In this document: one piece after another, positions 1 to 64,000 of the stretch
Layout of the letters: each line of letters starts with the position of its first letter
How positions within the stretch are numbered: position 1 is the first letter of the stretch
Assembly (NCBI GenBank): GCA_963825525.1
Contig: CAWGTN010000002.1
Span: forward strand, 1,088,001 to 1,152,000
From: an uncultured Chloroflexia bacterium
Lineage (GTDB): Bacteria > Chloroflexota > Limnocylindria > QHBO01
Reading direction: 5' to 3'
DNA: 64,000 bases
Position numbers and translations under genes: made by a program
Notes under the pieces: model-generated
Databases searched by the model: none
What the model was told of the DNA's origin: nothing
What the model saw: only the letters and a program-made list of their open reading frames with translations

Positions 1-1
1 G

Positions 2-715
2 ATCGCGATCCAGCATGGCCTGCCGCAGGCGCGGGTGGGCCTGGTTCCGGTGGTGGCGGACACCGTCGCCGTCTGGTCATCGGAATCACGCGACTGGTTC
101 CTCAGCCACGATACTGACCCGGGCCGCGTCGCGGTCACCGGGAACCCGCGATGGTCCGGGGCAGCACACGGCCCGAGTCGGGCAACGCCCACGGTCGTGG
201 TTGCCCTGTCGCCGACTGACGTCGGGGCCAACCGTGCCGCTGTCCGCATGGCGATCTCCGCCGTCGAGCGCGCGCCGGAGTCAATGCGCCTGATCGTCAA
301 GCTTCATCCCGGCCACCGTGACTGGGGCTGGGTGCGCGAAGAGATCGGCGATCGACGCTCGGTTCGCGCGGTGATGCACGAACCGATCGAACCACTGCTC
401 GAGGCTGCGCAGGTCGTCATCGTGCTGCGATCGACCGTGGCCATGGATGCATTGGCCGCGGGGACGCCGGTTGTCCTGCTGCGCGTTCCGCATGGGTCGA
501 GCGCCGCGGACCTGGAGCTCGCCGGATTGGGGCTGCCGGTCGCGTCCGATTCGGAGCAGCTGGGGCGCGAGCTCGCGGCGCTGCGAGGGACAGCGGCGCG
601 AGACCGCTATTTCGCAGATCGCTCATCGGCGCTCCAGGCATACCTGGGACCGGTCGGGTCCGGGGCGGCCACGATCGCCGCGCTCGCCGCGGATGGCTCC
701 TCGACACGCCGCTGA
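2..715 (+). CDS. 5'-truncated GT-B fold surface-polysaccharide enzyme (CDP-glycerol glycerophosphotransferase/capsule-synthesis-like)
   Basis: Frame open from window edge (IAIQHGLPQ...). Motifs QHG, VTGNPRW, LIVKLHP and STVAMDALAAGTPV are typical of TagB/TagF-like and capsule-modifying GT-B enzymes. Lies in a polysaccharide locus. Confidence 0.55.
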   Translation: MAIQHGLPQARVGLVPVVADTVAVWSSESRDWFLSHDTDPGRVAVTGNPRWSGAAHGPSRATPTVVVALSPTDVGANRAAVRMAISAVERAPESMRLIVKLHPGHRDWGWVREEIGDRRSVRAVMHEPIEPLLEAAQVVIVLRSTVAMDALAAGTPVVLLRVPHGSSAADLELAGLGLPVASDSEQLGRELAALRGTAARDRYFADRSSALQAYLGPVGSGAATIAALAADGSSTRR

Positions 716-733
716 TCACGGCGGGCGCGCGCT

Positions 734-2080
734 CTACGGCGTGGTCGCGCCGCCGGCCGACGCATTATCGAAGATCCGCGCTCCCAGCTCCAGGATGGCC
801 TCGAAATCGGGAATGAGGATGTAGCCGGCCGCACTGTTGGTCTCCACGGTCACGTACCCGTCGTCGGGCGTGAGCACCACCTGCTCGAGTGAGCCGAGGT
901 CGGCGTCCTGGGCCTCGGCGGCGATGGCCGGGATGCGATCCGATGGGATATCGGTGGCGACGTTGTCGCGGATGGCGTCGAGCAGTCCGGGAAGCGTGAC
1001 CAGCAGGTTGCCGGCCGTCAGCTTCTCGGCAATGGCGGTCAGCAGGACCTGCTGGCGGGCCGCGCGGGTGAAGTCGCTGTCCCCGGCCCCGAGGCGTGAT
1101 CGGGCGAACGCCAGGGCGGCCTGCCCGTCGAGATGGTGGCGACCCGGCGAGATATAGAAGCCACGCGTGCCGGTGAGCGTGTCGACGTACCGCGGGTCGT
1201 CGATCGCTCGCTCGACGAAGACCTCGACGCCGCCGATGGTGTCGACCACCTGCCGCATGCCGTCGATGTCGATCGCCGCGAAATAGTGAATTCGGGTGCC
1301 GAGCAGCTCCCCGATCGCCGCCTTGAGCGTGCCCGGCCCGCCGAGCGGGAACGTCTCGAGATCGGCGCCCGCCGATGACATGAGCGAGTTCAGCTTCGCG
1401 TTGTACACCCGCCCGTCACCGAGCGGCACGCCGTACAGATCGCGCGGCACCGAGATCATGGCGCCCTCCCCGGTGTGCGGGTCCAGCGTGGCGACGAGCA
1501 TCGTGTCGGTCAGGTGCTCGTCGCGCCCCTGGGCGAAATCAATGCCCACCAGCAGGACGGTGAGCCGCTCTCCGAGACCCAGATCGGGCTGGAACGAGGG
1601 TGTCGAGATGGCCACATCCTCGCCTCCCCGATCATCGAACAGTGCGCCGCCACCCTCCAGGGCCACCGAGTCGAGGGCATCGATCGCCTTCGACGCGTAG
1701 TAGGCGGGCACGCCGTGCATCGCGACGGTCACGATCACGAGAACCGCGGTGAGCCAGGTCGGCCACGAATGGACGTCGAAGCGCGAGCGCTCGTGATGGG
1801 CCTGGAGGATCGAGACGAGACGCCAGCCGAGGAGCGCCAGGTCGAGCACGATGAGCGCGATAAGAACCCGAACGTCGAGCATGCGACTGATGGCGGCCGT
1901 CCCGCCCTGCGCGACCACGATCAGGATGAGCGCCACCACCAGCACCACGGGCAGGGCGAACAGCGACGCCAGGGCCCACTGGCGGTTGTAGGCCTGGCCG
2001 ACGCCGGGGAAGACGAACGAGAGCAGCGCCGCCGCCGCGGAGCGCGAGCCCGCGGGGTGCGCTGGACGTGATCGGATCAC
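734..2080 (-). CDS. LCP (LytR-CpsA-Psr) family glycopolymer ligase with several N-terminal TM helices
   Basis: LLVGID...LTDTMLVA...ISVPRDLY, KLNS, ALAFARSR...DSDFTRAARQQ motifs. GTG start at 2080 after GGAG. Confidence 0.9.
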   Translation of the reverse strand: MIRSRPAHPAGSRSAAAALLSFVFPGVGQAYNRQWALASLFALPVVLVVALILIVVAQGGTAAISRMLDVRVLIALIVLDLALLGWRLVSILQAHHERSRFDVHSWPTWLTAVLVIVTVAMHGVPAYYASKAIDALDSVALEGGGALFDDRGGEDVAISTPSFQPDLGLGERLTVLLVGIDFAQGRDEHLTDTMLVATLDPHTGEGAMISVPRDLYGVPLGDGRVYNAKLNSLMSSAGADLETFPLGGPGTLKAAIGELLGTRIHYFAAIDIDGMRQVVDTIGGVEVFVERAIDDPRYVDTLTGTRGFYISPGRHHLDGQAALAFARSRLGAGDSDFTRAARQQVLLTAIAEKLTAGNLLVTLPGLLDAIRDNVATDIPSDRIPAIAAEAQDADLGSLEQVVLTPDDGYVTVETNSAAGYILIPDFEAILELGARIFDNASAGGATTP

Positions 2081-2171
2081 TGAACTCCGGGTGACAGAGG
2101 GCGGCGAGGGCGAGTATACCCAGACGCCGCCGCACGACCAGATGTTGCGACCGATCCGGCATACTGCGGCC

Positions 2172-2705
2172 ATGACAGCCGCGTCGCCTCGCGGTCCGGT
2201 GGAGGTCACCGTCGAGATCCCGTCCGGCAGCCGCAACAAGTACGAGTACGACCACGTACGCCACCGTTTCGTGCTGGATCGCACGCTCTACTCGAGCGTC
2301 CACTACCCGTGCGACTACGGATTCATCGAGGGCAGCATGGCCGATGACGGAGACCCGCTCGACGTGCTCGTCGTCCTTGCCGAGCCGACGTTCCCCGGCT
2401 GCGTTGTCCGTGTCCGGCCCATCGGCGTGCTCGACATGGCCGATGAGAAGGGCCACGACTTCAAGATCCTGGCGGTGGCGTCGGACGATCCGCGCTGGGA
2501 TGCCATGCACAAGCTCGAGGACCTCTCGCCGCATCGGCTGCTCGAGATCGAGAACTTCTTCAAGACCTACAAGACGCTCGAGAAGCGGCCGACGGACGTG
2601 CGCGGCTGGCTCGGCGTCGATGACGCGTGGCGAATCATCGACGCGGCGATGGCCACCGGGGCGAGTGGCGACCCCTCGGCATCGGCTCCGGGAACCTGGC
2701 GCTAG
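2172..2705 (+). CDS. ppa: Inorganic pyrophosphatase (family I)
   Basis: EIPSGSRNKYEYD, YPCDYGFI, DGDPLDVLV, FFKTYKTLE. ATG at 2172 is 6 nt after CATACT. Confidence 0.95.
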   Translation: MTAASPRGPVEVTVEIPSGSRNKYEYDHVRHRFVLDRTLYSSVHYPCDYGFIEGSMADDGDPLDVLVVLAEPTFPGCVVRVRPIGVLDMADEKGHDFKILAVASDDPRWDAMHKLEDLSPHRLLEIENFFKTYKTLEKRPTDVRGWLGVDDAWRIIDAAMATGASGDPSASAPGTWR

Positions 2706-2708
2706 CGG

Positions 2709-4025
2709 TCAGCTCCAGCCGGCTCCGAGCCGGAGCACCTGGCCGGGTCTTACCTTCCGATCGCGCGACGCGTCGCGCGTGTCGACGATGAGATCGGCCC
2801 GGGCGAAGACCGCGTCCCAGTCGATGTCGCGATGCGCGGTCACGATGACGACGCAATCCGGCTCGGCCCCCAGCCCGTCCTCAAGCGAGACGCTCTCCAG
2901 TGGCGTACCGCCCACGCCGGGGACCTCGTGGCTGGCGCCGGGATCGAAGGCAGGGAGACGCGGGTCGTGGTAGCTGACCTCGGCGCCCGCGGCCTGGAGG
3001 CCGGCGATGATCGGCGCGGCCGGAGAATTCCGGTCGTCCGACACATCGGGCTTGAAGGCCACCCCGAGCACGAGGATCCTGGCGCCGCGCAGCGCCCTGC
3101 CGCGTGAGTTGAGGGCGGTCATGACCAGCGTGATGACGTGCTCGGGCATGCGCGAGTTGATGTCGCCGGCGGTCTCGATGAAGCGCTCGTGGAATCCGAC
3201 CTCGCGAGCGCGGGAGGCGAGGTAGTACGGATCGACCGGGATGCAGTGGCCGCCGACGCCCGGTCCGGGGAAGAACGGCATGAAGCCGAACGGCTTGGTG
3301 GAGGCGCCCCGGATGACCTCCCACACGTCGAGGCCGAGCCGCTCACAGATCAGCGCCAGCTCGTTGACGAGCGCAATGTTCACGTTGCGGAAGACGTTCT
3401 CGAACAGCTTCGCCAGCTCCGCGGCATCCGGGCTCGTCATCTCGGTCACCGACGGCGAGATGGGGCGCAGGATGGCGGCCGCTCGAGCCGTGGTCGCCTC
3501 GTCGATGCCGCCGACCAGGCGAGGGATGCTCGACGACGGCCGTCCCTCACCCGGACTGACACGTTCCGGAGAGAAGGCAAGGCCGAAGTCCGCGCCGGCG
3601 CGCAGGCCATCCTCCTCGAGCAGGGACCGCAGCGGGCCCATGGTGGTGCCGGGATACGTGGTGCTCTGGAGAACGACGAGGTCGCCCTGGCGCAGCCCGC
3701 GCCGGACATAGGCGCCGGCCGCCCTGATCGGGCCGAGATCGGGCTCGCGGCTGGCGGTGACCGGCGTCGGAACGCAGATGAAGGCGACACTGGCATCGGT
3801 CCAGTCCGTCTCGGGGGTGACCGGCGTGAAGCTCCCGTTGTCGATGGCCGCGGCGATCCGCGCGCCGTCGACATCATCGATGTAGCTCACGCCGCCACGC
3901 AGCTGATCGAGACGCTCCGCGGAAGCATCCACGCCCATGACCCGGTGCCCGGCGTCAGCCAGGTCAAGCGCCAGTGGCAGGCCGACGTAGCCAAGGCCCA
4001 CCACGGCCACCGCCTCATCCGCCAT
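2709..4025 (-). CDS. UDP-N-acetylhexosamine/nucleotide-sugar 6-dehydrogenase
   Basis: GLGYVGLPLA, ICVPTP, STTYPGTT, FSPER, KLFENVFRNVNIALVNE, GVGGHCIP. AAGGAGG RBS before ATG at 4025. Confidence 0.9.
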   Translation of the reverse strand: MADEAVAVVGLGYVGLPLALDLADAGHRVMGVDASAERLDQLRGGVSYIDDVDGARIAAAIDNGSFTPVTPETDWTDASVAFICVPTPVTASREPDLGPIRAAGAYVRRGLRQGDLVVLQSTTYPGTTMGPLRSLLEEDGLRAGADFGLAFSPERVSPGEGRPSSSIPRLVGGIDEATTARAAAILRPISPSVTEMTSPDAAELAKLFENVFRNVNIALVNELALICERLGLDVWEVIRGASTKPFGFMPFFPGPGVGGHCIPVDPYYLASRAREVGFHERFIETAGDINSRMPEHVITLVMTALNSRGRALRGARILVLGVAFKPDVSDDRNSPAAPIIAGLQAAGAEVSYHDPRLPAFDPGASHEVPGVGGTPLESVSLEDGLGAEPDCVVIVTAHRDIDWDAVFARADLIVDTRDASRDRKVRPGQVLRLGAGWS

Positions 4026-4036
4026 GCCGACCTCCT

Positions 4037-5218
4037 TCATGCTGGATCTCCGATTCTCCGATATCGACGCAGCAGCTCGTCGGCCGAAGTCTGCCAGTTG
4101 AAGCGCTCGGTGACGGCCTGGCGGCCCCGGTCCCCCATGGCGCGCGCCGTCGCCGGATCGTCGAGGATGTTCCGCAGGGCGGCCGCCACCGCCGCGGGGT
4201 CCTCTGGATTGACCACGACTCCGGCGCCGCTCCCCTCGACCACGTCGCGAACGTCGGGAAAGTCGCTCGACACCTGAGGAATGCCTGCCGCCATGTACTG
4301 GAACAGCTTGTTGGGAAGCGCCAGGCGATAGCTCAGTGAGGCGGGCTGAACGATGGACACCCCGACCGTCGCCGAGGCGGCGAACGGAACCACCTCGCCG
4401 GACGGGACGGACGGGACGAGATGCGCGCGATCGGTCAGGGATCGGCGCGCGATCTCGGCCGCGATCTCCTCGGTCGAACCGCCGCCGGCGCCGAGGCAGA
4501 CCAGGTGTGCCTGCGGCAGCTGCTCCATGGCCGCGACGAGCTGCTCCAGGCCGCGGTGCGGCATGATGCCGCCGATGTAGAGCACGATCGGCGCGTCCGG
4601 AGGGACGGTCGAAGCTGCGGGCAGCTCGCGAAGGTCGCGCCGGACGACCGGTGCGGACTCGGTCGGATAGTTCGGGACGATGGCGACGTCGCTCACCCCG
4701 TACCGGCGCTCGAGCTCCGGCCCGACGCCGGGATTGGCGACCATCACGAACGCCGCCCGGGGCACGTAGCGCGCCTCGACCCGGCCGTACCACTGCCGGT
4801 TCAGGAAGTCATAGGCCGGCGACCGGCCGCGTGCCGTGCGCCCGAGCCACAGCTCGTGCGAGTCGTAGACGAACGGGATGCGCATCGCGCTCGCCAGCGG
4901 GCCGATGACGGCCAGTGCATCGGCGTCGTGCGCGTGAAGGATGTCGGGGCGGGTGCGGCGCACTGCCGCCGAGAGACGGCCGTGATGCATGGCGAAGCGC
5001 AGGCCCGGAACGCGCGGGCCGCGGCGCGAGATGCGGTGGACCGACGCTCCGTCGCGCTGCTCCGAGGACGGCAGGTCCGCCCGACCATCGGCGATGATGG
5101 TGACCGCGTAGCCGGCATCCATCAGGGTCCGCGCCTCACGTTCGACGCGCGTGTCGTTGGTGAACGGGTTTCTGACGAGCATCGTGACCCGGGGGCGGGA
5201 TGCGGTGCGCGAGGACAT
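4037..5218 (-). CDS. Glycosyltransferase family 4
   Basis: DTRVEREA N-terminus, HAHD, YDSHE, LPNKLFQYMAAGIPQV. Confidence 0.85.
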   Translation of the reverse strand: MSSRTASRPRVTMLVRNPFTNDTRVEREARTLMDAGYAVTIIADGRADLPSSEQRDGASVHRISRRGPRVPGLRFAMHHGRLSAAVRRTRPDILHAHDADALAVIGPLASAMRIPFVYDSHELWLGRTARGRSPAYDFLNRQWYGRVEARYVPRAAFVMVANPGVGPELERRYGVSDVAIVPNYPTESAPVVRRDLRELPAASTVPPDAPIVLYIGGIMPHRGLEQLVAAMEQLPQAHLVCLGAGGGSTEEIAAEIARRSLTDRAHLVPSVPSGEVVPFAASATVGVSIVQPASLSYRLALPNKLFQYMAAGIPQVSSDFPDVRDVVEGSGAGVVVNPEDPAAVAAALRNILDDPATARAMGDRGRQAVTERFNWQTSADELLRRYRRIGDPA

Positions 5219-5283
5219 CGGCCTAGCCTAGCCGAGCCGTGGAATCGCGAGCGGCGGCATACTGGCGCCATGAGGAGCCACGC

Positions 5284-6195
5284 GTGAGAGTGCTGGTCAC
5301 CGGGGCCACCGGCTTCGTCGGCGGGCACCTGGTACGGGAGCTGACGGTGGCCGGCCACGAGGTCGTGGCTGCCCCGGCGGCACGTGATCTGGACATCGCC
5401 GACGCACCGGCCGTTCGCGCCTTCGTCTCAGCGGCGCAACCGCAGGTGATCGCCCACCTCGCGGCGGTGGCATCCAGCCAGAGAGCGGCCGGCAACACGG
5501 AGCTCGCCGTCCGCACGAACCTCGGCGGAACGCTGGCGGTGGCACGGGCGATCTCGGCCGTCGATCCTCGGCCCGGGCTCCTCCTCGTCTCCTCGGCGGA
5601 GGTCTATGCGACCCCGGCCGACGCCGCCGTCGCCATCGACGAGAGCTCGCCGACCACGCCGCGCGGCACGTACGGGCTGCTCAAGCTGGCACAGGAGGCA
5701 ATTGCGCTCGAACGTTCCGCCGAGGACGGATTCCCGCTCGTGATCGTCCGACCCTTCAACCACGTGGGGCCTGGGCAGCCCCCGATCGCCGCGGTGCCGT
5801 CCTTCGCCGCCGGCATCGTCTCCATTCGTGAGGGCACGGCAGACCGGTTGCGGGTGGGAAACCTGGACGTGGAGCGCGACATCGGAGACGTGCGCGACGT
5901 TGCGGCGGCCTATCGGCTCCTCCTGGAGGGGCTGGTGGAGGGCACCCGGGGCAGGCCGGCGGAAACGTTCAACGTATCGACGGGGACGCCCACCCTGCTG
6001 CGATGGGTGGTCGAGGAGCTCGGGCGCCTGGCCTCCGTCGAGCCGATGGTGGTCGTGGACGAGACGCTCGTCCGAAGCGACGAACCGCGGCGCATCGTCG
6101 GGGACGCCACCCGCCTTCGCGACGCCACCGGCTGGCAACCACGGTTCGATCCGAGCACCACCCTCGCCGACCTGCTGGCAGCGCTGGGCGGCTGA
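5284..6195 (+). CDS. Extended SDR, GDP-4-keto-6-deoxy-sugar reductase (Rmd-like)/GDP-mannose dehydratase family
   Basis: VLVTGATGFVG, SSAEVY, YGLLK (YxxxK), RPFNHVGPGQ, VGNLDVERD. GAGGAG RBS before GTG at 5284. Confidence 0.75.
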   Translation: MRVLVTGATGFVGGHLVRELTVAGHEVVAAPAARDLDIADAPAVRAFVSAAQPQVIAHLAAVASSQRAAGNTELAVRTNLGGTLAVARAISAVDPRPGLLLVSSAEVYATPADAAVAIDESSPTTPRGTYGLLKLAQEAIALERSAEDGFPLVIVRPFNHVGPGQPPIAAVPSFAAGIVSIREGTADRLRVGNLDVERDIGDVRDVAAAYRLLLEGLVEGTRGRPAETFNVSTGTPTLLRWVVEELGRLASVEPMVVVDETLVRSDEPRRIVGDATRLRDATGWQPRFDPSTTLADLLAALGG

Positions 6196-6199
6196 GCCG

Positions 6200-7330
6200 G
6201 TGCCGAAGCCCCCCGGGCCACTCGAGCTCGTCTTCATCGCCAACCCGGGTCACATCCTGGTCCAGCGCTGGATCTCGTTCTTCGCGCGGCGGGGCCACCG
6301 GGTGACGGTGCTCGAGGGCTTCGGCAACGGCGCCGGAGCCGATCCGGGCCACGGGATCCGGGTGATTCGATACGAGGCCAGGAGCAGGGTCCCTCTGCCG
6401 TTTGCGTCGATGCTCCACGCACGGCGGACGGTCCGACAGCTGCTGCGCGAGATCGGCCCGGACGTGGTCCACGCCCACACCGTGCGTCCCTACGGATGGC
6501 AGGCGGGCGTCGCCGGCGTCCATCCCTACGTGATATCGACCTGGGGATCGGACGTCCTGCTTCCCCTCCCCGGCCGGCGGGCGCAGTTCTGGCAGCGGCG
6601 AACCCTCTCGCGGGCCGATCTCGTCACGGCCGTATCCCCGCACATGCGGGACGCGGCCATTCGGCACGGCGCTCGGCCGGAGCGCGTGGTCCAGGTTCAG
6701 TTCGGCGTGGACACTGCCCGCCATGCCCCCGCGTCAACGGTTCCGGCGGAAACCACGCGCCTCGGCCTCGATGGACGTCCGTTCGTGTTCTCGCCTCGAG
6801 CAATGAAGCCGATCTACAACCACCGCACCATCCTGGATGCCTTCGCCCGCCTCACGGGCTCGCCGGTGCTGGTGATGACCGGCCGCAACGCCGATGCGGG
6901 CCACGCCGGCGAGCTCGGCGTCCAGATGGACGAGCTCGGAATTCGCGACCGGGTGCGGATCGTGGACGACGCCAGCGAGGACGAGATGCTGGCCCTCTAC
7001 CAGTCGGCGGCGGTCGTGGTCTCCGCTCCGCACAGCGACAGCTTTCCGCTCAGCCTGCTCGAGGCCATGGCCTGCGGCACGCCGGTCGTGGCCGGTGATC
7101 TCCCGCCGGTGAGGGCAGTGCTCGACCCGATCGCGCCCGACCGCGTGGTGGCCACTGGTGACGCATCGGCCATGGCTGCGGTGCTGGAATCGACCCTGGC
7201 CCTCGACCGGGACGCGCGCGAGAAGCTGGGACAGCGCCTGCGATCGGTCGTCATCGACACTGCGGACTACGAGACGAACATGCTGCGCATGGAGGGCCTG
7301 TACCGCGACCTGGCGGGCCGGAGCGTCTAG
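6200..7330 (+). CDS. Glycosyltransferase family 4
   Basis: VHAH, STWGSDV, FGVD, SDSFPLSLLEAMACGTPVV. Real start is GTG 6200; the upstream part of the track ORF overlaps the previous gene. Confidence 0.85.
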   Translation: MPKPPGPLELVFIANPGHILVQRWISFFARRGHRVTVLEGFGNGAGADPGHGIRVIRYEARSRVPLPFASMLHARRTVRQLLREIGPDVVHAHTVRPYGWQAGVAGVHPYVISTWGSDVLLPLPGRRAQFWQRRTLSRADLVTAVSPHMRDAAIRHGARPERVVQVQFGVDTARHAPASTVPAETTRLGLDGRPFVFSPRAMKPIYNHRTILDAFARLTGSPVLVMTGRNADAGHAGELGVQMDELGIRDRVRIVDDASEDEMLALYQSAAVVVSAPHSDSFPLSLLEAMACGTPVVAGDLPPVRAVLDPIAPDRVVATGDASAMAAVLESTLALDRDAREKLGQRLRSVVIDTADYETNMLRMEGLYRDLAGRSV

Positions 7331-8049
7331 CGCTCGGGAAGAAGTCGGGACCGGATCTCCGCGAACTCGACATTGGCGCGGTCGTAGTCCTCCGGCCGGC
7401 CGATGTCGAGCCAGAACCCGTCGAAGTCATGGCTGAGCGGACCGGCATCGGCCTCGATGAGATCACGCATGAGCCCGTCGAATCCCAGCGGACTGCCGGC
7501 CGAATAGCGTTGCAGCGTCGATCGGCTGACGGCGTAGACGCCGATGGCAACCGTGTACGGGATCGCCGGCTTCTCTCGGAATCCGACAACGCGTCCGCCC
7601 TCCACGTCCAGGACGCCGAACTCGATGCGCGCCTCGCGCCGTGCGGTCGCCACCGTGATCGGCGCACCGCTGGCGGCGTGCGTGGCGAGCATGGCCGCGT
7701 AGTCCATCTCGGTCAGCGTGTCGCCGTTGAGGACCAGGAAGTGCTCCGGCAATCGATCGGCGACCTGCACCACCGGGCCCATGGTGCCCAGCGGCTCCTG
7801 CTCACGCGCATAGTCGATCGCCAGGCCCCACTGCGATCCGTCGCCGACGTAGGCCTCGATCAGCTCGCCGAAGTGGCCGATCGCGAGCGTCGCGGAGCCG
7901 AAGCCCTGGTGCGCCAGCTGACGGATCACGATCTCGAGCACCGAGCTCTCGTCGCCGATGGGAACCAGCGGCTTCGGCAGCGTGATGGTGAACGGCCGAA
8001 GGCGGGTGCCCTTGCCGCCCGCCAGGATGACCGCGTGCGGCGCGGTCAC
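7327..8049 (-). CDS. Sugar-1-phosphate nucleotidyltransferase (probably guanylyltransferase, PtmE/GMPP-like)
   Basis: AVILAGGKGTRLRPFT...LPKPLVPIG, EPLGTMG, LNGD, WLDIGRPEDY. Translationally coupled to the upstream dehydratase (GTGA overlap). Confidence 0.85.
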   Translation of the reverse strand: MTAPHAVILAGGKGTRLRPFTITLPKPLVPIGDESSVLEIVIRQLAHQGFGSATLAIGHFGELIEAYVGDGSQWGLAIDYAREQEPLGTMGPVVQVADRLPEHFLVLNGDTLTEMDYAAMLATHAASGAPITVATARREARIEFGVLDVEGGRVVGFREKPAIPYTVAIGVYAVSRSTLQRYSAGSPLGFDGLMRDLIEADAGPLSHDFDGFWLDIGRPEDYDRANVEFAEIRSRLLPER

Positions 8050-9035
8050 AGCGTGAACCGATCCGTGCGGTAGCGCGCCAGGTTCTCCGGCCGGGTGAAC
8101 CAGTCGATGGTGACGTCCAGCCCGGTCTCAAGCGTGTGGTCGGGCGACCAGCCGGTCAGGGTGCGCAGGCGAGTCGAGTCGCTAACCAGGCGCATCACCT
8201 CGGACGCGTCCGGGCGCATCCGCTCCTCCTGGCGCGCGAGCTTCAACGGCCGCCCCATCCGATCGGCGATGAGCTGCGCGAGGTCGCCGATCGAGATCTC
8301 GTTGCCGGTTCCGGCGTTCAGCACCTTGCCGGCCACCGCCTCGAGCGGCGCGTCGGCCGCGGCCATGAAGGCGCGTGCGGTGTCGCCGGCGAAGGTCAGG
8401 TCGCGGGTCGGGGTCAGCGCACCGAGCGCCACCTCCTCGTGGCCCGCCGCCAGCTGGGTGATGATCGTCGGGATCACCGCGCGGGTCGATTGCCGCGGGC
8501 CGTAGGTGTTGAACGGGCGAAGCGTGACGACCGGCACTCCGAACGCGGCGTGGTAGCTCTCCGCCAGCTTGTCGGCCGCGACCTTGGTGGCCGAGTACGG
8601 CGACTGGGCCTGGATCGGATGGTCCTCGTCGATCGGGACGCGCAGCGCGGTTCCGTAGACCTCGCTGGTCGAGGTGTGGACCATCCTCGGCGTGCCGAGC
8701 TCGCGCACGGCCTCGAGCACGTTCATGGTTCCACCCGCGTTCGTCTCGAGATACGAGTGCGGCGCGTGATAGGAGTACGGAATGGCGATGAGGGCTGCCA
8801 GGTGGTAGACGACATCCGCGTCGCCGATGAACTCGCGCGTGGCCCGCGGGTCCCGCACGTCTCCCATGACCACCTCGACCGAGGCAAGCACCTCGGGAGG
8901 CAGCGTGTCCAGCCAGCCGTGGGAGTCGAACGAGTTGTAGAGCACCAGGGCGCGGACCCGAGCGCCGCTCGCAACGAGCGCCTCGACCAGGTGCGAACCG
9001 ATGAATCCCTCAGCGCCGGTGACCGCTGCAAGCAC
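8046..9035 (-). CDS. NAD-dependent nucleotide-sugar 4,6-dehydratase (LegB-like)
   Basis: TGAEGFIGSHL, YNSF..HGWL, HLAALIAIPYSY, HTSTSEVYG, QSPYSATK, RPFNTYGPRQS.RAVIPTIITQ, which I recognise as the LegB-type signature. Confidence 0.8.
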   Translation of the reverse strand: MLAAVTGAEGFIGSHLVEALVASGARVRALVLYNSFDSHGWLDTLPPEVLASVEVVMGDVRDPRATREFIGDADVVYHLAALIAIPYSYHAPHSYLETNAGGTMNVLEAVRELGTPRMVHTSTSEVYGTALRVPIDEDHPIQAQSPYSATKVAADKLAESYHAAFGVPVVTLRPFNTYGPRQSTRAVIPTIITQLAAGHEEVALGALTPTRDLTFAGDTARAFMAAADAPLEAVAGKVLNAGTGNEISIGDLAQLIADRMGRPLKLARQEERMRPDASEVMRLVSDSTRLRTLTGWSPDHTLETGLDVTIDWFTRPENLARYRTDRFTL

Positions 9036-9126
9036 GCCGTTTCCTCGTGAGTCGATGGGCTTCGAACGTGCGCCAGTATGGCGGAGGCCGGTCGCTGCAC
9101 GACGGCCACGGGTACAATCCGCGACC

Positions 9127-10629
9127 GTGACCGATGGCAGCGTCGACCGGCCAGCTTCGACCGCGTCCGAGGGCGAGCCGCCTCGGCGCCGGCCCCTCCT
9201 GCGCCGGCTTCTCGGCGAATCGGCCGTCTACGGTCTGGGTGGCGTCGCCAACCAGGCGCTCGCCATCATCCTCGTCCCGATCTACGCGCGGCAGCTGGGA
9301 CTGGAGAACTACGGCATCGTCGCGCTGCTGACGACGACGCTGTCCCTCTCGACCCTCGTCTCCACCCTCGCCCTGCCACATGCCTTCTTCCGGTCATACC
9401 TCAAGGAGTCGGACGATGAGCGGCAGCGCGCCCACGTCCTGAGAACAACCCTGGGGCTTCGGCTCGTCGTCTCGCTGATTGCGCTCGCGATCCTGCTGGC
9501 CCTCGCGTTTCCGGTCGCCGGGCTCCTCATCGGCACCGAGGGGGCATGGGTGCTGCTGGCGCTCATCGGTCCGATCGTCTTCTTCGACACCCTGAACCTG
9601 GTCCCCCTCTCCTTCCTGCGAGCGGAGCGCCGCCCGATTCCCTACGCCACGATCGCCTTCAGCCGCGCGGTCATCGGCAGCCTCCTCATCATCCTGTTCG
9701 TCGTGGTGCTCGACATGGGCGTGATGGGGGTTGTCCTGGGGTCGGCACTTTCGGCGACGATCACGGCGACCAGTGGGTTGGTCCTGCTTGCCCGGGACGG
9801 AAGGCTGGGCATCGGGTTCGACCGGGCGCTCGTTCGTCATATGCTGGCCTTCAGCCTTCCACTGGTGCCGGCATCGATCGCCAGCTGGACGCTCAACCTC
9901 TCGGACCGGTACCTGATCAGCGCGTTCGACGGCGCGGCGGCGGTCGGCACCTACTCCGCCGGATATACCGTCGGACTGGCCATCAACGCCCTCGCCATCT
10001 CACCGTTCACGCTTGCCTGGGGAGCGGCGTACTGGGAGATCGCCCGCCACGATGACGCGCGGGCCGTGATCGGGCGGGTGCTCACGGGGTTCACCGCGCT
10101 GGCGTCGTTCGCGGCGCTCGGGCTGGCCGCGCTGTCGACGGATGTCTTCCGCATCCTGCTCACCCCGGAGTTCGAGCCGGGGCGCTACGTCACCCCCTTC
10201 AGCGCCTTCGCCTACGTCTTCTACGGGATCTTCACGATCGTCACCACCGGCCTCAATCTCGAGAGCCAGACGCGCCGCCTGCCACTGGTGATGGGCGCGA
10301 CCGCCGTGGTCAACGTCGTGCTCAACCTCCTGCTCATCCCCCGTCTTGGCTACCTCGGGGCGGCGATCTCGACCCTGGCGAGCTACGGGATGCTGGCGCT
10401 GGTCGCCGGGCGTGTCTCGCAGCGCTATTACCCGGTGCCGTGGGAGCTGGCGCGCGTCGCTGCCCTGCTGGGGCTGGCCGGCGTCCTGGCGGCGGCGGCG
10501 TTGCTCGGGCCCGACCACGTGGCGTGGCGACTGGCGTGCATCGCCGCCTACCCGATCCTGGTGTTCATCCTGCGCCTGGTGCCAGCCCAGCTCCTCGATC
10601 CGATCACACGCGCACTGCGCCGATCCTGA
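9127..10629 (+). CDS. Wzx-type oligosaccharide flippase (MOP/PST family)
   Basis: Many TM helices; ESAVYGLG, YARQLGLENYG, FSLPLVP, SDRYLI, VGTYSAG. TACAAT lies 8 nt before GTG 9127. Confidence 0.85.
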   Translation: MTDGSVDRPASTASEGEPPRRRPLLRRLLGESAVYGLGGVANQALAIILVPIYARQLGLENYGIVALLTTTLSLSTLVSTLALPHAFFRSYLKESDDERQRAHVLRTTLGLRLVVSLIALAILLALAFPVAGLLIGTEGAWVLLALIGPIVFFDTLNLVPLSFLRAERRPIPYATIAFSRAVIGSLLIILFVVVLDMGVMGVVLGSALSATITATSGLVLLARDGRLGIGFDRALVRHMLAFSLPLVPASIASWTLNLSDRYLISAFDGAAAVGTYSAGYTVGLAINALAISPFTLAWGAAYWEIARHDDARAVIGRVLTGFTALASFAALGLAALSTDVFRILLTPEFEPGRYVTPFSAFAYVFYGIFTIVTTGLNLESQTRRLPLVMGATAVVNVVLNLLLIPRLGYLGAAISTLASYGMLALVAGRVSQRYYPVPWELARVAALLGLAGVLAAAALLGPDHVAWRLACIAAYPILVFILRLVPAQLLDPITRALRRS

Positions 10630-10633
10630 TCCG

Positions 10634-11551
10634 TCACGGGGTCGGCGGCGCCAGGTCATCCCAGATCCGAGCCATCGCCTCCTGCCAGCGCACGAGGCTG
10701 TACCGCTCGGCCGTGTCGGCGACCGCCCGCGGGTCATAGTCGGGCACGGCCCGCAGCGCCTCCGCGAAGTCGCCGTCGCGCACCAGCGTCCCGTTCGTCC
10801 CGTCGACGATGATGTCGCGCAACCCACCGACATCGCTGGCGACCACCCATCGCCCGCTGGCAAGGGCCTCGACCGCGACGAGGCCGAACGGCTCGGCAAC
10901 CGACGGCACGAGGACCACGTCGTGATCGGCCATGAGGACGGGCACCTCCTCGGGGGCCACGTCACGCAACCAGGGACCGACCATGGTGGTCGCCAGCGGG
11001 AGGGCGACCTGGTACCCCTTGCGAGGATTCTTGCCGCCCAGGTAGAGCACGCGATCGGCGCGCGGTCGTGGCGTGACGGCGAACCGGTCGAGATCGACCC
11101 CGGGCGGCTCCACCATCGGCTCGACGCCCATCCTGCGGATATGGGCCGCCGTGTCCTGCGAATTCGTCACCACGCGCGACGCGCGACGGATGACGAACCG
11201 GGTGAGCCAGCGGATGGGCAACGGCCTGTGCTCCCAGTCGCGCACGTCGCCCCCATGTGAGTACACGACCAGCGGCACCCTCCTCAGTCGCGCAACGGCA
11301 AGTCCGACGAGCCCGGTCGGGACGGCCATGTGGGCCTCGACCCCGCGGATGGGCCCCGCGACCCGCAGAGCGTTGACGAACAGCAGGGCGTAGAGCAGCG
11401 GCCACGGTTCGCGGCCGGTGCGGGGACGAACGACGACGAGGCCGTCGACCCCGCTCACACGATCACGAACGTAGCTTCCGAGGCTGGGGCGCGCGCGCGA
11501 CGGCCAGATGCGCGTGAGGACGAGGATGCGCTCCCCGCCACGATCAGGCAT
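10634..11551 (-). CDS. Compact glycosyltransferase family 4
   Basis: ILVLTRIWPS, YSHGGDV, PPGVD, EPFGLVAVEALASG, SDVGGL. Start ATG 11551 overlaps the upstream gene's stop. Confidence 0.8.
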   Translation of the reverse strand: MPDRGGERILVLTRIWPSRARPSLGSYVRDRVSGVDGLVVVRPRTGREPWPLLYALLFVNALRVAGPIRGVEAHMAVPTGLVGLAVARLRRVPLVVYSHGGDVRDWEHRPLPIRWLTRFVIRRASRVVTNSQDTAAHIRRMGVEPMVEPPGVDLDRFAVTPRPRADRVLYLGGKNPRKGYQVALPLATTMVGPWLRDVAPEEVPVLMADHDVVLVPSVAEPFGLVAVEALASGRWVVASDVGGLRDIIVDGTNGTLVRDGDFAEALRAVPDYDPRAVADTAERYSLVRWQEAMARIWDDLAPPTP

Positions 11552-12602
11552 CGGCGCCCACCAGGGCCGAAACGATGTCCGACGCCCGCCCGGACCACGA
11601 TGCGGCACGTGCCGCACCGCGCGCGTTGGCCGACCATGCATCGAGCTCCTCGGCCGATGCGGCGGCCAGGCGGCCGATGGCGACGGCAAGCTCGCGGGCG
11701 CTGTCGCCGGAGACGATGCCGGCGTCGGCCGATGTGACGACGCGGGCCTGCTCCTCGCAGTCGGTCACGAGCAGCGGCCGCCCATACGAGAGGTAGTCGA
11801 ACAGCTTGATCGGCAGCGCCAGGTCGTTGTACGGGCTGCGCGGACGCGGGATCACCGTGGCCAACACCGCCGGCAGGAGATCGACGATCGCCGATCCTTC
11901 GGCCCGCACGATCCGCATCCACTCCGGATGCGGCGGTGGTGGCTCCTGCCCCGGACGGCAGACGATCGTGAGCTCGACGGCCACTCCGTTGGTCCGCGCC
12001 AGGCCGGTCGCCTCGATCAGCCGATCGGCGCCCTGCGCCGGAAGTCGGGCATCCCCCACGAACAGCAGCTGACGCGCGTCACGCTCCCTGGTGACCTCGA
12101 CCGGCGCGGGTGAACCGGGTGGGAGCAGCAGTGGATGGCCGCCCGAACCGAGGACCGCACGGGCGAGGCCCAAGGTCGGGAATGCGAGCCGGGTTGACAC
12201 CGCGCCGAGCGCGCGAACGGCAGGCAGAAAGGCCCGGGCGCCCATCCGCCGTCGCAGCGTATCGGCCCGGTAGTAGTCCTCGAAGAGCTGGTAGGCATCA
12301 CGGATGTAGGTCAGCACCGGAATGCCGAGCGCGCGCGCCAAGGCCAGGGCGGCATAGTCCGCCTCCGCGGGCAGGAAGCTCGAGCTCTCGACGTAGATAC
12401 CGGCCAGACCGCGCATTCGACCCGACAGCGTGTAGCGGGCAAGGGCGGCGCGCCGAGGTCCGCGATATCCACTGACCACGTCGAGGTCCACCAGCCGATC
12501 GAGCTCGTCACGCAGGTGAGTGATCCGAACCGTCGGCCCCCACATGCCCTGGTCCAGGGGGTACATCGAGAGCAGAAGCAGCCGGGGGCGTGGTCGGACC
12601 AG
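11544..12602 (-). CDS. Glycosyltransferase family 4 (probable CTG start)
   Basis: YIRD, ALPIKLFDYLSYGRPLLV. The first beta-strand RLLLLS lies upstream of the first ATG (12566); GGAGG sits 6 nt before an in-frame CTG at 12602. Confidence 0.75.
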   Translation of the reverse strand: MVRPRPRLLLLSMYPLDQGMWGPTVRITHLRDELDRLVDLDVVSGYRGPRRAALARYTLSGRMRGLAGIYVESSSFLPAEADYAALALARALGIPVLTYIRDAYQLFEDYYRADTLRRRMGARAFLPAVRALGAVSTRLAFPTLGLARAVLGSGGHPLLLPPGSPAPVEVTRERDARQLLFVGDARLPAQGADRLIEATGLARTNGVAVELTIVCRPGQEPPPPHPEWMRIVRAEGSAIVDLLPAVLATVIPRPRSPYNDLALPIKLFDYLSYGRPLLVTDCEEQARVVTSADAGIVSGDSARELAVAIGRLAAASAEELDAWSANARGAARAASWSGRASDIVSALVGADA

Positions 12603-12672
12603 GACGAACCTCCGAGTACCGTGTGCGGGCGCTGTGATTCTAGCCGCTGCGCGGCAGGGACCTTTGAAGGGC

Positions 12673-12703
12673 CGGCGGACGGCGCTGCGCGCGCCGCCCG
12701 CCG
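12673..12703 (-). terminator. GC-rich hairpin downstream of glnA
   Basis: 13-bp stem with one G-U pair on the minus-strand transcript, 5-nt loop, about 10 nt after the glnA stop. No U-tract. Confidence 0.55.
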
Positions 12704-12714
12704 ATCACCGTGCC

Positions 12715-14082
12715 CTAGAAGGCCTCGAGGTAGCGGTCGACCTCCCACTTGCTGACCTGGGTGCGGTACTCGTCCCACTCCTCGGTCTTGGCCTCGACGA
12801 AGCGCTCGAACACGTGGTCACCCAGCGCGTCGCGGATGACCTCGTCCTTCTTCAGCTCCTCGAGCGCCTCGCGCAGGGTGCCGGGCAGCTGCCGGATCTT
12901 GCGAGACTCGAGCTTGGCGGCGTCGAAGTGATAGAGGTTCTCTTCGATCGGGTCGGGCGGCGTGAGCTTGCGCTCGACGCCGTCCAGGCCGGCGGCCAGC
13001 ATGGCGGCAAAGGCCAGGTACGGGTTGGCCGACGGGTCCGGGCAGCGCAGCTCGATGCGGACCGAGTTGAGGCTGCCGTGGCTGATCTGCGGGATGCGGA
13101 TCAGCGCCGATCGGTTGATTCGGGCCCAGCCGACGTAGACCGGCGCCTCGTAGCCGGGGACGAGACGCTTGTACGAGTTCACCAGCGGGGCGAGGACCGC
13201 GATCATGCCGCGCGCGTGCTCCAGCGTGCCGGCGATGTACTGCCGCGCCAGCGTGCTGAGGCCATAGGCGTCCTTCGGGTCGCTGAACGCGTTCTTGCCC
13301 TTCTTGATGTCCCACAGGGACTGATGGGTGTGCATGCCGGATCCGTTGATGCCGAAGAACGGCTTCGGCATGAAGGTGGCGTACAGGCCCTTCGACGCGG
13401 CGACCGCCTTGAGCGTCGTCTTGAAGGTGACCGCGTTATCGGCCGTGCGGAGCGCCTCGGCGTACTCGAAGTCGATCTCGTGCTGTCCGGTCGCCACTTC
13501 GTGGTGCGCCGTCTCGACCTTGATCCCGAAGTCCTCGAGCGAGTTCATCATCTCCTTGCGAACCTCGGTGCCGAGGTCCTCGGAGAGGTCGAAGTAGCCG
13601 GCCGCATCGTGCGGAAGGGTCTCGACCCCGTCGGCCGACCGGCGCAGGAGGAAGAACTCGAGCTCGGGACCGGTGTTCAGGACGAAGCCGAGCTTCTTGA
13701 CGCGCTCGAGCTGTCGCTTCAGCACGCCACGCGGATCACCCGGGAACGGGTCGCCGTTCGGGGTGAAGACGTCGCAGATCACGCGCGCCGAGCCGGTGTG
13801 CAGCTTCTCCTTGCCGTCGGGACCGATGCCGGGCTCCCACGGGATCGGACTGAACGTGTCGAGGTCCGGCACGAGGAACATGTCGGACTCGGCGATGCGG
13901 GCGAAGCCCTCGATGCTCGAGCCGTCGAACCACTTGCCGCCGCTGACGGCCCCTTCGAGCTGGTGCATCGGCACCTGGACCGACTTCACCTGCCCGACGA
14001 TGTCGGTGAACTGGAGACTGACGAATCGCAGGTTGCGGTCCTCGGCCAGCTTCATGACGGAAGCGAGCTTGGTTGGTGCCAT
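12715..14082 (-). CDS. glnA: Glutamine synthetase type I (alpha-like)
   Basis: FDGSSIEGFARIAESDM, GPELEFF, HHEVATGQHEIDF, MPKPFFGINGSGMH, NRSALIRIP, RIELRCPDPSANPY. Confidence 0.92.
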   Translation of the reverse strand: MAPTKLASVMKLAEDRNLRFVSLQFTDIVGQVKSVQVPMHQLEGAVSGGKWFDGSSIEGFARIAESDMFLVPDLDTFSPIPWEPGIGPDGKEKLHTGSARVICDVFTPNGDPFPGDPRGVLKRQLERVKKLGFVLNTGPELEFFLLRRSADGVETLPHDAAGYFDLSEDLGTEVRKEMMNSLEDFGIKVETAHHEVATGQHEIDFEYAEALRTADNAVTFKTTLKAVAASKGLYATFMPKPFFGINGSGMHTHQSLWDIKKGKNAFSDPKDAYGLSTLARQYIAGTLEHARGMIAVLAPLVNSYKRLVPGYEAPVYVGWARINRSALIRIPQISHGSLNSVRIELRCPDPSANPYLAFAAMLAAGLDGVERKLTPPDPIEENLYHFDAAKLESRKIRQLPGTLREALEELKKDEVIRDALGDHVFERFVEAKTEEWDEYRTQVSKWEVDRYLEAF

Positions 14083-14181
14083 GGAAAACCTCAATGGGTG
14101 GGACGAACATGGATCGTCCTTCAGCCTATCGAGCCGGCTCCGTCACGAGCGGGCGGAGAAGGCCGATCAGTCGCCGATGTC

Positions 14182-14198
14182 TTGTGCAATCTGCACAA
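14182..14198. promoter_or_regulatory. Palindromic operator TTGTGCA-N3-TGCACAA upstream of glnA
   Basis: Perfect 7-bp inverted repeat, AT-rich for this DNA, 100 nt upstream of the glnA start. Same geometry as the PucR-family PutR box TTGTGG-N5-CCACAA. Confidence 0.65.
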
Positions 14199-14204
14199 TG
14201 CCGA

Positions 14205-15207
14205 TCAGCCGTGCGGGTCGTCATCCCGGAGCAGGTCGAGAGCGTCATCCGGCCGGCGAGGATCGATCCCGAGCTCGGTGGCCGCCCGGCGCAGGCGGTA
14301 GAGGACGGTATTGCGATGGACGCCGAGTGCGCGGGCGGCCGGTGCCACGCGCCCGTTCGCGCGGGCCACGGCCACGAGGGTGTCGCGCAGCGGATCACCG
14401 CTCGACGGCCTGCTCTTCGGGAGGCGCCTGCCCCGAGCCGGTTCCGCCGCGCGGCGCCGCAGGAGCGCGCGGAGAGTGACCGCCAGCGACTCGAGTCCCA
14501 CCTCGTCGATGCGCGCGGGCGGAAGATCGTCGAACAGCCAGGCCGATGCACCCGGGCGAATCTCTCGCTCGAGGACCCACAGACCGTCGCGGGTGCGACG
14601 CGCCATGGCTCCGGCGTCCGATCGGTCGGCCAGGAGGCGCGCATGGGTGGCGGCGAAACGCGTGGCGAGCGCGCGTCCCGCAGGGCGCGGGTTGAGCGCG
14701 GCCAGGGCGCCATCCACCGTGACCGCGACGCCGCGCCGCAGGCGGGTGGCCAGCACGCCCGCCGGTGCAGCCGGCCTGCGGATCGGCGAGGGCGGCTTCG
14801 GCGCCCGCCAGACGGAGGTCGGAGGCAAAGGCCCGCAGCTCATCGGCCTCGTGCTCGAGATGGCGAACGGCCGTCGCCAGCACGCTGGCGGGCGAGGCCG
14901 CTCCGGCCAGGATCGGCAGATCGGCGCGCGCGGCATCGAGCCGCAGATCACCGTCACCTGCGATCCATACGGCCGACGGGGCGAGCGCCGCTTGGGCCAG
15001 CGCGTCCACCAGCACGTCGGCGGCCGCACCCGCCACGATCGACGGGTCGGCGATGAGCAGCTCCCCATCCGACAGCGGGGGAAGGTACGGCGTTGCGGCA
15101 CGAGTGCGCGCCACACCCCGGACGGGACGCGACAGCTGGTCGGGCGAGCCCGACACCAGCCGAGCCGCAGGGTCGACGCTGCGCCACAGGTCGAGGACGC
15201 TGGTCAC
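14205..15207 (-). CDS. PucR/CdaR-family transcriptional regulator (interrupted by a +1 frameshift near 14775)
   Basis: N-terminal PucR-like segment (VTSVLDLW...LSRPVRGV) in one frame; C-terminal HTH (AARALGVHRNTVLYRLRR) in another. Removing one base at ...ADPQ/g/PAAPAG joins them. Confidence 0.8.
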
Positions 15208-16448
15208 GCTGACGCCCCGAAGGCCGACGAGAGGCGGCGGAGCTCGTCCTCCGCCCGATCGAACCGTTCGCCGCGCAGCAGCAGCTCCAGGCTCCCGGCA
15301 CGTCGGCGGACGGTGAGCCGGCGCCGAGGCAGCCAGAACCCGATGGCCAGCGCGGCGCTCATGGCCGCCGCACCGCCGAATACGATCATCACTCCCGGAT
15401 CGCGCCGCGACACGAAGGTGACCCAGGCGTCGAACGCCTGGACCTCGACCTCGACCGGACCCAGCCGCGCTCGTTCGCCCGGGCGCAGCCGCACGGTGTC
15501 GATGAGCCCATCGGCCCCGATGGCGCTGACGCCCAGTTCGTTCCGCGCCGCATCGGCCAGGGCAAGCCCCAGTGTGATGCCGGCGCTCGGCAGCTCCGCG
15601 GATCCGACGGCAGCCCCTCCCTGCGAGCCGTCGAGCGGAATGGCGGCGTCGAGCAGGGTCGCGCCGCCAAGCGTGGCCACCCGCAGGCGCACGGCCGGAC
15701 CGTAGGTCCACGGATGGACCAGGTAGCCGTCGAAGCCGGCCGGCTCGTTCACCCGCAGGATCGATCGGTCGACCGCCTCACCGTGACGCAGGAACGTCAC
15801 GGTCGTGTCGAGACGCCGCGGACGGGCATCAGGTCCGAACTCGGCATCGAACTCCTCGAGGCGCACGGCCGATGCGAACCCCGGACGAGGGGCATCCAGA
15901 AGGGCCTGGTCGCCGCGCAGCAGCGAGAAGACGACCTCGGACCCGAACGCCGATCCGATCGCGACGCCGAGCACCACCACCACGAGGGCCAGGTGGCTGC
16001 CCAGGGCCGCATAGCGCGACCATCCGCGCCGAACGCCGTGGATCGCGGCGTGCGACCGTCCCGTCTCAGTTCGTGTCCGATAGCCCGAGGCACGCAGAAC
16101 GAGGACGAGCCGCTCATCGCTCATCTCCGGCAGGGCCAGGCGCAGGGTTCCGGGTGCCGCCTGCACGGGGGTTGGCCGCCGCCACTCCCGCCACACCGTT
16201 GGCGAGCGAACCGCGACGGCCGCGATGCCGGTGAGGGCCACCAGTCCCAGCAGGACCGCGTACGGCCAGCCATCGAGGCTCGCTGGCCCGCCGGGCAACA
16301 GTGCGGCCACCGCGTTGGACGCGCCGGCCAACAGGAGCAATGCCAATCCCAGCCGTGCATCGCCGAGGAGGCGAAGTGTCCGTTCTCCCGCTCGAGCAAG
16401 GCGCTCGCCGACCGGCGTCGCCGCGGTCGCTACGGGCGACGCGCTCAC
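15204..16448 (-). CDS. ResB/CcsB-like cytochrome c biogenesis protein
   Basis: N-terminal TMs, GWSRYAALGSHLALVVVVLG, LRVNEP, RRDPGVMIVFGG, GFWLPRRR C-terminal TM, all ResB-family features. Confidence 0.7.
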   Translation of the reverse strand: MSASPVATAATPVGERLARAGERTLRLLGDARLGLALLLLAGASNAVAALLPGGPASLDGWPYAVLLGLVALTGIAAVAVRSPTVWREWRRPTPVQAAPGTLRLALPEMSDERLVLVLRASGYRTRTETGRSHAAIHGVRRGWSRYAALGSHLALVVVVLGVAIGSAFGSEVVFSLLRGDQALLDAPRPGFASAVRLEEFDAEFGPDARPRRLDTTVTFLRHGEAVDRSILRVNEPAGFDGYLVHPWTYGPAVRLRVATLGGATLLDAAIPLDGSQGGAAVGSAELPSAGITLGLALADAARNELGVSAIGADGLIDTVRLRPGERARLGPVEVEVQAFDAWVTFVSRRDPGVMIVFGGAAAMSAALAIGFWLPRRRLTVRRRAGSLELLLRGERFDRAEDELRRLSSAFGASA

Positions 16449-17626
16449 GTCCGGGGTCTGGCTGCGCCGACGAGATCCTCGATCAGGTCCGCCACATCCT
16501 CGAGGCCGATCGAGATGCGCACCGTTCCCGCGGTCATGCCGGCGGCCGCCAGCTCCGCGTCGTCGAGCTGCCGATGTGACGAGCTCGCCGGATGGCTCAC
16601 CAGCGTCTCGGCGCTCCCCAGGCTCGTGGCGTGGACCGCCACGCGCACCGCGTCAAGGAACTGCTCGCCGTGTGCCTGGCCTCCCTCCAGCTCAACGGCG
16701 AGCATGCCACCGGCCATGCCCCGATGGAGGATCCGCATCGCGAGATCGTGCTGCGGATGCGAGGGCAGGCCTGGGTAGCGGACCGCCCCGACTCCGGGAG
16801 CCCGTTCGAGCGCCTCGGCCACGGCCAGGGCGTTCGACGAGTGGCGTTCCATGCGGAGCATCAGGGTCTTGAGGCCACGGAGCGCCAGGAATGCCTCGAG
16901 CGGCGCCGCATTGCCGCCGACCGTGACCGCCACGCGTCGAGCTGCCCGGATGAGATCGGCCGAGCCCGCGACGGCACCGCCCATCAGGTCGGAATGGCCG
17001 CCGATGTACTTGGTGGTCGAATGCACCACCAGGTCGGCGCCGAGCTGCAACGGGTTCGCGAGCGCCGGCGACGCGAAGGTGCTGTCCACGCAGACGAGGA
17101 CGCCATGCCGATGAGCAAGTTCCGAAAGCGTGGCAATGTCGGCGACGGCGGTCGTCGGGTTGCTGATCGTCTCGAGCCACAGGAGGCGGGTGTGTTCGCC
17201 GATCGCCGCCTCGACGGCGGCGGCATCGGTCGTGTCGACCGCGGTGTGCCTGATGCCGGATCGATCGAGGACGACGCTGGCCAGTCCGACCAAGCCGCCG
17301 TACACGGCACGGGGCATGATCAGCTCCTCGCCTGACCGAAGCATGGCGAGCACGACGGCGTGGATGGCTGCCATGCCCGATCCGGTGACGAGCGCTGCCT
17401 CGGCCCCTTCGAGCTCGGCCAGCGCATCCTCGAGCGCGGTGTGGGTCGGGTTCGAGTAGCGAGAGTACGAGTGGCCCGGGCGTGAGAACTCGAGGAGCTC
17501 CGCGAGCTCGGTCGCATCGCCCACTTCGAACGTGCTGGTCTGATAGATCGGCACGTTGACCGGCGGCTGTGGCGCCGCAGGCGCGTGACTGGCCGCGCGA
17601 ATGGCGCGTGTGGAGAAGCCCGGCAT
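16445..17626 (-). CDS. PLP-dependent Cys/Met metabolism enzyme (cystathionine gamma-synthase/lyase or methionine gamma-lyase family)
   Basis: PIYQTSTF, YSRYSNPT, SGMAAI, ETISNPT, DSTFASP, HSTTKYIGGHSD, SLGSAETL. Confidence 0.9.
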   Translation of the reverse strand: MPGFSTRAIRAASHAPAAPQPPVNVPIYQTSTFEVGDATELAELLEFSRPGHSYSRYSNPTHTALEDALAELEGAEAALVTGSGMAAIHAVVLAMLRSGEELIMPRAVYGGLVGLASVVLDRSGIRHTAVDTTDAAAVEAAIGEHTRLLWLETISNPTTAVADIATLSELAHRHGVLVCVDSTFASPALANPLQLGADLVVHSTTKYIGGHSDLMGGAVAGSADLIRAARRVAVTVGGNAAPLEAFLALRGLKTLMLRMERHSSNALAVAEALERAPGVGAVRYPGLPSHPQHDLAMRILHRGMAGGMLAVELEGGQAHGEQFLDAVRVAVHATSLGSAETLVSHPASSSHRQLDDAELAAAGMTAGTVRISIGLEDVADLIEDLVGAARPRT

Positions 17627-17689
17627 GGCTGAGGAGTCTACAGGCGCATCGCGGCATCCACCGGGCGGAGCCGGTAGCATGGGCGACCC

Positions 17690-18835
17690 ATGCAACGCTT
17701 CCGTTCCCGCTCCGCGCTGCTCGCCGCCGTCGGACTCATCCTCATTCTCGCGTTGGCGATCGCCGGAGCCGTGATCCTGACCGGCACACCGGAGCCGACG
17801 CCGACACCGTCACCGACGCCGTCACCGTCCCCCAGTCCGTCGCCGAGCCCGAGCCCGTCTCCGTCCCCGAGCCCGAGCCCCTCGCCGAGCCCCACCCCGG
17901 TCGCGGTCTGCCCGATGAATGGCACGGCCATCGCCAGTCCCGAGCTTGCCGAACGCGTCCCGATCCTCGTGCAGATCGAGAACAACCCGACAGCCCGACC
18001 GCCATCCGGCCTCAACCTGGCCGACCTCGTGATCGAGGCGCCGGTCGAGGGCGACACCACGCGGTTCGCCGCGGTCTACATGTGCAGCGAGTCGGTCGAC
18101 GCCGCCGTCGGCCCCGTCCGTTCTGCGCGCTACTTCAACATCGATTACTGGCAGCAGATGGGCGCCGTGACCTTCCACTTCGGCGGCGCATCAAAGGTGT
18201 TGGCCCGCTTCAACGGCGCCGCCATGCCGTACGCGAACGGGCTGACCGGTGGATGGGGCTTCTTCTTCCGTGCCGGCCCGTGGGCCGCACCCCACAACGT
18301 GTACTTCGACGTGGATGCCGGCCGCGCCGAGCTCGAGGACGGATTCCTGGCTCCACTGGCGGAAGCCGCGGGCGAGGTGCGGGCGCCCTTCGAGTTCGAG
18401 GACGAGCCGGACCTCCCGGAGGGGCGGGCCGTTGGTGCTGTCGGACTCCAGACTTCGAGCTTCTGGCGCTTCGGCTGGGAGTGGGATGCAACCGCGGGAG
18501 CGTGGCTCCGTACCGATGGCGGAGGTGCCAACTTCGATCGGCTCAGCGGCGACCGGATCAGCGCCCGGACGGTCATCGTCCAGGTTGTCCAGCAGGACGT
18601 GCTGGTCGGTGAGAACGATCCGGGTGGATTCCCGCGCCGCTTCCAGCACCTCGTCGGCGAGGGAACCGGCGTGCTCTACGTCAACGGCCGAGCCCACGAC
18701 GTTCGGTGGAATCGCGCTGCCGCGGAGGACGTGACGAGCTGGACGTACGCGGACTCGGGCGAGCCCGTGATCCTGCCTCCAGGCCGGATCTGGTGGGAGA
18801 TCGTGCCGGTCGGCAGCGGGATCAGCGAGGGCTGA
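17690..18835 (+). CDS. DUF3048 (YerB-like) membrane-anchored extracellular protein with Pro/Ser/Thr linker
   Basis: N-terminal TM, (SP)n linker, IENNPTARPPSGLNLADLVIEAPVEGDTTRF, GPVRSARY, APHNVY. Confidence 0.85.
   Translation: MQRFRSRSALLAAVGLILILALAIAGAVILTGTPEPTPTPSPTPSPSPSPSPSPSPSPSPSPSPSPSPTPVAVCPMNGTAIASPELAERVPILVQIENNPTARPPSGLNLADLVIEAPVEGDTTRFAAVYMCSESVDAAVGPVRSARYFNIDYWQQMGAVTFHFGGASKVLARFNGAAMPYANGLTGGWGFFFRAGPWAAPHNVYFDVDAGRAELEDGFLAPLAEAAGEVRAPFEFEDEPDLPEGRAVGAVGLQTSSFWRFGWEWDATAGAWLRTDGGGANFDRLSGDRISARTVIVQVVQQDVLVGENDPGGFPRRFQHLVGEGTGVLYVNGRAHDVRWNRAAAEDVTSWTYADSGEPVILPPGRIWWEIVPVGSGISEG
17789..17899 (+). repeat. Low-complexity (Pro-Thr/Pro-Ser)n coding repeat
   Basis: Encodes PEPTPTPSPTPSPSPSPSP...PTP using mixed synonymous codons. 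Confidence 0.85.
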
Positions 18836-18847
18836 CGGCCGGCCCGC

Positions 18848-20395
18848 TCAGTGGTCCGGTGTCGGCCGCTCCGGATCGGCGGCTGCGGGTGACAGAAACG
18901 CGTCCATTGCCCGCCGGATCTGGTGGTCGGGGTCGAAGGAACGGCTGGCGCTGACGATACGGCGCCTGACCTCGAGCGGATCCGCGTCGTCCTCCTCCTC
19001 GTTGCGGGACGGCGGCGGAGCATCAGCCACCACGACTGGCCCCAGCTCCACGGCCACGGAACGGTCCGCCATCGCAGCGGCGGCCGGCTCAGGCTCCTCC
19101 TCCGGCGCCGCTGCGGCGACCGGGAGCGGCTGCGCGCTCTCGGCGACCACGGTGGCCGCCACGGGACCTGAACGGCGAGCCAGCAGGGCCGGGCGAGGCC
19201 GCGGGTTTCCGCTGATCTGGTTCTTCCCCTGCCGCTTCGCCTGGTACATCGCGCGATCGGCGGCGGCCATGAGGTCCTCGGCCGAGAGCCCGTCTTCCGG
19301 ATGTGACACGAGCCCGATGCTGACGCTGGTGATCGGCTCGGGTCCGGCCATCGCCATGCCGACTTCCTCGGCCCCGCCACGGATCTTCTCGGCGACCACG
19401 AAGGCACCGACGATGTCGGTTTCGGGAAGGAGCACGACAAATTCGTCACCCCCATAGCGGTACGCGCTGTCCACGGTCCGAATCGACGTGCGAATCACCC
19501 CACCGACCGCCCGAAGAACCTCGTCGCCCCGGAGGTGGCCACCGCTGTCGTTGATGGCCTTGAGGCCGTCAAGGTCGATCATCAGGACGCAGAATCCGCG
19601 GTCGCTGCGGCGCGTACGGCTCACCTCCTGCTCGAGGGTCACGAACAGCTGCGCGCGGTTGAACAGACTCGTGAGCGGGTCCGTGCGAGCCTGCTGGATG
19701 GCTCGCGCCATGGCGCGTCGCTGATGTCCGGCGTAGGCGACTGCGACGAACGCCAGCAGCCACGTTGCGCCGAGCCCGATCGAGAGCCGGAGCGAGTCCT
19801 CCGCGCCATACGTCGTCAGCTGGGGATCGAACGCTAGGACCGCGCCGAAGGCCAGCGTTGCGAGGGCGGCTGCCGTGACGCCCGCACGCGGACCGTACGC
19901 CAGCGCAGCCGCCACCGACACGAGTGCGAACAACATCGCGAACGGCGAGGACGCGAACCCGGTGAGTGCCAGCAGACCGCCGATGAGCGCGACGGCGGCG
20001 ACGATCTCCGCGAAACGAAGAAGTCGCGAGTCGGCGCTCGCGCCGAGCAGCTCGTGGAAGATCACGACGGTCACCACGGCCGCGGCGCCCAGGAGGAAGA
20101 TCGGTGCCTGATCGGCAGCGAAGGATCCGCTGATCCCCACGCCCAGCAGGACGATGGCGATCGTCAACCACCACACGACACGCAGCGTCGAGGCCGGCGC
20201 GCGGCCCTCGCCGGTGGCCGTCGTTGGCTGGAGGGCTGCGGCCGAACGGTTCGAGGCGTCACTCATGTGGAGCTCATGCTCGCCACCGGGAACGCGACGG
20301 CCCGCCAGCATGACCCCGACCAGCAGGAGCCCGGCCAGGAGCGCGGTGAGGGCGATGATGGTCTGCTCTGGTGGCACGGGAGCTGGCTTCCCCAC
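18848..20395 (-). CDS. Membrane-bound diguanylate cyclase (GGDEF)
   Basis: Multiple TM helices; TDPLTSLFNR, IDLDGLKAIND, RTVD (RxxD I-site) followed by RYGGDEF. Confidence 0.92.
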   Translation of the reverse strand: MGKPAPVPPEQTIIALTALLAGLLLVGVMLAGRRVPGGEHELHMSDASNRSAAALQPTTATGEGRAPASTLRVVWWLTIAIVLLGVGISGSFAADQAPIFLLGAAAVVTVVIFHELLGASADSRLLRFAEIVAAVALIGGLLALTGFASSPFAMLFALVSVAAALAYGPRAGVTAAALATLAFGAVLAFDPQLTTYGAEDSLRLSIGLGATWLLAFVAVAYAGHQRRAMARAIQQARTDPLTSLFNRAQLFVTLEQEVSRTRRSDRGFCVLMIDLDGLKAINDSGGHLRGDEVLRAVGGVIRTSIRTVDSAYRYGGDEFVVLLPETDIVGAFVVAEKIRGGAEEVGMAMAGPEPITSVSIGLVSHPEDGLSAEDLMAAADRAMYQAKRQGKNQISGNPRPRPALLARRSGPVAATVVAESAQPLPVAAAAPEEEPEPAAAAMADRSVAVELGPVVVADAPPPSRNEEEDDADPLEVRRRIVSASRSFDPDHQIRRAMDAFLSPAAADPERPTPDH

Positions 20396-20634
20396 TTTCG
20401 CCTGTGTAACCGACGTGCGTCGGCCGGGTCAGTATGGGACGCGGCAGGCGGATGGCGCAAACGTACTAACCCATCCGTACTACCCAGTCGTGGACCGGAC
20501 GCACCACTTGCAGGCGACGCAGGAGGGCGTCGGGGAAGCGCCGCGCCGCGACCGCGCAATTCACGTACCCTGACGAGGCGCGGTCAACGTGGCCGTGCAC
20601 CTCCAAGACGCGTTGCACCAGGGTTGCCGCACAC

Positions 20635-22140
20635 ATGAAATTCGAGGGCACGGCGCTGCGGACGCCGATGACGCGGGACCTCGTCGCCCCGCTCATGGTG
20701 GGGGCGCTCGCACTTCTCCTGCTCGTCGGGGCGGTCATCGCCGCCCGATCTTCGGCGATCGCGTTCGGTGCGTTCGGTGCCGGACTCATCCTTCTGGCTG
20801 CGTACGCCGCTTCGCGGTGGCCGCGCGCCAGCCTGGTCATCGTGGTCCTGAGCCCGCTCGTCGATCGCTACATCGTGGCGGACATCCTGCCCCCGACGCT
20901 CGAGACGGTCGCCCATCTCCTGTCCGAGGTCCTGCTCCTCGCCGTCGGGCTGGTGATCGTGGTGAGGGCATGGCTTGATGGACGCCTGACGCAGGCATTC
21001 CGCCACCCGGTCACGGTCGCGCTGGTGGCATTCACCCTGATCGCGCTGGCTGCGGCCGTCCTCAACGGCGTGCCGCCGCGCATCGCCGCCCTGGGCCTGC
21101 TCTTCACGCTGGATGCCACCGTTCTGTTCTTCCTGCCGCGGCTCGTGGGCTTTTCGCTTCGGCAGTCGACGTATGCGATCGGCGCGATGCTCGCGATCGT
21201 CACGGGTTCGGCCGTGCTCGCGATCGGCCAGGCGCTCCTGTCGCCGCGAATTCTCGGGCTCGAGCCATCGCGCGGCCGGTTCGGCGAGGTGGCACGGCTG
21301 GCGTCGATCTTCGGCGATCCGAACGTGTTCGGCGCATTCCTGGTGGTCGCGGCGCCGTTCGCGCTCTTCATGGCAACGCATCTGCCGACGCCACGCCTGC
21401 GACGCGTGGCGCTCGGGATTGCGTTCATTCTCGTTCTTGCCCTCTGGCTGAGCTACTCCCGTGGCGCATGGATCGCCATCGTCCTCGGGGTCGGAGTGGC
21501 ACTGGCACTCATCGATCGGCGCACGCTGCTCCTTGGCCTGCTGGTCGCCGTCGTCAGCTTCGGGACCGCGGCGGTCATGCCGCGCAACCTCCTGGTACCG
21601 CGGGGCAATGGCGAAGAGCCGGCGCTCATCGATTCCACCATCGACCGCGTCGGTGCCATCGGGCTCGGTGGCGATCTGCGCACCCTGTTCATCATCAACG
21701 CCATCCCGATCGTTCGCGACCACCCGCTGCTCGGCGTTGGCCCCGGTCGGTATGGCGGGGCGGTGGCCGGCAACCACGGGACGCCGATCTACGACATCTA
21801 CGGGACGAACCGCCTGTTCTGGAACCCGCTCCAGCTCACTGTCGACAACTTCTGGCTCCACATCCTGGTCGAGGTGGGGATCCTCGGCTTTGCCGCGTTG
21901 CTCGCGGCCGTCCTGATCCCCGGCATCAGGATCCTGCGCGCAGCGCGGCATGCCACGGGCTGGCGCCGAATCATGCTGGGCGGCACGGCGGCCGCGGCGG
22001 CCGGGGTTGCGGTCAGCTCACTGACCACGATGCTGCTGGAAGCGAACAGCATCGGCTTCCTGTTCTGGTTCCTCCTGGGGGTCGGCAGCCTGGTGGCAGC
22101 GGCCGCCGCGCCCGGCCGCGACGTCCCTCAGTCGAGCTGA
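20635..22140 (+). CDS. O-antigen ligase/Wzy_C family membrane protein (polymerase, ligase or O-oligosaccharyltransferase)
   Basis: About 12 TM helices; RLASIFGDPNVFG, SYSRGAW, HPLLGVGPG, DNFWLHILVEVGILG. Confidence 0.85.
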   Translation: MKFEGTALRTPMTRDLVAPLMVGALALLLLVGAVIAARSSAIAFGAFGAGLILLAAYAASRWPRASLVIVVLSPLVDRYIVADILPPTLETVAHLLSEVLLLAVGLVIVVRAWLDGRLTQAFRHPVTVALVAFTLIALAAAVLNGVPPRIAALGLLFTLDATVLFFLPRLVGFSLRQSTYAIGAMLAIVTGSAVLAIGQALLSPRILGLEPSRGRFGEVARLASIFGDPNVFGAFLVVAAPFALFMATHLPTPRLRRVALGIAFILVLALWLSYSRGAWIAIVLGVGVALALIDRRTLLLGLLVAVVSFGTAAVMPRNLLVPRGNGEEPALIDSTIDRVGAIGLGGDLRTLFIINAIPIVRDHPLLGVGPGRYGGAVAGNHGTPIYDIYGTNRLFWNPLQLTVDNFWLHILVEVGILGFAALLAAVLIPGIRILRAARHATGWRRIMLGGTAAAAAGVAVSSLTTMLLEANSIGFLFWFLLGVGSLVAAAAAPGRDVPQSS

Positions 22141-23081
22141 CCCAGCATCACCGCGACCACGGCCAGCCCGGCCGAAACGGCGGTGAGCAGGAGCATCGCG
22201 TCACGCTGGCTCAGGCCCACCCGCAGCAGCTGATGGTGAATGTGGCCGCGATCCGCCACGAAGAAGTGCTCACCGGCTGCCGTCCGACGCACCACGGCCC
22301 AGGCGGTGTCGGCGATCGGCAGGCCCAGTGCGATGATCGGCACCCATGGCGCAACCGGGTTCACGCCGTCCTGCGTGATCGAGATGGCCAGGGCGCCGAT
22401 CACGAAGCCGAGGAACATGGAGCCGGTGTCGCCCATGATGATCGTGGCGGGATGGAGGTTGTAGGCCAGGAACCCGACCGCCGCGCCGATCATGGCGGCG
22501 ATCAGGGGCAGTGTCGGGTCCACGCCGTCCACCGCGGCGAGGAGGCCGAATGCGCCCAGCGCGGTCAGCGCCACACCGGATGCGAGTCCGTCGAGCCCGT
22601 CGATGAGATTCACGGCGTTGATGACGCCCACGATCCAGGCAACGGTGAGCGGAAGCGTGAGAACGCCGACGTTGACCATGTCCCACGGCAGGAAGAGCCA
22701 CTCGATTCTCAGTCCCATCCACCACGCGATGACGGCCGCCGCGACCTGGAACGTCAGCTTGACGAGGGCGCGCATGCCCCTGATGTCGTCGATGACGCCC
22801 ACGACGAGGAGGAGCGATGCGCCGGCCAGGATGGCGGGGGCGCGGTTCGGTCGCAGTCCGCCTACGGCGTCGAGATCGGGCGACAGGAGGATGGCGACTC
22901 CCATCGCGGTGCCGAATGCGATGGCCATGGCGACCCCGCCGAGGCGCGGGATCGGGACGGCGTGAACCTTGCGTCCCCCGGGCTGGTCGAGCCAGCTCCG
23001 TCCATGCGCGAAACCCCGAACGATCGGAGTCGCAAGCAGGGCGACGACGAGAGCCGTGGCAAACGTGAGGGAGATCAGCAT
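22128..23081 (-). CDS. Undecaprenyl-phosphate GlcNAc-1-phosphate transferase (TagO/WecA, MraY-like)
   Basis: RKVHAVPIPRLGG, GVIDD, NAVNLIDGLDGLA, IIMGDTGS, DRGHIHH. Confidence 0.9.
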   Translation of the reverse strand: MLISLTFATALVVALLATPIVRGFAHGRSWLDQPGGRKVHAVPIPRLGGVAMAIAFGTAMGVAILLSPDLDAVGGLRPNRAPAILAGASLLLVVGVIDDIRGMRALVKLTFQVAAAVIAWWMGLRIEWLFLPWDMVNVGVLTLPLTVAWIVGVINAVNLIDGLDGLASGVALTALGAFGLLAAVDGVDPTLPLIAAMIGAAVGFLAYNLHPATIIMGDTGSMFLGFVIGALAISITQDGVNPVAPWVPIIALGLPIADTAWAVVRRTAAGEHFFVADRGHIHHQLLRVGLSQRDAMLLLTAVSAGLAVVAVMLGQLD

Positions 23082-23115
23082 TGGCTGGGCCGATCTTACC
23101 GGGCCGGAGACCGGT

Positions 23116-23192
23116 TGGTCGGGGCGGCCGGATTCGAACCGGCGGCCTCCTGCTCCCAAAGCAGGCGATCTGCCAGACTGATCTACGCCCCG
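23116..23192 (-). tRNA. tRNA-Pro (anticodon UGG)
   Basis: CGGGGCG acceptor stem, anticodon arm CCTGC-TT-TGG-GA-GCAGG, T-loop GGTTCGAATCC, encoded CCA. 77 nt. Confidence 0.95.
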
Positions 23193-23268
23193 ACGTCTGG
23201 CCATCGTACCCGGACAGCGTTCGCCGAGTGCACCGAGGCGCTCCAGCGCGTGGTAGCGTGCTCGATCA

Positions 23269-24492
23269 GTGAGCCGCGTCATCCAGGCCCTCGTGCCGTC
23301 CCGCCTTGGCACGAGCTTCCGATGGCTCCTCGCCTCCACGTGGACGAGCAATCTCGGCGACGGTATCGCGCTCGCCGCCGGTCCACTGCTGGTGGCTTCA
23401 CAGACGGACGATCCCCTGCTGGTCGCGCTCGCCGCGCTGGTCCAGTGGCTCCCGCCACTCCTGTTCGGCCTGGTCGCCGGCGTCCTCTCCGACCGCCTCG
23501 ACCGTCGGCTCCTGGTCGTCACCGTCGACGCCGTCCGCGCCGGCGTTCTCGCCCTGATCGCTGTCTCGATCGTCACCGACACGGTTTCGATCGGACTCGT
23601 GCTGGGGTCACTCTTCGTCCTGGCCACCGCCGAGGTATTCGCCGACAACGCCTCCCAGACGCTGCTGCCGATGCTCGTGCCACGAGAGGATCTCGGCGTG
23701 GCCAACGCCCGACTCCAGACCGGGTTCATCACCGTCAATCAGCTGGCCGGACCGCCGATCGGTGCCGCGCTGTTCGCCACCGGCATGGCCGTGCCGTTCA
23801 TCGGCAATGCGATCCTGGTGGGCATGGCCGGGTTGCTGGTGCTGCGGATCGGGCTCCCCGCCCATGGCCGGACCGGCGACCGGTCGACGCGAATCCGCGA
23901 GGAGATCGCCGAGGGACTCCGTTGGGTCCGGGGACACGCGGCGGTGCGCACCCTGGTCCTCACGATCTTCACGTTCAACATCACGTTCGGCGCCGCGTGG
24001 TCGGTCCTCGTGCTCTACGCGACGGGTCGCCTTGGCCTTGGCGCAGTCGGCTTCGGCCTGATCACGACCGCGATCGCCATCGGCGGCATCCTGGGCACGT
24101 TCTCATACGGCTGGATCACGCGCCGGGTCAGCCTCGGGAACATCATGCGCATCGGCCTGGTGATCGAAACCCTGACTCACCTCGGCCTGGCCGTGACCAG
24201 CAGCGCGCTGGTGGCCATGGGCATCTTCTTCGTCTTCGGGGCGCATGCGTTCGTGTGGGGAACCACGTCCATCACCATCCGTCAGCGGGCGGTGCCGGAT
24301 GCCCTCCAGGGACGAGTTGGCAGCGTCAATACCATCGGCGTCTTCGGCGGCCTGGTCGTCGGATCGGCGATCGGCGGCGTGCTGGCACGGCAATTCGGCA
24401 TCACGGCGCCGTTCTGGTTCGCGTTCCTCGGATCAGCGGTGTTCCTGGTGCTGATCTGGAAGCAGCTCGAGCACATCGCTCACGCCGACTAG
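23269..24492 (+). CDS. MFS transporter (DHA3/MFS_3-like)
   Basis: About 12 TM helices; SNLGDG, GVLSDRLDRRLL motif A, QRAVPDALQGRV. Confidence 0.88.
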   Translation: MSRVIQALVPSRLGTSFRWLLASTWTSNLGDGIALAAGPLLVASQTDDPLLVALAALVQWLPPLLFGLVAGVLSDRLDRRLLVVTVDAVRAGVLALIAVSIVTDTVSIGLVLGSLFVLATAEVFADNASQTLLPMLVPREDLGVANARLQTGFITVNQLAGPPIGAALFATGMAVPFIGNAILVGMAGLLVLRIGLPAHGRTGDRSTRIREEIAEGLRWVRGHAAVRTLVLTIFTFNITFGAAWSVLVLYATGRLGLGAVGFGLITTAIAIGGILGTFSYGWITRRVSLGNIMRIGLVIETLTHLGLAVTSSALVAMGIFFVFGAHAFVWGTTSITIRQRAVPDALQGRVGSVNTIGVFGGLVVGSAIGGVLARQFGITAPFWFAFLGSAVFLVLIWKQLEHIAHAD

Positions 24493-24504
24493 CGCGCGCC
24501 GCTC

Positions 24505-27366
24505 CTACGGCCACAGCGCCCGGATCTGGGTGCGCACGGCCTCCCGAACGATCGACGTGCCACCCACGATGATCACGCTGGTGGGATCAAGACGCCGAAG
24601 CTCGGCTGCCACGCTGGCGGGCAACGCCGTGGATGGGACGAGCAGCAGCGGAGCCCCGTGCCGCCCGGCCACCGGCCCGGTGGCAAGGCCATCCGGGAAC
24701 GAGTTCCCGGCGGCGACGTAGACCTTCCCCACGCTGTTCGGCGCGAATCCCGCCACGCTCAACTTCACGGCCGTCTCATAGCGGTCCGAGCCCGAGATGC
24801 GGGTGACGGTCGCGGCATGGGCCTTGAGCTGCTGCGCGACGCTGTCGGAGATCATCCCGGTCCCGCCCATCACGATGATCTGATCGGGCGCCAGTCGGCT
24901 GAGTTCGGCTGCCGTGGCGGATGGGACGCTGGTCTGCTTGACGAGAAGGATCGGCGCCTGGGCACGCGCGGCGGCGGCCCCGGCCGCCAGCGCATCGGGG
25001 AAGTTGGCCCCCGTCGCGACATAGACGACCGACGCGCCGGGCGCGAAGGCAGATGCGCTGATCGCCGCCGCGGTGGCATAGCGATCCGAGCCTGCCAGCC
25101 GTGTCACGTCACCCGTGGTGAATGCCTCCAGCTGTGAGGCGACACTGCTCGCCACGGAGCCGGTGCCACCAAGGATCACGATGCGCCCCGGCTTGAGGCG
25201 CGACAGCTCGTTCGCGGTGGCGCCAGGCAGCGACGTCCGGCTGGTGAGCAGCAGCGGGCCGCCACTCACGCGTGCCGCCGGCCCGCCGGCCAGGGCATCC
25301 GGATACGAGGCTCCGGTGGCGATGAATGCAACCGGCACTCCGGGCCCGTACGCCAGCTTGCTCACGGAGGCCGCGGTCGCGTACCGATCCGCCCCGGCGA
25401 CGCGCGGCGCGCTCTTGCCGGTGGTGAAGCTCCACGATGCCGGGGCCAACAGGTTTCCGGCCGAATCCTTGATCCCGGAGGTCAGCGTTGCGGTGTACGA
25501 CTGCTCGGCAGCGAGCGGGGCAGATGGCGTCAGGGTGGCCCGGCGAGCCGATGACGAGTAGGTGACCGTTGCGGGGATGACCTTGGCGGATGCGTCCTTG
25601 AGCACAAAGCTGCTGCTGCTGACCCCGACCACGGCCTCGTCGAAGGTGGCCGTCAGTGGCCCGTCGTAGCTGACCGAGGTCGCCGCCGGTGCCGGGCTGC
25701 GGCCGGAGAGCTTCGGGGCCACGTTGTCGAGGAACGTCGGCGTGATCGAATAGGCGCTCCGGCTGCCGTTGGCGTAGAAGTTCAGGACGCGAACGACGAT
25801 CTTGGTCGAACCGGTGACCGAGACGGAGGCGAGCTCGGTGCCGCCCTCGTACTGGGCATCGACCCGCTTCAGCAGCTGCCCGGCGGCCGTGTAGAGCTCG
25901 ACGATCGGGTCGATCGGCAGCGAACTGCGATTCCACGGGTAGTTACGAGTATCGACGACGCCGGTCACCCGAACATCGAGGCGACCCGAGCGCGGAACCT
26001 GCACCGAGAAGTAGTCCACGTCACCGGCGGGGTAGATCGACGGTCGTGTCGTGGTGCCGAGCGCGAGGGCCTTGGCCGATGACAGTGCGTTGTTCGACTC
26101 GAGCGCGTCACCGCCGGCGACCGACGGTGCGCCGACGCTGCCGCCAAGGGCCCGATACGCGTTGACTCGACCCCGACCGTATCGCACGTCATACCCGCCA
26201 TATCCGAGGTCATCGACCGTGGCGATGAGGCGGCTGACAACCTGTGACGGCGTATAGCTCGGGTACCGCGCCCGGATGAGCGCAATGACGCCGGCCACGT
26301 TCGGCGTGGCGAAGCTGGTGCCGCTGATGTAGGTGTGGTCGCCCCAGGTGTCGTGGCCGCCGTAGGTGCAGACGGTGCAGTTCGTGGTCTGGACCGACGC
26401 GCCGGGGGCGCTGACATCGACCTTGGGACCGAAGCTCGACCAGTGGGCGAACTCGTCGTCCACCTGGGTGGCGCTGACGCTCACGACGTTGGTGAAGGCC
26501 GCCGGGTAGAAGTCCTCCTGCCGCCCGTTGTTCCCCGCGGCGCCGACCAGGACCACGCCCTTGTTCCACGCGTAGTTCACGGCATCCTGGACATACGAGG
26601 TGGCGGGGAACCCACCGACGCTCATGTTGATGACGGTTGCGCCGTGATCGGCGGCCCAGATGATGCCGGCCGTGAGGTCTGATGTGTCGCCGGTTCCCTC
26701 GCGGCTCATGATCTTGACCGGCAGGATCTTGTCGGACCAGCTGATGCCCGCGATGCCATAGCCGTCATTGGGCTTTGCGCCGATGATGCCCGCCACCCAC
26801 GTTCCGTGTCCGTTGTCATCGGCGGCATTCGAGTCGGTGTTCACGAAGTCATAGCCCGGGAGCACACGACCGGCGAGGTCGGGATGGTTGGCCTGGACGC
26901 CAGTGTCGAGCACCGCGACCACGCCGGTGCCGCCCTTGGACAATGACCACGCGTCGCGCACGCGCATGCGGTCGAGTGAGTACTGGCCGGCGGTCTTCGG
27001 ATCGTTGACGCTCACGGCGGCCACCGCGCCCTCGTCGGCAAGGTGCACGACGTAGTTCGGCTCGGCGTAGGCCACGGCCGGATCGGAGCGCAGCTCGGCG
27101 AGGACCTCGCCCACCGGACGGCCCTGTGTGGAGACCACCTCCGGCAACGACGGATCCTCCGGCCCCAGGTCGGCCTGGATCGACAGGCCGCGGATGCGGG
27201 CCACCTCCGGACCGCGGGCCGGGTCACGCCACTTGACGATCACCTCGCCGGGGACGATCTCGCCCGCCTCAGGGGTCGTGGGAGGCGGCGGTTCGTCGGC
27301 AGCCGCCGGCGCGGCGGTGCTCAGCAGAAAGGTGACGGCGAGGAGGGTCGAGATGGCTCGGGACAC
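24505..27366 (-). CDS. Secreted S8 subtilisin-like protease + PPC-like + Ig-like (Big_5) + 3x CWB2 cell-wall-binding repeats
   Basis: Signal peptide ending APAAA-DE; triad motifs VAVLDTG, NGHGT, SGTSFATP; three RxAGxDRYxTA...FPDAL...P(I/L)LL...I(I/V)xGG repeats at about 24508-25405. Confidence 0.9.
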   Translation of the reverse strand: MSRAISTLLAVTFLLSTAAPAAADEPPPPTTPEAGEIVPGEVIVKWRDPARGPEVARIRGLSIQADLGPEDPSLPEVVSTQGRPVGEVLAELRSDPAVAYAEPNYVVHLADEGAVAAVSVNDPKTAGQYSLDRMRVRDAWSLSKGGTGVVAVLDTGVQANHPDLAGRVLPGYDFVNTDSNAADDNGHGTWVAGIIGAKPNDGYGIAGISWSDKILPVKIMSREGTGDTSDLTAGIIWAADHGATVINMSVGGFPATSYVQDAVNYAWNKGVVLVGAAGNNGRQEDFYPAAFTNVVSVSATQVDDEFAHWSSFGPKVDVSAPGASVQTTNCTVCTYGGHDTWGDHTYISGTSFATPNVAGVIALIRARYPSYTPSQVVSRLIATVDDLGYGGYDVRYGRGRVNAYRALGGSVGAPSVAGGDALESNNALSSAKALALGTTTRPSIYPAGDVDYFSVQVPRSGRLDVRVTGVVDTRNYPWNRSSLPIDPIVELYTAAGQLLKRVDAQYEGGTELASVSVTGSTKIVVRVLNFYANGSRSAYSITPTFLDNVAPKLSGRSPAPAATSVSYDGPLTATFDEAVVGVSSSSFVLKDASAKVIPATVTYSSSARRATLTPSAPLAAEQSYTATLTSGIKDSAGNLLAPASWSFTTGKSAPRVAGADRYATAASVSKLAYGPGVPVAFIATGASYPDALAGGPAARVSGGPLLLTSRTSLPGATANELSRLKPGRIVILGGTGSVASSVASQLEAFTTGDVTRLAGSDRYATAAAISASAFAPGASVVYVATGANFPDALAAGAAAARAQAPILLVKQTSVPSATAAELSRLAPDQIIVMGGTGMISDSVAQQLKAHAATVTRISGSDRYETAVKLSVAGFAPNSVGKVYVAAGNSFPDGLATGPVAGRHGAPLLLVPSTALPASVAAELRRLDPTSVIIVGGTSIVREAVRTQIRALWP

Positions 27367-27518
27367 GCGAGGTGGACTCCGGTGTGGTTCGCTGGGCTGG
27401 GCATCATCCGCTGCGTGCCCGGCGTGATGGGAGAACGGTACGCGCGCCGAACGGGGGGGACGACCGGACGATGGTCGCGGCATCGACCCGGACCGATGGG
27501 CCACGCGGTGTGCCGAGC

Positions 27519-28112
27519 CTACTCCGGGTCGCCCTCGAGGATTGCGGTGATGTGATCGAGCGCGGCGGCCACCGCGCGCCCGCGATGGCTGATCCGATCC
27601 TTGTCGCCTTCGGGGAGCTGGGCCGTGGTGAGGCCGCCGGGCAGCTCGAACACGGGGTCGTACCCGAAACCGCCGCCTCCGCGGGCATGCCGCGCAATTG
27701 CGCCATCGATGGTTCCGGTGAAGACCTCGACCACCGGCTGATCGTCGACGATTCGCGCCACGGCCAGCGCGCAGATCATCCGTGCGCGTCGGTCGTCGGC
27801 ATCGCCGAGTGCCTCGAGAATTCGATCGGCGTTCCGGCCCTGGCCCCAGCGGGCGCTCCTGACTCCGGGGCCCCAGCCGAGCGCCGCGACCTCGATGCCC
27901 GAGTCGTCGGCCACCGTGAGCAGGCCGGAGGCGGACGCGTAGGCCATGGCCTTGGCCGTGGCATTCTCGGCGTACGTCTCGAATGGCTCATCCACATCGA
28001 GGTCCACGTCGACCTCGTCCGGGGTCACGATCTCACCCGGCACGGAAGCGAGCAGGCGCCGGAACTCGACCTGCTTTCCCGAATTCGTCGTGGCGATCAG
28101 CAGACGGCTCAC
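27519..28112 (-). CDS. rdgB: Non-canonical purine NTP pyrophosphatase (RdgB/HAM1)
   Basis: [46 protein letters not shown]. Coupled to rph. Confidence 0.92.
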
Positions 28113-28855
28113 TCGCCGGGCGGTGCCTCGATGGCCGTGCGTTGGATCGTGAACAGCTGGCGGATGCCGGCGGCGGCGAGGTCGACCATCTGATCAAGCT
28201 GCTGCCGGGTGAAGGCACCGTGCTCGGCGGTGCCCTGCACTTCGATCAGCCGATCGTCATCGGTCATGACAACGTTGAAATCCACCTCCGCGGTGGAGTC
28301 CTCCGAGTAGTCGAGGTCGAGGTGTGGCACGGCCCTCACGATGCCCACGCTGACCGCTGCCACCTGCCCGGTCAACAGGTGAGCCATGCCGTACTTGTGC
28401 AGGGCGCGGGCGAGCGCGACGTACGCGCCGGTGATGCTGGCGGTCCGCGTTCCGCCATCGGCCTGGATCACATCGCAGTCGAGGGTGATCGTCCGTTCGC
28501 CTAGCTTCCCCATGTCGATCACGCCTCGAAGCGAGCGGCCGATGAGGCGCTGGATCTCGTGCGTTCGACCCCCGATCGAGCCGCGGGCCGCCTCGCGTTG
28601 GCTGCGTTCGGTGCCCGCGCGAGGGAGCATGCTGTACTCGGCGGTGACCCAGCCGCGGCCCTTGCCGCGCATCCAGCCGGGTACCCGATCCTCGATCGTC
28701 GCCGCGCAGATGACGCGCGTGTCACCAACCCGGATGAGCACCGACCCTTCGGCGAACTTCAGGTAGTCGGGGACGATCTTGATCGGCCGCAGCTGGTTCG
28801 GTACGCGCCCGTCGTTGCGTCGTGCGGTGCCGGCCGGCGGAGTGGTGGTGGTCAT
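28109..28855 (-). CDS. rph: Ribonuclease PH
   Basis: [51 protein letters not shown]. Confidence 0.95.
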
Positions 28856-28887
28856 TGGCTGCCGATTCTACCCGGCAGCCGCGTCGC

Positions 28888-30282
28888 TCAGGGCAGGGTG
28901 TTGTCGATGCTGCGAACGACGCCGTCCGAAACCGACCCCGTTCCGCCCAGCACGTAGACCGTATCGGGACCGAGGCGCGAGAGCTCGCTGGCGACGGCAC
29001 TCGGCAGGCTCGACTGCGACACGAGCAGCAGCGGTCCGGGGACGAGCGCGGCCACCGGGCCGCCGGCCAGGCCATCGGGGAAGTTCGAGCCGGTCGCCAC
29101 GAACACCGCGTCGCTGCCGCCGCTTCCGTAGCTTGCCCGACTGACCTGGACGCTCGTCGCGTAGCGATCGGCTCCGGCGAGCCGGCTGACCGAGCCGGAG
29201 TAGGCCTTGAGGGCCTCCGCCACAGCGGCATTGATCGCTCCCGTTCCCCCCAGGATGACGATCTTGGCGGGGTTCAGGCGATCGAGCTCACGGGCAGTGG
29301 CGATGGGGAGCGAGTTCGATTTGGCCAGGAGGATCGGCCCGCCGTTGCGCCCGGCGAGCGCTCCGCCGGATAGGGCGTCGGGGAATGTCATGCCGGTTGC
29401 GACATAGGCCACCGGAACTCCCGGCGAAAAGGACTTCTCGCTGACCATGGCCGCGGTCGCGAACCGATCAGCACCGGCCCATCGGACGACCGAACCGGCA
29501 AACGATCCCAACCGGGTGGCGACGTTCGCGCTGACGGCGCCGGTGCCGCCGAGAATCACGATGCGGGACGGCTTGAGCCGGGCGAGCTCGGTCTCGGTGG
29601 CACTCGAGAGCGTCCAGCGATCGGTGAGCAGGATCGGGCCGTTGGCGCGAGCGGCCGCCGGCGAGCCGGCAAGCGCGTCCGGGAACGATGCGCCGGTGGC
29701 GATGAACACGGTGGATGCCCCGCCGCCGAATCGGGACCGGCTGATCGCCGCTGCGGTCGCGTAGCGGTCCCCACCGGCGAGCCGGAGGATGTCCGTGCTG
29801 CTCTCGGGAGCGCAGGTCCGAACGAACACCATGACCGAGTAGGTCTTGCCGCTGCTGGTGGAGGTGCGGTGGCTGCCACCGGCGACGGTGTAGTTGCCGA
29901 CGATGATGTCGTGATGGCCCTGTGACTTCCACCACGACTCCATGGTGCGGGCCGGATCGTACGAGGAGTACCCGCGCTCCCAGGCAATGATCTCGCCGTG
30001 TGCCGTGAAGCAGACGCCGAGGGCCTTGAGGCGGGACGCGATGTAGTTCGCCTCGTGGCCGAAGGTGTCGGAGCTCGCCATTCGCGAAGCACGCTCGTCG
30101 GCAATCTTGTCGACGGCCGAGGAGAGGCTGACCGGCGGGAGGTTGACCGATGCGCGCTTGGCGTTCGCCAGGTCGACGTAGCGATTGCCGTCCACGGCCG
30201 CGGCCGGAGCCGCGAACGCCAGGACCAGCGACATGGAGACGAGGGCGCCGAACGTGCGGCGGAGGGATGCGGAACGAATCAT
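28888..30282 (-). CDS. Secreted CAP (SCP/PR-1) domain protein + 3x CWB2 repeats
   Basis: Signal peptide; LANAKRA, FGHE, GEIIAW, WWKSQGHHDII CAP motifs; three CWB2 repeats at about 28891-29790. Confidence 0.88.
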   Translation of the reverse strand: MIRSASLRRTFGALVSMSLVLAFAAPAAAVDGNRYVDLANAKRASVNLPPVSLSSAVDKIADERASRMASSDTFGHEANYIASRLKALGVCFTAHGEIIAWERGYSSYDPARTMESWWKSQGHHDIIVGNYTVAGGSHRTSTSSGKTYSVMVFVRTCAPESSTDILRLAGGDRYATAAAISRSRFGGGASTVFIATGASFPDALAGSPAAARANGPILLTDRWTLSSATETELARLKPSRIVILGGTGAVSANVATRLGSFAGSVVRWAGADRFATAAMVSEKSFSPGVPVAYVATGMTFPDALSGGALAGRNGGPILLAKSNSLPIATARELDRLNPAKIVILGGTGAINAAVAEALKAYSGSVSRLAGADRYATSVQVSRASYGSGGSDAVFVATGSNFPDGLAGGPVAALVPGPLLLVSQSSLPSAVASELSRLGPDTVYVLGGTGSVSDGVVRSIDNTLP

Positions 30283-30405
30283 GGGACGCGGGGCTCCGAG
30301 GGATGGGATCAGGACACGTCGACCCTACCAACCAACCTCGGCCTTCGACCATGGCCCGATGGGGCCGTCACGCGCCTGAGCGGAGTACCGTGCGAGCGCG
30401 CCCCA

Positions 30406-32724
30406 TTAGTCCCACAGTGCTGCGATCTGCGCCGCCACGGAGGCCGAGACGGAGCTCGTGCCGCCCAGGATGATGATCCGCGGCGGATTCAGGCGCCGCA
30501 GCTCGGCGGCCACCGCTGCCGGCAACGTTCCGTTCGGCACGATGATCAACGGGCCATCGGCCTTGGCGGCCGCCGGCGTCCCGGCCAGGCCGTCGGCGAA
30601 GTTCGCCCCCGTGGCCACGTACACGGTCCGCGGCGCATCACTGCCGGTTGTTGCCTTGGAGACCGCGACCGCGGTGGCATAGCGATCGGCCCCCGCCAGG
30701 CGCGTGACCGAACCTCCGGTGGCGTAGGGACGCAGCCGCGACAGCACCGCGTCGCTGACCACGGACGTTCCGCCAAGGACGACGATCTTGACCGGCTTCA
30801 GCCGCTCCAGCTCGCTCGCGGTCGATGAGGGAAGCGACCCACCTGCGACGAGCAGGATGGGTCCGTCCTGCCGGCCTGCGGCAACGCCACCGGCCAGCGC
30901 ATCGGGGAAGGACCCACCGGCCGCCACGTAGGCCACCGGCACACCCTGGGGAAAGACCGCAGAGCTGGTGCGCGCGGCCGTGGCATAGCGATCAGGGCCG
31001 GCGATGCGCGTCACGACACCGCTGGTGGCGTAGGAACGCAGCTGCGCAGCAACCGAGTCGCTGACCATGGCGGTGCCGCCCAACACCACGATCCGGGCCG
31101 GCCGCAGCCGAGCAAGTTCCCCGGCCGTGGCAGATGGCAGCGAGGTCCCCAGCGTGAGCAGGACCGGGCCACCCTCCCGCGCCGCAGCCGGGCCGGCAGC
31201 CAGGGCATCGGGAAATGACGAGCCGGTGGCAACGTACGCAACCGGAACCCCCGGTGCGTAGCTGGCGGAGCTGACCCGGGCAGCGGTGCCGAATCGATCC
31301 TGGCCGGCAAACCGGGCCTGGAGCTTGAGGAATCGGTCCTCGATCAGCGTCCAGAGCTCGCCAACGCCGGTGTCCATGCCAAGGCTCCAGATGCCGATGC
31401 CGGCTGCGCCGTTGGCGCGGACCATCTGGTACTTGGCCCGCAGCGAGACCGGATCGTCGTAGTAGCCCTGCCGATAGCCGCCGTCGGCGGCATGCCAGAC
31501 GAACCAGGGAACCTGTCCGACCGAGTCCCACTTGCGCCCGTACTGGGCCGCCAGGACCTTGCCGCCGTACGGCGTTCCGCCATCACTGCCGTAGTAGCTG
31601 AAGGCAGTGCTGCTGACCGGCGAGCGCACGGGCGAGTTGACCGCGGCGGTGGTCGTGTTCCAGGCACGACCGTAGTACGGCACGCCCCAGATGAGCTTGG
31701 ATGCCGGGACGCGGGCCACGTGGTCGCGCATCGCGTCCCCGGCGTCATAGATCGTGGAGCTGTCCATCGGCGCCACGCCACCGGCTCGGGCCGAGCCCGC
31801 GTAGCTGAAGTCGTAGGCCATCACCATCAGCGCGTCCGCCGCGCCAGCCGCGGTGAGTCCCTGGACGTCATACCCGGTCGACCAGGCGGCGGCACCGGCC
31901 ATCGTGTCGACGGTCACGAACGAACCGACCCGCGCCTTCACGAGGCCCGCCTTCATCTCGCGGACGAACGAGGTGAACTGCGAGCGCAGGCTGGACGGCA
32001 CCGGCTCGAAGTCGATGTTCACGCCATCCACGCGTCGATCGCCGACCACCTTCACGACGTCCGCGACAATGCGGGCCCGATAGGTGGGGCTGTTGAGCAG
32101 CGTGGACATCTCGGTGTAGTCGCCGTTCCAGGCCATCATGGTGATGGTCGGAACCACGCGGACGCCGCGCGCGTGGGCCGCGTTGATGACCTCGGTCATG
32201 GCCGACGAGGTCCACCCCGACCAGCCGACGGTGGGCGTCGACACCGGCCCGCGGGCGAGGTACCCGTTCGACTGCACGCCGATGCTGAAGTAGGCGATCG
32301 TCGACAGCAGGTCCATGCGCAGCGCGGCACGGGTCGTCGTATCGAGCTTCCAGTACGGCAGGAATCCCAGGACTTCATGCGTCAGCTGGTTCGGCAGCGC
32401 GCCGGCGGGACCGGCCACCGAGCTCTCGGCGACGACCAGCGGGTTCGCCGCCTCGGCCGTGACACCCCCAGCGTCGAGGGGCGTCTGAACGGACATCGTG
32501 CCAATGCCGCCACTCGTCGGTGCGATCAGGCCGCCGTGCTCCTCGAGCATCTCGGACTGGGCCGATCGGCTGATGAGGTCGGCTGGCATCGGCGGCAGGA
32601 CCGTCCCGTCCTCCAGGACGACCGCGTCACCCAGCGATGGCTCGTCCGCGGTGGCCGGCGCCGGGACGGCAATGACCAGGAGTGCGACGAGCAAGAGCGA
32701 AAGTCGGCGGGAGCGGACGGGCAT
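30406..32724 (-). CDS. Secreted GH18 glycoside hydrolase (YaaH/SleL-like) + 3x CWB2 repeats
   Basis: Signal peptide; DGVNIDFE catalytic motif, VMAYDF, KLIWGVPYYG, GIGIWSLGMD; three CWB2 repeats at about 30409-31315. GAGG RBS before ATG 32724. Confidence 0.88.
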   Translation of the reverse strand: MPVRSRRLSLLLVALLVIAVPAPATADEPSLGDAVVLEDGTVLPPMPADLISRSAQSEMLEEHGGLIAPTSGGIGTMSVQTPLDAGGVTAEAANPLVVAESSVAGPAGALPNQLTHEVLGFLPYWKLDTTTRAALRMDLLSTIAYFSIGVQSNGYLARGPVSTPTVGWSGWTSSAMTEVINAAHARGVRVVPTITMMAWNGDYTEMSTLLNSPTYRARIVADVVKVVGDRRVDGVNIDFEPVPSSLRSQFTSFVREMKAGLVKARVGSFVTVDTMAGAAAWSTGYDVQGLTAAGAADALMVMAYDFSYAGSARAGGVAPMDSSTIYDAGDAMRDHVARVPASKLIWGVPYYGRAWNTTTAAVNSPVRSPVSSTAFSYYGSDGGTPYGGKVLAAQYGRKWDSVGQVPWFVWHAADGGYRQGYYDDPVSLRAKYQMVRANGAAGIGIWSLGMDTGVGELWTLIEDRFLKLQARFAGQDRFGTAARVSSASYAPGVPVAYVATGSSFPDALAAGPAAAREGGPVLLTLGTSLPSATAGELARLRPARIVVLGGTAMVSDSVAAQLRSYATSGVVTRIAGPDRYATAARTSSAVFPQGVPVAYVAAGGSFPDALAGGVAAGRQDGPILLVAGGSLPSSTASELERLKPVKIVVLGGTSVVSDAVLSRLRPYATGGSVTRLAGADRYATAVAVSKATTGSDAPRTVYVATGANFADGLAGTPAAAKADGPLIIVPNGTLPAAVAAELRRLNPPRIIILGGTSSVSASVAAQIAALWD

Positions 32725-32844
32725 CGGTTTCCTCACGGGGGTTCTGGCCGAACGGGCGAGCAGAGGCTCGCGACCGCACCGCACGCTACCCCTCTGTCGC
32801 TGACCGCCCAATGGTACGTCCGACCCATGCGGGCCGTCGCGGGG

Positions 32845-34695
32845 TCACTCTGCCAGGATCGAGGCGATCTGCGCGGCCACGCCATCCGACACGGCGCTCG
32901 TCCCGCCCAGGATCACGACCCGGTCCGGATTCAGGCGCCGAAGCTCGCTGCTGACGCCCGAGGGGATCCAGCTTCCGGGCACCAGGAGCAGCGGTCCCGG
33001 CAGGGCTCCGGCCACCGGACCGCCGCCCAGCGCATCCGGGAAGGTGACACCGGTCGCGACGAAGACGGTGGTGCCCGATGCGAACGTGCCCGTCGAGACC
33101 GCGACCGCGGTCGCATAGCGGTCACTCCCGGCGAGCCGGCTGACCCCACCACTCGTCGCGTAGCGGGCCAGGCCCGCCTCGACGCCACTCGACACGACGG
33201 CCGCCGCGCCGAGGACCACGATGCGCCCGGGCCGAAGCCGATTGAGCTCGGCAACCGTTTCGGCCGGGATCGAGTTGCGTTCGACCAGGAGAATCGGCCC
33301 GTCATTCGAACCTGCGGCGGCCACGCCGGCCAGCGCATCCGGGAACATCTCGCCCGTCGCGACGTAGGCGACCGCTACGCCGATCGGGAACGTGTCGGCA
33401 CTCACCTTCGCGGCGGTCGCGTATCGGTTGCTGCCGGCGATCCTATTCACCGTCCCGCTGGTGGCGTAGCCCTTCAGGCCCTGCTCCACGCCGGACGAGA
33501 CCATGGCGGTTCCGCCGATGACCTTGATCACCTGCGGGCGCAGCCGTGAAAGCTCGGTGGCCGTCTGGGACGGAATCCAGGTCGAGCCGACGAGGAGCAC
33601 GGGTCCGTTCAAGCGAGCGGCGGCGGCTCCCGCCGACAGCGCATCCGGGAAGGTGGCGCCGGTGGCCACGTAGGCGACCGCGACACCCGGCGCGAAGCTT
33701 GCCGCACTGACCGCGGCCGCGGTGGCGTATCGATCGCTGCCGGCGATGCGATCGACATCCTCCGAACCGGGCGGTGGTGGCGTCCCCGTGGGAGTGCCCG
33801 GGACGGCATCGGGGTTGGCGGCAAGGGCATACCAGTAGTCGGGCTCACCGAAGTGCATCGATCCGGCCACCGTCTCCTGGACCCAGACCTTGGCCCCGGG
33901 GATGTCCGGATGGTTCATCGGCTTCAGGGCCGCTGCGTCGTAGCCCACGCCCTCCTGGAACGTCTCACCATACGAGCGTTCCGGGTGGGTGAGGACGCGC
34001 GAGACGATGTCGTCTGCGTCGCCGTAAGCCGTGGCGAAGTAGGCGCCGGCGCCGAGCTTGAGCACCGGGTAGCTGTAGTTGCGGACGCGCTGCTGCGCCT
34101 CGGACAGGGTGGTCCGGGGATCCGTCCGGAGGTAGCGCTCGCCGAAGCCGGGGGCGTAGTGGGCCTGGGCATAGACCATCGTGAACCCGGGGGCGGGGCT
34201 GATCCCGTCGGTGTTGGTCGATCCGCCGCAGTAGCTCCACTGCGCGGCCCCGTCGCCGGATGTCAGGGTGCCGAGCAGAGCCTTCTCGCCGCAGTAGACC
34301 AGGGTCGTCGACCAGTTGTCCTGGTCGCCATTCGTCGTCGTGCGGTTCAGGCCCCAGCCGTTCACGCGATCGATGCTTTCCGTGCCGCTGTACGGGTTCG
34401 GGTACCCGTTGCCGTGGCCGAAGTAGACGACGACGTTGGCGCCGTTGACGGCGGACCGGACGTTGGCCCAGGTGGCGTTCGGGGTGTAGGCCTTCACCAC
34501 GGTGGCACCGGCAGCGGTCGCCGCGCTGGCGACCTCGTTGGCCATGTTCCGATAGGTGGTGGAGAGGGATCCAACGGGTCCGACGATGATCGCCACCTTC
34601 GGCGACGCGGCCGCAACCGGGGTCGGAAGGGCGGCCATGGCGGCGACGGCGAACATGAGAGCCGCAAGGGCGGCGGCGCGGATGCGGTCTGGCAA
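32845..34695 (-). CDS. Secreted protein with uncharacterised N-terminal alpha/beta domain + 3x CWB2 repeats
   Basis: Signal peptide ending VAAA-SP; VVVYFGHGNG motif; PGTPTGTPPPP linker; three CWB2 repeats at about 32848-33750. TTG start after AGGAG (start uncertain). Confidence 0.8.
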   Translation of the reverse strand: MPDRIRAAALAALMFAVAAMAALPTPVAAASPKVAIIVGPVGSLSTTYRNMANEVASAATAAGATVVKAYTPNATWANVRSAVNGANVVVYFGHGNGYPNPYSGTESIDRVNGWGLNRTTTNGDQDNWSTTLVYCGEKALLGTLTSGDGAAQWSYCGGSTNTDGISPAPGFTMVYAQAHYAPGFGERYLRTDPRTTLSEAQQRVRNYSYPVLKLGAGAYFATAYGDADDIVSRVLTHPERSYGETFQEGVGYDAAALKPMNHPDIPGAKVWVQETVAGSMHFGEPDYWYALAANPDAVPGTPTGTPPPPGSEDVDRIAGSDRYATAAAVSAASFAPGVAVAYVATGATFPDALSAGAAAARLNGPVLLVGSTWIPSQTATELSRLRPQVIKVIGGTAMVSSGVEQGLKGYATSGTVNRIAGSNRYATAAKVSADTFPIGVAVAYVATGEMFPDALAGVAAAGSNDGPILLVERNSIPAETVAELNRLRPGRIVVLGAAAVVSSGVEAGLARYATSGGVSRLAGSDRYATAVAVSTGTFASGTTVFVATGVTFPDALGGGPVAGALPGPLLLVPGSWIPSGVSSELRRLNPDRVVILGGTSAVSDGVAAQIASILAE

Positions 34696-34841
34696 CAGGT
34701 GCTCCTGGGCTTTGCGGGCGGTCTGGGTGGCGGGTACTGCCACCGGCGTCCGATGCTAGGCGCGCCCCTGGGGGGCCGCCATGGCCCCATGGTCCAGTGC
34801 CTCGCCCACCGATGGGTCCAGTCAGGGTGGGACCGCGCGGT

Positions 34842-36035
34842 TCAGCCCGGCGACGAATCGGAGATGAGGCGATCGATGATCGCGACGTATCGGGCCTTCT
34901 GCGCGCCCCAGTCATAGGACGCCGCCTGCCGCTGCGCCTCCTTGCCCATGGCCACGGTTCCCGCCGGGTCGTCGACCATCGCCTCGATCGCGCGGGCCAG
35001 GGCCGCCGGATCGCCCCCGGGGACGAGACGGAGCGCGTCGGCCGTGAAGTGATGGCGGAAGGTGGCGAGGTCGCTGGCGACCGTCGGCACCCCCATCGCC
35101 GCGTACTCCAGCAGCTTCGTGCTGAGGGAATACTCGAGGTACGGCTCGGCCAGGGATGGAACCAGGCCGATGTCCGCCGCGGCGAGCAGTCTCGGCAGGT
35201 CATCCATCGGGACCCGCCCGTGGAGCGTGACCCGGTCCGCCGTCCCCGAGCGATCGATGGCGGACTCGATCTGCGGCCGCCATGGACCGTCGCCGTAGAC
35301 GTCGAGATGCCATCCCAGGCCTGGCCGCAGGTCCGCGAGGCCCGCCACGGCGACATCCAGACCATAGATGCGCTGGAAGTTCGAGTGATGCACCAGCCGG
35401 AGCACACCATCGGCCATGAACTCGCGTCGCTCGTGGCGGCTCGGATCAAAGAGGCGTCCGTCGGCGCTGTTCATGACCACGTGGATCTTCTCCGGCGGGA
35501 CCCCACGAGCGATCGAGAGCTGCCGAAGAGGCTCATGGACCGTGATCAGCTCGTCCACCACCGCTGCCGACGCCCGCGTCACCGCGGTGACGATGGGCAT
35601 GAGCGGTCGAAGGACCGGTGCGGCGAACCGATCGCGGAAGAACTCGGGCATGTCCTCGTGCAGATCCAGGAGGACCGGCACGCGCCCGAGCCGCTCGGGC
35701 AGCGCGGCGAAGCTCAGGAAGTCCGGGACGGTGGCGACCTGGACGAGATCATACGAACGTCGCCGATGCTCGCGCGCCAGGCGCCAGGCGACCATGGCCG
35801 TGAAGGCCACGTACTCGGCCATGTGGCCGGCAAAGCCGACGAAGCCGCGATTGATCGGCAGACGCACGATGCGCATCGGTCCGTCCCGCTCCTCGGCCGG
35901 CTCACCTGGCTGGCGGAGGCAGATGACGTCGACCTCGTATCCGGCATCGATGAGCGCGTCACTCTGCCTTCGAATCCGCGGATCGCCGGGAACGACCGCG
36001 TGGACCACCATCACAATCCGGCGCGGCTGGGTCAC
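34842..36035 (-). CDS. Glycosyltransferase family 4
   Basis: DPRIRRQ, LDLHEDMPE, LSTKLLEYAAMGVPTV. GTG start overlaps the mazG stop. Confidence 0.85.
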   Translation of the reverse strand: MTQPRRIVMVVHAVVPGDPRIRRQSDALIDAGYEVDVICLRQPGEPAEERDGPMRIVRLPINRGFVGFAGHMAEYVAFTAMVAWRLAREHRRRSYDLVQVATVPDFLSFAALPERLGRVPVLLDLHEDMPEFFRDRFAAPVLRPLMPIVTAVTRASAAVVDELITVHEPLRQLSIARGVPPEKIHVVMNSADGRLFDPSRHERREFMADGVLRLVHHSNFQRIYGLDVAVAGLADLRPGLGWHLDVYGDGPWRPQIESAIDRSGTADRVTLHGRVPMDDLPRLLAAADIGLVPSLAEPYLEYSLSTKLLEYAAMGVPTVASDLATFRHHFTADALRLVPGGDPAALARAIEAMVDDPAGTVAMGKEAQRQAASYDWGAQKARYVAIIDRLISDSSPG

Positions 36036-37141
36036 GTCGACTTCACCTCGTCCCACAGCCGGTCCTTGTCGGCCAGCGGCATGGCGGCCAGATCGAGCCC
36101 GCGACTCGCCGCCAGCTCCTCCACGCGGGCATGGCGCGACACCCAGCGATGGTTCGCGGCGCGCAGCGCCTCCTCGGGGTCGAGCTTCATCCAGCGCGCC
36201 AGGTTCACGATGGCAAACAGGACATCCCCAAGCTCGTGCAATCGCTCGTCGTGGCCATCCGCCGCTCGCAGCTCGTCGATCTCCTCGGCGACCTTGTCCC
36301 AGACCCCCTCGATGGCGTCCCAGTCCCATCCGAGGGTAGCCGCCCGTTCCTGGATCTCACGGCTGCCGGCGAGAGCGGGAAGGGCGCGCGCGATCGCGGC
36401 AAACGGACCCTGGCGCGACTGACCGCGGTCGGCGCGCTCATCGGCCTTGATCGCCTCCCAGTTGCTGACCACCTGGTCCACTCCATCGACCTCCACGCTC
36501 CCGAAGACGTGCGGGTGGCGGCGCACGATCTTCGTCGCGATCGAGCGATACACGTCGGTCAGGTCGAAGGCGCCCTCCTCGGCAGCGAATTGGGCGTGGA
36601 GGATCACCTGCAGCAGGACGTCACCAAGCTCGTCGGCCAGGTCGGCAGGGCTTCCGTGCTCGATGGCATCGACCGTCTCGTACGCCTCCTCGAGCAGGAA
36701 CGGACGAAGGCTGCGGTGTGTCTGCCGGCGGTCCCACGGACAGCCGTCCGGCGCCCGAAGGCGCGCGCTGATCGCGGCCATGCCGTGCGGGCTGGCGAGA
36801 TTGTCGAGCGGTTCCAGGGCGGGAACCAGCCACGAGCCGGAGGCGAGGAGCGCATCGTCGATCTCCTCCAGCCGATGCCGGTGCCGCTCGGGCAGGCTGA
36901 CGAGCTCGTGGCCCCCCGGATAGAGCGCTGACAGGACGGCGTGCGGCCCCGACCTGGCGTGACGGCCGGGCAGGATAGTCGCGGCGTCCGCCGCGGGGTC
37001 GTCGAGCAGGACGAGCGGCATCGACGGGTCGAACGCTACGCCGGCCAGATTGGACACGGAGACGATCTGGACGCCGGCCAGCGGATCGACGGCCGCCGCC
37101 GCCAGCACCTCGTCAACACCGCGCTTCGGCCCGGCGCTCAT
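36032..37141 (-). CDS. mazG: MazG nucleoside triphosphate pyrophosphohydrolase with a short YabN-like N-terminal remnant
   Basis: LRAPDGCPWDRRQTH, EEAYE, ELGDVLLQV, RRHPHVF, KVAEEIDEL. Confidence 0.9.
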   Translation of the reverse strand: MSAGPKRGVDEVLAAAAVDPLAGVQIVSVSNLAGVAFDPSMPLVLLDDPAADAATILPGRHARSGPHAVLSALYPGGHELVSLPERHRHRLEEIDDALLASGSWLVPALEPLDNLASPHGMAAISARLRAPDGCPWDRRQTHRSLRPFLLEEAYETVDAIEHGSPADLADELGDVLLQVILHAQFAAEEGAFDLTDVYRSIATKIVRRHPHVFGSVEVDGVDQVVSNWEAIKADERADRGQSRQGPFAAIARALPALAGSREIQERAATLGWDWDAIEGVWDKVAEEIDELRAADGHDERLHELGDVLFAIVNLARWMKLDPEEALRAANHRWVSRHARVEELAASRGLDLAAMPLADKDRLWDEVKST

Positions 37142-37145
37142 CGGA

Positions 37146-38876
37146 TCAGGCGGCGGAGGACGCGAACTGCGGGTCGACCCAGGTGTCGACGTTGGCTCGG
37201 ACCTCGCTCTCGAGCCAGCGGTCGAACCCGTTGGTGCGGATCTGGGTCAACCGATCGTCCTCGATCTCACGGCTGTCACTGCGCTCCAGGAGCTTGTAGA
37301 TCCGGATGCCCTCCGCCCCGAGGTCGATCGGTTCGCTGATCTCACCGACCTCGTCGAGCGCGAAAACCGCCTCCTCGGCCGTCTGATCGAGCTGATATGG
37401 CGCTACCCATCCCAGCTCGCCGCCCTCGCGCGAGGTCGTGGGATCCTCGCTGAGGCGCGACGCCACCTCGGCGAACGTGTCGGGGTCGGCGCGCAGCTCT
37501 TCGACCAGGGCAGTTGCCTCGGCCTGCGGGCTCTCCCGTTCCCCGGTCTTCTGGATGATGTGATATCCGAATTCGCTCCGGACCGGATCGCTGAGCTCGC
37601 CGACCTCGAGCTCGGCAAGGGCCGATGCGAACTCCTCCACGAACCCGGGGGCCGCCGGGTCATACCAGCCGAGGTCTCCGCCGCGCGCACCCGACCCGGG
37701 GTCGTCGCTGTGCTCCTCCGCGATCGCGAACCAATCGGCATCGTCGGCAGCCAGCATGTCGTGCACCGACTCCGCCTCCTCGAGCGCGGCCGCCCATTGC
37801 TCGTCGGTCGCCACCGCGTCCTGCGCCGCATCCTCGGGCAGCGGGTTGATGAGGACGTGCCGCGCGCGCTCCTGCGGAATGATCCCCTGCGTCGGTGCAT
37901 TGATCACGATCTGCGCGATGCGCTGCTGCGCGGTGGGTGACGCAATCACGGATTCGGCGAAATGATCCCGGAATCCATCGACCAGGAGCTGATCACGAAC
38001 GTAGGACCGATACGACGACGCGTCGATGCCCTGCCGCGCAAGGAGCTCAGGCAGCGGGCCCTCTGCCGCCGCCTCGCGCCGTCCGAGGACCTCGAGGACG
38101 GCATAGCCGCGATCGGTCTCCACCGGGCCAACGAGGTCGCCGACCTCGGCGTCGCCGATCGCGGTGAAGTAGACGCCGTACGCGGTGTCATCGGCCGCAA
38201 ACCAGCCCAGGACGCCGCCCCCGGCCGCCGTGAAGTCGTCGCTGACGTCGGTCACCACGGTCGCGAAGTCCTCGCCGCCGTCGACCCGGTCGAGCGCCGC
38301 CTGCGCCTCCTGCTTCGCCGCGTCGAGCTGTGCCTGGGTCGGCTCGGCATCGGGCTCCGCGTCCTCCGGCAGCGCCTCGACCAGGATGAGCCGGGCACGC
38401 ACCATTGCCCCGAGCGCGTAGCGTTCGGCAATGGCGGCGTCGACGTCCTCGTCGCTGACCGACACGTCGAACGCATCGGCCTGGGCCGCCAGCACGGCGC
38501 TCTCGACCAGCGAGTCGGCGGCCGTCGTCTCCAGGCTGGAGAACTGAAGGCTGAGCTGGTCGATCTGCTGCTGGATGATCTGATCGCGCGCTCCGCCCAG
38601 CTGGCTCTGCAGCTCCGCGATGGTGGCCGATGTCTCCGCGACCAGGATGCGCTGACGCTCCGCCAGGTCCGAGCGGTCATACATCTGGCCGTCGACGGCC
38701 GCCACCGGGCGGAAGTGGGCCTCCCAGTAGCCGCTCCAGGCCGCGGCGCCGAAGATGCCGAGGGCGAGGGCGATCGCGATGGCGAAGGCGACGACGGTGA
38801 GCTGCTGCGTGCGCAGCTCATCCTGCCAGCGCGGGCGATGCTTGCGGTCGAGAACGGGTCGGGATCGAAAGCTCAT
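37146..38876 (-). CDS. Membrane-anchored PrsA/SurA-like foldase with multiple parvulin (rotamase) domains
   Basis: N-terminal TM, SurA-N-like region, RARHVLI, SDDPGSGARGGDLGW, VRSEFGYHII, SEDPTTSREGGELGW. Very acidic. Confidence 0.85.
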   Translation of the reverse strand: MSFRSRPVLDRKHRPRWQDELRTQQLTVVAFAIAIALALGIFGAAAWSGYWEAHFRPVAAVDGQMYDRSDLAERQRILVAETSATIAELQSQLGGARDQIIQQQIDQLSLQFSSLETTAADSLVESAVLAAQADAFDVSVSDEDVDAAIAERYALGAMVRARLILVEALPEDAEPDAEPTQAQLDAAKQEAQAALDRVDGGEDFATVVTDVSDDFTAAGGGVLGWFAADDTAYGVYFTAIGDAEVGDLVGPVETDRGYAVLEVLGRREAAAEGPLPELLARQGIDASSYRSYVRDQLLVDGFRDHFAESVIASPTAQQRIAQIVINAPTQGIIPQERARHVLINPLPEDAAQDAVATDEQWAAALEEAESVHDMLAADDADWFAIAEEHSDDPGSGARGGDLGWYDPAAPGFVEEFASALAELEVGELSDPVRSEFGYHIIQKTGERESPQAEATALVEELRADPDTFAEVASRLSEDPTTSREGGELGWVAPYQLDQTAEEAVFALDEVGEISEPIDLGAEGIRIYKLLERSDSREIEDDRLTQIRTNGFDRWLESEVRANVDTWVDPQFASSAA

Positions 38877-38993
38877 CGGTTCACGGTCATGCGGCGGCTC
38901 GGCTGCGGCCCTCGCGGCCGCCGGGCGGGGCGAGGCGCCATGCTAGCGGATGCCGTGGCCGGGCGCACGAACGACGGCATGCGCCGGAGCCGG

Positions 38994-39779
38994 CTATCGG
39001 CGGCGGAGGGCATCGCGAATCGCACGAAGCCGAAGCTGCACGACGAGCATCATCGCTTCGCCCACGATGCCGCCGCTCATCTTCGACGAGCCGGCCACCC
39101 GCTCGCGGAAGATGATCGGCACCTGCACGATGCGGGCACCGCGCCGGTGGGCCCACCAGGTGGTCTCGATCTGGAAGCCGTACCCGGAGCCGGCAGACTC
39201 GCGCAGCCGCACCGACTCGAGAGTCTCGCGCCGCCACGCCTTGAAGCCACCTGTCAGGTCGCGGTACGGAAGCAGGAGCACGGTGCGTGCGAACAGGGTC
39301 CCTCCGCGGCTGATGAGCTTGCGGTACCAGGGCCAACCGACCGTGTCGCCGCCGGGCATGTAGCGAGTGCCGAGGACGAGGTCCGCATCGCGCATGAGGG
39401 GCTCGAGGAGCCGGGGGAGCGCCGCCGGATCGTGACTGAAGTCCGCGTCCATCTGCACGATGGCGCGAGTGTCCGAGCGGGCCAGGACCCAGGCAAACGC
39501 TTCGCGGTAGGCGACCCCCAGACCCTGCTTGGCCGCGCGATGCAGCACGGTGACGCGGGACTCGCGCGACGCAATCGTGTCGGCGAGCTCGCCGGTGCCA
39601 TCCGGCGAGGCATCGTCCACCACGAGCAGCGACGCCTCCGGCAGTGCGCTCAGGATCGCCGCCGCGAGCGGTTCGAGATTGTCCCGCTCGTTGTAGGTGG
39701 GCAGGACGACCCAGGTGCCCCGGCCGGCGGCCAGCCCGACCCCCGGCGTCTCGGGCGGGTCAGCGCCCGATGCCGACAT
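38994..39779 (-). CDS. Polyprenol-monophosphate glycosyl (mannose) synthase, GT2 (Ppm1/DPM1-like)
   Basis: LPTYNERDNL, VDDASPDGTG, QMDADFSHDP, DLTGGFKAW, GYGFQIE, FRERVAGSSKM. Confidence 0.88.
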   Translation of the reverse strand: MSASGADPPETPGVGLAAGRGTWVVLPTYNERDNLEPLAAAILSALPEASLLVVDDASPDGTGELADTIASRESRVTVLHRAAKQGLGVAYREAFAWVLARSDTRAIVQMDADFSHDPAALPRLLEPLMRDADLVLGTRYMPGGDTVGWPWYRKLISRGGTLFARTVLLLPYRDLTGGFKAWRRETLESVRLRESAGSGYGFQIETTWWAHRRGARIVQVPIIFRERVAGSSKMSGGIVGEAMMLVVQLRLRAIRDALRRR

Positions 39780-41037
39780 ACGCAATCCCTGCAGCGTCGA
39801 ATGGGGCGCGATCCACGGCATTCCGGCCATCCACGAACAGCTCGAGCTCCGGGATCAGGCGTGGATCGAGGGTGCGGTAGGCATCATGGTCCGCCTGGAG
39901 CACCACGACGCTCGCCGGCTCCGGGTGCTCGAGGTCGTAGGGCTCGAACCCCACGCTTCGCAGGTGGTCGCTGTCGTAGTACGGATCATGTCCGTAGACT
40001 CGCGCACCGGCCGCCAGCAGCTCGTCGCGAAGGCGGAAGGCGGAGCTGAAGGCGTCCTCGCGGACGTCACCGCGATACGCGACGCCGAGGACGAGGACGT
40101 TCCGGCCATCCAGCGATCCGATGCGATCCTCGATGGTATCGACGGCGAATGCGCCCATCCCCTCGTTGATCTCGCGCGCCAGCGGCGGAATCCGCAGCTC
40201 CGGGTCATCGTTGAACAGAAAGTGCGGATAGACCGGGATGCAGTGGCCGCCGACACCAACGCCGGGCTGGTGAATGTGGCTGTACGGCTGCGAGTTGGCG
40301 GCATCGATGACCTCCGTGACGTTGATGCCGTTGCGAGCGGCGAACTGGGCCAGCTCGTTGGCGTAGGCGATGTTCACGTCGCGGTAGGTCGTCTCGGCCA
40401 GCTTCGTCATCTCGGCTGTCTCCGCCGACGCCACCGCCCGGACCTCCGTCCCGGGATCAAGCGCGGCGCGGTAGAACTCGGCCGCGCGACGCGTGCTCTC
40501 GTCGCTCGTCCCGCCCACGATCTTCGGATAGCGCCCAAGGTCCAGGAACACGCGTCCCACCAGCACCCGTTCGGGACTGAACGCGAGGAAGAGATCCTCG
40601 TCCAGCGTCCGGCCGCTGCCAGCGGCCAGCATCGGCCCGAACCGCTTGCGGGTGGTGCCGACCGGCAGGGTGGTCTCGTACACCACCAGCGCGTGCTCTC
40701 CCAGGTTGGCGGCGATGTCGCGGGTGGCCGCGTCGATCGGGCCGAAGTCGATCTGTCGGTCGGCATCGACCACCACCGGGACGATGACCACCACGACCTC
40801 CGCATCGGAGAACCCGCTCGCATCGGCCCAGGTCGTGGCGCGCAGCTTGCCGGCGGCCACCAGGCCGGGAACCCGGTCGATGAGCGCCTGTTCGTCCCTG
40901 TGTGGCGACTCGCCACGATTGAGGGTGTCGACGATCCGCGAATCGACGTCGACGCCCAGCACGTCATGTCCACGCGACGCGTACTGGACCGCCAGCGGCA
41001 ACCCGATGTGACCCAGCCCGACCACGGCGACCCTCAT
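39760..41037 (-). CDS. UDP-GlcNAc 6-dehydrogenase (WbpA-like)
   Basis: GLGHIGLPLA, FSPER, KLAETTYRDVNIA, GVGGHCIP. Clustered with wbpB/E/I/D-like genes. Confidence 0.85.
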   Translation of the reverse strand: MRVAVVGLGHIGLPLAVQYASRGHDVLGVDVDSRIVDTLNRGESPHRDEQALIDRVPGLVAAGKLRATTWADASGFSDAEVVVVIVPVVVDADRQIDFGPIDAATRDIAANLGEHALVVYETTLPVGTTRKRFGPMLAAGSGRTLDEDLFLAFSPERVLVGRVFLDLGRYPKIVGGTSDESTRRAAEFYRAALDPGTEVRAVASAETAEMTKLAETTYRDVNIAYANELAQFAARNGINVTEVIDAANSQPYSHIHQPGVGVGGHCIPVYPHFLFNDDPELRIPPLAREINEGMGAFAVDTIEDRIGSLDGRNVLVLGVAYRGDVREDAFSSAFRLRDELLAAGARVYGHDPYYDSDHLRSVGFEPYDLEHPEPASVVVLQADHDAYRTLDPRLIPELELFVDGRNAVDRAPFDAAGIAYVGIGR

Positions 41038-42092
41038 GCCAGTGCCTCCGACAGCGCGGTGCCGGAAATCGCCTCACCGGAGTTCGCGGACTCGACCATC
41101 TTGCGGGCGAGCAGCAGGGCGACCATGGCATCGTGCGGCTCGACCGGCGGCGGACCGCCATCGCGGACGGCCCGGGCGAACTCATCGAGCTCCACGGCCA
41201 GCGGCTCCGCGCGGCGGATCGACCGCCGGGTCATCTCGCCCTCCGCCACCGAGTTGATCGGCGTCCCGAAGCCATCGGCGCCGCGATTCTGCCAGGTCCG
41301 ATCAGCATCCGGGTTGGCGTAGAAGTCGAGGTGCTGGGCGATGTAGTCGGCGACGTAGAAGCCGCGCTCGCCGGTGACCGTCAACGTCCTGCGCTTGGTT
41401 GCCGTGAGCCAGTTGATGTTGAGAATGCCGATCACTCCGTTCTCGAACTTCATGATGCCGTTGAAGAGATCCTCGTGCTCGGTATGAATTCGCCGCTCGG
41501 CCTCCGCGAAGATGCGGATCGGCTCGGAGCCGATGAGGTAGCGCATGACGTCCAGGTCGTGCGGCGCCAGGTCCACCACGACCCCGACGTCGCGAATCCG
41601 CGCCGGGAACGGCCCCAGGCGGGTGGCGCTGATCTGGAAGATCCGGCCCAGCTCGCCATCCGCGAGGCGCCGATGAAGCTCTCGAATGGCCGGGTTGAAG
41701 CGCTCGATATGGCCGACAGTCAGCATTCGATCGGCCACGCCGGCCGCGTCAATCATGCGCATCGCCTCGTCTCGCGTCGCGGCGATCGGCTTCTCGACCA
41801 GGACGTTGGCACCGGCCCCCAGCGCGGCCAGCGTCACCGGCAGGTGCAGGCTGGTGGGCGCCACGATGCTCACGAGGTCCAGGCCCTCCTCGGCCAGCAT
41901 GCGCTCCGGGTCCTGATAGCCTCGCGCGCGTCGCCCGGCCGTCGCGCGTGCGACCGCCGACTCGTCCGGGTCGGCCACGGCGACCAGCTCGACGCCGTCG
42001 ACCGCCTCGTCCCACACCCGCACGTGATTCCGGCCCATCATGCCGAGGCCGATGACGCCGGCACGCAGGGTCGGCAGGCTGGCGGACGTCAT
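41034..42092 (-). CDS. Gfo/Idh/MocA oxidoreductase, UDP-GlcNAcA 3-dehydrogenase (WbpB/WlbA-like)
   Basis: GLGMMGRNH, VEKP, GHIERFNPA, DLAPHDLD; gene context. Confidence 0.78.
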   Translation of the reverse strand: MTSASLPTLRAGVIGLGMMGRNHVRVWDEAVDGVELVAVADPDESAVARATAGRRARGYQDPERMLAEEGLDLVSIVAPTSLHLPVTLAALGAGANVLVEKPIAATRDEAMRMIDAAGVADRMLTVGHIERFNPAIRELHRRLADGELGRIFQISATRLGPFPARIRDVGVVVDLAPHDLDVMRYLIGSEPIRIFAEAERRIHTEHEDLFNGIMKFENGVIGILNINWLTATKRRTLTVTGERGFYVADYIAQHLDFYANPDADRTWQNRGADGFGTPINSVAEGEMTRRSIRRAEPLAVELDEFARAVRDGGPPPVEPHDAMVALLLARKMVESANSGEAISGTALSEALA

Positions 42093-43195
42093 CCCTGACC
42101 CGCGCTCGGCTCGATCGGACCCAGGGTCCGTGCCGTGGCGTTGACCGCCTCGATGACCGCGGAAACCTCGTCATCGGTCAGGCTGGGATGCACCGGGATC
42201 GACAGGACCTCCCCGGTCAGGCGATCGGTCACCGGGAGGTCGGCATCGCCATAGCCCATGGCGATGAACGGCTTCTGGCGATGAACCGGGATCGGGTAGT
42301 AGATGCCGCTTCCCACACCACGTTCGCGGAGCGCATCGGCAAACGCGTCGCGCTCACGCACGCGGATCGTGTACTGGTGATAGACGTGGGTCACGCCGGG
42401 TCGGGACCGCGGAACCGCCACGCCCTCGAGCTCGGCGTCGTAGCGTGCCGCGATCTGGCGGCGACGCTCGTTATTGGCGGGGAGCTTCTGGAGCTGGGCC
42501 AGGCCGATCGACGCGGCGATATCGGTCATTCGGAAGTTGTAGCCCACGATGTCGTGGTGATACCGGACATTCATGCCGTGCTCACGCAGCAGCCGGACGC
42601 GAGCGGCCAGCTCCGCGTCATCGGTCGTCATGGCCCCGCCCTCGCCGGTCGTCATGTTCTTGGTCGGGTAGAAGCTGAACGTGCCGGCGCCCCAGGTGCC
42701 GGACCGCCGGTCACCGATGGAGGCGCCATGGGCCTGGCAGGCGTCCTCGATCACCGCAAGGCCGTGGCGCTCGGCGATCTCGGCGATTGCCGTCATGTCG
42801 GCCGGCTGGCCGTACAGGCTGACCGGCATGATGGCCTTCGTGCGCGGCGTGATGGCGGCCTCGATGCGGGCGGGGTCGATGCAGAAGTCACGCTCGTCGA
42901 TGTCGACCAGTACCGGGCGCGCTCCGGTGTACAGGATGCTGTTCGCGCTCGCGATGAAGGTGAATGAGACGGTGATGACCTCGTCCTCGGCGCCGATGCC
43001 GTAGCCGAGCAGGGCAAGGTGGAGCGCCGTGGTCCCGGAGCTGGTCGCCACGGCGTGCTCGACGCCGATGTAGGCGGCGAAGGCCTCCTCGAACTCGCGT
43101 ACGCGAGGGCCCTGGGCCAGCGACCCGGAGTCCAGCGCCTGCCAGACTCGCTCCTTCTCTTCCTCCCCCATCTGGGGACGCGCGATCGGGATCAC
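42089..43195 (-). CDS. DegT/DnrJ/EryC1/StrS aminotransferase (WbpE/WlbC-like)
   Basis: SSGTTALH, EDACQAHG, FSFYPTKNMTTGEGG, GYNFRM, IYYPIPVH. Confidence 0.88.
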   Translation of the reverse strand: MIPIARPQMGEEEKERVWQALDSGSLAQGPRVREFEEAFAAYIGVEHAVATSSGTTALHLALLGYGIGAEDEVITVSFTFIASANSILYTGARPVLVDIDERDFCIDPARIEAAITPRTKAIMPVSLYGQPADMTAIAEIAERHGLAVIEDACQAHGASIGDRRSGTWGAGTFSFYPTKNMTTGEGGAMTTDDAELAARVRLLREHGMNVRYHHDIVGYNFRMTDIAASIGLAQLQKLPANNERRRQIAARYDAELEGVAVPRSRPGVTHVYHQYTIRVRERDAFADALRERGVGSGIYYPIPVHRQKPFIAMGYGDADLPVTDRLTGEVLSIPVHPSLTDDEVSAVIEAVNATARTLGPIEPSAGQG

Positions 43196-44301
43196 GTTGC
43201 GGTTGCCTCCTGGGCTGCGGGCGCGGTTCGATGATGGCGACGCTCGAGTGCGTCCACGATGCGGTCCGAGGCTCGGCCATCACCGTAGAGCGCGGGGCGT
43301 GGTCGTGAACGGTCCATGAATGCAGGATCGGCGAGGGCTGCTGCGAGCGCACGAGGGTCCGCGTCGACGACGCGGTTCCAGCCGGCGCGCACGGTCTCGA
43401 CCCATTCTGTTTCAGAGCGGAGCGTGATGCACGGCACGCCCGACAGGTAGGCCTCCTTCTGGACGCCACCGGAGTCGGTGGCGATGGCATGCGCTCGCGC
43501 CTCGAGCGCCACCATCTGAAGGTATCCGACCGGCTCGATCGGGATGACGTTGGCCGGCAGTGGACCCACCGTTGCGAGGAGCGCTCGCGTCCGCGGGTGC
43601 ACGGGAAAGATCACCGGCAGATCGATGGCCAGGCCCTCCAGGATCGGCGCGAAACGGCGAGGATCATCGACGTTCTCGGCGCGATGCATGGTGAGGAGCA
43701 CGAACCGGTCCAGGCCCCTGGCCACCTCGGGGAGATGGTCGTCCGAGCGGGCGGAGGCCCAGGCATGGGCGTCGACCATCACGTCTCCCACGAGCTCGGC
43801 GCGATCCTCGAGCCCCTCGCGACCGAGGTGCTCCATCGCCGTCTCGGTGGGCGCCAGGAGCACATCGGACAGGTGGTCGGCGACGATCCGATTCCGCTCC
43901 TCCGGCATCCGCGGATTGAACGAGCGCAGGCCGGCCTCGACGTGCGCCAGCCATGGCCGGCGATCGTCGGGGTACGCGAGCTTCGACGCGACGACCGCCG
44001 CGGCCAGCGTGGAGTTCGTGTCGCCGTAGACCATGACCCCATCCGGCTGATGCTCGAGCATGATCGGCTCGAGACGGCGCAACATCTCGCCCGTCATCAC
44101 GCCGTGGGTACCGCTGCCGACCTCCAGGTTGACGTCCGGCGCCGGAATCTCGAGGTCGCGGAAGAACGCGGCGCTCATGGCGTCGTCGTAGTGCTGGCCG
44201 GTGTGGACCAGGATCTCGGTGTGCCGAGCACGGAGCGCACGGCTGACGGGGGCCGCCTTGACGAACTGCGGCCGCGCGCCGACGACGGTGAGGACCCTCA
44301 C
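43192..44301 (-). CDS. Non-hydrolysing UDP-hexNAc 2-epimerase (WbpI/WecB family)
   Basis: VVGARPQFVK, HTGQHYD, YGDTNSTLA, HVEAGLRSF..RMPEE.NR, TDSGGVQKEAY, RSETEWVET (WbpI-type). Confidence 0.88.
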   Translation of the reverse strand: MRVLTVVGARPQFVKAAPVSRALRARHTEILVHTGQHYDDAMSAAFFRDLEIPAPDVNLEVGSGTHGVMTGEMLRRLEPIMLEHQPDGVMVYGDTNSTLAAAVVASKLAYPDDRRPWLAHVEAGLRSFNPRMPEERNRIVADHLSDVLLAPTETAMEHLGREGLEDRAELVGDVMVDAHAWASARSDDHLPEVARGLDRFVLLTMHRAENVDDPRRFAPILEGLAIDLPVIFPVHPRTRALLATVGPLPANVIPIEPVGYLQMVALEARAHAIATDSGGVQKEAYLSGVPCITLRSETEWVETVRAGWNRVVDADPRALAAALADPAFMDRSRPRPALYGDGRASDRIVDALERRHHRTAPAAQEATAT

Positions 44302-44897
44302 CCGCCGCCCCGCGCTTCGATGGTTGCCCCGCAGCGTGGGCATGGCCCGCTGAACGGGACGCCGTCCTCATCATCTCGCAATGCCTGGCCGCAGCGGCAG
44401 GCCGTCCCCAGCCGCCGCGCCGGATTCCCGACGACCAGCTCGTGATCGGCGACGTCGCGCGTCACGACGCTGCCGGATCCGACCATGGCCCACGCGCCGA
44501 TCGTGACGCCGGGCAGGATCGTGCTGTTGGCGCCCAGGGCGGCACCGTGGCGGACGAGAATCGGCCCGACCACCCAGTCGTCGTCGGACTTCAGGCTTCC
44601 ATCGGCATTGATGGCGCGCGGCAGTCGATCATTGGTGAAGCAGACGTGCGGACCGATGAAGACGCCATCCTCGACGGTCACCCCGTGATAGAGGCTGACG
44701 TTGTTCTGCACCTTGCATCGGTCGCCGATGACGACGCCGGCGTCCACGTACACGTTCTTCCCGATGATGCAGTCGGCGCCGATCCGGGCGCGCTCGCGCA
44801 CCTGGGCCTGGTTCCAGATGCTCGTTCCCGGACCGATCATCGCGTCGGCCGACACGTCGGCCGTGGCGTGGACGCGCACGTTCGTACGCTCGGTCAT
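44298..44897 (-). CDS. Hexapeptide-repeat N-acetyltransferase (WbpD/WlbB-like)
   Basis: IGPGTSIW, CKVQNNVSLY.GV.VEDGVFIGP.VCFTND, VGNPAR, C-terminal CRC...CPRC. Confidence 0.85.
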   Translation of the reverse strand: MTERTNVRVHATADVSADAMIGPGTSIWNQAQVRERARIGADCIIGKNVYVDAGVVIGDRCKVQNNVSLYHGVTVEDGVFIGPHVCFTNDRLPRAINADGSLKSDDDWVVGPILVRHGAALGANSTILPGVTIGAWAMVGSGSVVTRDVADHELVVGNPARRLGTACRCGQALRDDEDGVPFSGPCPRCGATIEARGGG

Positions 44898-44933
44898 GTG
44901 ATCTCCTTGGGCGGCGCCCATTCTACTGTGGCG

Positions 44934-45788
44934 TCAGCCCTGGCTGAAGTCGAGCACCACGAGGAGTCGCTCGATCGTTGACATGTCGAATGCCGGACGC
45001 ACGAATGCGGTCTGGGTCAGGGCGTTCGGGTCCGGCTCGACCGCCTGGATCTGACCGATGAGGAGCCCACCCGGATATCGGCTCGACGCGTCGTCGAAGG
45101 TGAGGCCGGCGCTGACCACGCTGCCGCCGACCGGAAGCGCCTCGGTGATCGGCACATTGACCATGATGAGCTGTCCGCCCGGCTGCCCGCGGACCTCGCC
45201 CAGGGCGCGGGTCGACTGCTCGAGCGCGATGACGACCGAGCGGGTGTCGACCACCAGCTGGACCCGCGCCGTGTCGTCGGTGACGGCGACCACGGTCCCG
45301 GCCAGTGCCCCCGCGCCGTCGGCGTTCCCGACCACGGGCATGCCCACGCGCAGCCCGTCGCTCGAGCCGGCATCGATCCCCACCTCCCAGGCCAGGTTGG
45401 AGGGGTCCCGGCTGATGACCCGCACGGGCAGCAGGTCCATCTCGAGCGCCCGACCGATGCCGAGCAGCTGGCGAAGCTCGTTGTTCTCGCGGGATGCCTC
45501 CGTCAGCTCGGCGATCCGCTGCTCGGCGCCGGACAGCTCGCGACGCAACCGATCGTTCTCGGACCGCAGCCGGTCGATCTCACCGACGGCACCCACCAGC
45601 CCCGCCACGCCCTCGCCGATGCCGGTCAGGGTGCCGCGGACTGGATCGAGCGCGCGGGTGGTCGCGCGCTGGAGAGCCAGGGCGGGCTCGGTCGAGCTGG
45701 CGAGAAGCATCAGCAGGCTCGCGATCGTGAATCCGGCGAACCACAGTCCGCTCCGACGCCGCCGATTCGGGCTGGGTGGCCCGTACAT
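44934..45788 (-). CDS. mreC: Rod shape-determining protein MreC
   Basis: TM + coiled coil (ENDRLR, ENNELRQLLG) + beta domains (IDAGSSDG, YPGGLLIG). Follows mreB. Confidence 0.85.
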   Translation of the reverse strand: MYGPPSPNRRRRSGLWFAGFTIASLLMLLASSTEPALALQRATTRALDPVRGTLTGIGEGVAGLVGAVGEIDRLRSENDRLRRELSGAEQRIAELTEASRENNELRQLLGIGRALEMDLLPVRVISRDPSNLAWEVGIDAGSSDGLRVGMPVVGNADGAGALAGTVVAVTDDTARVQLVVDTRSVVIALEQSTRALGEVRGQPGGQLIMVNVPITEALPVGGSVVSAGLTFDDASSRYPGGLLIGQIQAVEPDPNALTQTAFVRPAFDMSTIERLLVVLDFSQG

Positions 45789-45803
45789 CTCGCGCCGCCC
45801 GAA

Positions 45804-46862
45804 TCAGCGCGGCGCGCGCGTGAACTGCTCGCTGACCAGCACCCGCTCGAGCGTGTCGAGGTCCTCGAGCACCCGGCCGGTGCCGCGCACCACGCAGGTC
45901 AGCGGATCATCGGCGATGTGCACCGGCATCTGGGTCGACTCCGCCACCCGCTTGTCGAGCCCCACGAGCAGGGCACCGCCGCCGGCGAGCACGATTCCCT
46001 GGTCCATGATGTCGGCAACCAGCTCCGGCGGCGTCTCCTCGATCGTCTCCTTGATGGCCTCGATGATCTGGACGATCGATGGCTCGAGCGCCTCGCGGAT
46101 CTGGTCGCCGCCGACCTCGACGCTGCGCGGCAGGCCGGTGAGCAGGTCGCGGCCACGGAACGTGACGGTGTGCTCCGAATTCTCCTCGGGGTACGCGGAG
46201 CCGACGGCGATCTTGATGTCCTCGGCGGTCCGCTCACCCATCAGCAGGTTGTACTCGCGCCGGGCGAAGCTGACGATGTCGGTGTCCATCTCGTCGCCGC
46301 CGATGCGAATCGATCGGCTGACGACGATCCCACCCAGGCTGACGACGGCCACCTCGGTGGTTCCACCGCCGATGTCGACGATGAGGCTGCCGGACGGCTC
46401 GCTCACCGGGAGGCCGGCGCCGATGGCCGCCGCCATGGGCTCCTCGATGAGGCGCGCCCAGCGTGCGCCGGCATTGATCGTGGCGTCGCGGACCGCGCGC
46501 TTCTCGACCTCGGTCACGCCCGACGGGATGCCGACCAGGACGCGCGGCCGCGGGATGCGGGCGTATCGGTCGTGCACCTTGTTGATGAAGTACCGAATCA
46601 TCTGCTCGGTGACGTCGAAGTCGCTGATCACGCCGTCGCGCAGCGGCCGGATGGCCACGATGTTCGCCGGCGTCCGCCCCACCATGCGCTTGGCCTCGGC
46701 ACCGATGGCCAAGACGCGCTTCGAGCGAGTGTCCATGGCCACGACCGATGGCTCGCTGATGACGATCCCGCGGTTCCGGACGGTGACGAGCGTGTTCGCC
46801 GTCCCGAGGTCGATCCCGACGTCGTGGCTGAGGAGGCCGAGCAGGCCGTCGAAGAGTCCCAA
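45804..46862 (-). CDS. mreB: Rod shape-determining protein MreB
   Basis: GIDLGTANT, EPSVVA, IRPLRDGVI, EEPMAAAIGAG, VDIGGGTTE, GGGALL. TTG start at 46862. Confidence 0.95.
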   Translation of the reverse strand: MGLFDGLLGLLSHDVGIDLGTANTLVTVRNRGIVISEPSVVAMDTRSKRVLAIGAEAKRMVGRTPANIVAIRPLRDGVISDFDVTEQMIRYFINKVHDRYARIPRPRVLVGIPSGVTEVEKRAVRDATINAGARWARLIEEPMAAAIGAGLPVSEPSGSLIVDIGGGTTEVAVVSLGGIVVSRSIRIGGDEMDTDIVSFARREYNLLMGERTAEDIKIAVGSAYPEENSEHTVTFRGRDLLTGLPRSVEVGGDQIREALEPSIVQIIEAIKETIEETPPELVADIMDQGIVLAGGGALLVGLDKRVAESTQMPVHIADDPLTCVVRGTGRVLEDLDTLERVLVSEQFTRAPR

Positions 46863-47025
46863 GGTCCCTCTCGTGATCGTTCGTTGCGGGCCCGTGGCAC
46901 GTCTGGGCGGCGCGATGGAATCCGATGGTGCGTCCGGGCACCCGCGGGCGCGGCGATACCCTACCACGCAGTCGGTGGCGGGCCAGCAGGACCTTCGTCG
47001 TGTGCGGCGATTCGGTGCGCCTCGA

Positions 47026-47046
47026 TTTGTGCTTCTCTTGGACAAA
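47026..47046. promoter_or_regulatory. Putative XylR (ROK) operator upstream of xylA
   Basis: TTTGTGCTTCTCTTGGACAAA (TTTGT-N11-ACAAA); 18/21 identical to the site at 54760-54780. Confidence 0.75.
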
Positions 47047-47120
47047 CAAGTCTGATACCGTCGGTCCAGAGCAGCGGCGGCGGCGCCATCGGCTCGTGAA
47101 CATCACGCAGGAGGCTCGGT

Positions 47121-48462
47121 GTGGCTGGCTTTTTCCCCGACGTCCCGGGACGCATTCCGTTCGGCGGCCTCGATGCGAGCGAGCCGCTCGCGTTCCGCGT
47201 GTACGAGCCGGACCGACTGGTGCGCGGCGTGCGGATGGAGGATCACCTCCGTATCGCCGTGTGCCTGTGGCACTCGTTCAACTGGCCCGGCTCCGACGTG
47301 TTCGGCACCGGAACCTTCGACCGCCCCTGGTTGGCGGCCGATGCGGACCCGATGCCGGCCGCGCACGACAAGCTCGAGGCTGCCTTCGAGTTCGTATCGG
47401 CGCTCGGCGTCCCCTTCTTCACGTTCCACGATCGCGACGTGGCACCCGAGGGCCGCGACTTTGCCGAGACGCGGGCGAATCTCGACGCGGTCGCGGCGGC
47501 CATGGAAGGCCACATGGAGCGCACCGGCCTCCGTCTCCTGTGGGGCACCGCCAACCTCTTCAGCCATCCCCGCTACGCCGCCGGCGCGGCAACCAACCCC
47601 GATCCCGAGGTCTTCGCCTACGCCGCGGCGCAGGTCAAGGTGATGCTCGAGACGACGCATCGGCTGGGCGGCGCGAACTACGTCCTGTGGGGAGGGCGCG
47701 AGGGCTACGAGACGCTCCTCAACACCGACCTCGGCCGCGAGGAGCAGCAGTTCGCGCGCTTCCTCAGCCTCGTGGCCGAGCACAAGCACCGCATCGGCTT
47801 CGAAGGGAGGCTCCTCCTCGAGCCGAAGCCGCAGGAGCCGACGAAGCACCAGTACGACTACGACTCGGCGACCGTCGACGGCTTCCTCCTGCGCCACGAC
47901 CTGGCCGGCGAGTACGGCGTGAACCTCGAGGCCAACCACGCCACCCTGGCCGGGCACTCGTTCCATCACGAGGTCGCGGTGGCGATCTCGCGCGGCATCT
48001 TCGGCAGCATCGATGCCAACCGCGGTGACCCCCAGAACGGCTGGGACACGGACCAGTTCCCGAACTCGGTGGACGAGCTCAGCCTTGCCCTGTACGAGAT
48101 CGTGCGGGCCGGAGGCTTCACGACCGGCGGCTTCAACTTCGACGCCAAGCTGCGCCGCCAGAGCATGGACCGCAACGACCTGTTCCACGCCCACATCGGC
48201 GGCATCGACACCCTGGCCCGGGCGCTGCTCGTCGCTGCCGACCTCATCGAGGCCGGAGACCTGGAGCGGTATCGGACCGAGCGCTACGCCGGCTGGGACG
48301 ACGGCCTCGGGGCCGATCTGCTGGGCGGCAGCCTGTCGCTGCCCGAGATCGAGGCGCGGGTCGTCGACGGCGGGATCGAGCCACGACCGCGTCTCGGGAG
48401 CGCAGGAGCGACTCGAGAACGTGGTGAACCAGCGCATCTGGGCGGTCGACCGGAAGCGCTGA
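47121..48462 (+). CDS. xylA: Xylose isomerase (class II); +1 frameshift near 48390
   Basis: [48 protein letters not shown]. The conserved C-terminus [12 protein letters not shown] is in the +1 frame, ending at 48462. Confidence 0.93.
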
Positions 48463-48466
48463 GCCG

Positions 48467-49951
48467 ATGACCCTGCTGCTCGGCATCGACGTCTCGACCA
48501 CCGCCACCAAGGCGATCCTGGTGGGCGGAGACGGGGCGGTGCGCGGGATCGGCACGGCGGCCTACGACTACGACCGCCCACGCCCGGGTTGGAGCGAGCA
48601 GGACCCGGCCCTGTGGTGGGACGGCGCCACCGTGGCCATCCGGGCGGCGCTCCAGGACGCGCGGGCGAGCGGTGACGACATCGCCGCCGTCGGCCTCACC
48701 GGGCAGATGCATGGAGCCGTCCTGCTCGACGCAGCCGATACGCCGATCAGGCCCGCGATCCTGTGGAACGACCAGCGCACGAGCGTCGAGTGCGACGCGA
48801 TCCGCGACGCGGTCGGCCCTGACCGCCTGATCGAGGTCACCGGCAACGATGCACTCACCGGCTTCACCGCACCGAAGCTGCTCTGGGTGCGCCGCCATGA
48901 GCCCGATGCATGGCGTCGCGTGGCCCACCTGCTCCTGCCGAAGGACTACGTCCGACTGAAGCTGACCGGGGAGCGTGTCGTCGACAAGGCGGACGGCAGC
49001 GGAACGCTGCTGTTCGATCTCGCGCGCCGCGACTGGTCGGCGGAGGTCGTCTCAGCCCTCGGACTGGATCCGGCCATCCTGCCGCGGAGCGCGGAAGGCC
49101 CGGAATCGACCGGCGCCATCACCTCCGCCGCGGCCGAAGCCACCGGACTGCGAATCGGCACGCCCGTCGTCGCCGGAGGCGGCGACCAGGCAGCGAATGC
49201 GGTCGGGGTCGGCGCCCTCGACCCGGGTGTGGTCGCACTCTCGCTCGGCACATCCGGCGTCGTGTTCGCGGCAACCGACCGGCCGATCGTGGAGCCGCGG
49301 GGGCGGGTGCACGCCTTCTGTCATGCCGTACCCGACCGCTGGCACCTCATGTCGGTCATGCTCTCGGCCGCCGGAAGCCTGCGCTGGTTCCGCGACGCGA
49401 TGGCCCCCGGCACCCCGTTCGATGATCTCGTGGCCGAGGCGGATGGTGTTCCCGCCGGCAGCGACGGCCTCTGGTTCCTCCCCTATCTCACCGGGGAGCG
49501 GAGCCCGCATCCCGACCCCAATGCGCGCGGCGCGTTCATCGGCCTCACCGTTGCCCACGAGCGCCGGCACCTGACCCGGGCGGTGCTCGAAGGAGTTGCC
49601 CACGGCCTGCGCGACGGCCTCGACCTGATGGAGGATGCCGGCATGCCGCACCCCCACCAGATCCGGGCCTCGGGCGGCGGCCTGGCAAGCCGGCTGTGGC
49701 GCCAGATCCTGGCGGATGTGCTCGAGGTCGAGATTGCCGGGACGGGCACCGTCGAAGGGGCAGCATTCGGGGCTGCGTTGCTCGCGGCGCCGGCCGGGGG
49801 ACTGGCCAGCAGCGTTTCCGAGATCGTCGATCGCGTCACCGAGGTCCGGCCCTTGGCCGAGCCCGGACCGGCGGCCGCCGTCTATGCCGAACGACATGCC
49901 GTGTACCGCGAGCTCTACCCGGCGCTGGCGCCGCTCTTCTCGCGGATGTGA
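48467..49951 (+). CDS. xylB: Xylulokinase
   Basis: [47 protein letters not shown]. Confidence 0.93.
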
Positions 49952-49961
49952 CGTCGTCCCG

Positions 49962-50813
49962 TCAGTGCAGCGAGGCCAGCTCCTCGCTGGTGACCTCGTC
50001 GGGACGCTTGCCGAGGATGATCATGGCCAGCACCTGGTCCGTCGTCACGTCGGTCCGCTTGACGGTGCCGACGATCTCACCGTGGTGCATCACGCTGATG
50101 CGGTCCGAGAGATCGAACACGTCGTGGATGTCGTGGCTGATCAGGAAGATGCCGATCCCCTCCGCCTTCAGCTGTCGGATGAGCTCGCGGACCTGTGCCG
50201 TCTCGGCCGGTCCGAGGGCGGCGGTCGGCTCATCCATGATCAGGATCGTTGCGTTGAACTCGATGGCACGGGCGATGGCGACCGACTGTCGCTGGCCGCC
50301 CGATAGCGAGGCGACCGCCGTCTTGAAGTTCTTGAACCGGGGATTGAGCCGCTCCATGAGACTGCGTGTGGCCGATTCCATGGCCGCGTCGTCGAGCGTC
50401 CCGAAGCCGCTCACCTTCTCGCGGCCGAGGAACACGTTGGCCGGCGCGTCGAGGTTGTCGGCCAGTGCCAGTGTCTGGTAGATCGTCTCGATGCCATGCG
50501 CTCGCGCATCACGCGGGTTATGGATCGTGACCCTGTGGCCGTTGATGCGGATCTCGCCCGAGTCGGCAGGCTGCGCGCCCGACAGGACGCGCATGAGCGT
50601 CGACTTGCCGGCGCCGTTGCCGCCGACCAGGCCCATGACCTCGCCGGGGTACAGGTCGATGCTGACCCCATCGACGGCGTGAACGCCTCCGAACGAGACG
50701 CGGATATTCGTCAGCTCCACCATGGGCGTCGTGTCGGTCGCCGCGGCCGCGCGACTGGCCGCCCCGGGGTCGGGGGTGGTCTGCACTCCGGTGGGATCCG
50801 GTATGGCGGTCAT
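49962..50813 (-). CDS. xylG: Sugar (xylose) ABC transporter ATP-binding protein, single NBD
   Basis: [25 protein letters not shown]. Confidence 0.85.
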
Positions 50814-50831
50814 GCGTCTCCTCTCGGGTTC

Positions 50832-52178
50832 CTAGGTCGTCCGTCGCCGCAACAGGGCGTCGAGCCCCACCGCCGCCACGAGCACGATCCCCACCACGAT
50901 ATCCTGCATCGGCGAGTCGACACGCATGAGCACCATCCCCGAACGCAGGGATTGCATGACCACCGCGCCGAGGATGGCGCCGGGAATCGTGCCGACACCC
51001 CCGGTGAAGGATGTGCCGCCGATCACCGCGGCCGAGATCACGTCGAGCTCATTCTGGACCCCCAGGCCCGTCACCGCGGCATTGAGGCGAGCCGTCTGGA
51101 CCGCGGCGCTGACGGCGGCGAGGATGCCCATGACGACGAATGTGAGCATGACCGCGCGGCGGGTGTTGATCCCGCTCAGCTCGGCCGCGACCGGGTTGCC
51201 GCCGATCGCATACACATTGCGACCGAACCGACGCCGCTCGGCCAGGTGGGTCATGACAATGGCAACGGCGATCATGATGAGCACCGGATAGGCGATACCG
51301 GTGGGGATGATGAGCCCGCCCTCCGGGACCGGAATGTTGTTCTGCTCCGCGTATTGGGCCGCCAGCGCGCTCGGCCACGGATACGCGTTCGCCACCCACA
51401 CGCCGCCGAGCACCACGGCGATCCCGACTGCCCCGAGCACGATCATGGCCCAGGGCGGCCGCACCTGGAACCCGTACGCGGATCGCCTTCTGCGGTTGAG
51501 CAGCAGGCCGATGACGATGGCGACGCAGGCAACGCCGCCGAGTGCCCAGCTTCCGAACTCCCCAAGCGAGCCCTGCGGTCCCCCGCCCAGGAAACGGAAG
51601 GTGGTGTCGAGCGGGGCGATGGTCTGGCCCTGCGCGTACTGGAAGATGAGCCCGCGCCACACGAGCAAGCCGCCGAGGGTGACGATGAACGATGGGACTC
51701 CGCCATAGGCGATGACGAAGCCCTGGATGCCACCCAGCAGGGCGCCGAGCGCCAGGCCGAGCGCCAGGGTGATGATCCACGTCAGCGGATGCCCGAGGCC
51801 CAGGCCGAGTCCGTCCGGAATCCACTGCGTCTGGGCCATGGCCATCGTGTAGCCGGTGAACCCCAGCAATGCACCGACCGACAGGTCGATATTGCGCGAC
51901 ACGATGATGAGGACCATGCCGGTCGCCATGATCGCGATCGACGCGCTCTGCACCGAGAGATTCCACAGGTTGCGGGCCGAGAGGAACGTCCCGTCGGATG
52001 CGATGTTGAAGCCAATCCAGATGATCGCCAGGCCAGCCACGAGGCCGACCAGGCGGGTGTCGACATCGGCGGTGCGAATGATGCCGCCGACCACCTGCGG
52101 AACACGACGCAGCCATGCCACGAACGCCTGAAGCCGCTCCCCGATGGAGCGACGCTGGGCGGACGGTTCGTCAGACAT
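50832..52178 (-). CDS. xylH: Xylose ABC transporter permease
   Basis: IDLSVG, VPSFIVTLGG, YAIGGNPVAAELSGI, ELDVISAAVIGGTS. Confidence 0.88.
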   Translation of the reverse strand: MSDEPSAQRRSIGERLQAFVAWLRRVPQVVGGIIRTADVDTRLVGLVAGLAIIWIGFNIASDGTFLSARNLWNLSVQSASIAIMATGMVLIIVSRNIDLSVGALLGFTGYTMAMAQTQWIPDGLGLGLGHPLTWIITLALGLALGALLGGIQGFVIAYGGVPSFIVTLGGLLVWRGLIFQYAQGQTIAPLDTTFRFLGGGPQGSLGEFGSWALGGVACVAIVIGLLLNRRRRSAYGFQVRPPWAMIVLGAVGIAVVLGGVWVANAYPWPSALAAQYAEQNNIPVPEGGLIIPTGIAYPVLIMIAVAIVMTHLAERRRFGRNVYAIGGNPVAAELSGINTRRAVMLTFVVMGILAAVSAAVQTARLNAAVTGLGVQNELDVISAAVIGGTSFTGGVGTIPGAILGAVVMQSLRSGMVLMRVDSPMQDIVVGIVLVAAVGLDALLRRRTT

Positions 52179-52211
52179 GCAATGCCACCTCGCGGTAGGG
52201 AGCGGGGTAGT

Positions 52212-52244
52212 GCTCCGCGCCCGCCATGGCGGCGGGCGCGGAGC
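52212..52244 (-). terminator. Perfect 14-bp hairpin between xylF and xylH (mRNA-stabilising or attenuating stem)
   Basis: GCTCCGCGCCCGCC-ATGGC-GGCGGGCGCGGAGC. Confidence 0.7.
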
Positions 52245-52266
52245 GTGGGCTCAGCTCAGCGGCGGG

Positions 52267-53379
52267 TCAGCAGCCGTCGACGCTGCCGGCCTCGACGCCC
52301 TGGCAGAGCGTGGCCTCATCGATCCAGCCCGCATCGAGCACCACACTCAGGTTGTCCTGGGTGATCGGAATCGGCTCGAGCAGGATGGAGGTCATGGCAT
52401 TGCCTCCGGGGCTGTCGAAGGTCGCGGTGCCCGCGACCGTCGAGATGTCCGGGTTGTCGCACAGGGCCACGGCCGCCTCGGCAGCCGCCGTTCCCAGCTC
52501 GCGGGCATCCTTCCAGACGCTCACGCTCTGGGTGCCGAGCGCCACACGATTCAGGGCCGCCTGCTCGCCGTCCTGTCCGGAGACAGGAATGTCACCGGCA
52601 AGTCCCTGGGCGTCGAGCGCGGCGACGACGCCGCCGGCCATGCCGTCGTTCTCGGCGAGGACCGCATCGACATCATTGTCGTTGTCGGTGAGGAACTGCT
52701 CCATGTGGTCCTGGGCTATCGACGGATCCCAGTTGTCGGTGTAGGTCTCGCCGACAATCTCGATGTCGCCGGCAGCGACCGCATCGCCGATGACCTCGTC
52801 CATGCCCGCACGCAGGAAGTCCGCGTTGGCGTCGGCCGAGTTGCCCTTGATGATCACGTACTTGCCGCTCGGCACGAGGTCGAAGATGACTTCTGCCTCG
52901 AGCCGGCCAACGCCGACGTTGTCGAACGTGATGTACAGCGCGTTGGGATCTTCGATGAGCCGGTCGTAGGCGATGACCGGAACGCCCTCGTTGATGGCGG
53001 CCTCGACCGATGGCAGGATCGCCGTGCCGTCCTGAGCCAGGATGATGAGCACGTCAGCCCCATCGGCGATGAGGTTCTCGACGTTGCTGGCCTGGGTCTC
53101 TGCCGACGACGCGGCGTCGTTCGAGACGTACTCAGCGCCCGCGGCCTCGAGCGCATCCTGGATGGCGGGCTCGTCCCACAGCGCCCAGCGCTCTTCCTGG
53201 TAGTTGTTCCACGAGACGCCGACCGTGCAGTCGCCGCTCGCTGCCTGGGACTCGGGGGCGTTCGAGGTCGGAGCCTGCGACTCCGCGTCGCTCGGTGCCG
53301 TCGATGTGCCGGGACTGCTGCATGCGGCGAGCAGCAGGGCAAGAATGCCCAGGAGCGCCGCCAACTTGCGTATGACCAT
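52267..53379 (-). CDS. xylF: Xylose ABC transporter substrate-binding lipoprotein
   Basis: Lipobox LAAC, EERWALWD, VIAYDRLI, FDNVGVG, ENDGMA, VSGQDG, VSVWKD. Confidence 0.88.
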   Translation of the reverse strand: MVIRKLAALLGILALLLAACSSPGTSTAPSDAESQAPTSNAPESQAASGDCTVGVSWNNYQEERWALWDEPAIQDALEAAGAEYVSNDAASSAETQASNVENLIADGADVLIILAQDGTAILPSVEAAINEGVPVIAYDRLIEDPNALYITFDNVGVGRLEAEVIFDLVPSGKYVIIKGNSADANADFLRAGMDEVIGDAVAAGDIEIVGETYTDNWDPSIAQDHMEQFLTDNDNDVDAVLAENDGMAGGVVAALDAQGLAGDIPVSGQDGEQAALNRVALGTQSVSVWKDARELGTAAAEAAVALCDNPDISTVAGTATFDSPGGNAMTSILLEPIPITQDNLSVVLDAGWIDEATLCQGVEAGSVDGC

Positions 53380-53528
53380 GAGTGTGCTCTCCTCCGATAT
53401 GGAACCAAAGCTGCGTCGGTGATGGGGCGCCGGATCAGGCTACTCTTCTGTCAACCCCCTCCTCGCTTCGCTTCTCGATCGCTCGGGTTGCGGCCGTGCG
53501 CATCTCCCGATCGTGAACGGAGCATCAA

Positions 53529-54755
53529 TCAGGCGCTCGCCAGCGCGGGCGTTCGCGGCCTGAGCCGCGCGGCTGGATCGAGGAGCAGGTCCTCGAAGGC
53601 AAGCTCGGCGGCGCCGAGGATCGGCGCATCAACGCCCAGCGAGCCGGGAACGATCCGAACGAGCTCGGACGACGGCCACAGCGCGCGCCGCGTCACCGCC
53701 TGCTCGATCGTCGTGCCGACCAGCGGATGGATGCGCTCGAAGACTCCGCCGAGAACCACGAGCTGCGGATTGAGGACGTTGACCAGGGCGGCGAGACCGG
53801 TGCCGAGCCAGGTTGCGACATGCTCGAGGGCGGCCAGCGCCCGCTCCTCCCCGTGGTGGGCGGCCTCGATGAGCTCCGTGACGGCAGCCCGTCCCCCATC
53901 GGGATCGCGCTCGGCACGAACCAGGAGCGCGCGTTCCCCGATCTCGGTTTCCCAGCACCCGGACGAGCCGCATCTGCAGGCCGCCCCCGCCGGGTTGACC
54001 GGCATGTGGCCCACCTCGCCGCCGTAGCCCGCCGCACCAACCAGCGGGCGACCATCGACAATGATGTTCCCACCCACGCCGACCTCGCCCATGACGTAGA
54101 TGACGTGGTCGAACCCTATCGCGGCGCCTCGCCGATGCTCCGCCAGTCCGCCCAGGTCGGCCTCGTTGGCGACCATCACCGGCACGTCGAGATCCAGCGC
54201 CGCCGAGATCCGGTCGGCCAGGGGGACGTCACGCCATCCGAGGTTGGGCGCCTGGCGCACCACGCCATCGCTGCGGCGGACCACGCCTGCGACCGCGACA
54301 CCGACGCCGGCAAGGACGTCCGCGTCGAGCCCGGGCAGCAGGGGTCGGGCGAGATCCACGAGGTCGGCCACGATTTCGTCGACCGTCTCGTGGGCGCGCG
54401 GTCGATCGACGCGCTCGAGGCGATGAATCGTGCCCCCGAGGCCGACCAGCGCGACCGCCAGAGAGTCGACGTTCGCCTCGAGCGCGAGAGCCATCGACTG
54501 GTCGGAGCGCGCGCGGACCACGGGCGAGGGCCGCCCCGGCGTGCCGACCGGGAGGCTCCGGCGCTCGTCCACGAGATTCGCGGCCACCAGCTCTCCGATC
54601 AGCCCCCGGATGGCACTCCGCGTCAGGCCGGTACGGATGACGAGCTCCGAGCGGGACAGCGGCCCGTGCACATGGAGCTCGCGGACGATGGCGCTGAGAT
54701 TGGCCCGGCGGACCGTCTCGCTGCGCTGGCCCACGACATCCCGAGGTGGTGACAC
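53529..54755 (-). CDS. ROK-family transcriptional repressor (XylR-like)
   Basis: N-terminal wHTH (SRSEL...TGLTRSAI...GRP), NEADLGGLAE, GEVGH, CRCGSSGCWE. GTG start after AGGAG. Confidence 0.88.
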   Translation of the reverse strand: MSPPRDVVGQRSETVRRANLSAIVRELHVHGPLSRSELVIRTGLTRSAIRGLIGELVAANLVDERRSLPVGTPGRPSPVVRARSDQSMALALEANVDSLAVALVGLGGTIHRLERVDRPRAHETVDEIVADLVDLARPLLPGLDADVLAGVGVAVAGVVRRSDGVVRQAPNLGWRDVPLADRISAALDLDVPVMVANEADLGGLAEHRRGAAIGFDHVIYVMGEVGVGGNIIVDGRPLVGAAGYGGEVGHMPVNPAGAACRCGSSGCWETEIGERALLVRAERDPDGGRAAVTELIEAAHHGEERALAALEHVATWLGTGLAALVNVLNPQLVVLGGVFERIHPLVGTTIEQAVTRRALWPSSELVRIVPGSLGVDAPILGAAELAFEDLLLDPAARLRPRTPALASA

Positions 54756-54759
54756 CCGG

Positions 54760-54804
54760 TTTGTGCTCCTCTTGCCCAAATGGTTTGGCGTAGACTCCAC
54801 CAAA
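54760..54804. promoter_or_regulatory. Tandem putative XylR operators in the divergent xylR/SDR promoter
   Basis: TTTGTGCTCCTCTTGCCCAAA (54760-54780) and TTTGGCGTAGACTCCACCAAA (54784-54804), both TTTG-N13-CAAA. A minus-strand TTGACA is at 54816-54821. Confidence 0.72.
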
Positions 54805-54900
54805 TAGGCGGCGCATGTCAATAGCATCGGCCGGCCCGGACCCTCTCGACGAGTCCTCACCAGCGCCGCGGTCCCCCGGCCGGAGTCACAGGAGCGATCG

Positions 54901-55608
54901 ATGGACAGCCTCACCGGGCGCGTGGCCCTCATCACCGGAGCGAGCCGCGGCATCGGTGCCGCGGTGGCGCGCCAGCTCGACGCCGCGGGCGTCCGGGTCG
55001 GATTGGCCTCGCGCAGTGGGGACGACCTGGGGATCGAAGGGGCGGTGGGCGTCGCCGCGGACGTCCGTGATGCGTCCTCCATCGGGAGCGCGGTCGCGAC
55101 CGTCGTCGAGCGACTCGGCCGGCTCGACATCCTGGTGGTGAATGCGGGCGTCGGAGCCTATGGACCGATCCTCGACCTCCCGGCGGAGCAGGTCGACGAG
55201 ATGATCGACGTGAACGTCAAGGGTGCGATCCACTCGGTGCGGGCGGCCCTGCCTCATCTCATGAAGAGCCCCGCCGCGGACGTCGTGACGCTGGCAAGCG
55301 AAGCGGGGCGGCGCGGCCTTCCGCTCGAGGCCGTGTACTGCGCCTCGAAGTTCGCGCAGGTCGGACTCACCCGCGCCCTCGACCACGAGCTGCGCGAGCA
55401 CGGCATCCGCTGCACCAACGTCTGTCCGGGCGGGGTGGCGACCGACTTCGCGATGGGCCGTGGGCGGACGCCCGACATGCCCGAGCTCGCCGGCATGATG
55501 CAGCCCGACGAGGTGGCCGAGACCGTCATGTTCGTGCTCACGCGTCCGCGAACGCATCGCATCCTCGAGGTTGCCTTCCGACCGGTCAGCGAAGCGTCCT
55601 GGGGCTGA
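54901..55608 (+). CDS. Short-chain dehydrogenase/reductase (classical SDR)
   Basis: TGASRGIG, VNAG, YCASK, CPGGVAT. Confidence 0.88.
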   Translation: MDSLTGRVALITGASRGIGAAVARQLDAAGVRVGLASRSGDDLGIEGAVGVAADVRDASSIGSAVATVVERLGRLDILVVNAGVGAYGPILDLPAEQVDEMIDVNVKGAIHSVRAALPHLMKSPAADVVTLASEAGRRGLPLEAVYCASKFAQVGLTRALDHELREHGIRCTNVCPGGVATDFAMGRGRTPDMPELAGMMQPDEVAETVMFVLTRPRTHRILEVAFRPVSEASWG

Positions 55609-55612
55609 GCCG

Positions 55613-56603
55613 ATGAGCGTGCTGCGCTGGGGGATCCTCTCGACGGCGAAGATCGCGCGTACCAAGGTGATTCCCGGAATCCGGGGCGCGACGGAACTGC
55701 GAGGTCGTGGCGATCGCGTCGCGCGACGGCGACACCGCACGCACCGTGGCCACTGAGCTCGGCATCGCGCGGGCCCACGCCTCCTACGAGGAGCTGCTGG
55801 CCGATCCTGACGTCGACGCGGTCTACATCCCGCTCCCCAACCACCTCCACGCGGAATGGACGATCGCCGCCGCCCGTGCCGGCAAGCACGTCCTGTGCGA
55901 GAAGCCGCTTGCGCTGACCGTCGCCGAAGCCGAGCGCATGGTGGAGGCCTGCGACGTCGCCGGCGTCCAGCTCATGGAAGCGTTCATGTATCGCCACCAC
56001 GCGTCATGGTTGGCGGTACGGGAGGCAGTCGCATCGGGACGCATCGGCCGGCTGGTGGCGGTCCAGAGCTGGTTCAGCTACTTCAACGACGACCCGGCGA
56101 ACATTCGGAACATCCTCGAAGCAGGCGGCGGCGCGCTCTACGACATCGGCTGCTACTGCGTCAATCTCTCGCGGTTCCTGTTCGCTGCCGAGCCGACGCG
56201 CGTAGTGGGGTCGGTGATGCGGGATCCGATGGGCGGCACCGACATCGTGGCGGCCGGAGTCCTCGAGTTCGGCGATGGCGTGGCCACCTTCACGACCTCG
56301 ACTCGCGCAGAAGACGACCAGCACGTCAATGTCTATGGCACCGAGGGCAGGATCTCCGTCGAGATCCCGTTCAACATCCCGCCGACCCTCCCCACCCGCA
56401 TCCACATCGCGGCCGGCGGCGACCCCCCGGTTGCGGCGCAGGTCGAGACGCTCACCTTCGAGCCGGCCGACCCCTATACCGATGAGGCCTCGGCCTTCGC
56501 CGAGGCCGTCCTTGCCGGCCGGCCGGTTCCCGTTTCAGCCGCCGACGCCGTTGCCAACCTGCGGGTGATCGAGGCACTCTTCGACTCCGCCGAGGGCAGC
56601 TGA
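55613..56603 (+). CDS. Gfo/Idh/MocA oxidoreductase (aldose/D-xylose 1-dehydrogenase-like); +1 frameshift near 55694
   Basis: MSVLRWGILSTAKIA in one frame; NCEVVAIASR...YIPLPNHLH...CEKP...MEAFMYR...GGGALYDIGCY in the +1 frame. Confidence 0.82.
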
Positions 56604-56612
56604 GAAGGGACG

Positions 56613-58473
56613 ATGCCGAGCACCCGGTCCTGGCGCGCGATCATCGGGGCGATTGTCATCGCCGGCATCCTCGCGACCGGGGCTGTTCTCGGCGTGGCGC
56701 GCCCATGGGACACCGGGTCAGCATGTCCCGCACCGACGGAGCATCCCGAGTGGAGCGTGGCTCGGCGCTGGGACGAGGCGCTGCTTGACGCCATCCGCCG
56801 CGCACTCCCCGCGCCGACCGTCCACGCGCGGAACCTGTACCACGCCTCCGCCGCGATGTGGGACGCCTGGGCGGCGTACGACCCGACGGCATCGGGCATC
56901 TTCGTGACCGACAAGGTCCGGGCCGCCGACGTGGCGGCCGCCCGCGATGAGGCGATCAGCTATGCCGCCTACGGCGTCCTGAGCCGTCGCTATGTCGACT
57001 CCGTGGGCGGCGACGAGTCACTCTCCGAGTTCGCCGATGTCATGGACGCGCTCTGCCATCCGCTCGATCCGGCCGTCATCGGTGCCGACTCGCCGGCGGC
57101 GCTCGGCAGCCGCATCGCGGAGGCGGTGCTTGCCGCCACGGCCGACGATCATTCGAACGAGGCCAACGGCTACGCCCCGCTGGACTATGAGCCGGTGAAT
57201 GCGCCGCTGGTGGTGGACGGGTCGACGATCGAGCTGGCGGACCCGAACCGCTGGCAGCCACTCCAGATCGAGCACATGGTCTCGCAGAACGGCATCCCGG
57301 TCGTGAACGGGGTCCAGCAGGCGATCGGGCCCCACTGGGGCCACGTGACGCCGTTCGCGGTGGCCCCGGGCGGGGCGAGCGGCGTGCCCATCGACCCCGG
57401 TCCGCCCCCTCGATTCGGCTCCCGCGAGTACCGGGACCAGGCAGTCGACGTCCTCCGCCTCAGCAGCTTCCTGGATCCGGCCGATCCGACGACGGTCGAC
57501 GTGTCGCCCGCGGCCCTCGGCAACAACTCGCTCGGCACGAATGACGGCGAGGGCCACTCGATCAACCCGATCACCGGCGAGCCCTACGAACCGGAGGTCG
57601 TCCGCCGGGCGGACTTTGGCCGCGCCCTGGCCGAGTTCTGGGCGGACGGACCGAGGTCCGAGACGCCGCCCGGGCACTGGAACGTGATCGCCAACAGCGT
57701 CGGCGACGAGCTCGGGGCCGATCTCCGCATCGGTGGCGGCGGGCCGCCCGTCGATCGGCTCGAGTGGGACGTCAAGGCCTACCTGGCGCTCAACGGAGCC
57801 GTCCACGACGCAGCCATTGCCGCGTGGGGCCTCAAGGGCCACTACGACTCGATCCGGCCGATCTCGATGATCCGCTACCTCGGCAGCCTCGGCCAGTCGA
57901 GTGACCCGCAGGCACAGGCCTATGACCCTGACGGGCTGCCCCTGGTAGACGACCTGGTCGAGGTCATCACCGACGGGACCACCGCGTCGGGCGAGCGCCA
58001 CGAGGACCTCGCGGGCCATGAGGGCGAGATCGCGGTGCGGGCGTGGGCAGGACCTCCAGATGACCCGCAGACCCAGGCGGGCGGCGTGCGCTGGATGCTC
58101 GCCACCGAATGGGTCCCCTACCAGCAGCCGACCTTCGTCACGCCCTCGTTTCCCGGCTATGTGTCCGGCCACAGCACGTTCAGCCGGGCGGCCTCCGAGG
58201 TGCTCACGAGCCTGACCGGCAGCGAGTACTTCCCGGGCGGCTTGAGTGTCTACACCGTGGAAGCCGGCGAACTGAAGTTCGAGAGCGGCCCCGCCACCAC
58301 CATGCGGCTGCAATGGGCGACCTTCGCCGATGCCGCCGACCAGGCCGGCCGTTCGCGGCTATGGGGCGGGATTCACATCGAGGCCGATGACCTTGGCCGG
58401 GCGTCGTGCCGGGTCGGCCTGCGGCCAAGCGGCCTGGGCACGTGCCATGGCGATCTTCGGGTCCGGTTCGTGA
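56613..58473 (+). CDS. Secreted/membrane-anchored vanadium-dependent haloperoxidase-like (PAP2 superfamily) protein; +1 frameshift near 58395
   Basis: PTVHARNL, EFWADGP, KGHYDSIRPIS, PSFPGYVSGHSTFS, SRLWGGIH vanadate/phosphate-binding motifs. The natural C-terminus AGRRAG...AWARAMAIF is in the +1 frame with TGA at 58471-58473. Confidence 0.8.
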
Positions 58474-60134
58474 CGGGCCGTCTCGCGGCGTCGAGACGCG
58501 TGATGGCAGGGGTCGGCATCGTCGCCCTGCTGGGAGGCGGGGCGGCATTGATCGGCCTGCGGGAAGACACCACCACCCCGACCGCTGCGCTCGGCGCGCC
58601 GAGATTCGTGGACGAGGCGGCATCGGGCGGCCTCACCCACACATACACGGGCGACACGCCGTTCTTCGTTGGCGGCGGACTCGCCTCCCTCGATTGCGAC
58701 GCGGATGGCCTTTCCGATCTCTTTCTCGCCGGGGGCAGCCGGCCTGCTGCCCTGTACCGCAATCGCAGCCAGATCGGTGGAGCGCTCAGCTTCGAGCGAC
58801 TTCCGGATGCGGCGACTGACCTGGCCGAAGTGACCGGCGCCTATCCACTCGACATTGACAGCGATGGCACCACGGATCTCGCCGTTCTCCGCGCCGGCGA
58901 GAATGTTCTCCTGCGCGGACTCGGCGACTGCCGTTTCGAGCGCGCCAACGAACCCTGGGGCTTCTCGGGCGGAACTGCTCGAACCATGGCGTTCAGCGCG
59001 ACCTGGGAGGGTTCGGCCGCCCTGCCGACGCTCGCGATCGGCGACTACATCGCGGTTGATGAGCTGGGGACCCCACTGCCCCCGTGCCCGGACAACGAGC
59101 TGCATCGCCCGCTGGCCAATGGGAGCGGGTATGGCCCTCCGACACCACTCGGCCCCGGCTACTGCCCGCTCTCGATGCTGTTCAGCGACTGGGACCGCTC
59201 CGGCCGACGCGACCTGAGGATCAGCAACGACCGGCAGTACTACACCGACGGCCAGGAGCAGCTGTGGCGGATCGAGCAGGGGTCGGCGCCGGCGGCCTAC
59301 ACCGCCGACGACGGATGGGCCAGGATGCAGATCTGGGGGATGGGAATCGCGAGTCGCGACGTCACCGGCGACGGATATCCGGAGGTCTACCTCACGAGCC
59401 AGGGCGACAACAAGCTGCAGACACTGACGGCCGGCACATCCCAGCCGGCGTTCCGGGACATCGCCGCGCGTCGTGGCGTGAATGCGGCGCAGCCGTTCAC
59501 CGGCGGGGAGGCCCTGCCGTCGACGGCCTGGCATCCCGAGTTCGCCGACGTCAACAACGACGGCTTCGCCGACCTCTTCGTGAGCAAGGGCAACGTCAGC
59601 CAGCAGGAGGGCTACGCGACGCGCGATCCGAGCGAGCTGCTCCTGGGTCAGCCGGACGGGACGTTCTCCCAGGCGGCCGATGCAGCGGGGATCGTTCGCT
59701 ACGACCGCGGTCGTGGCGCGGCGCTGGTCGACCTCAACCTCGACGGGCTGCCCGATCTGGTGGAGGTGTTCCTCGACGCGCCCGTGGGACTGTGGCGCAA
59801 TGTCGGGTCGGGCACCGCGTCAGATCCCGCGCCGATGGGGCACTGGATCCAGGTGCGTCTCGAGCAGCCGGCACCCAATCGCGACGCGGTCGGAGCCTGG
59901 ATCGAGACGCGCATCGGCGAGACGACGATCCTCCAGGAGGTCACCGTGGGGGGCGGCCACCTCAGCGGAGAGGCAGGCTGGACCCATGTCGGCATCGGGC
60001 CCTCGCAGCGCGCCGAGGTGCGGGTGACATGGCCGGACGGCGAGATGGGCGCATGGCAGACGATCGATGCCGACGAGTTCGCGGTGATCGAGCGAGACGC
60101 CGATGGTCCACGCAGCTGGGCGCCGTCGCGGTGA
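58470..60134 (+). CDS. CRTAC1-like FG-GAP/VCBS beta-propeller + ASPIC/UnbV domain protein
   Basis: Own GTG overlapping the upstream TGA; hydrophobic N-terminus; repeated DxDxDGxxDL motifs; NRDAVGA and C-terminal EVRVTWPDG. Confidence 0.82.
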   Translation: MTGRLAASRRVMAGVGIVALLGGGAALIGLREDTTTPTAALGAPRFVDEAASGGLTHTYTGDTPFFVGGGLASLDCDADGLSDLFLAGGSRPAALYRNRSQIGGALSFERLPDAATDLAEVTGAYPLDIDSDGTTDLAVLRAGENVLLRGLGDCRFERANEPWGFSGGTARTMAFSATWEGSAALPTLAIGDYIAVDELGTPLPPCPDNELHRPLANGSGYGPPTPLGPGYCPLSMLFSDWDRSGRRDLRISNDRQYYTDGQEQLWRIEQGSAPAAYTADDGWARMQIWGMGIASRDVTGDGYPEVYLTSQGDNKLQTLTAGTSQPAFRDIAARRGVNAAQPFTGGEALPSTAWHPEFADVNNDGFADLFVSKGNVSQQEGYATRDPSELLLGQPDGTFSQAADAAGIVRYDRGRGAALVDLNLDGLPDLVEVFLDAPVGLWRNVGSGTASDPAPMGHWIQVRLEQPAPNRDAVGAWIETRIGETTILQEVTVGGGHLSGEAGWTHVGIGPSQRAEVRVTWPDGEMGAWQTIDADEFAVIERDADGPRSWAPSR

Positions 60135-61505
60135 GCGCGCGGCTGGCCGACATCGTCCTGCCCGAGTTCGGAATGCCGGACCGCATGCCGGAGATCCCGG
60201 CGGCGACCTACGCCGACCGCATGCGACGGTTCAGCGAGCGGGCCGATGCCGCCGGCCTGGACCGCGTGCTGGTGTACGCGGACCGCGAGCACAGCGCCAA
60301 CATCTCCTACCTGACCGGGTTCGACCCGCGGTTCGAGGAGGCGCTGCTCGTCGTCGGGCCGGCCAATGAGCCGGCCATCCTGGTCGGAAACGAGTGCTTC
60401 GGCATGGCCGGCGCCGCCCCGCTCCCGATGCGCCGGCATCTCTTCCAGGACTTCAGCCTGCCGAGCCAGCCGCGCGACCGATCGCGAACCCTGCGCGAGC
60501 TCCTGTCCGAGGAGGGCGTGGCCGCGGGGAGCCGGATCGGCCTTGTCGGCTGGAAGACCTACGGCGACCCCGGACGCAGCGACCTCCCGAGCTACGTGGT
60601 GGACGAGGTCCGCGACCTGGTGGGTGACAAGGGAACGGTGACGAACGCCACCGACATCCTCATCGACGCCGCCGATGGCCTGAGGATCATCAACGAGCCG
60701 GAGCAGCTTGCGGCATTCGAGTGGGCCAGCTGCCAGACCTCGGAGGGTGTGCGGCGGCTGCTCGCCGGCATCGAGCCCGGGATGACCGAGCGGGAGGCCG
60801 TCCGCCTGCTCGGCTGGAACGGCTGGCCGCTGTCCTGCCACCTCATGCTCAGCGCCGGGCCACGGGCCTCGTTCGGGCTGCTGAGCCCGAGCGATCGCCC
60901 GATCGAGCGAGGCGATCGCTTCACCGTGGCCTTCGGCATCTGGGGCGCGCTCACGTGCCGAGCCGGCTTCGTGGTCGAGTCTGCCGATGAGCTCGCGGCC
61001 CCCATCCGCGACTACGTGGATCGCCTCGTGGCGCCCTACTTCGCTGCGATTGCCGAGTGGTACTCCACGATCCGCATCGGCGTCACCGGCGGCGCGCTCG
61101 ACGAGATCGTGCGGCAGGCACCTGGGCGACCCGTTCTTCGGCATATTCCTGAACCCGGGCCACCAGCTCCACCTCGACGAGTGGGTGAACTCGCCCATCG
61201 GGCCCGGCTCGACGGTCGAGCTGCGCTCGGGCATGTGCTTCCAGGTCGACGTCATCCCGGCCACGGGCACCGACTACTTCACGACGAACATCGAAGACGG
61301 CATCGCCCTCGCCGATGCTTCGCTGCGCGGCGAGCTGGCCGATCGCTTCCCGGAGGCCTGGCGGCGGATCGAGCGACGTCGCGCGTTCATGGCCGATCAG
61401 CTCGGGATCGAGCTGCATCCAGACGTCCTGCCGCTCTCGAATCTCGCGGCGCACCTTCCGCCGTTCCTGTTGCGGCCGGACCGGGCCATGACGATGCGGC
61501 CGTGA
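60131..61505 (+). CDS. Creatinase/M24 aminopeptidase-fold protein of unknown function; +1 frameshift near 61115
   Basis: VYADREHSANISYLTGFDPRFEEAL N-domain; LNPGHQLHLDEW...FQVDVIP...NIEDG C-domain in the +1 frame. Confidence 0.72.
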
Positions 61506-62368
61506 GGGAGGTCCTCGTCGCGTCCGACGCGCTCGAGGCCGTGCTTCTGCCCGAAGTCGGCGCGCGGCTGCATCGGCTGCGCGCCTTCGGCGTCGACCTC
61601 CTGCGGACGCCGCCCGACCCCGCGACCCACGCGGACGATCCGTTCTTCTGGGGCTGCTACGTCCTGGCGCCGTGGGGCAACCGTCTCGATCCCGGCCCGA
61701 CCGTCGTCGCTGGCGGGACGGTTGACCTGGAGCCGAACTTCGACGACGGCTCCGCCATCCACGGCCAGGTGTACGCCCGCCCCTGGGAGGTCGTGGGCGA
61801 TGGCCGCCTGCGGGTTGCCGGTGGAGGTGACGGCTGGCCGTGGCCGTACGAGGTCACGCTCGACGTGACCGCGGTTGATCTGACGCTCACGCTGCACCTC
61901 GAGCTCCGAAACCTCGGCGACTCGCCGATGCCGGCGGGGCTCGGCCTCCACCCCTGGTTCCGACGGCCGGTGCGCGTCGCGGTGCACGCCGCCTCGGTCT
62001 TCCCCTCGAACGCGGAACCAGAGCCGGTTCCCGAGGCCGTCGAGGGTGCGCTCGATCTGCGCGAGCTGGGCACGATGGCCGACGACCTGGACGCAACATG
62101 GGCCGAACTCGCTGATCCGCCGGTCGACCTCGCCTGGCCCGAGGACGGCATCACCGCGCGGCTCGAGTTCGACGCGCCGGCGCGCTACGTCACGGCTGCC
62201 AGCCCGTCCGGCCTCGGGGCCATCGCGGTCGAGCCACAGACTCACGTGCCGCAGGGGCTGCGCCGGCTGCGTGACGGACAGAGCGGCGGCCTCGCGCTGC
62301 TCGCCCCCGGCGAGACGCTTCCACTCTCGGTCCGACTCACGCTCGGCCAGGTGACTGTCGACACCTGA
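61502..62368 (+). CDS. Aldose 1-epimerase (GalM-like mutarotase)
   Basis: LAPWGNRL, AIHGQV, GLGLHPWF, AVEPQT. GTG overlaps the upstream TGA. Confidence 0.82.
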   Translation: MREVLVASDALEAVLLPEVGARLHRLRAFGVDLLRTPPDPATHADDPFFWGCYVLAPWGNRLDPGPTVVAGGTVDLEPNFDDGSAIHGQVYARPWEVVGDGRLRVAGGGDGWPWPYEVTLDVTAVDLTLTLHLELRNLGDSPMPAGLGLHPWFRRPVRVAVHAASVFPSNAEPEPVPEAVEGALDLRELGTMADDLDATWAELADPPVDLAWPEDGITARLEFDAPARYVTAASPSGLGAIAVEPQTHVPQGLRRLRDGQSGGLALLAPGETLPLSVRLTLGQVTVDT

Positions 62369-62441
62369 AGCGTGATGCCCCGACCCCCGGCAAGATGCGC
62401 TCGCACGAGTCTTGCGGGGGATGGGGCGTATGGTTACTGAC

Positions 62442-64000
<1,559 letters not shown>

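Follow-up and report, generated by a model that had tools for sequence, protein, structure and literature searches.

Gene content of the locus

The window, that is, the whole stretch of 64,000 nucleotides analyzed here, belongs to an uncultured bacterium of the class Limnocylindria, with a habitat of soil and freshwater. Its closest relatives are MAGs of Ca. Limnocylindria or "uncultured Chloroflexia", which places the host in the Chloroflexota, as had been anticipated from the sequence; the GC content of 70% agrees with a class mean of 68.9% in the accessible part of PMC10608941. A Pfam scan of 54 candidate ORFs identified the CWB2 family (PF04122) in four, each with three matched stretches that are invariably C-terminal. 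The four genes are all encoded on the minus strand within positions 24505-34743:

24505-27504 (-), subtilase: Fervidolysin-prodomain, Peptidase_S8, Big_5 and three CWB2 repeats (PF04122 E 4.7e-56)
28888-30282 (-), CAP/SCP-domain protein with three CWB2 repeats (module 28891-29787; PF04122 E 3.3e-63)
30406-32811 (-), GH18 glycoside hydrolase with three CWB2 repeats (PF04122 E 8.7e-54)
32845-34743 (-), clan-CD-peptidase-like N-terminal domain (33754-34605) with three CWB2 repeats (PF04122 E 3.7e-56)

By eye, all four N-termini read as signal peptides, with a basic stretch, a hydrophobic stretch and an Ala-rich A-x-A-type end, suggesting that the proteins are secreted. The original prediction of four signal-peptide proteins with three C-terminal CWB2 repeats is thus borne out. 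The cargos look like enzymes, namely, an S8 protease, a GH18 hydrolase, a CAP protein and a clan-CD-like domain, the last with no Pfam family assigned.

Core genes, including rph, rdgB, mazG, glnA and mreBC, were all recognized by Pfam or NCBIfam, and several landmarks are relevant for the comparison of gene orders:

23116-23192 (-), tRNA-Pro(UGG) (ARAGORN and Rfam), between the S8-CWB2 gene and tagO
44934-45788 (-), mreC, and 45804-47045 (-), mreB (Pfam), forming the conserved head of a co-directional gene array

A tRNA-Ala called by ARAGORN at 40563-40654 lies inside a dehydrogenase gene, has no Rfam match and is probably false.

Structure of the CWB2 modules

The window CWB2 module can be aligned end to end with residues 134-434 of Cwp6 (5j72; E 2e-34), and all eight PDB sequence matches of the module are Cwp or SlpA chains of Clostridioides difficile. 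The AF2 model of the module from the CAP protein (pLDDT 93.1) can be superposed on Cwp6 (TM 0.92, rmsd 1.8 Å) and Cwp8 (TM 0.89), as well as on the SlpA HMW chains (TM 0.84-0.89), the next matches being at a TM of about 0.2. The P-[ILV]-[ILV]-[ILV] (PILL) motif is found in 12 of the 12 window repeats, and of 54 related modules, 44 carry it three times; in C. difficile, the ILL of this motif is essential for anchoring, according to the accessible part of PMC4973711. Calculated pI values are basic for the modules (8.2-10.1) and acidic or neutral for their cargos (5.0-7.1). Judged by sequence and predicted structure, the window repeats are true CWB2 triple modules.

Because the CWB2 prism is the tile of the C. 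difficile S-layer, the four proteins might be thought to build a genuine paracrystalline S-layer like that of SlpA; the clan-CD-like protein, which is the most conserved of the four and the first gene after mreC in two of the gene orders described below (arrangements B and C), would be in line with such a role. We regard this as very unlikely, given that each of the four cargos has its match in an enzyme or enzyme-like family and that no SlpA-type lattice protein (LMW/HMW) and no SecA2 were detected by Pfam among the 54 window ORFs scanned. The "surface-protein layer" that had been proposed for this locus is accordingly not retained.

A predicted pathway for an acidic sugar

Upstream of the CWB2 genes, five adjacent genes form one contiguous, overlapping run:

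39760-41037 (-), NDP-sugar 6-dehydrogenase no. 2, WbpA/UDP-ManNAc dehydrogenase-like (TIGR03026, 321 bits vs cutoff 190)
41034-42092 (-), GFO/IDH/MocA UDP-GlcNAc 3-dehydrogenase-like, WbpB/GnnA role (NF040723, 289 bits, below cutoff 450; top PDB match 7bvj, E 2e-29)
42089-43195 (-), DegT-type sugar aminotransferase, WbpE role (PF01041 E 1.3e-132)
43192-44343 (-), non-hydrolysing UDP-GlcNAc 2-epimerase, WbpI/WecB role (TIGR00236, 281 bits vs cutoff 210)
44298-44921 (-), hexapeptide sugar N-acetyltransferase, WbpD/WlbB role (PDB 3mqg, E 7e-36)

The same five enzyme classes make up the Pseudomonas aeruginosa Wbp and Bordetella Wlb pathway to UDP-ManNAc(3NAc)A. The likeness extends to the acetyltransferase, whose best PDB match, 3mqg, is annotated as "Lipopolysaccharides biosynthesis acetyltransferase", and to the aminotransferase, which has WbpE (3nu7; E 2e-75) among its strong matches, not as the top one. 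In contrast to Wbp/Wlb, the 3-dehydrogenase is closest to UDP-GlcNAc 3-dehydrogenase models and to 7bvj, suggesting an archaeal/GnnA-type reaction order, and the product would enter a wall polymer rather than LPS. We infer that the product is UDP-2,3-diacetamido-2,3-dideoxy-hexuronic acid, an assignment made at the family level, since the scores of four out of these five enzymes fall under NCBIfam equivalog cutoffs and the nearest solved relatives of the aminotransferase are not WbpE. The signs of an acidic polymer comprise two NDP-sugar 6-dehydrogenases and a contiguous 3-dehydrogenase/aminotransferase/N-acetyltransferase/2-epimerase set.

Polymer assembly genes and a probably variable glycan block

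Genes for initiation, transfer, sugar addition and protein folding surround the CWB2 block:

2-715, partial capsule-type gene (Pfam scan)
734-2284 (-), LCP (LytR-CpsA-Psr) glycopolymer-to-peptidoglycan transferase (PF03816 E 2.1e-30, 106 bits vs cutoff 24.6; TIGR00350, 103 bits vs cutoff 62), with N-terminal hydrophobic (membrane) segments in the translation
20635-22140 (+), Wzy_C-family membrane protein of the polymerase or ligase/O-oligosaccharyltransferase type (PF04932 E 1e-13)
22128-23099 (-), WecA/TagO-type polyprenyl-phosphate GlcNAc-1-P transferase, the initiator (PF00953 E 4.1e-38; TIGR02380, 130 bits, under cutoff 326)
34842-36329 (-), GT4 glycosyltransferase e (Pfam), true start probably near 36030
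37146-38876 (-), PrsA/PpiD-like extracytoplasmic foldase, SurA_N and three parvulin domains (PF00639, three stretches, E 4.1e-49), one N-terminal hydrophobic stretch as membrane anchor
38994-39830 (-), GT2 of the polyprenyl-phosphate sugar synthase type (PF00535 E 1.2e-27)

A second group of glycan genes occupies positions 2.7-12.6 kb and includes the sole flippase seen in the window:

2709-4010 (-), NDP-sugar 6-dehydrogenase no. 1, uronic acid-forming (three UDPG_MGDP_dh domains; TIGR03026, 370 bits vs cutoff 190)
4037-5218 (-), GT4 glycosyltransferase a (Glyco_transf_4/Glycos_transf_1)
5239-6195 (+), SDR sugar epimerase/dehydratase (PF01370 E 3.3e-41)
6200-7330 (+), GT4 glycosyltransferase b (Pfam GT4 domains, NCBIfam GT4 families)
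7327-8049 (-), sugar-1-phosphate nucleotidyltransferase (PF00483 E 1.1e-39)
8046-9035 (-), LegB-like NDP-sugar 4,6-dehydratase (TIGR04180, 444.5 bits, slightly below cutoff 475)
9001-10629 (+), Wzx-type (MOP superfamily) flippase (PF01943 E 1.6e-23)
10634-11689 (-), GT4 glycosyltransferase c (Pfam)
11544-12566 (-), weak GT4-like ORF d (PF13692 only, E 1.4e-6; no NCBIfam match)

All the polysaccharide genes that had been predicted are therefore present, with one of the five GT4s being weak. Their assignment to one complete polymer pathway is not supported: in one relative (L037), the 2.7-12.6 kb block is missing from the interval that separates glnA from the pyrophosphatase gene. The locus therefore likely holds two or more glycan modules, and the Wzx/GT4/LegB-like block probably represents a second, separate, lineage-variable glycan. 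Core genes, among them glnA and resB, also interrupt the glycan genes of the window.

Some or all of these genes could instead make a protein-linked glycan, through O-glycosylation by an oligosaccharyltransferase of the Wzy_C family, or a free capsule or exopolysaccharide. PF04932 is the O-antigen ligase family and the Wzy_C protein has a weak match to the "putative O-glycosylation ligase" model (TIGR03097, E 1.8e-6), while the block missing at that place in L037 fits a variable surface glycan and the partial gene at the window edge is of capsule type. However, the window encodes both an LCP transferase and an initiator of the WecA/TagO type. These two genes typify polymers linked to peptidoglycan, and in relatives they directly follow the last CWB2 gene; we consider such an alternative rather improbable. 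The attachment of the polymer to the wall, like its identity, is predicted from the gene families.

Conservation of the linkage

To gain insight into the stability of this arrangement, relative loci were selected by similarity to the CWB2 modules of the window (the best 80 of 560 stretches, in 70 loci), a sample that starts from CWB2 genes and hence covers CWB2-bearing loci only. Orthologues of the block were found in 26 loci, with glycan genes at 20, the remaining 6 being contigs that end within the block. Three gene orders are distinguishable among the Limnocylindria MAG loci:

Arrangement A: GT2-foldase-mazG-GT4-[CWB2 x3]-rph-rdgB-S8CWB2-tRNAPro-tagO-(wzyC)-LCP
Arrangement B: mreBC-[CWB2 x3]-rph-rdgB-S8CWB2-wbpDIEBA
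Arrangement C: mreBC-CWB2-GT2-DUF3048-wbpDEBAI

The tRNA-Pro(UGG) is a kept landmark, in the identical place in 6 of 6 arrangement-A loci. TagO homologues (73-79% identical) immediately follow the S8 gene, the Wzy_C gene beside tagO is conserved in L001, L002 and L025, GT4 e is kept upstream of the CWB2 block, and, among the relatives showing arrangement B, a homologue of GT4 c is flanked by the CAP gene and rph. The GT2 gene is kept in A, B and C, and in all three the CWB2 genes lie a few genes at most from the diacetamido-uronic-acid genes; mreBC is linked to the block in B and C. The linkage of the four-gene block to mreBC, tagO/LCP and the five-gene pathway through three orders argues for an old core locus whose parts are functionally linked. 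The even GC of the window (0.67-0.72 in 32 windows of 2 kb) and this conserved synteny uphold the view of an ancestral core locus rather than an island.

Synteny with glycan genes, which had been expected of CWB2 genes across relatives, is confined largely to the block orthologues: solitary CWB2 loci have a glycan-gene match at only 4 of 44 (L047, L057, L061 and L070). Likewise, glycosyltransferases adjoin CWB2 genes in one (L047) of six Actinomycetota/Dormibacterota loci in the Pfam survey. In both Limnocylindria and Actinomycetota, the majority of the remaining CWB2 genes lack adjoining glycan genes.

The association could accordingly be one of neighborhood only, with CWB2 binding peptidoglycan or a polymer encoded elsewhere and the local glycan genes serving another purpose. 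Consistent with this possibility are the 40 solitary loci devoid of glycan genes and the conservation of rph, rdgB, mazG and tRNA-Pro inside the block, which means that conserved order alone is no proof of shared function. Furthermore, Limnocylindria genomes are small (mean 2.39 Mbp in the accessible part of PMC10608941), and for loci picked by CWB2 similarity shared ancestry could account for much of the synteny. Nevertheless, the wbp-like set has shifted relative to the CWB2 block across A, B and C with adjacency retained, basic modules face a predicted acidic sugar, and the same logic is experimentally documented in C. difficile (PMC4973711, as far as accessible). On balance, mere neighborhood appears unlikely.

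Comparison with known anchoring systems

In C. difficile, PSII is the polymer to which CWB2 proteins bind, and the PSII locus lies next to the cwp genes (accessible part of PMC4973711, Willing 2015). As in Cwp/SlpA proteins, the window modules have three non-identical tandem repeats, the PILL motif and a triangular-prism fold (TM 0.84-0.92), and, as in the Cwp family, the cargos include a protease. The C. difficile-like genetic logic suggested earlier is also apparent, with initiator, LCP, MOP-type flippase, glycosyltransferase and acidic-sugar genes around the anchor genes, as in the anionic-polymer (AP) locus, and a linkage that outlasts rearrangement. The differences are that the host is a Chloroflexota with 70% GC; that neither an SlpA-type lattice protein nor SecA2, uppS2 or a pgm2/manC pair was seen in the window; that the protease is a subtilase, whereas Cwp84 is papain-like; and that the acidic group is predicted to come from a diacetamido-uronic acid rather than from a phosphodiester as in PSII. 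PSII binding is documented by experiment, whereas the present case is known from genes and models.

Bacillus anthracis uses an SLH domain anchor on a pyruvylated wall polymer (CsaB). A three-repeat anchor on an acidic secondary wall polymer is likewise proposed here, but the fold is unrelated, and neither an SLH domain nor a pyruvyltransferase was found by Pfam among the 54 ORFs scanned. In Geobacillus stearothermophilus, S-layer proteins are anchored by a wall polymer with 2,3-diacetamido-2,3-dideoxymannuronic acid (accessible part of PMC4232325); the wild type resembles the window in its non-pyruvylated polymer, its charge from the same sugar class (predicted here) and its non-covalent dock, and differs in its binding domain, a conserved region at the N-terminus that contains neither SLH nor CWB2, and in docking lattice-forming rather than enzyme-like proteins.

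CWB2 outside Clostridia is in itself already on record, from Bacillales and Micrococcales. The domain was defined on CwlB (LytC) of Bacillus subtilis, and there are reports of it from Micrococcales (accessible part of PMC5817068); in these non-clostridial monoderms it bears wall hydrolases. The NCBI and JGI pipelines already label these Limnocylindria proteins cell wall-binding. In Actinomycetota loci, triple CWB2 carries GH12, GH43, S8 and GSDH cargos, and, unlike in the window, a conserved glycan locus beside the genes is absent in 5 of 6 examined. In Peptostreptococcaceae, wall-polymer enzymes co-distribute with CWB2 anchors, according to the accessible part of a preprint (10.1101/2025.04.02.646754).

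Proposed function

Taken together, we consider it reasonably probable that this is a conserved core envelope locus of Limnocylindria, in which CWB2 enzymes dock on a locally encoded acidic wall polymer. Under this scheme, the WecA/TagO enzyme would initiate the polymer on polyprenyl phosphate, the five Wbp/Wlb-like enzymes would supply UDP-2,3-diacetamido-2,3-dideoxy-hexuronic acid, and the GT2 and GT4 transferases would add sugars; flipping would follow, then possibly polymerisation through the Wzy_C protein, and the LCP enzyme would join the polymer to peptidoglycan. The subtilase, GH18, CAP and clan-CD-like proteins would be exported by Sec, with folding aided by the membrane-anchored parvulin foldase, and their basic triple-CWB2 prism would provide a C-terminal, non-covalent hold on the acidic secondary wall polymer. 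That the modules bind precisely the locally encoded polymer is suggested by analogy. The Limnocylindria case represents a known kind of CWB2/wall-polymer anchoring in an additional phylum, Chloroflexota, and the presence of the CWB2 anchor beside acidic-polymer genes suggests that this anchoring system is at work well beyond Firmicutes.

Gene Content of the Locus

GC content is ~70% and uniform along the window (0.67-0.72 in 32 windows of 2 kb), which makes raw ORF lists noisy; genes were called by third-position GC, and 54 candidate ORFs were then scanned against Pfam. Besides the CWB2 genes, every other gene named in the original prediction, which described a candidate complete CWB2/wall-polymer surface-anchoring system outside Clostridia, was found among these 54 ORFs with Pfam/NCBIfam. 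The features on which the analysis turns are the following.

Principal features of the locus
734-2284: LCP protein; LCP-ligase domain above cutoff and N-terminal membrane segments (membrane anchor), both present
22128-23099: WecA/TagO-type initiator
23116-23192: tRNA-Pro, ahead of the WecA/TagO-type gene (ARAGORN, Rfam)
24505-27504, minus strand: S8 protein; prodomain, Peptidase_S8, Big_5 and three CWB2 repeats (Pfam)
28888-30282, minus strand: CAP protein; CAP domain and three CWB2 repeats (Pfam)
30406-32811, minus strand: GH18 protein; GH18 domain and three CWB2 repeats (Pfam)
32845-34743, minus strand: N-domain without Pfam or NCBIfam match, and three CWB2 repeats (Pfam)
39760-44921: contiguous run of 6-dehydrogenase, 3-dehydrogenase, DegT aminotransferase, 2-epimerase and hexapeptide N-acetyltransferase

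The window further encodes a membrane-anchored foldase with three parvulin domains (Pfam), five GT4-type glycosyltransferases (one weak) and one GT2, a Wzx-type flippase, a Wzy_C protein, a nucleotidyltransferase, a LegB-like dehydratase, and two NDP-sugar 6-dehydrogenases, together with the core genes rph, rdgB, mazG, glnA and mreBC. From mreB (47045) to the stop codon of the S8 gene (24505), seventeen co-directional genes follow one another with short gaps or overlaps. A capsule-like partial gene at the left edge (2-715, plus strand) matches Capsule_synth weakly (E 2.1e-5) as well as 'surface carbohydrate biosynthesis' models, and the polysaccharide region may extend past that edge of the window. 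Downstream of a sugar-uptake/catabolism cluster (47-56 kb), a gene at 56613-60134 (plus strand) encodes an 1173-aa protein combining DUF6851, a vanadium-chloroperoxidase-like helical domain, FG-GAP repeats, and ASPIC/UnbV.

The Rfam scan returned no riboswitch and no RNA other than tRNA-Pro, and for this reason a proposed connection between a conserved GGDEF gene of the locus and the CWB2 genes through a c-di-GMP riboswitch was abandoned. A 92-nt tRNA-Ala called by ARAGORN (40563-40654, minus strand) lies within an NDP-sugar dehydrogenase gene, lacks an Rfam match, and is probably a false positive. A scan of positions 22000-41900, uninformative at 70% GC, yielded no promoter-like and no terminator-like signals (1.0 and 4.6, respectively, in shuffles).

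Triple CWB2 Modules

The assignment of the repeats to CWB2 held up throughout. PF04122 matched three stretches in each of the four proteins, with scores of 180-211 bits where 24.9 is the cutoff (54 ORFs scanned), pairwise identity among the four modules is 54-57%, and the P-[ILV]-[ILV]-[ILV] (PILL) motif is present in all 12 repeats. In Clostridioides difficile, as reported by Willing et al. (PMC4973711), anchoring requires three non-identical repeats, and the ILL of PILL is essential. The module of the CAP protein aligns end to end with residues 134-434 of Cwp6 (5j72; E 2e-34), and all eight of its PDB sequence matches are C. difficile Cwp6, Cwp8 or SlpA chains. Its AlphaFold (AF2) model, a prediction built on a 54-sequence alignment (pLDDT 93.1), adopts a pseudo-threefold triangular-prism fold that agrees with Cwp6 (Foldseek TM 0.92, rmsd 1.8 A) and Cwp8 (5j6q; TM 0.89), as well as with the SlpA HMW chains (TM 0.84-0.89), the remaining matches having TM scores near 0.2. 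By all sequence and fold criteria tried, the repeats are real CWB2 anchors, and at the level of the module CWB2-family membership is supported by domain matches, motif and predicted fold.

The modules are basic (net charge +1 to +8, pI 8.2-10.1), whereas the cargos range from acidic to neutral (pI 5.0-7.1); this weakly suggests compatibility with an anionic ligand. Inspected by eye, the N-termini of the four proteins, whose start codons are not fixed, comprise a basic stretch, a hydrophobic stretch and an Ala-rich end of the A-x-A type, and look like Sec signal peptides.

The likeness to C. difficile thus comprises the same triple CWB2 module, PILL motif and predicted prism fold, and the window also has a C. 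difficile-type layout, with CWB2 genes adjoining glycosyltransferases, an initiator, a flippase and an LCP gene. The S-layer of C. difficile, however, has a lattice protein and SecA2, and because the window lacks both, membership does not extend to the full S-layer system. In particular, the 54 ORFs of the 64-kb window include no SecA-family match, and the four cargos, each assigned to an enzyme family or clan-CD-like, include no SlpA-type lattice protein (LMW + HMW). With cargos that all look like enzymes, the surface-protein layer proposed earlier by analogy with SlpA is not supported, and a true S-layer is highly improbable despite the shared anchor.

Gene Orders in Relatives

A profile search of genome contigs with the CWB2 alignment gave at least 633 pattern matches, of which 560 encode relatives; 70 loci (L001-L070) were kept. 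Among the matches listed, the closest loci (at most 75% identity) come from MAGs titled Candidatus Limnocylindria or 'uncultured Chloroflexia', and the remoter ones from Actinomycetota (Agromyces, Microbacterium, Pedococcus, Ornithinimicrobium, Acidimicrobiia and Nitriliruptoria) and Dormibacterota. For Limnocylindria, PMC10608941 gives a mean GC content of 68.9% and a mean genome size of 2.39 Mbp, in agreement with the window. In the protein databases, E <= 1e-10 was attained by 6742 out of 8000 candidates scored, and one relative is a 98% identical protein. Close relatives also occur in MAGs that bear the names Steroidobacteraceae, Binatia, Zixibacteria and Patescibacteria (L007, L008, L014, L015, L019, L034, L039 and L069; also P0093); since mreB or rph of L015 and L019 is 82-92% identical to that of the window, these four labels are taken as probable mis-binning of Limnocylindria DNA.

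When 41 window proteins were compared with the 70 loci by tblastn, orthologues of the CWB2 block were found in 26 loci. Glycan genes accompany the block in 20 of these, and the remaining six loci lie on short contigs cut off within it. Three gene orders were distinguished, in which wbpA/B/D/E/I denote the five enzymes of the diacetamido-uronic-acid set.

Gene orders around the CWB2 block
Arrangement A (that of the window): GT2-foldase-mazG-GT4-[clan-CD-like, GH18, CAP]-rph-rdgB-S8-tRNAPro-tagO-(wzyC)-LCP-GGDEF; full in L001, L002, L005, L017 and L025, partial in L004, L019, L032 and L069
Arrangement B: mreB-mreC-[clan-CD-like, GH18, CAP]-(GT4)-rph-rdgB-S8-wbpD-I-E-B-A; L006, L009, L011, L015, L041 and L064, with L049 and L063 cut short
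Arrangement C: mreB-mreC-CWB2 protein-GT2-DUF3048-wbpD-E-B-A-I; L013, L016, L030 and L045, more distant genomes with the N-domain 29-38% identical

The retention of the block across three gene orders supports the original view of an ancestral core locus rather than an island. The position of tRNA-Pro is shared by all six arrangement-A loci checked (L001, L002, L005, L017, L019 and L025) and by none of the three arrangement-B loci checked. Housekeeping genes (rph, rdgB and tRNA-Pro) are kept within the same block, and conserved order alone is no proof of shared function; the neighborhood could be conserved without any relation between the anchors and a ligand. This explanation is unlikely, however, given that on two or more occasions the diacetamido-sugar genes changed place with respect to the CWB2 genes, and each time they lie beside them, which argues for a functional link. 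This repeated re-adjacency is the strongest evidence for such a link in our data.

Several genes vary around the block. In six relatives with arrangement A, nothing separates the S8 gene from tRNA-Pro and tagO, and an MFS transporter gene (23269-24492, plus strand), located between the S8 gene and tRNA-Pro in the window only, is therefore read as a small insertion beside the tRNA gene. A second LCP gene, 30-36% identical to that of the window, lies about 1-2.6 kb past tagO, between tagO/wzyC and the GGDEF gene, in L001, L002, L005, L017, L019, L025, L032 and L069; the corresponding gap in the window (20395-20635) is too small for it, and the LCP gene at 734-2284 is the sole one in the 64 kb. 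Two further genes travel with the locus. One encodes a DUF3048 protein (17690-18835, plus strand) and in arrangement C is flanked by GT2 and wbpD; the other encodes a GGDEF diguanylate cyclase (18848-20395, minus strand) and follows LCP/tagO in arrangement A.

Extent of the Linkage

The 70 loci were picked by likeness to the window's own modules, and the set is therefore enriched for orthologues in small genomes. The other 44 loci contain solitary CWB2 genes, and a glycan-gene match was obtained in only four of these (L047, L057, L061 and L070), at a relaxed threshold. In six loci of Actinomycetota, Dormibacterota and Acidimicrobiales, Pfam analysis of 57 ORFs identified triple-CWB2 proteins with GH12, GH43, S8+PA and GSDH cargos; GT4s, a WecB-like epimerase and an acyltransferase adjoin the CWB2 genes, three in number, in Microbacterium stercoris (L047) alone. 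Glycan adjacency is thus characteristic only of a single core block. Many cwp genes of C. difficile are scattered over the genome, so solitary loci are not contrary to the model.

Completeness of the local polymer pathway stands only in part: all the listed genes are present, but the left block (2.7-12.6 kb; GT4, Wzx and LegB-like genes), which includes the sole flippase of the window, likely belongs to a separate, variable glycan, because L037 has two CWB2 genes in its place between glnA and a pyrophosphatase gene (7222-10891). The glnA-pyrophosphatase site seems to be a variable surface-gene slot. A role of part of the glycan genes in protein O-glycosylation or in capsule formation is quite unlikely, though less so where the left block and the Wzy_C protein are concerned.

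Predicted Polymer Chemistry

The five enzyme classes encoded contiguously at 39760-44921, with 4-bp overlaps, form a linked set in arrangements B and C as well. Among the five, only the 2-epimerase passes an equivalog cutoff (281 vs. 210 bits, NCBIfam). Both NDP-sugar 6-dehydrogenases of the window exceed their subfamily-model cutoff (321 vs. 190 bits for the enzyme of the run), whereas the 3-dehydrogenase stays below that of its best NCBIfam model, UDP-GlcNAc 3-dehydrogenase (289 vs. 450 bits), and the aminotransferase and acetyltransferase are likewise below NCBIfam cutoffs. The nearest solved relative of the 3-dehydrogenase is 7bvj, named 'Oxidoreductase, NAD-binding', which we take to be the UDP-GlcNAc 3-dehydrogenase GnnA. 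The aminotransferase matches WbpE strongly, although not as its top PDB match (E 2e-75), and the top match of the acetyltransferase is 3mqg, a 'Lipopolysaccharides biosynthesis acetyltransferase' (E 7e-36), presumably Bordetella WlbB. At the family level, the five enzymes are consistent with production of a UDP-2,3-diacetamido-2,3-dideoxy-hexuronic acid, with a reaction order that is probably of the archaeal/GnnA type.

A polymer of the predicted sugar class is used by wild-type Geobacillus stearothermophilus, where, as described in PMC4232325, S-layer proteins are anchored on a non-pyruvylated wall polymer charged by 2,3-diacetamido-2,3-dideoxymannuronic acid; its binding domain, however, differs.

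Clan-CD-Like N-Domain

The N-domain of the 32845-34743 protein (33754-34605, minus strand) matches neither Pfam nor NCBIfam families. The structure predicted for it (pLDDT 86) bears a weak likeness to clan-CD peptidases, namely gingipain R (E 9.4e-4, the best in the fold search; TM 0.33), CHAT, C11 and caspases. Members of its Atlas cluster include Peptidase_C25 (29%) and CHAT (41%), leads that agree with this likeness and prove nothing. GHGNG is invariant in an alignment of 20 N-domain sequences. One candidate nucleophile is the Cys of VYCGE in arrangements A and B, replaced by Tyr in C; the other, at position 149, is Cys in 12 of the 20 sequences and His in eight (window and arrangement A). 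We considered this His a loss of the catalytic Cys and dropped the idea, given that the VYCGE Cys is conserved in A and B, for which reason the catalytic dyad is not assignable. The N-domain may be a pseudo-enzyme in some lineages.

Implications for the Limnocylindria Envelope

Overall, the locus probably represents an acidic wall-polymer pathway with four CWB2-docked exported proteins. WecA/TagO would prime the lipid carrier, the five-enzyme run would supply the acidic sugar, and the GT2 and GT4 enzymes would extend the chain, which would then be flipped, possibly polymerized by the Wzy_C protein, and fixed to peptidoglycan by the LCP enzyme. The exported proteins, folding with the aid of the parvulin foldase, would dock via their basic CWB2 prisms. 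Non-covalent binding of these modules to an anionic wall polymer is putative, with indirect support from their basic character (pI 8.2-10.1) and gene linkage.

To our knowledge, CWB2 is currently studied almost solely in C. difficile. CWB2 outside Clostridia is not new, contrary to the original prediction: the domain was defined on Bacillus subtilis CwlB and is reported from Micrococcales in PMC5817068. Limnocylindria proteins already carry the NCBI and JGI label 'cell wall-binding repeat-containing protein'. A preprint (10.1101/2025.04.02.646754) describes co-distribution of wall-polymer enzymes with CWB2 anchors in Peptostreptococcaceae; its available text has no word starting with 'Chloroflex' or 'Actinomycet', and its tree-of-life map of anchor domains may show Chloroflexota CWB2. 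The literature searched, partly judged by title or abstract, contained no account of CWB2/wall-polymer anchoring in Chloroflexota and, for Limnocylindria, nothing on the cell envelope. What seems new is the occurrence of known CWB2 anchoring in a new, uncultured class, with a probably different polymer chemistry.

Limnocylindria (Ellin6529) are widespread in soil and freshwater, and we know of no cultured representative. The locus predicts for them an envelope with a peptidoglycan-linked acidic polymer on which a few conserved exoenzymes are docked non-covalently, and CWB2-GFP fusions could serve as probes for their cells. More tentatively, CWB2/wall-polymer anchoring might be old and Terrabacteria-wide, forming in Limnocylindria a core envelope locus tied to mreBC, in which the prism would read a teichuronic-type 2,3-diacetamido-uronic-acid polymer, not a phosphodiester. 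If so, CWB2 would acquire a new class of ligand, the C. difficile anchor would merge with Geobacillus polymer chemistry, and there would be genetic evidence for a Gram-positive-type wall in uncultured Limnocylindria. Should binding be confirmed, the CWB2 anchor would gain both ligand range and evolutionary depth.
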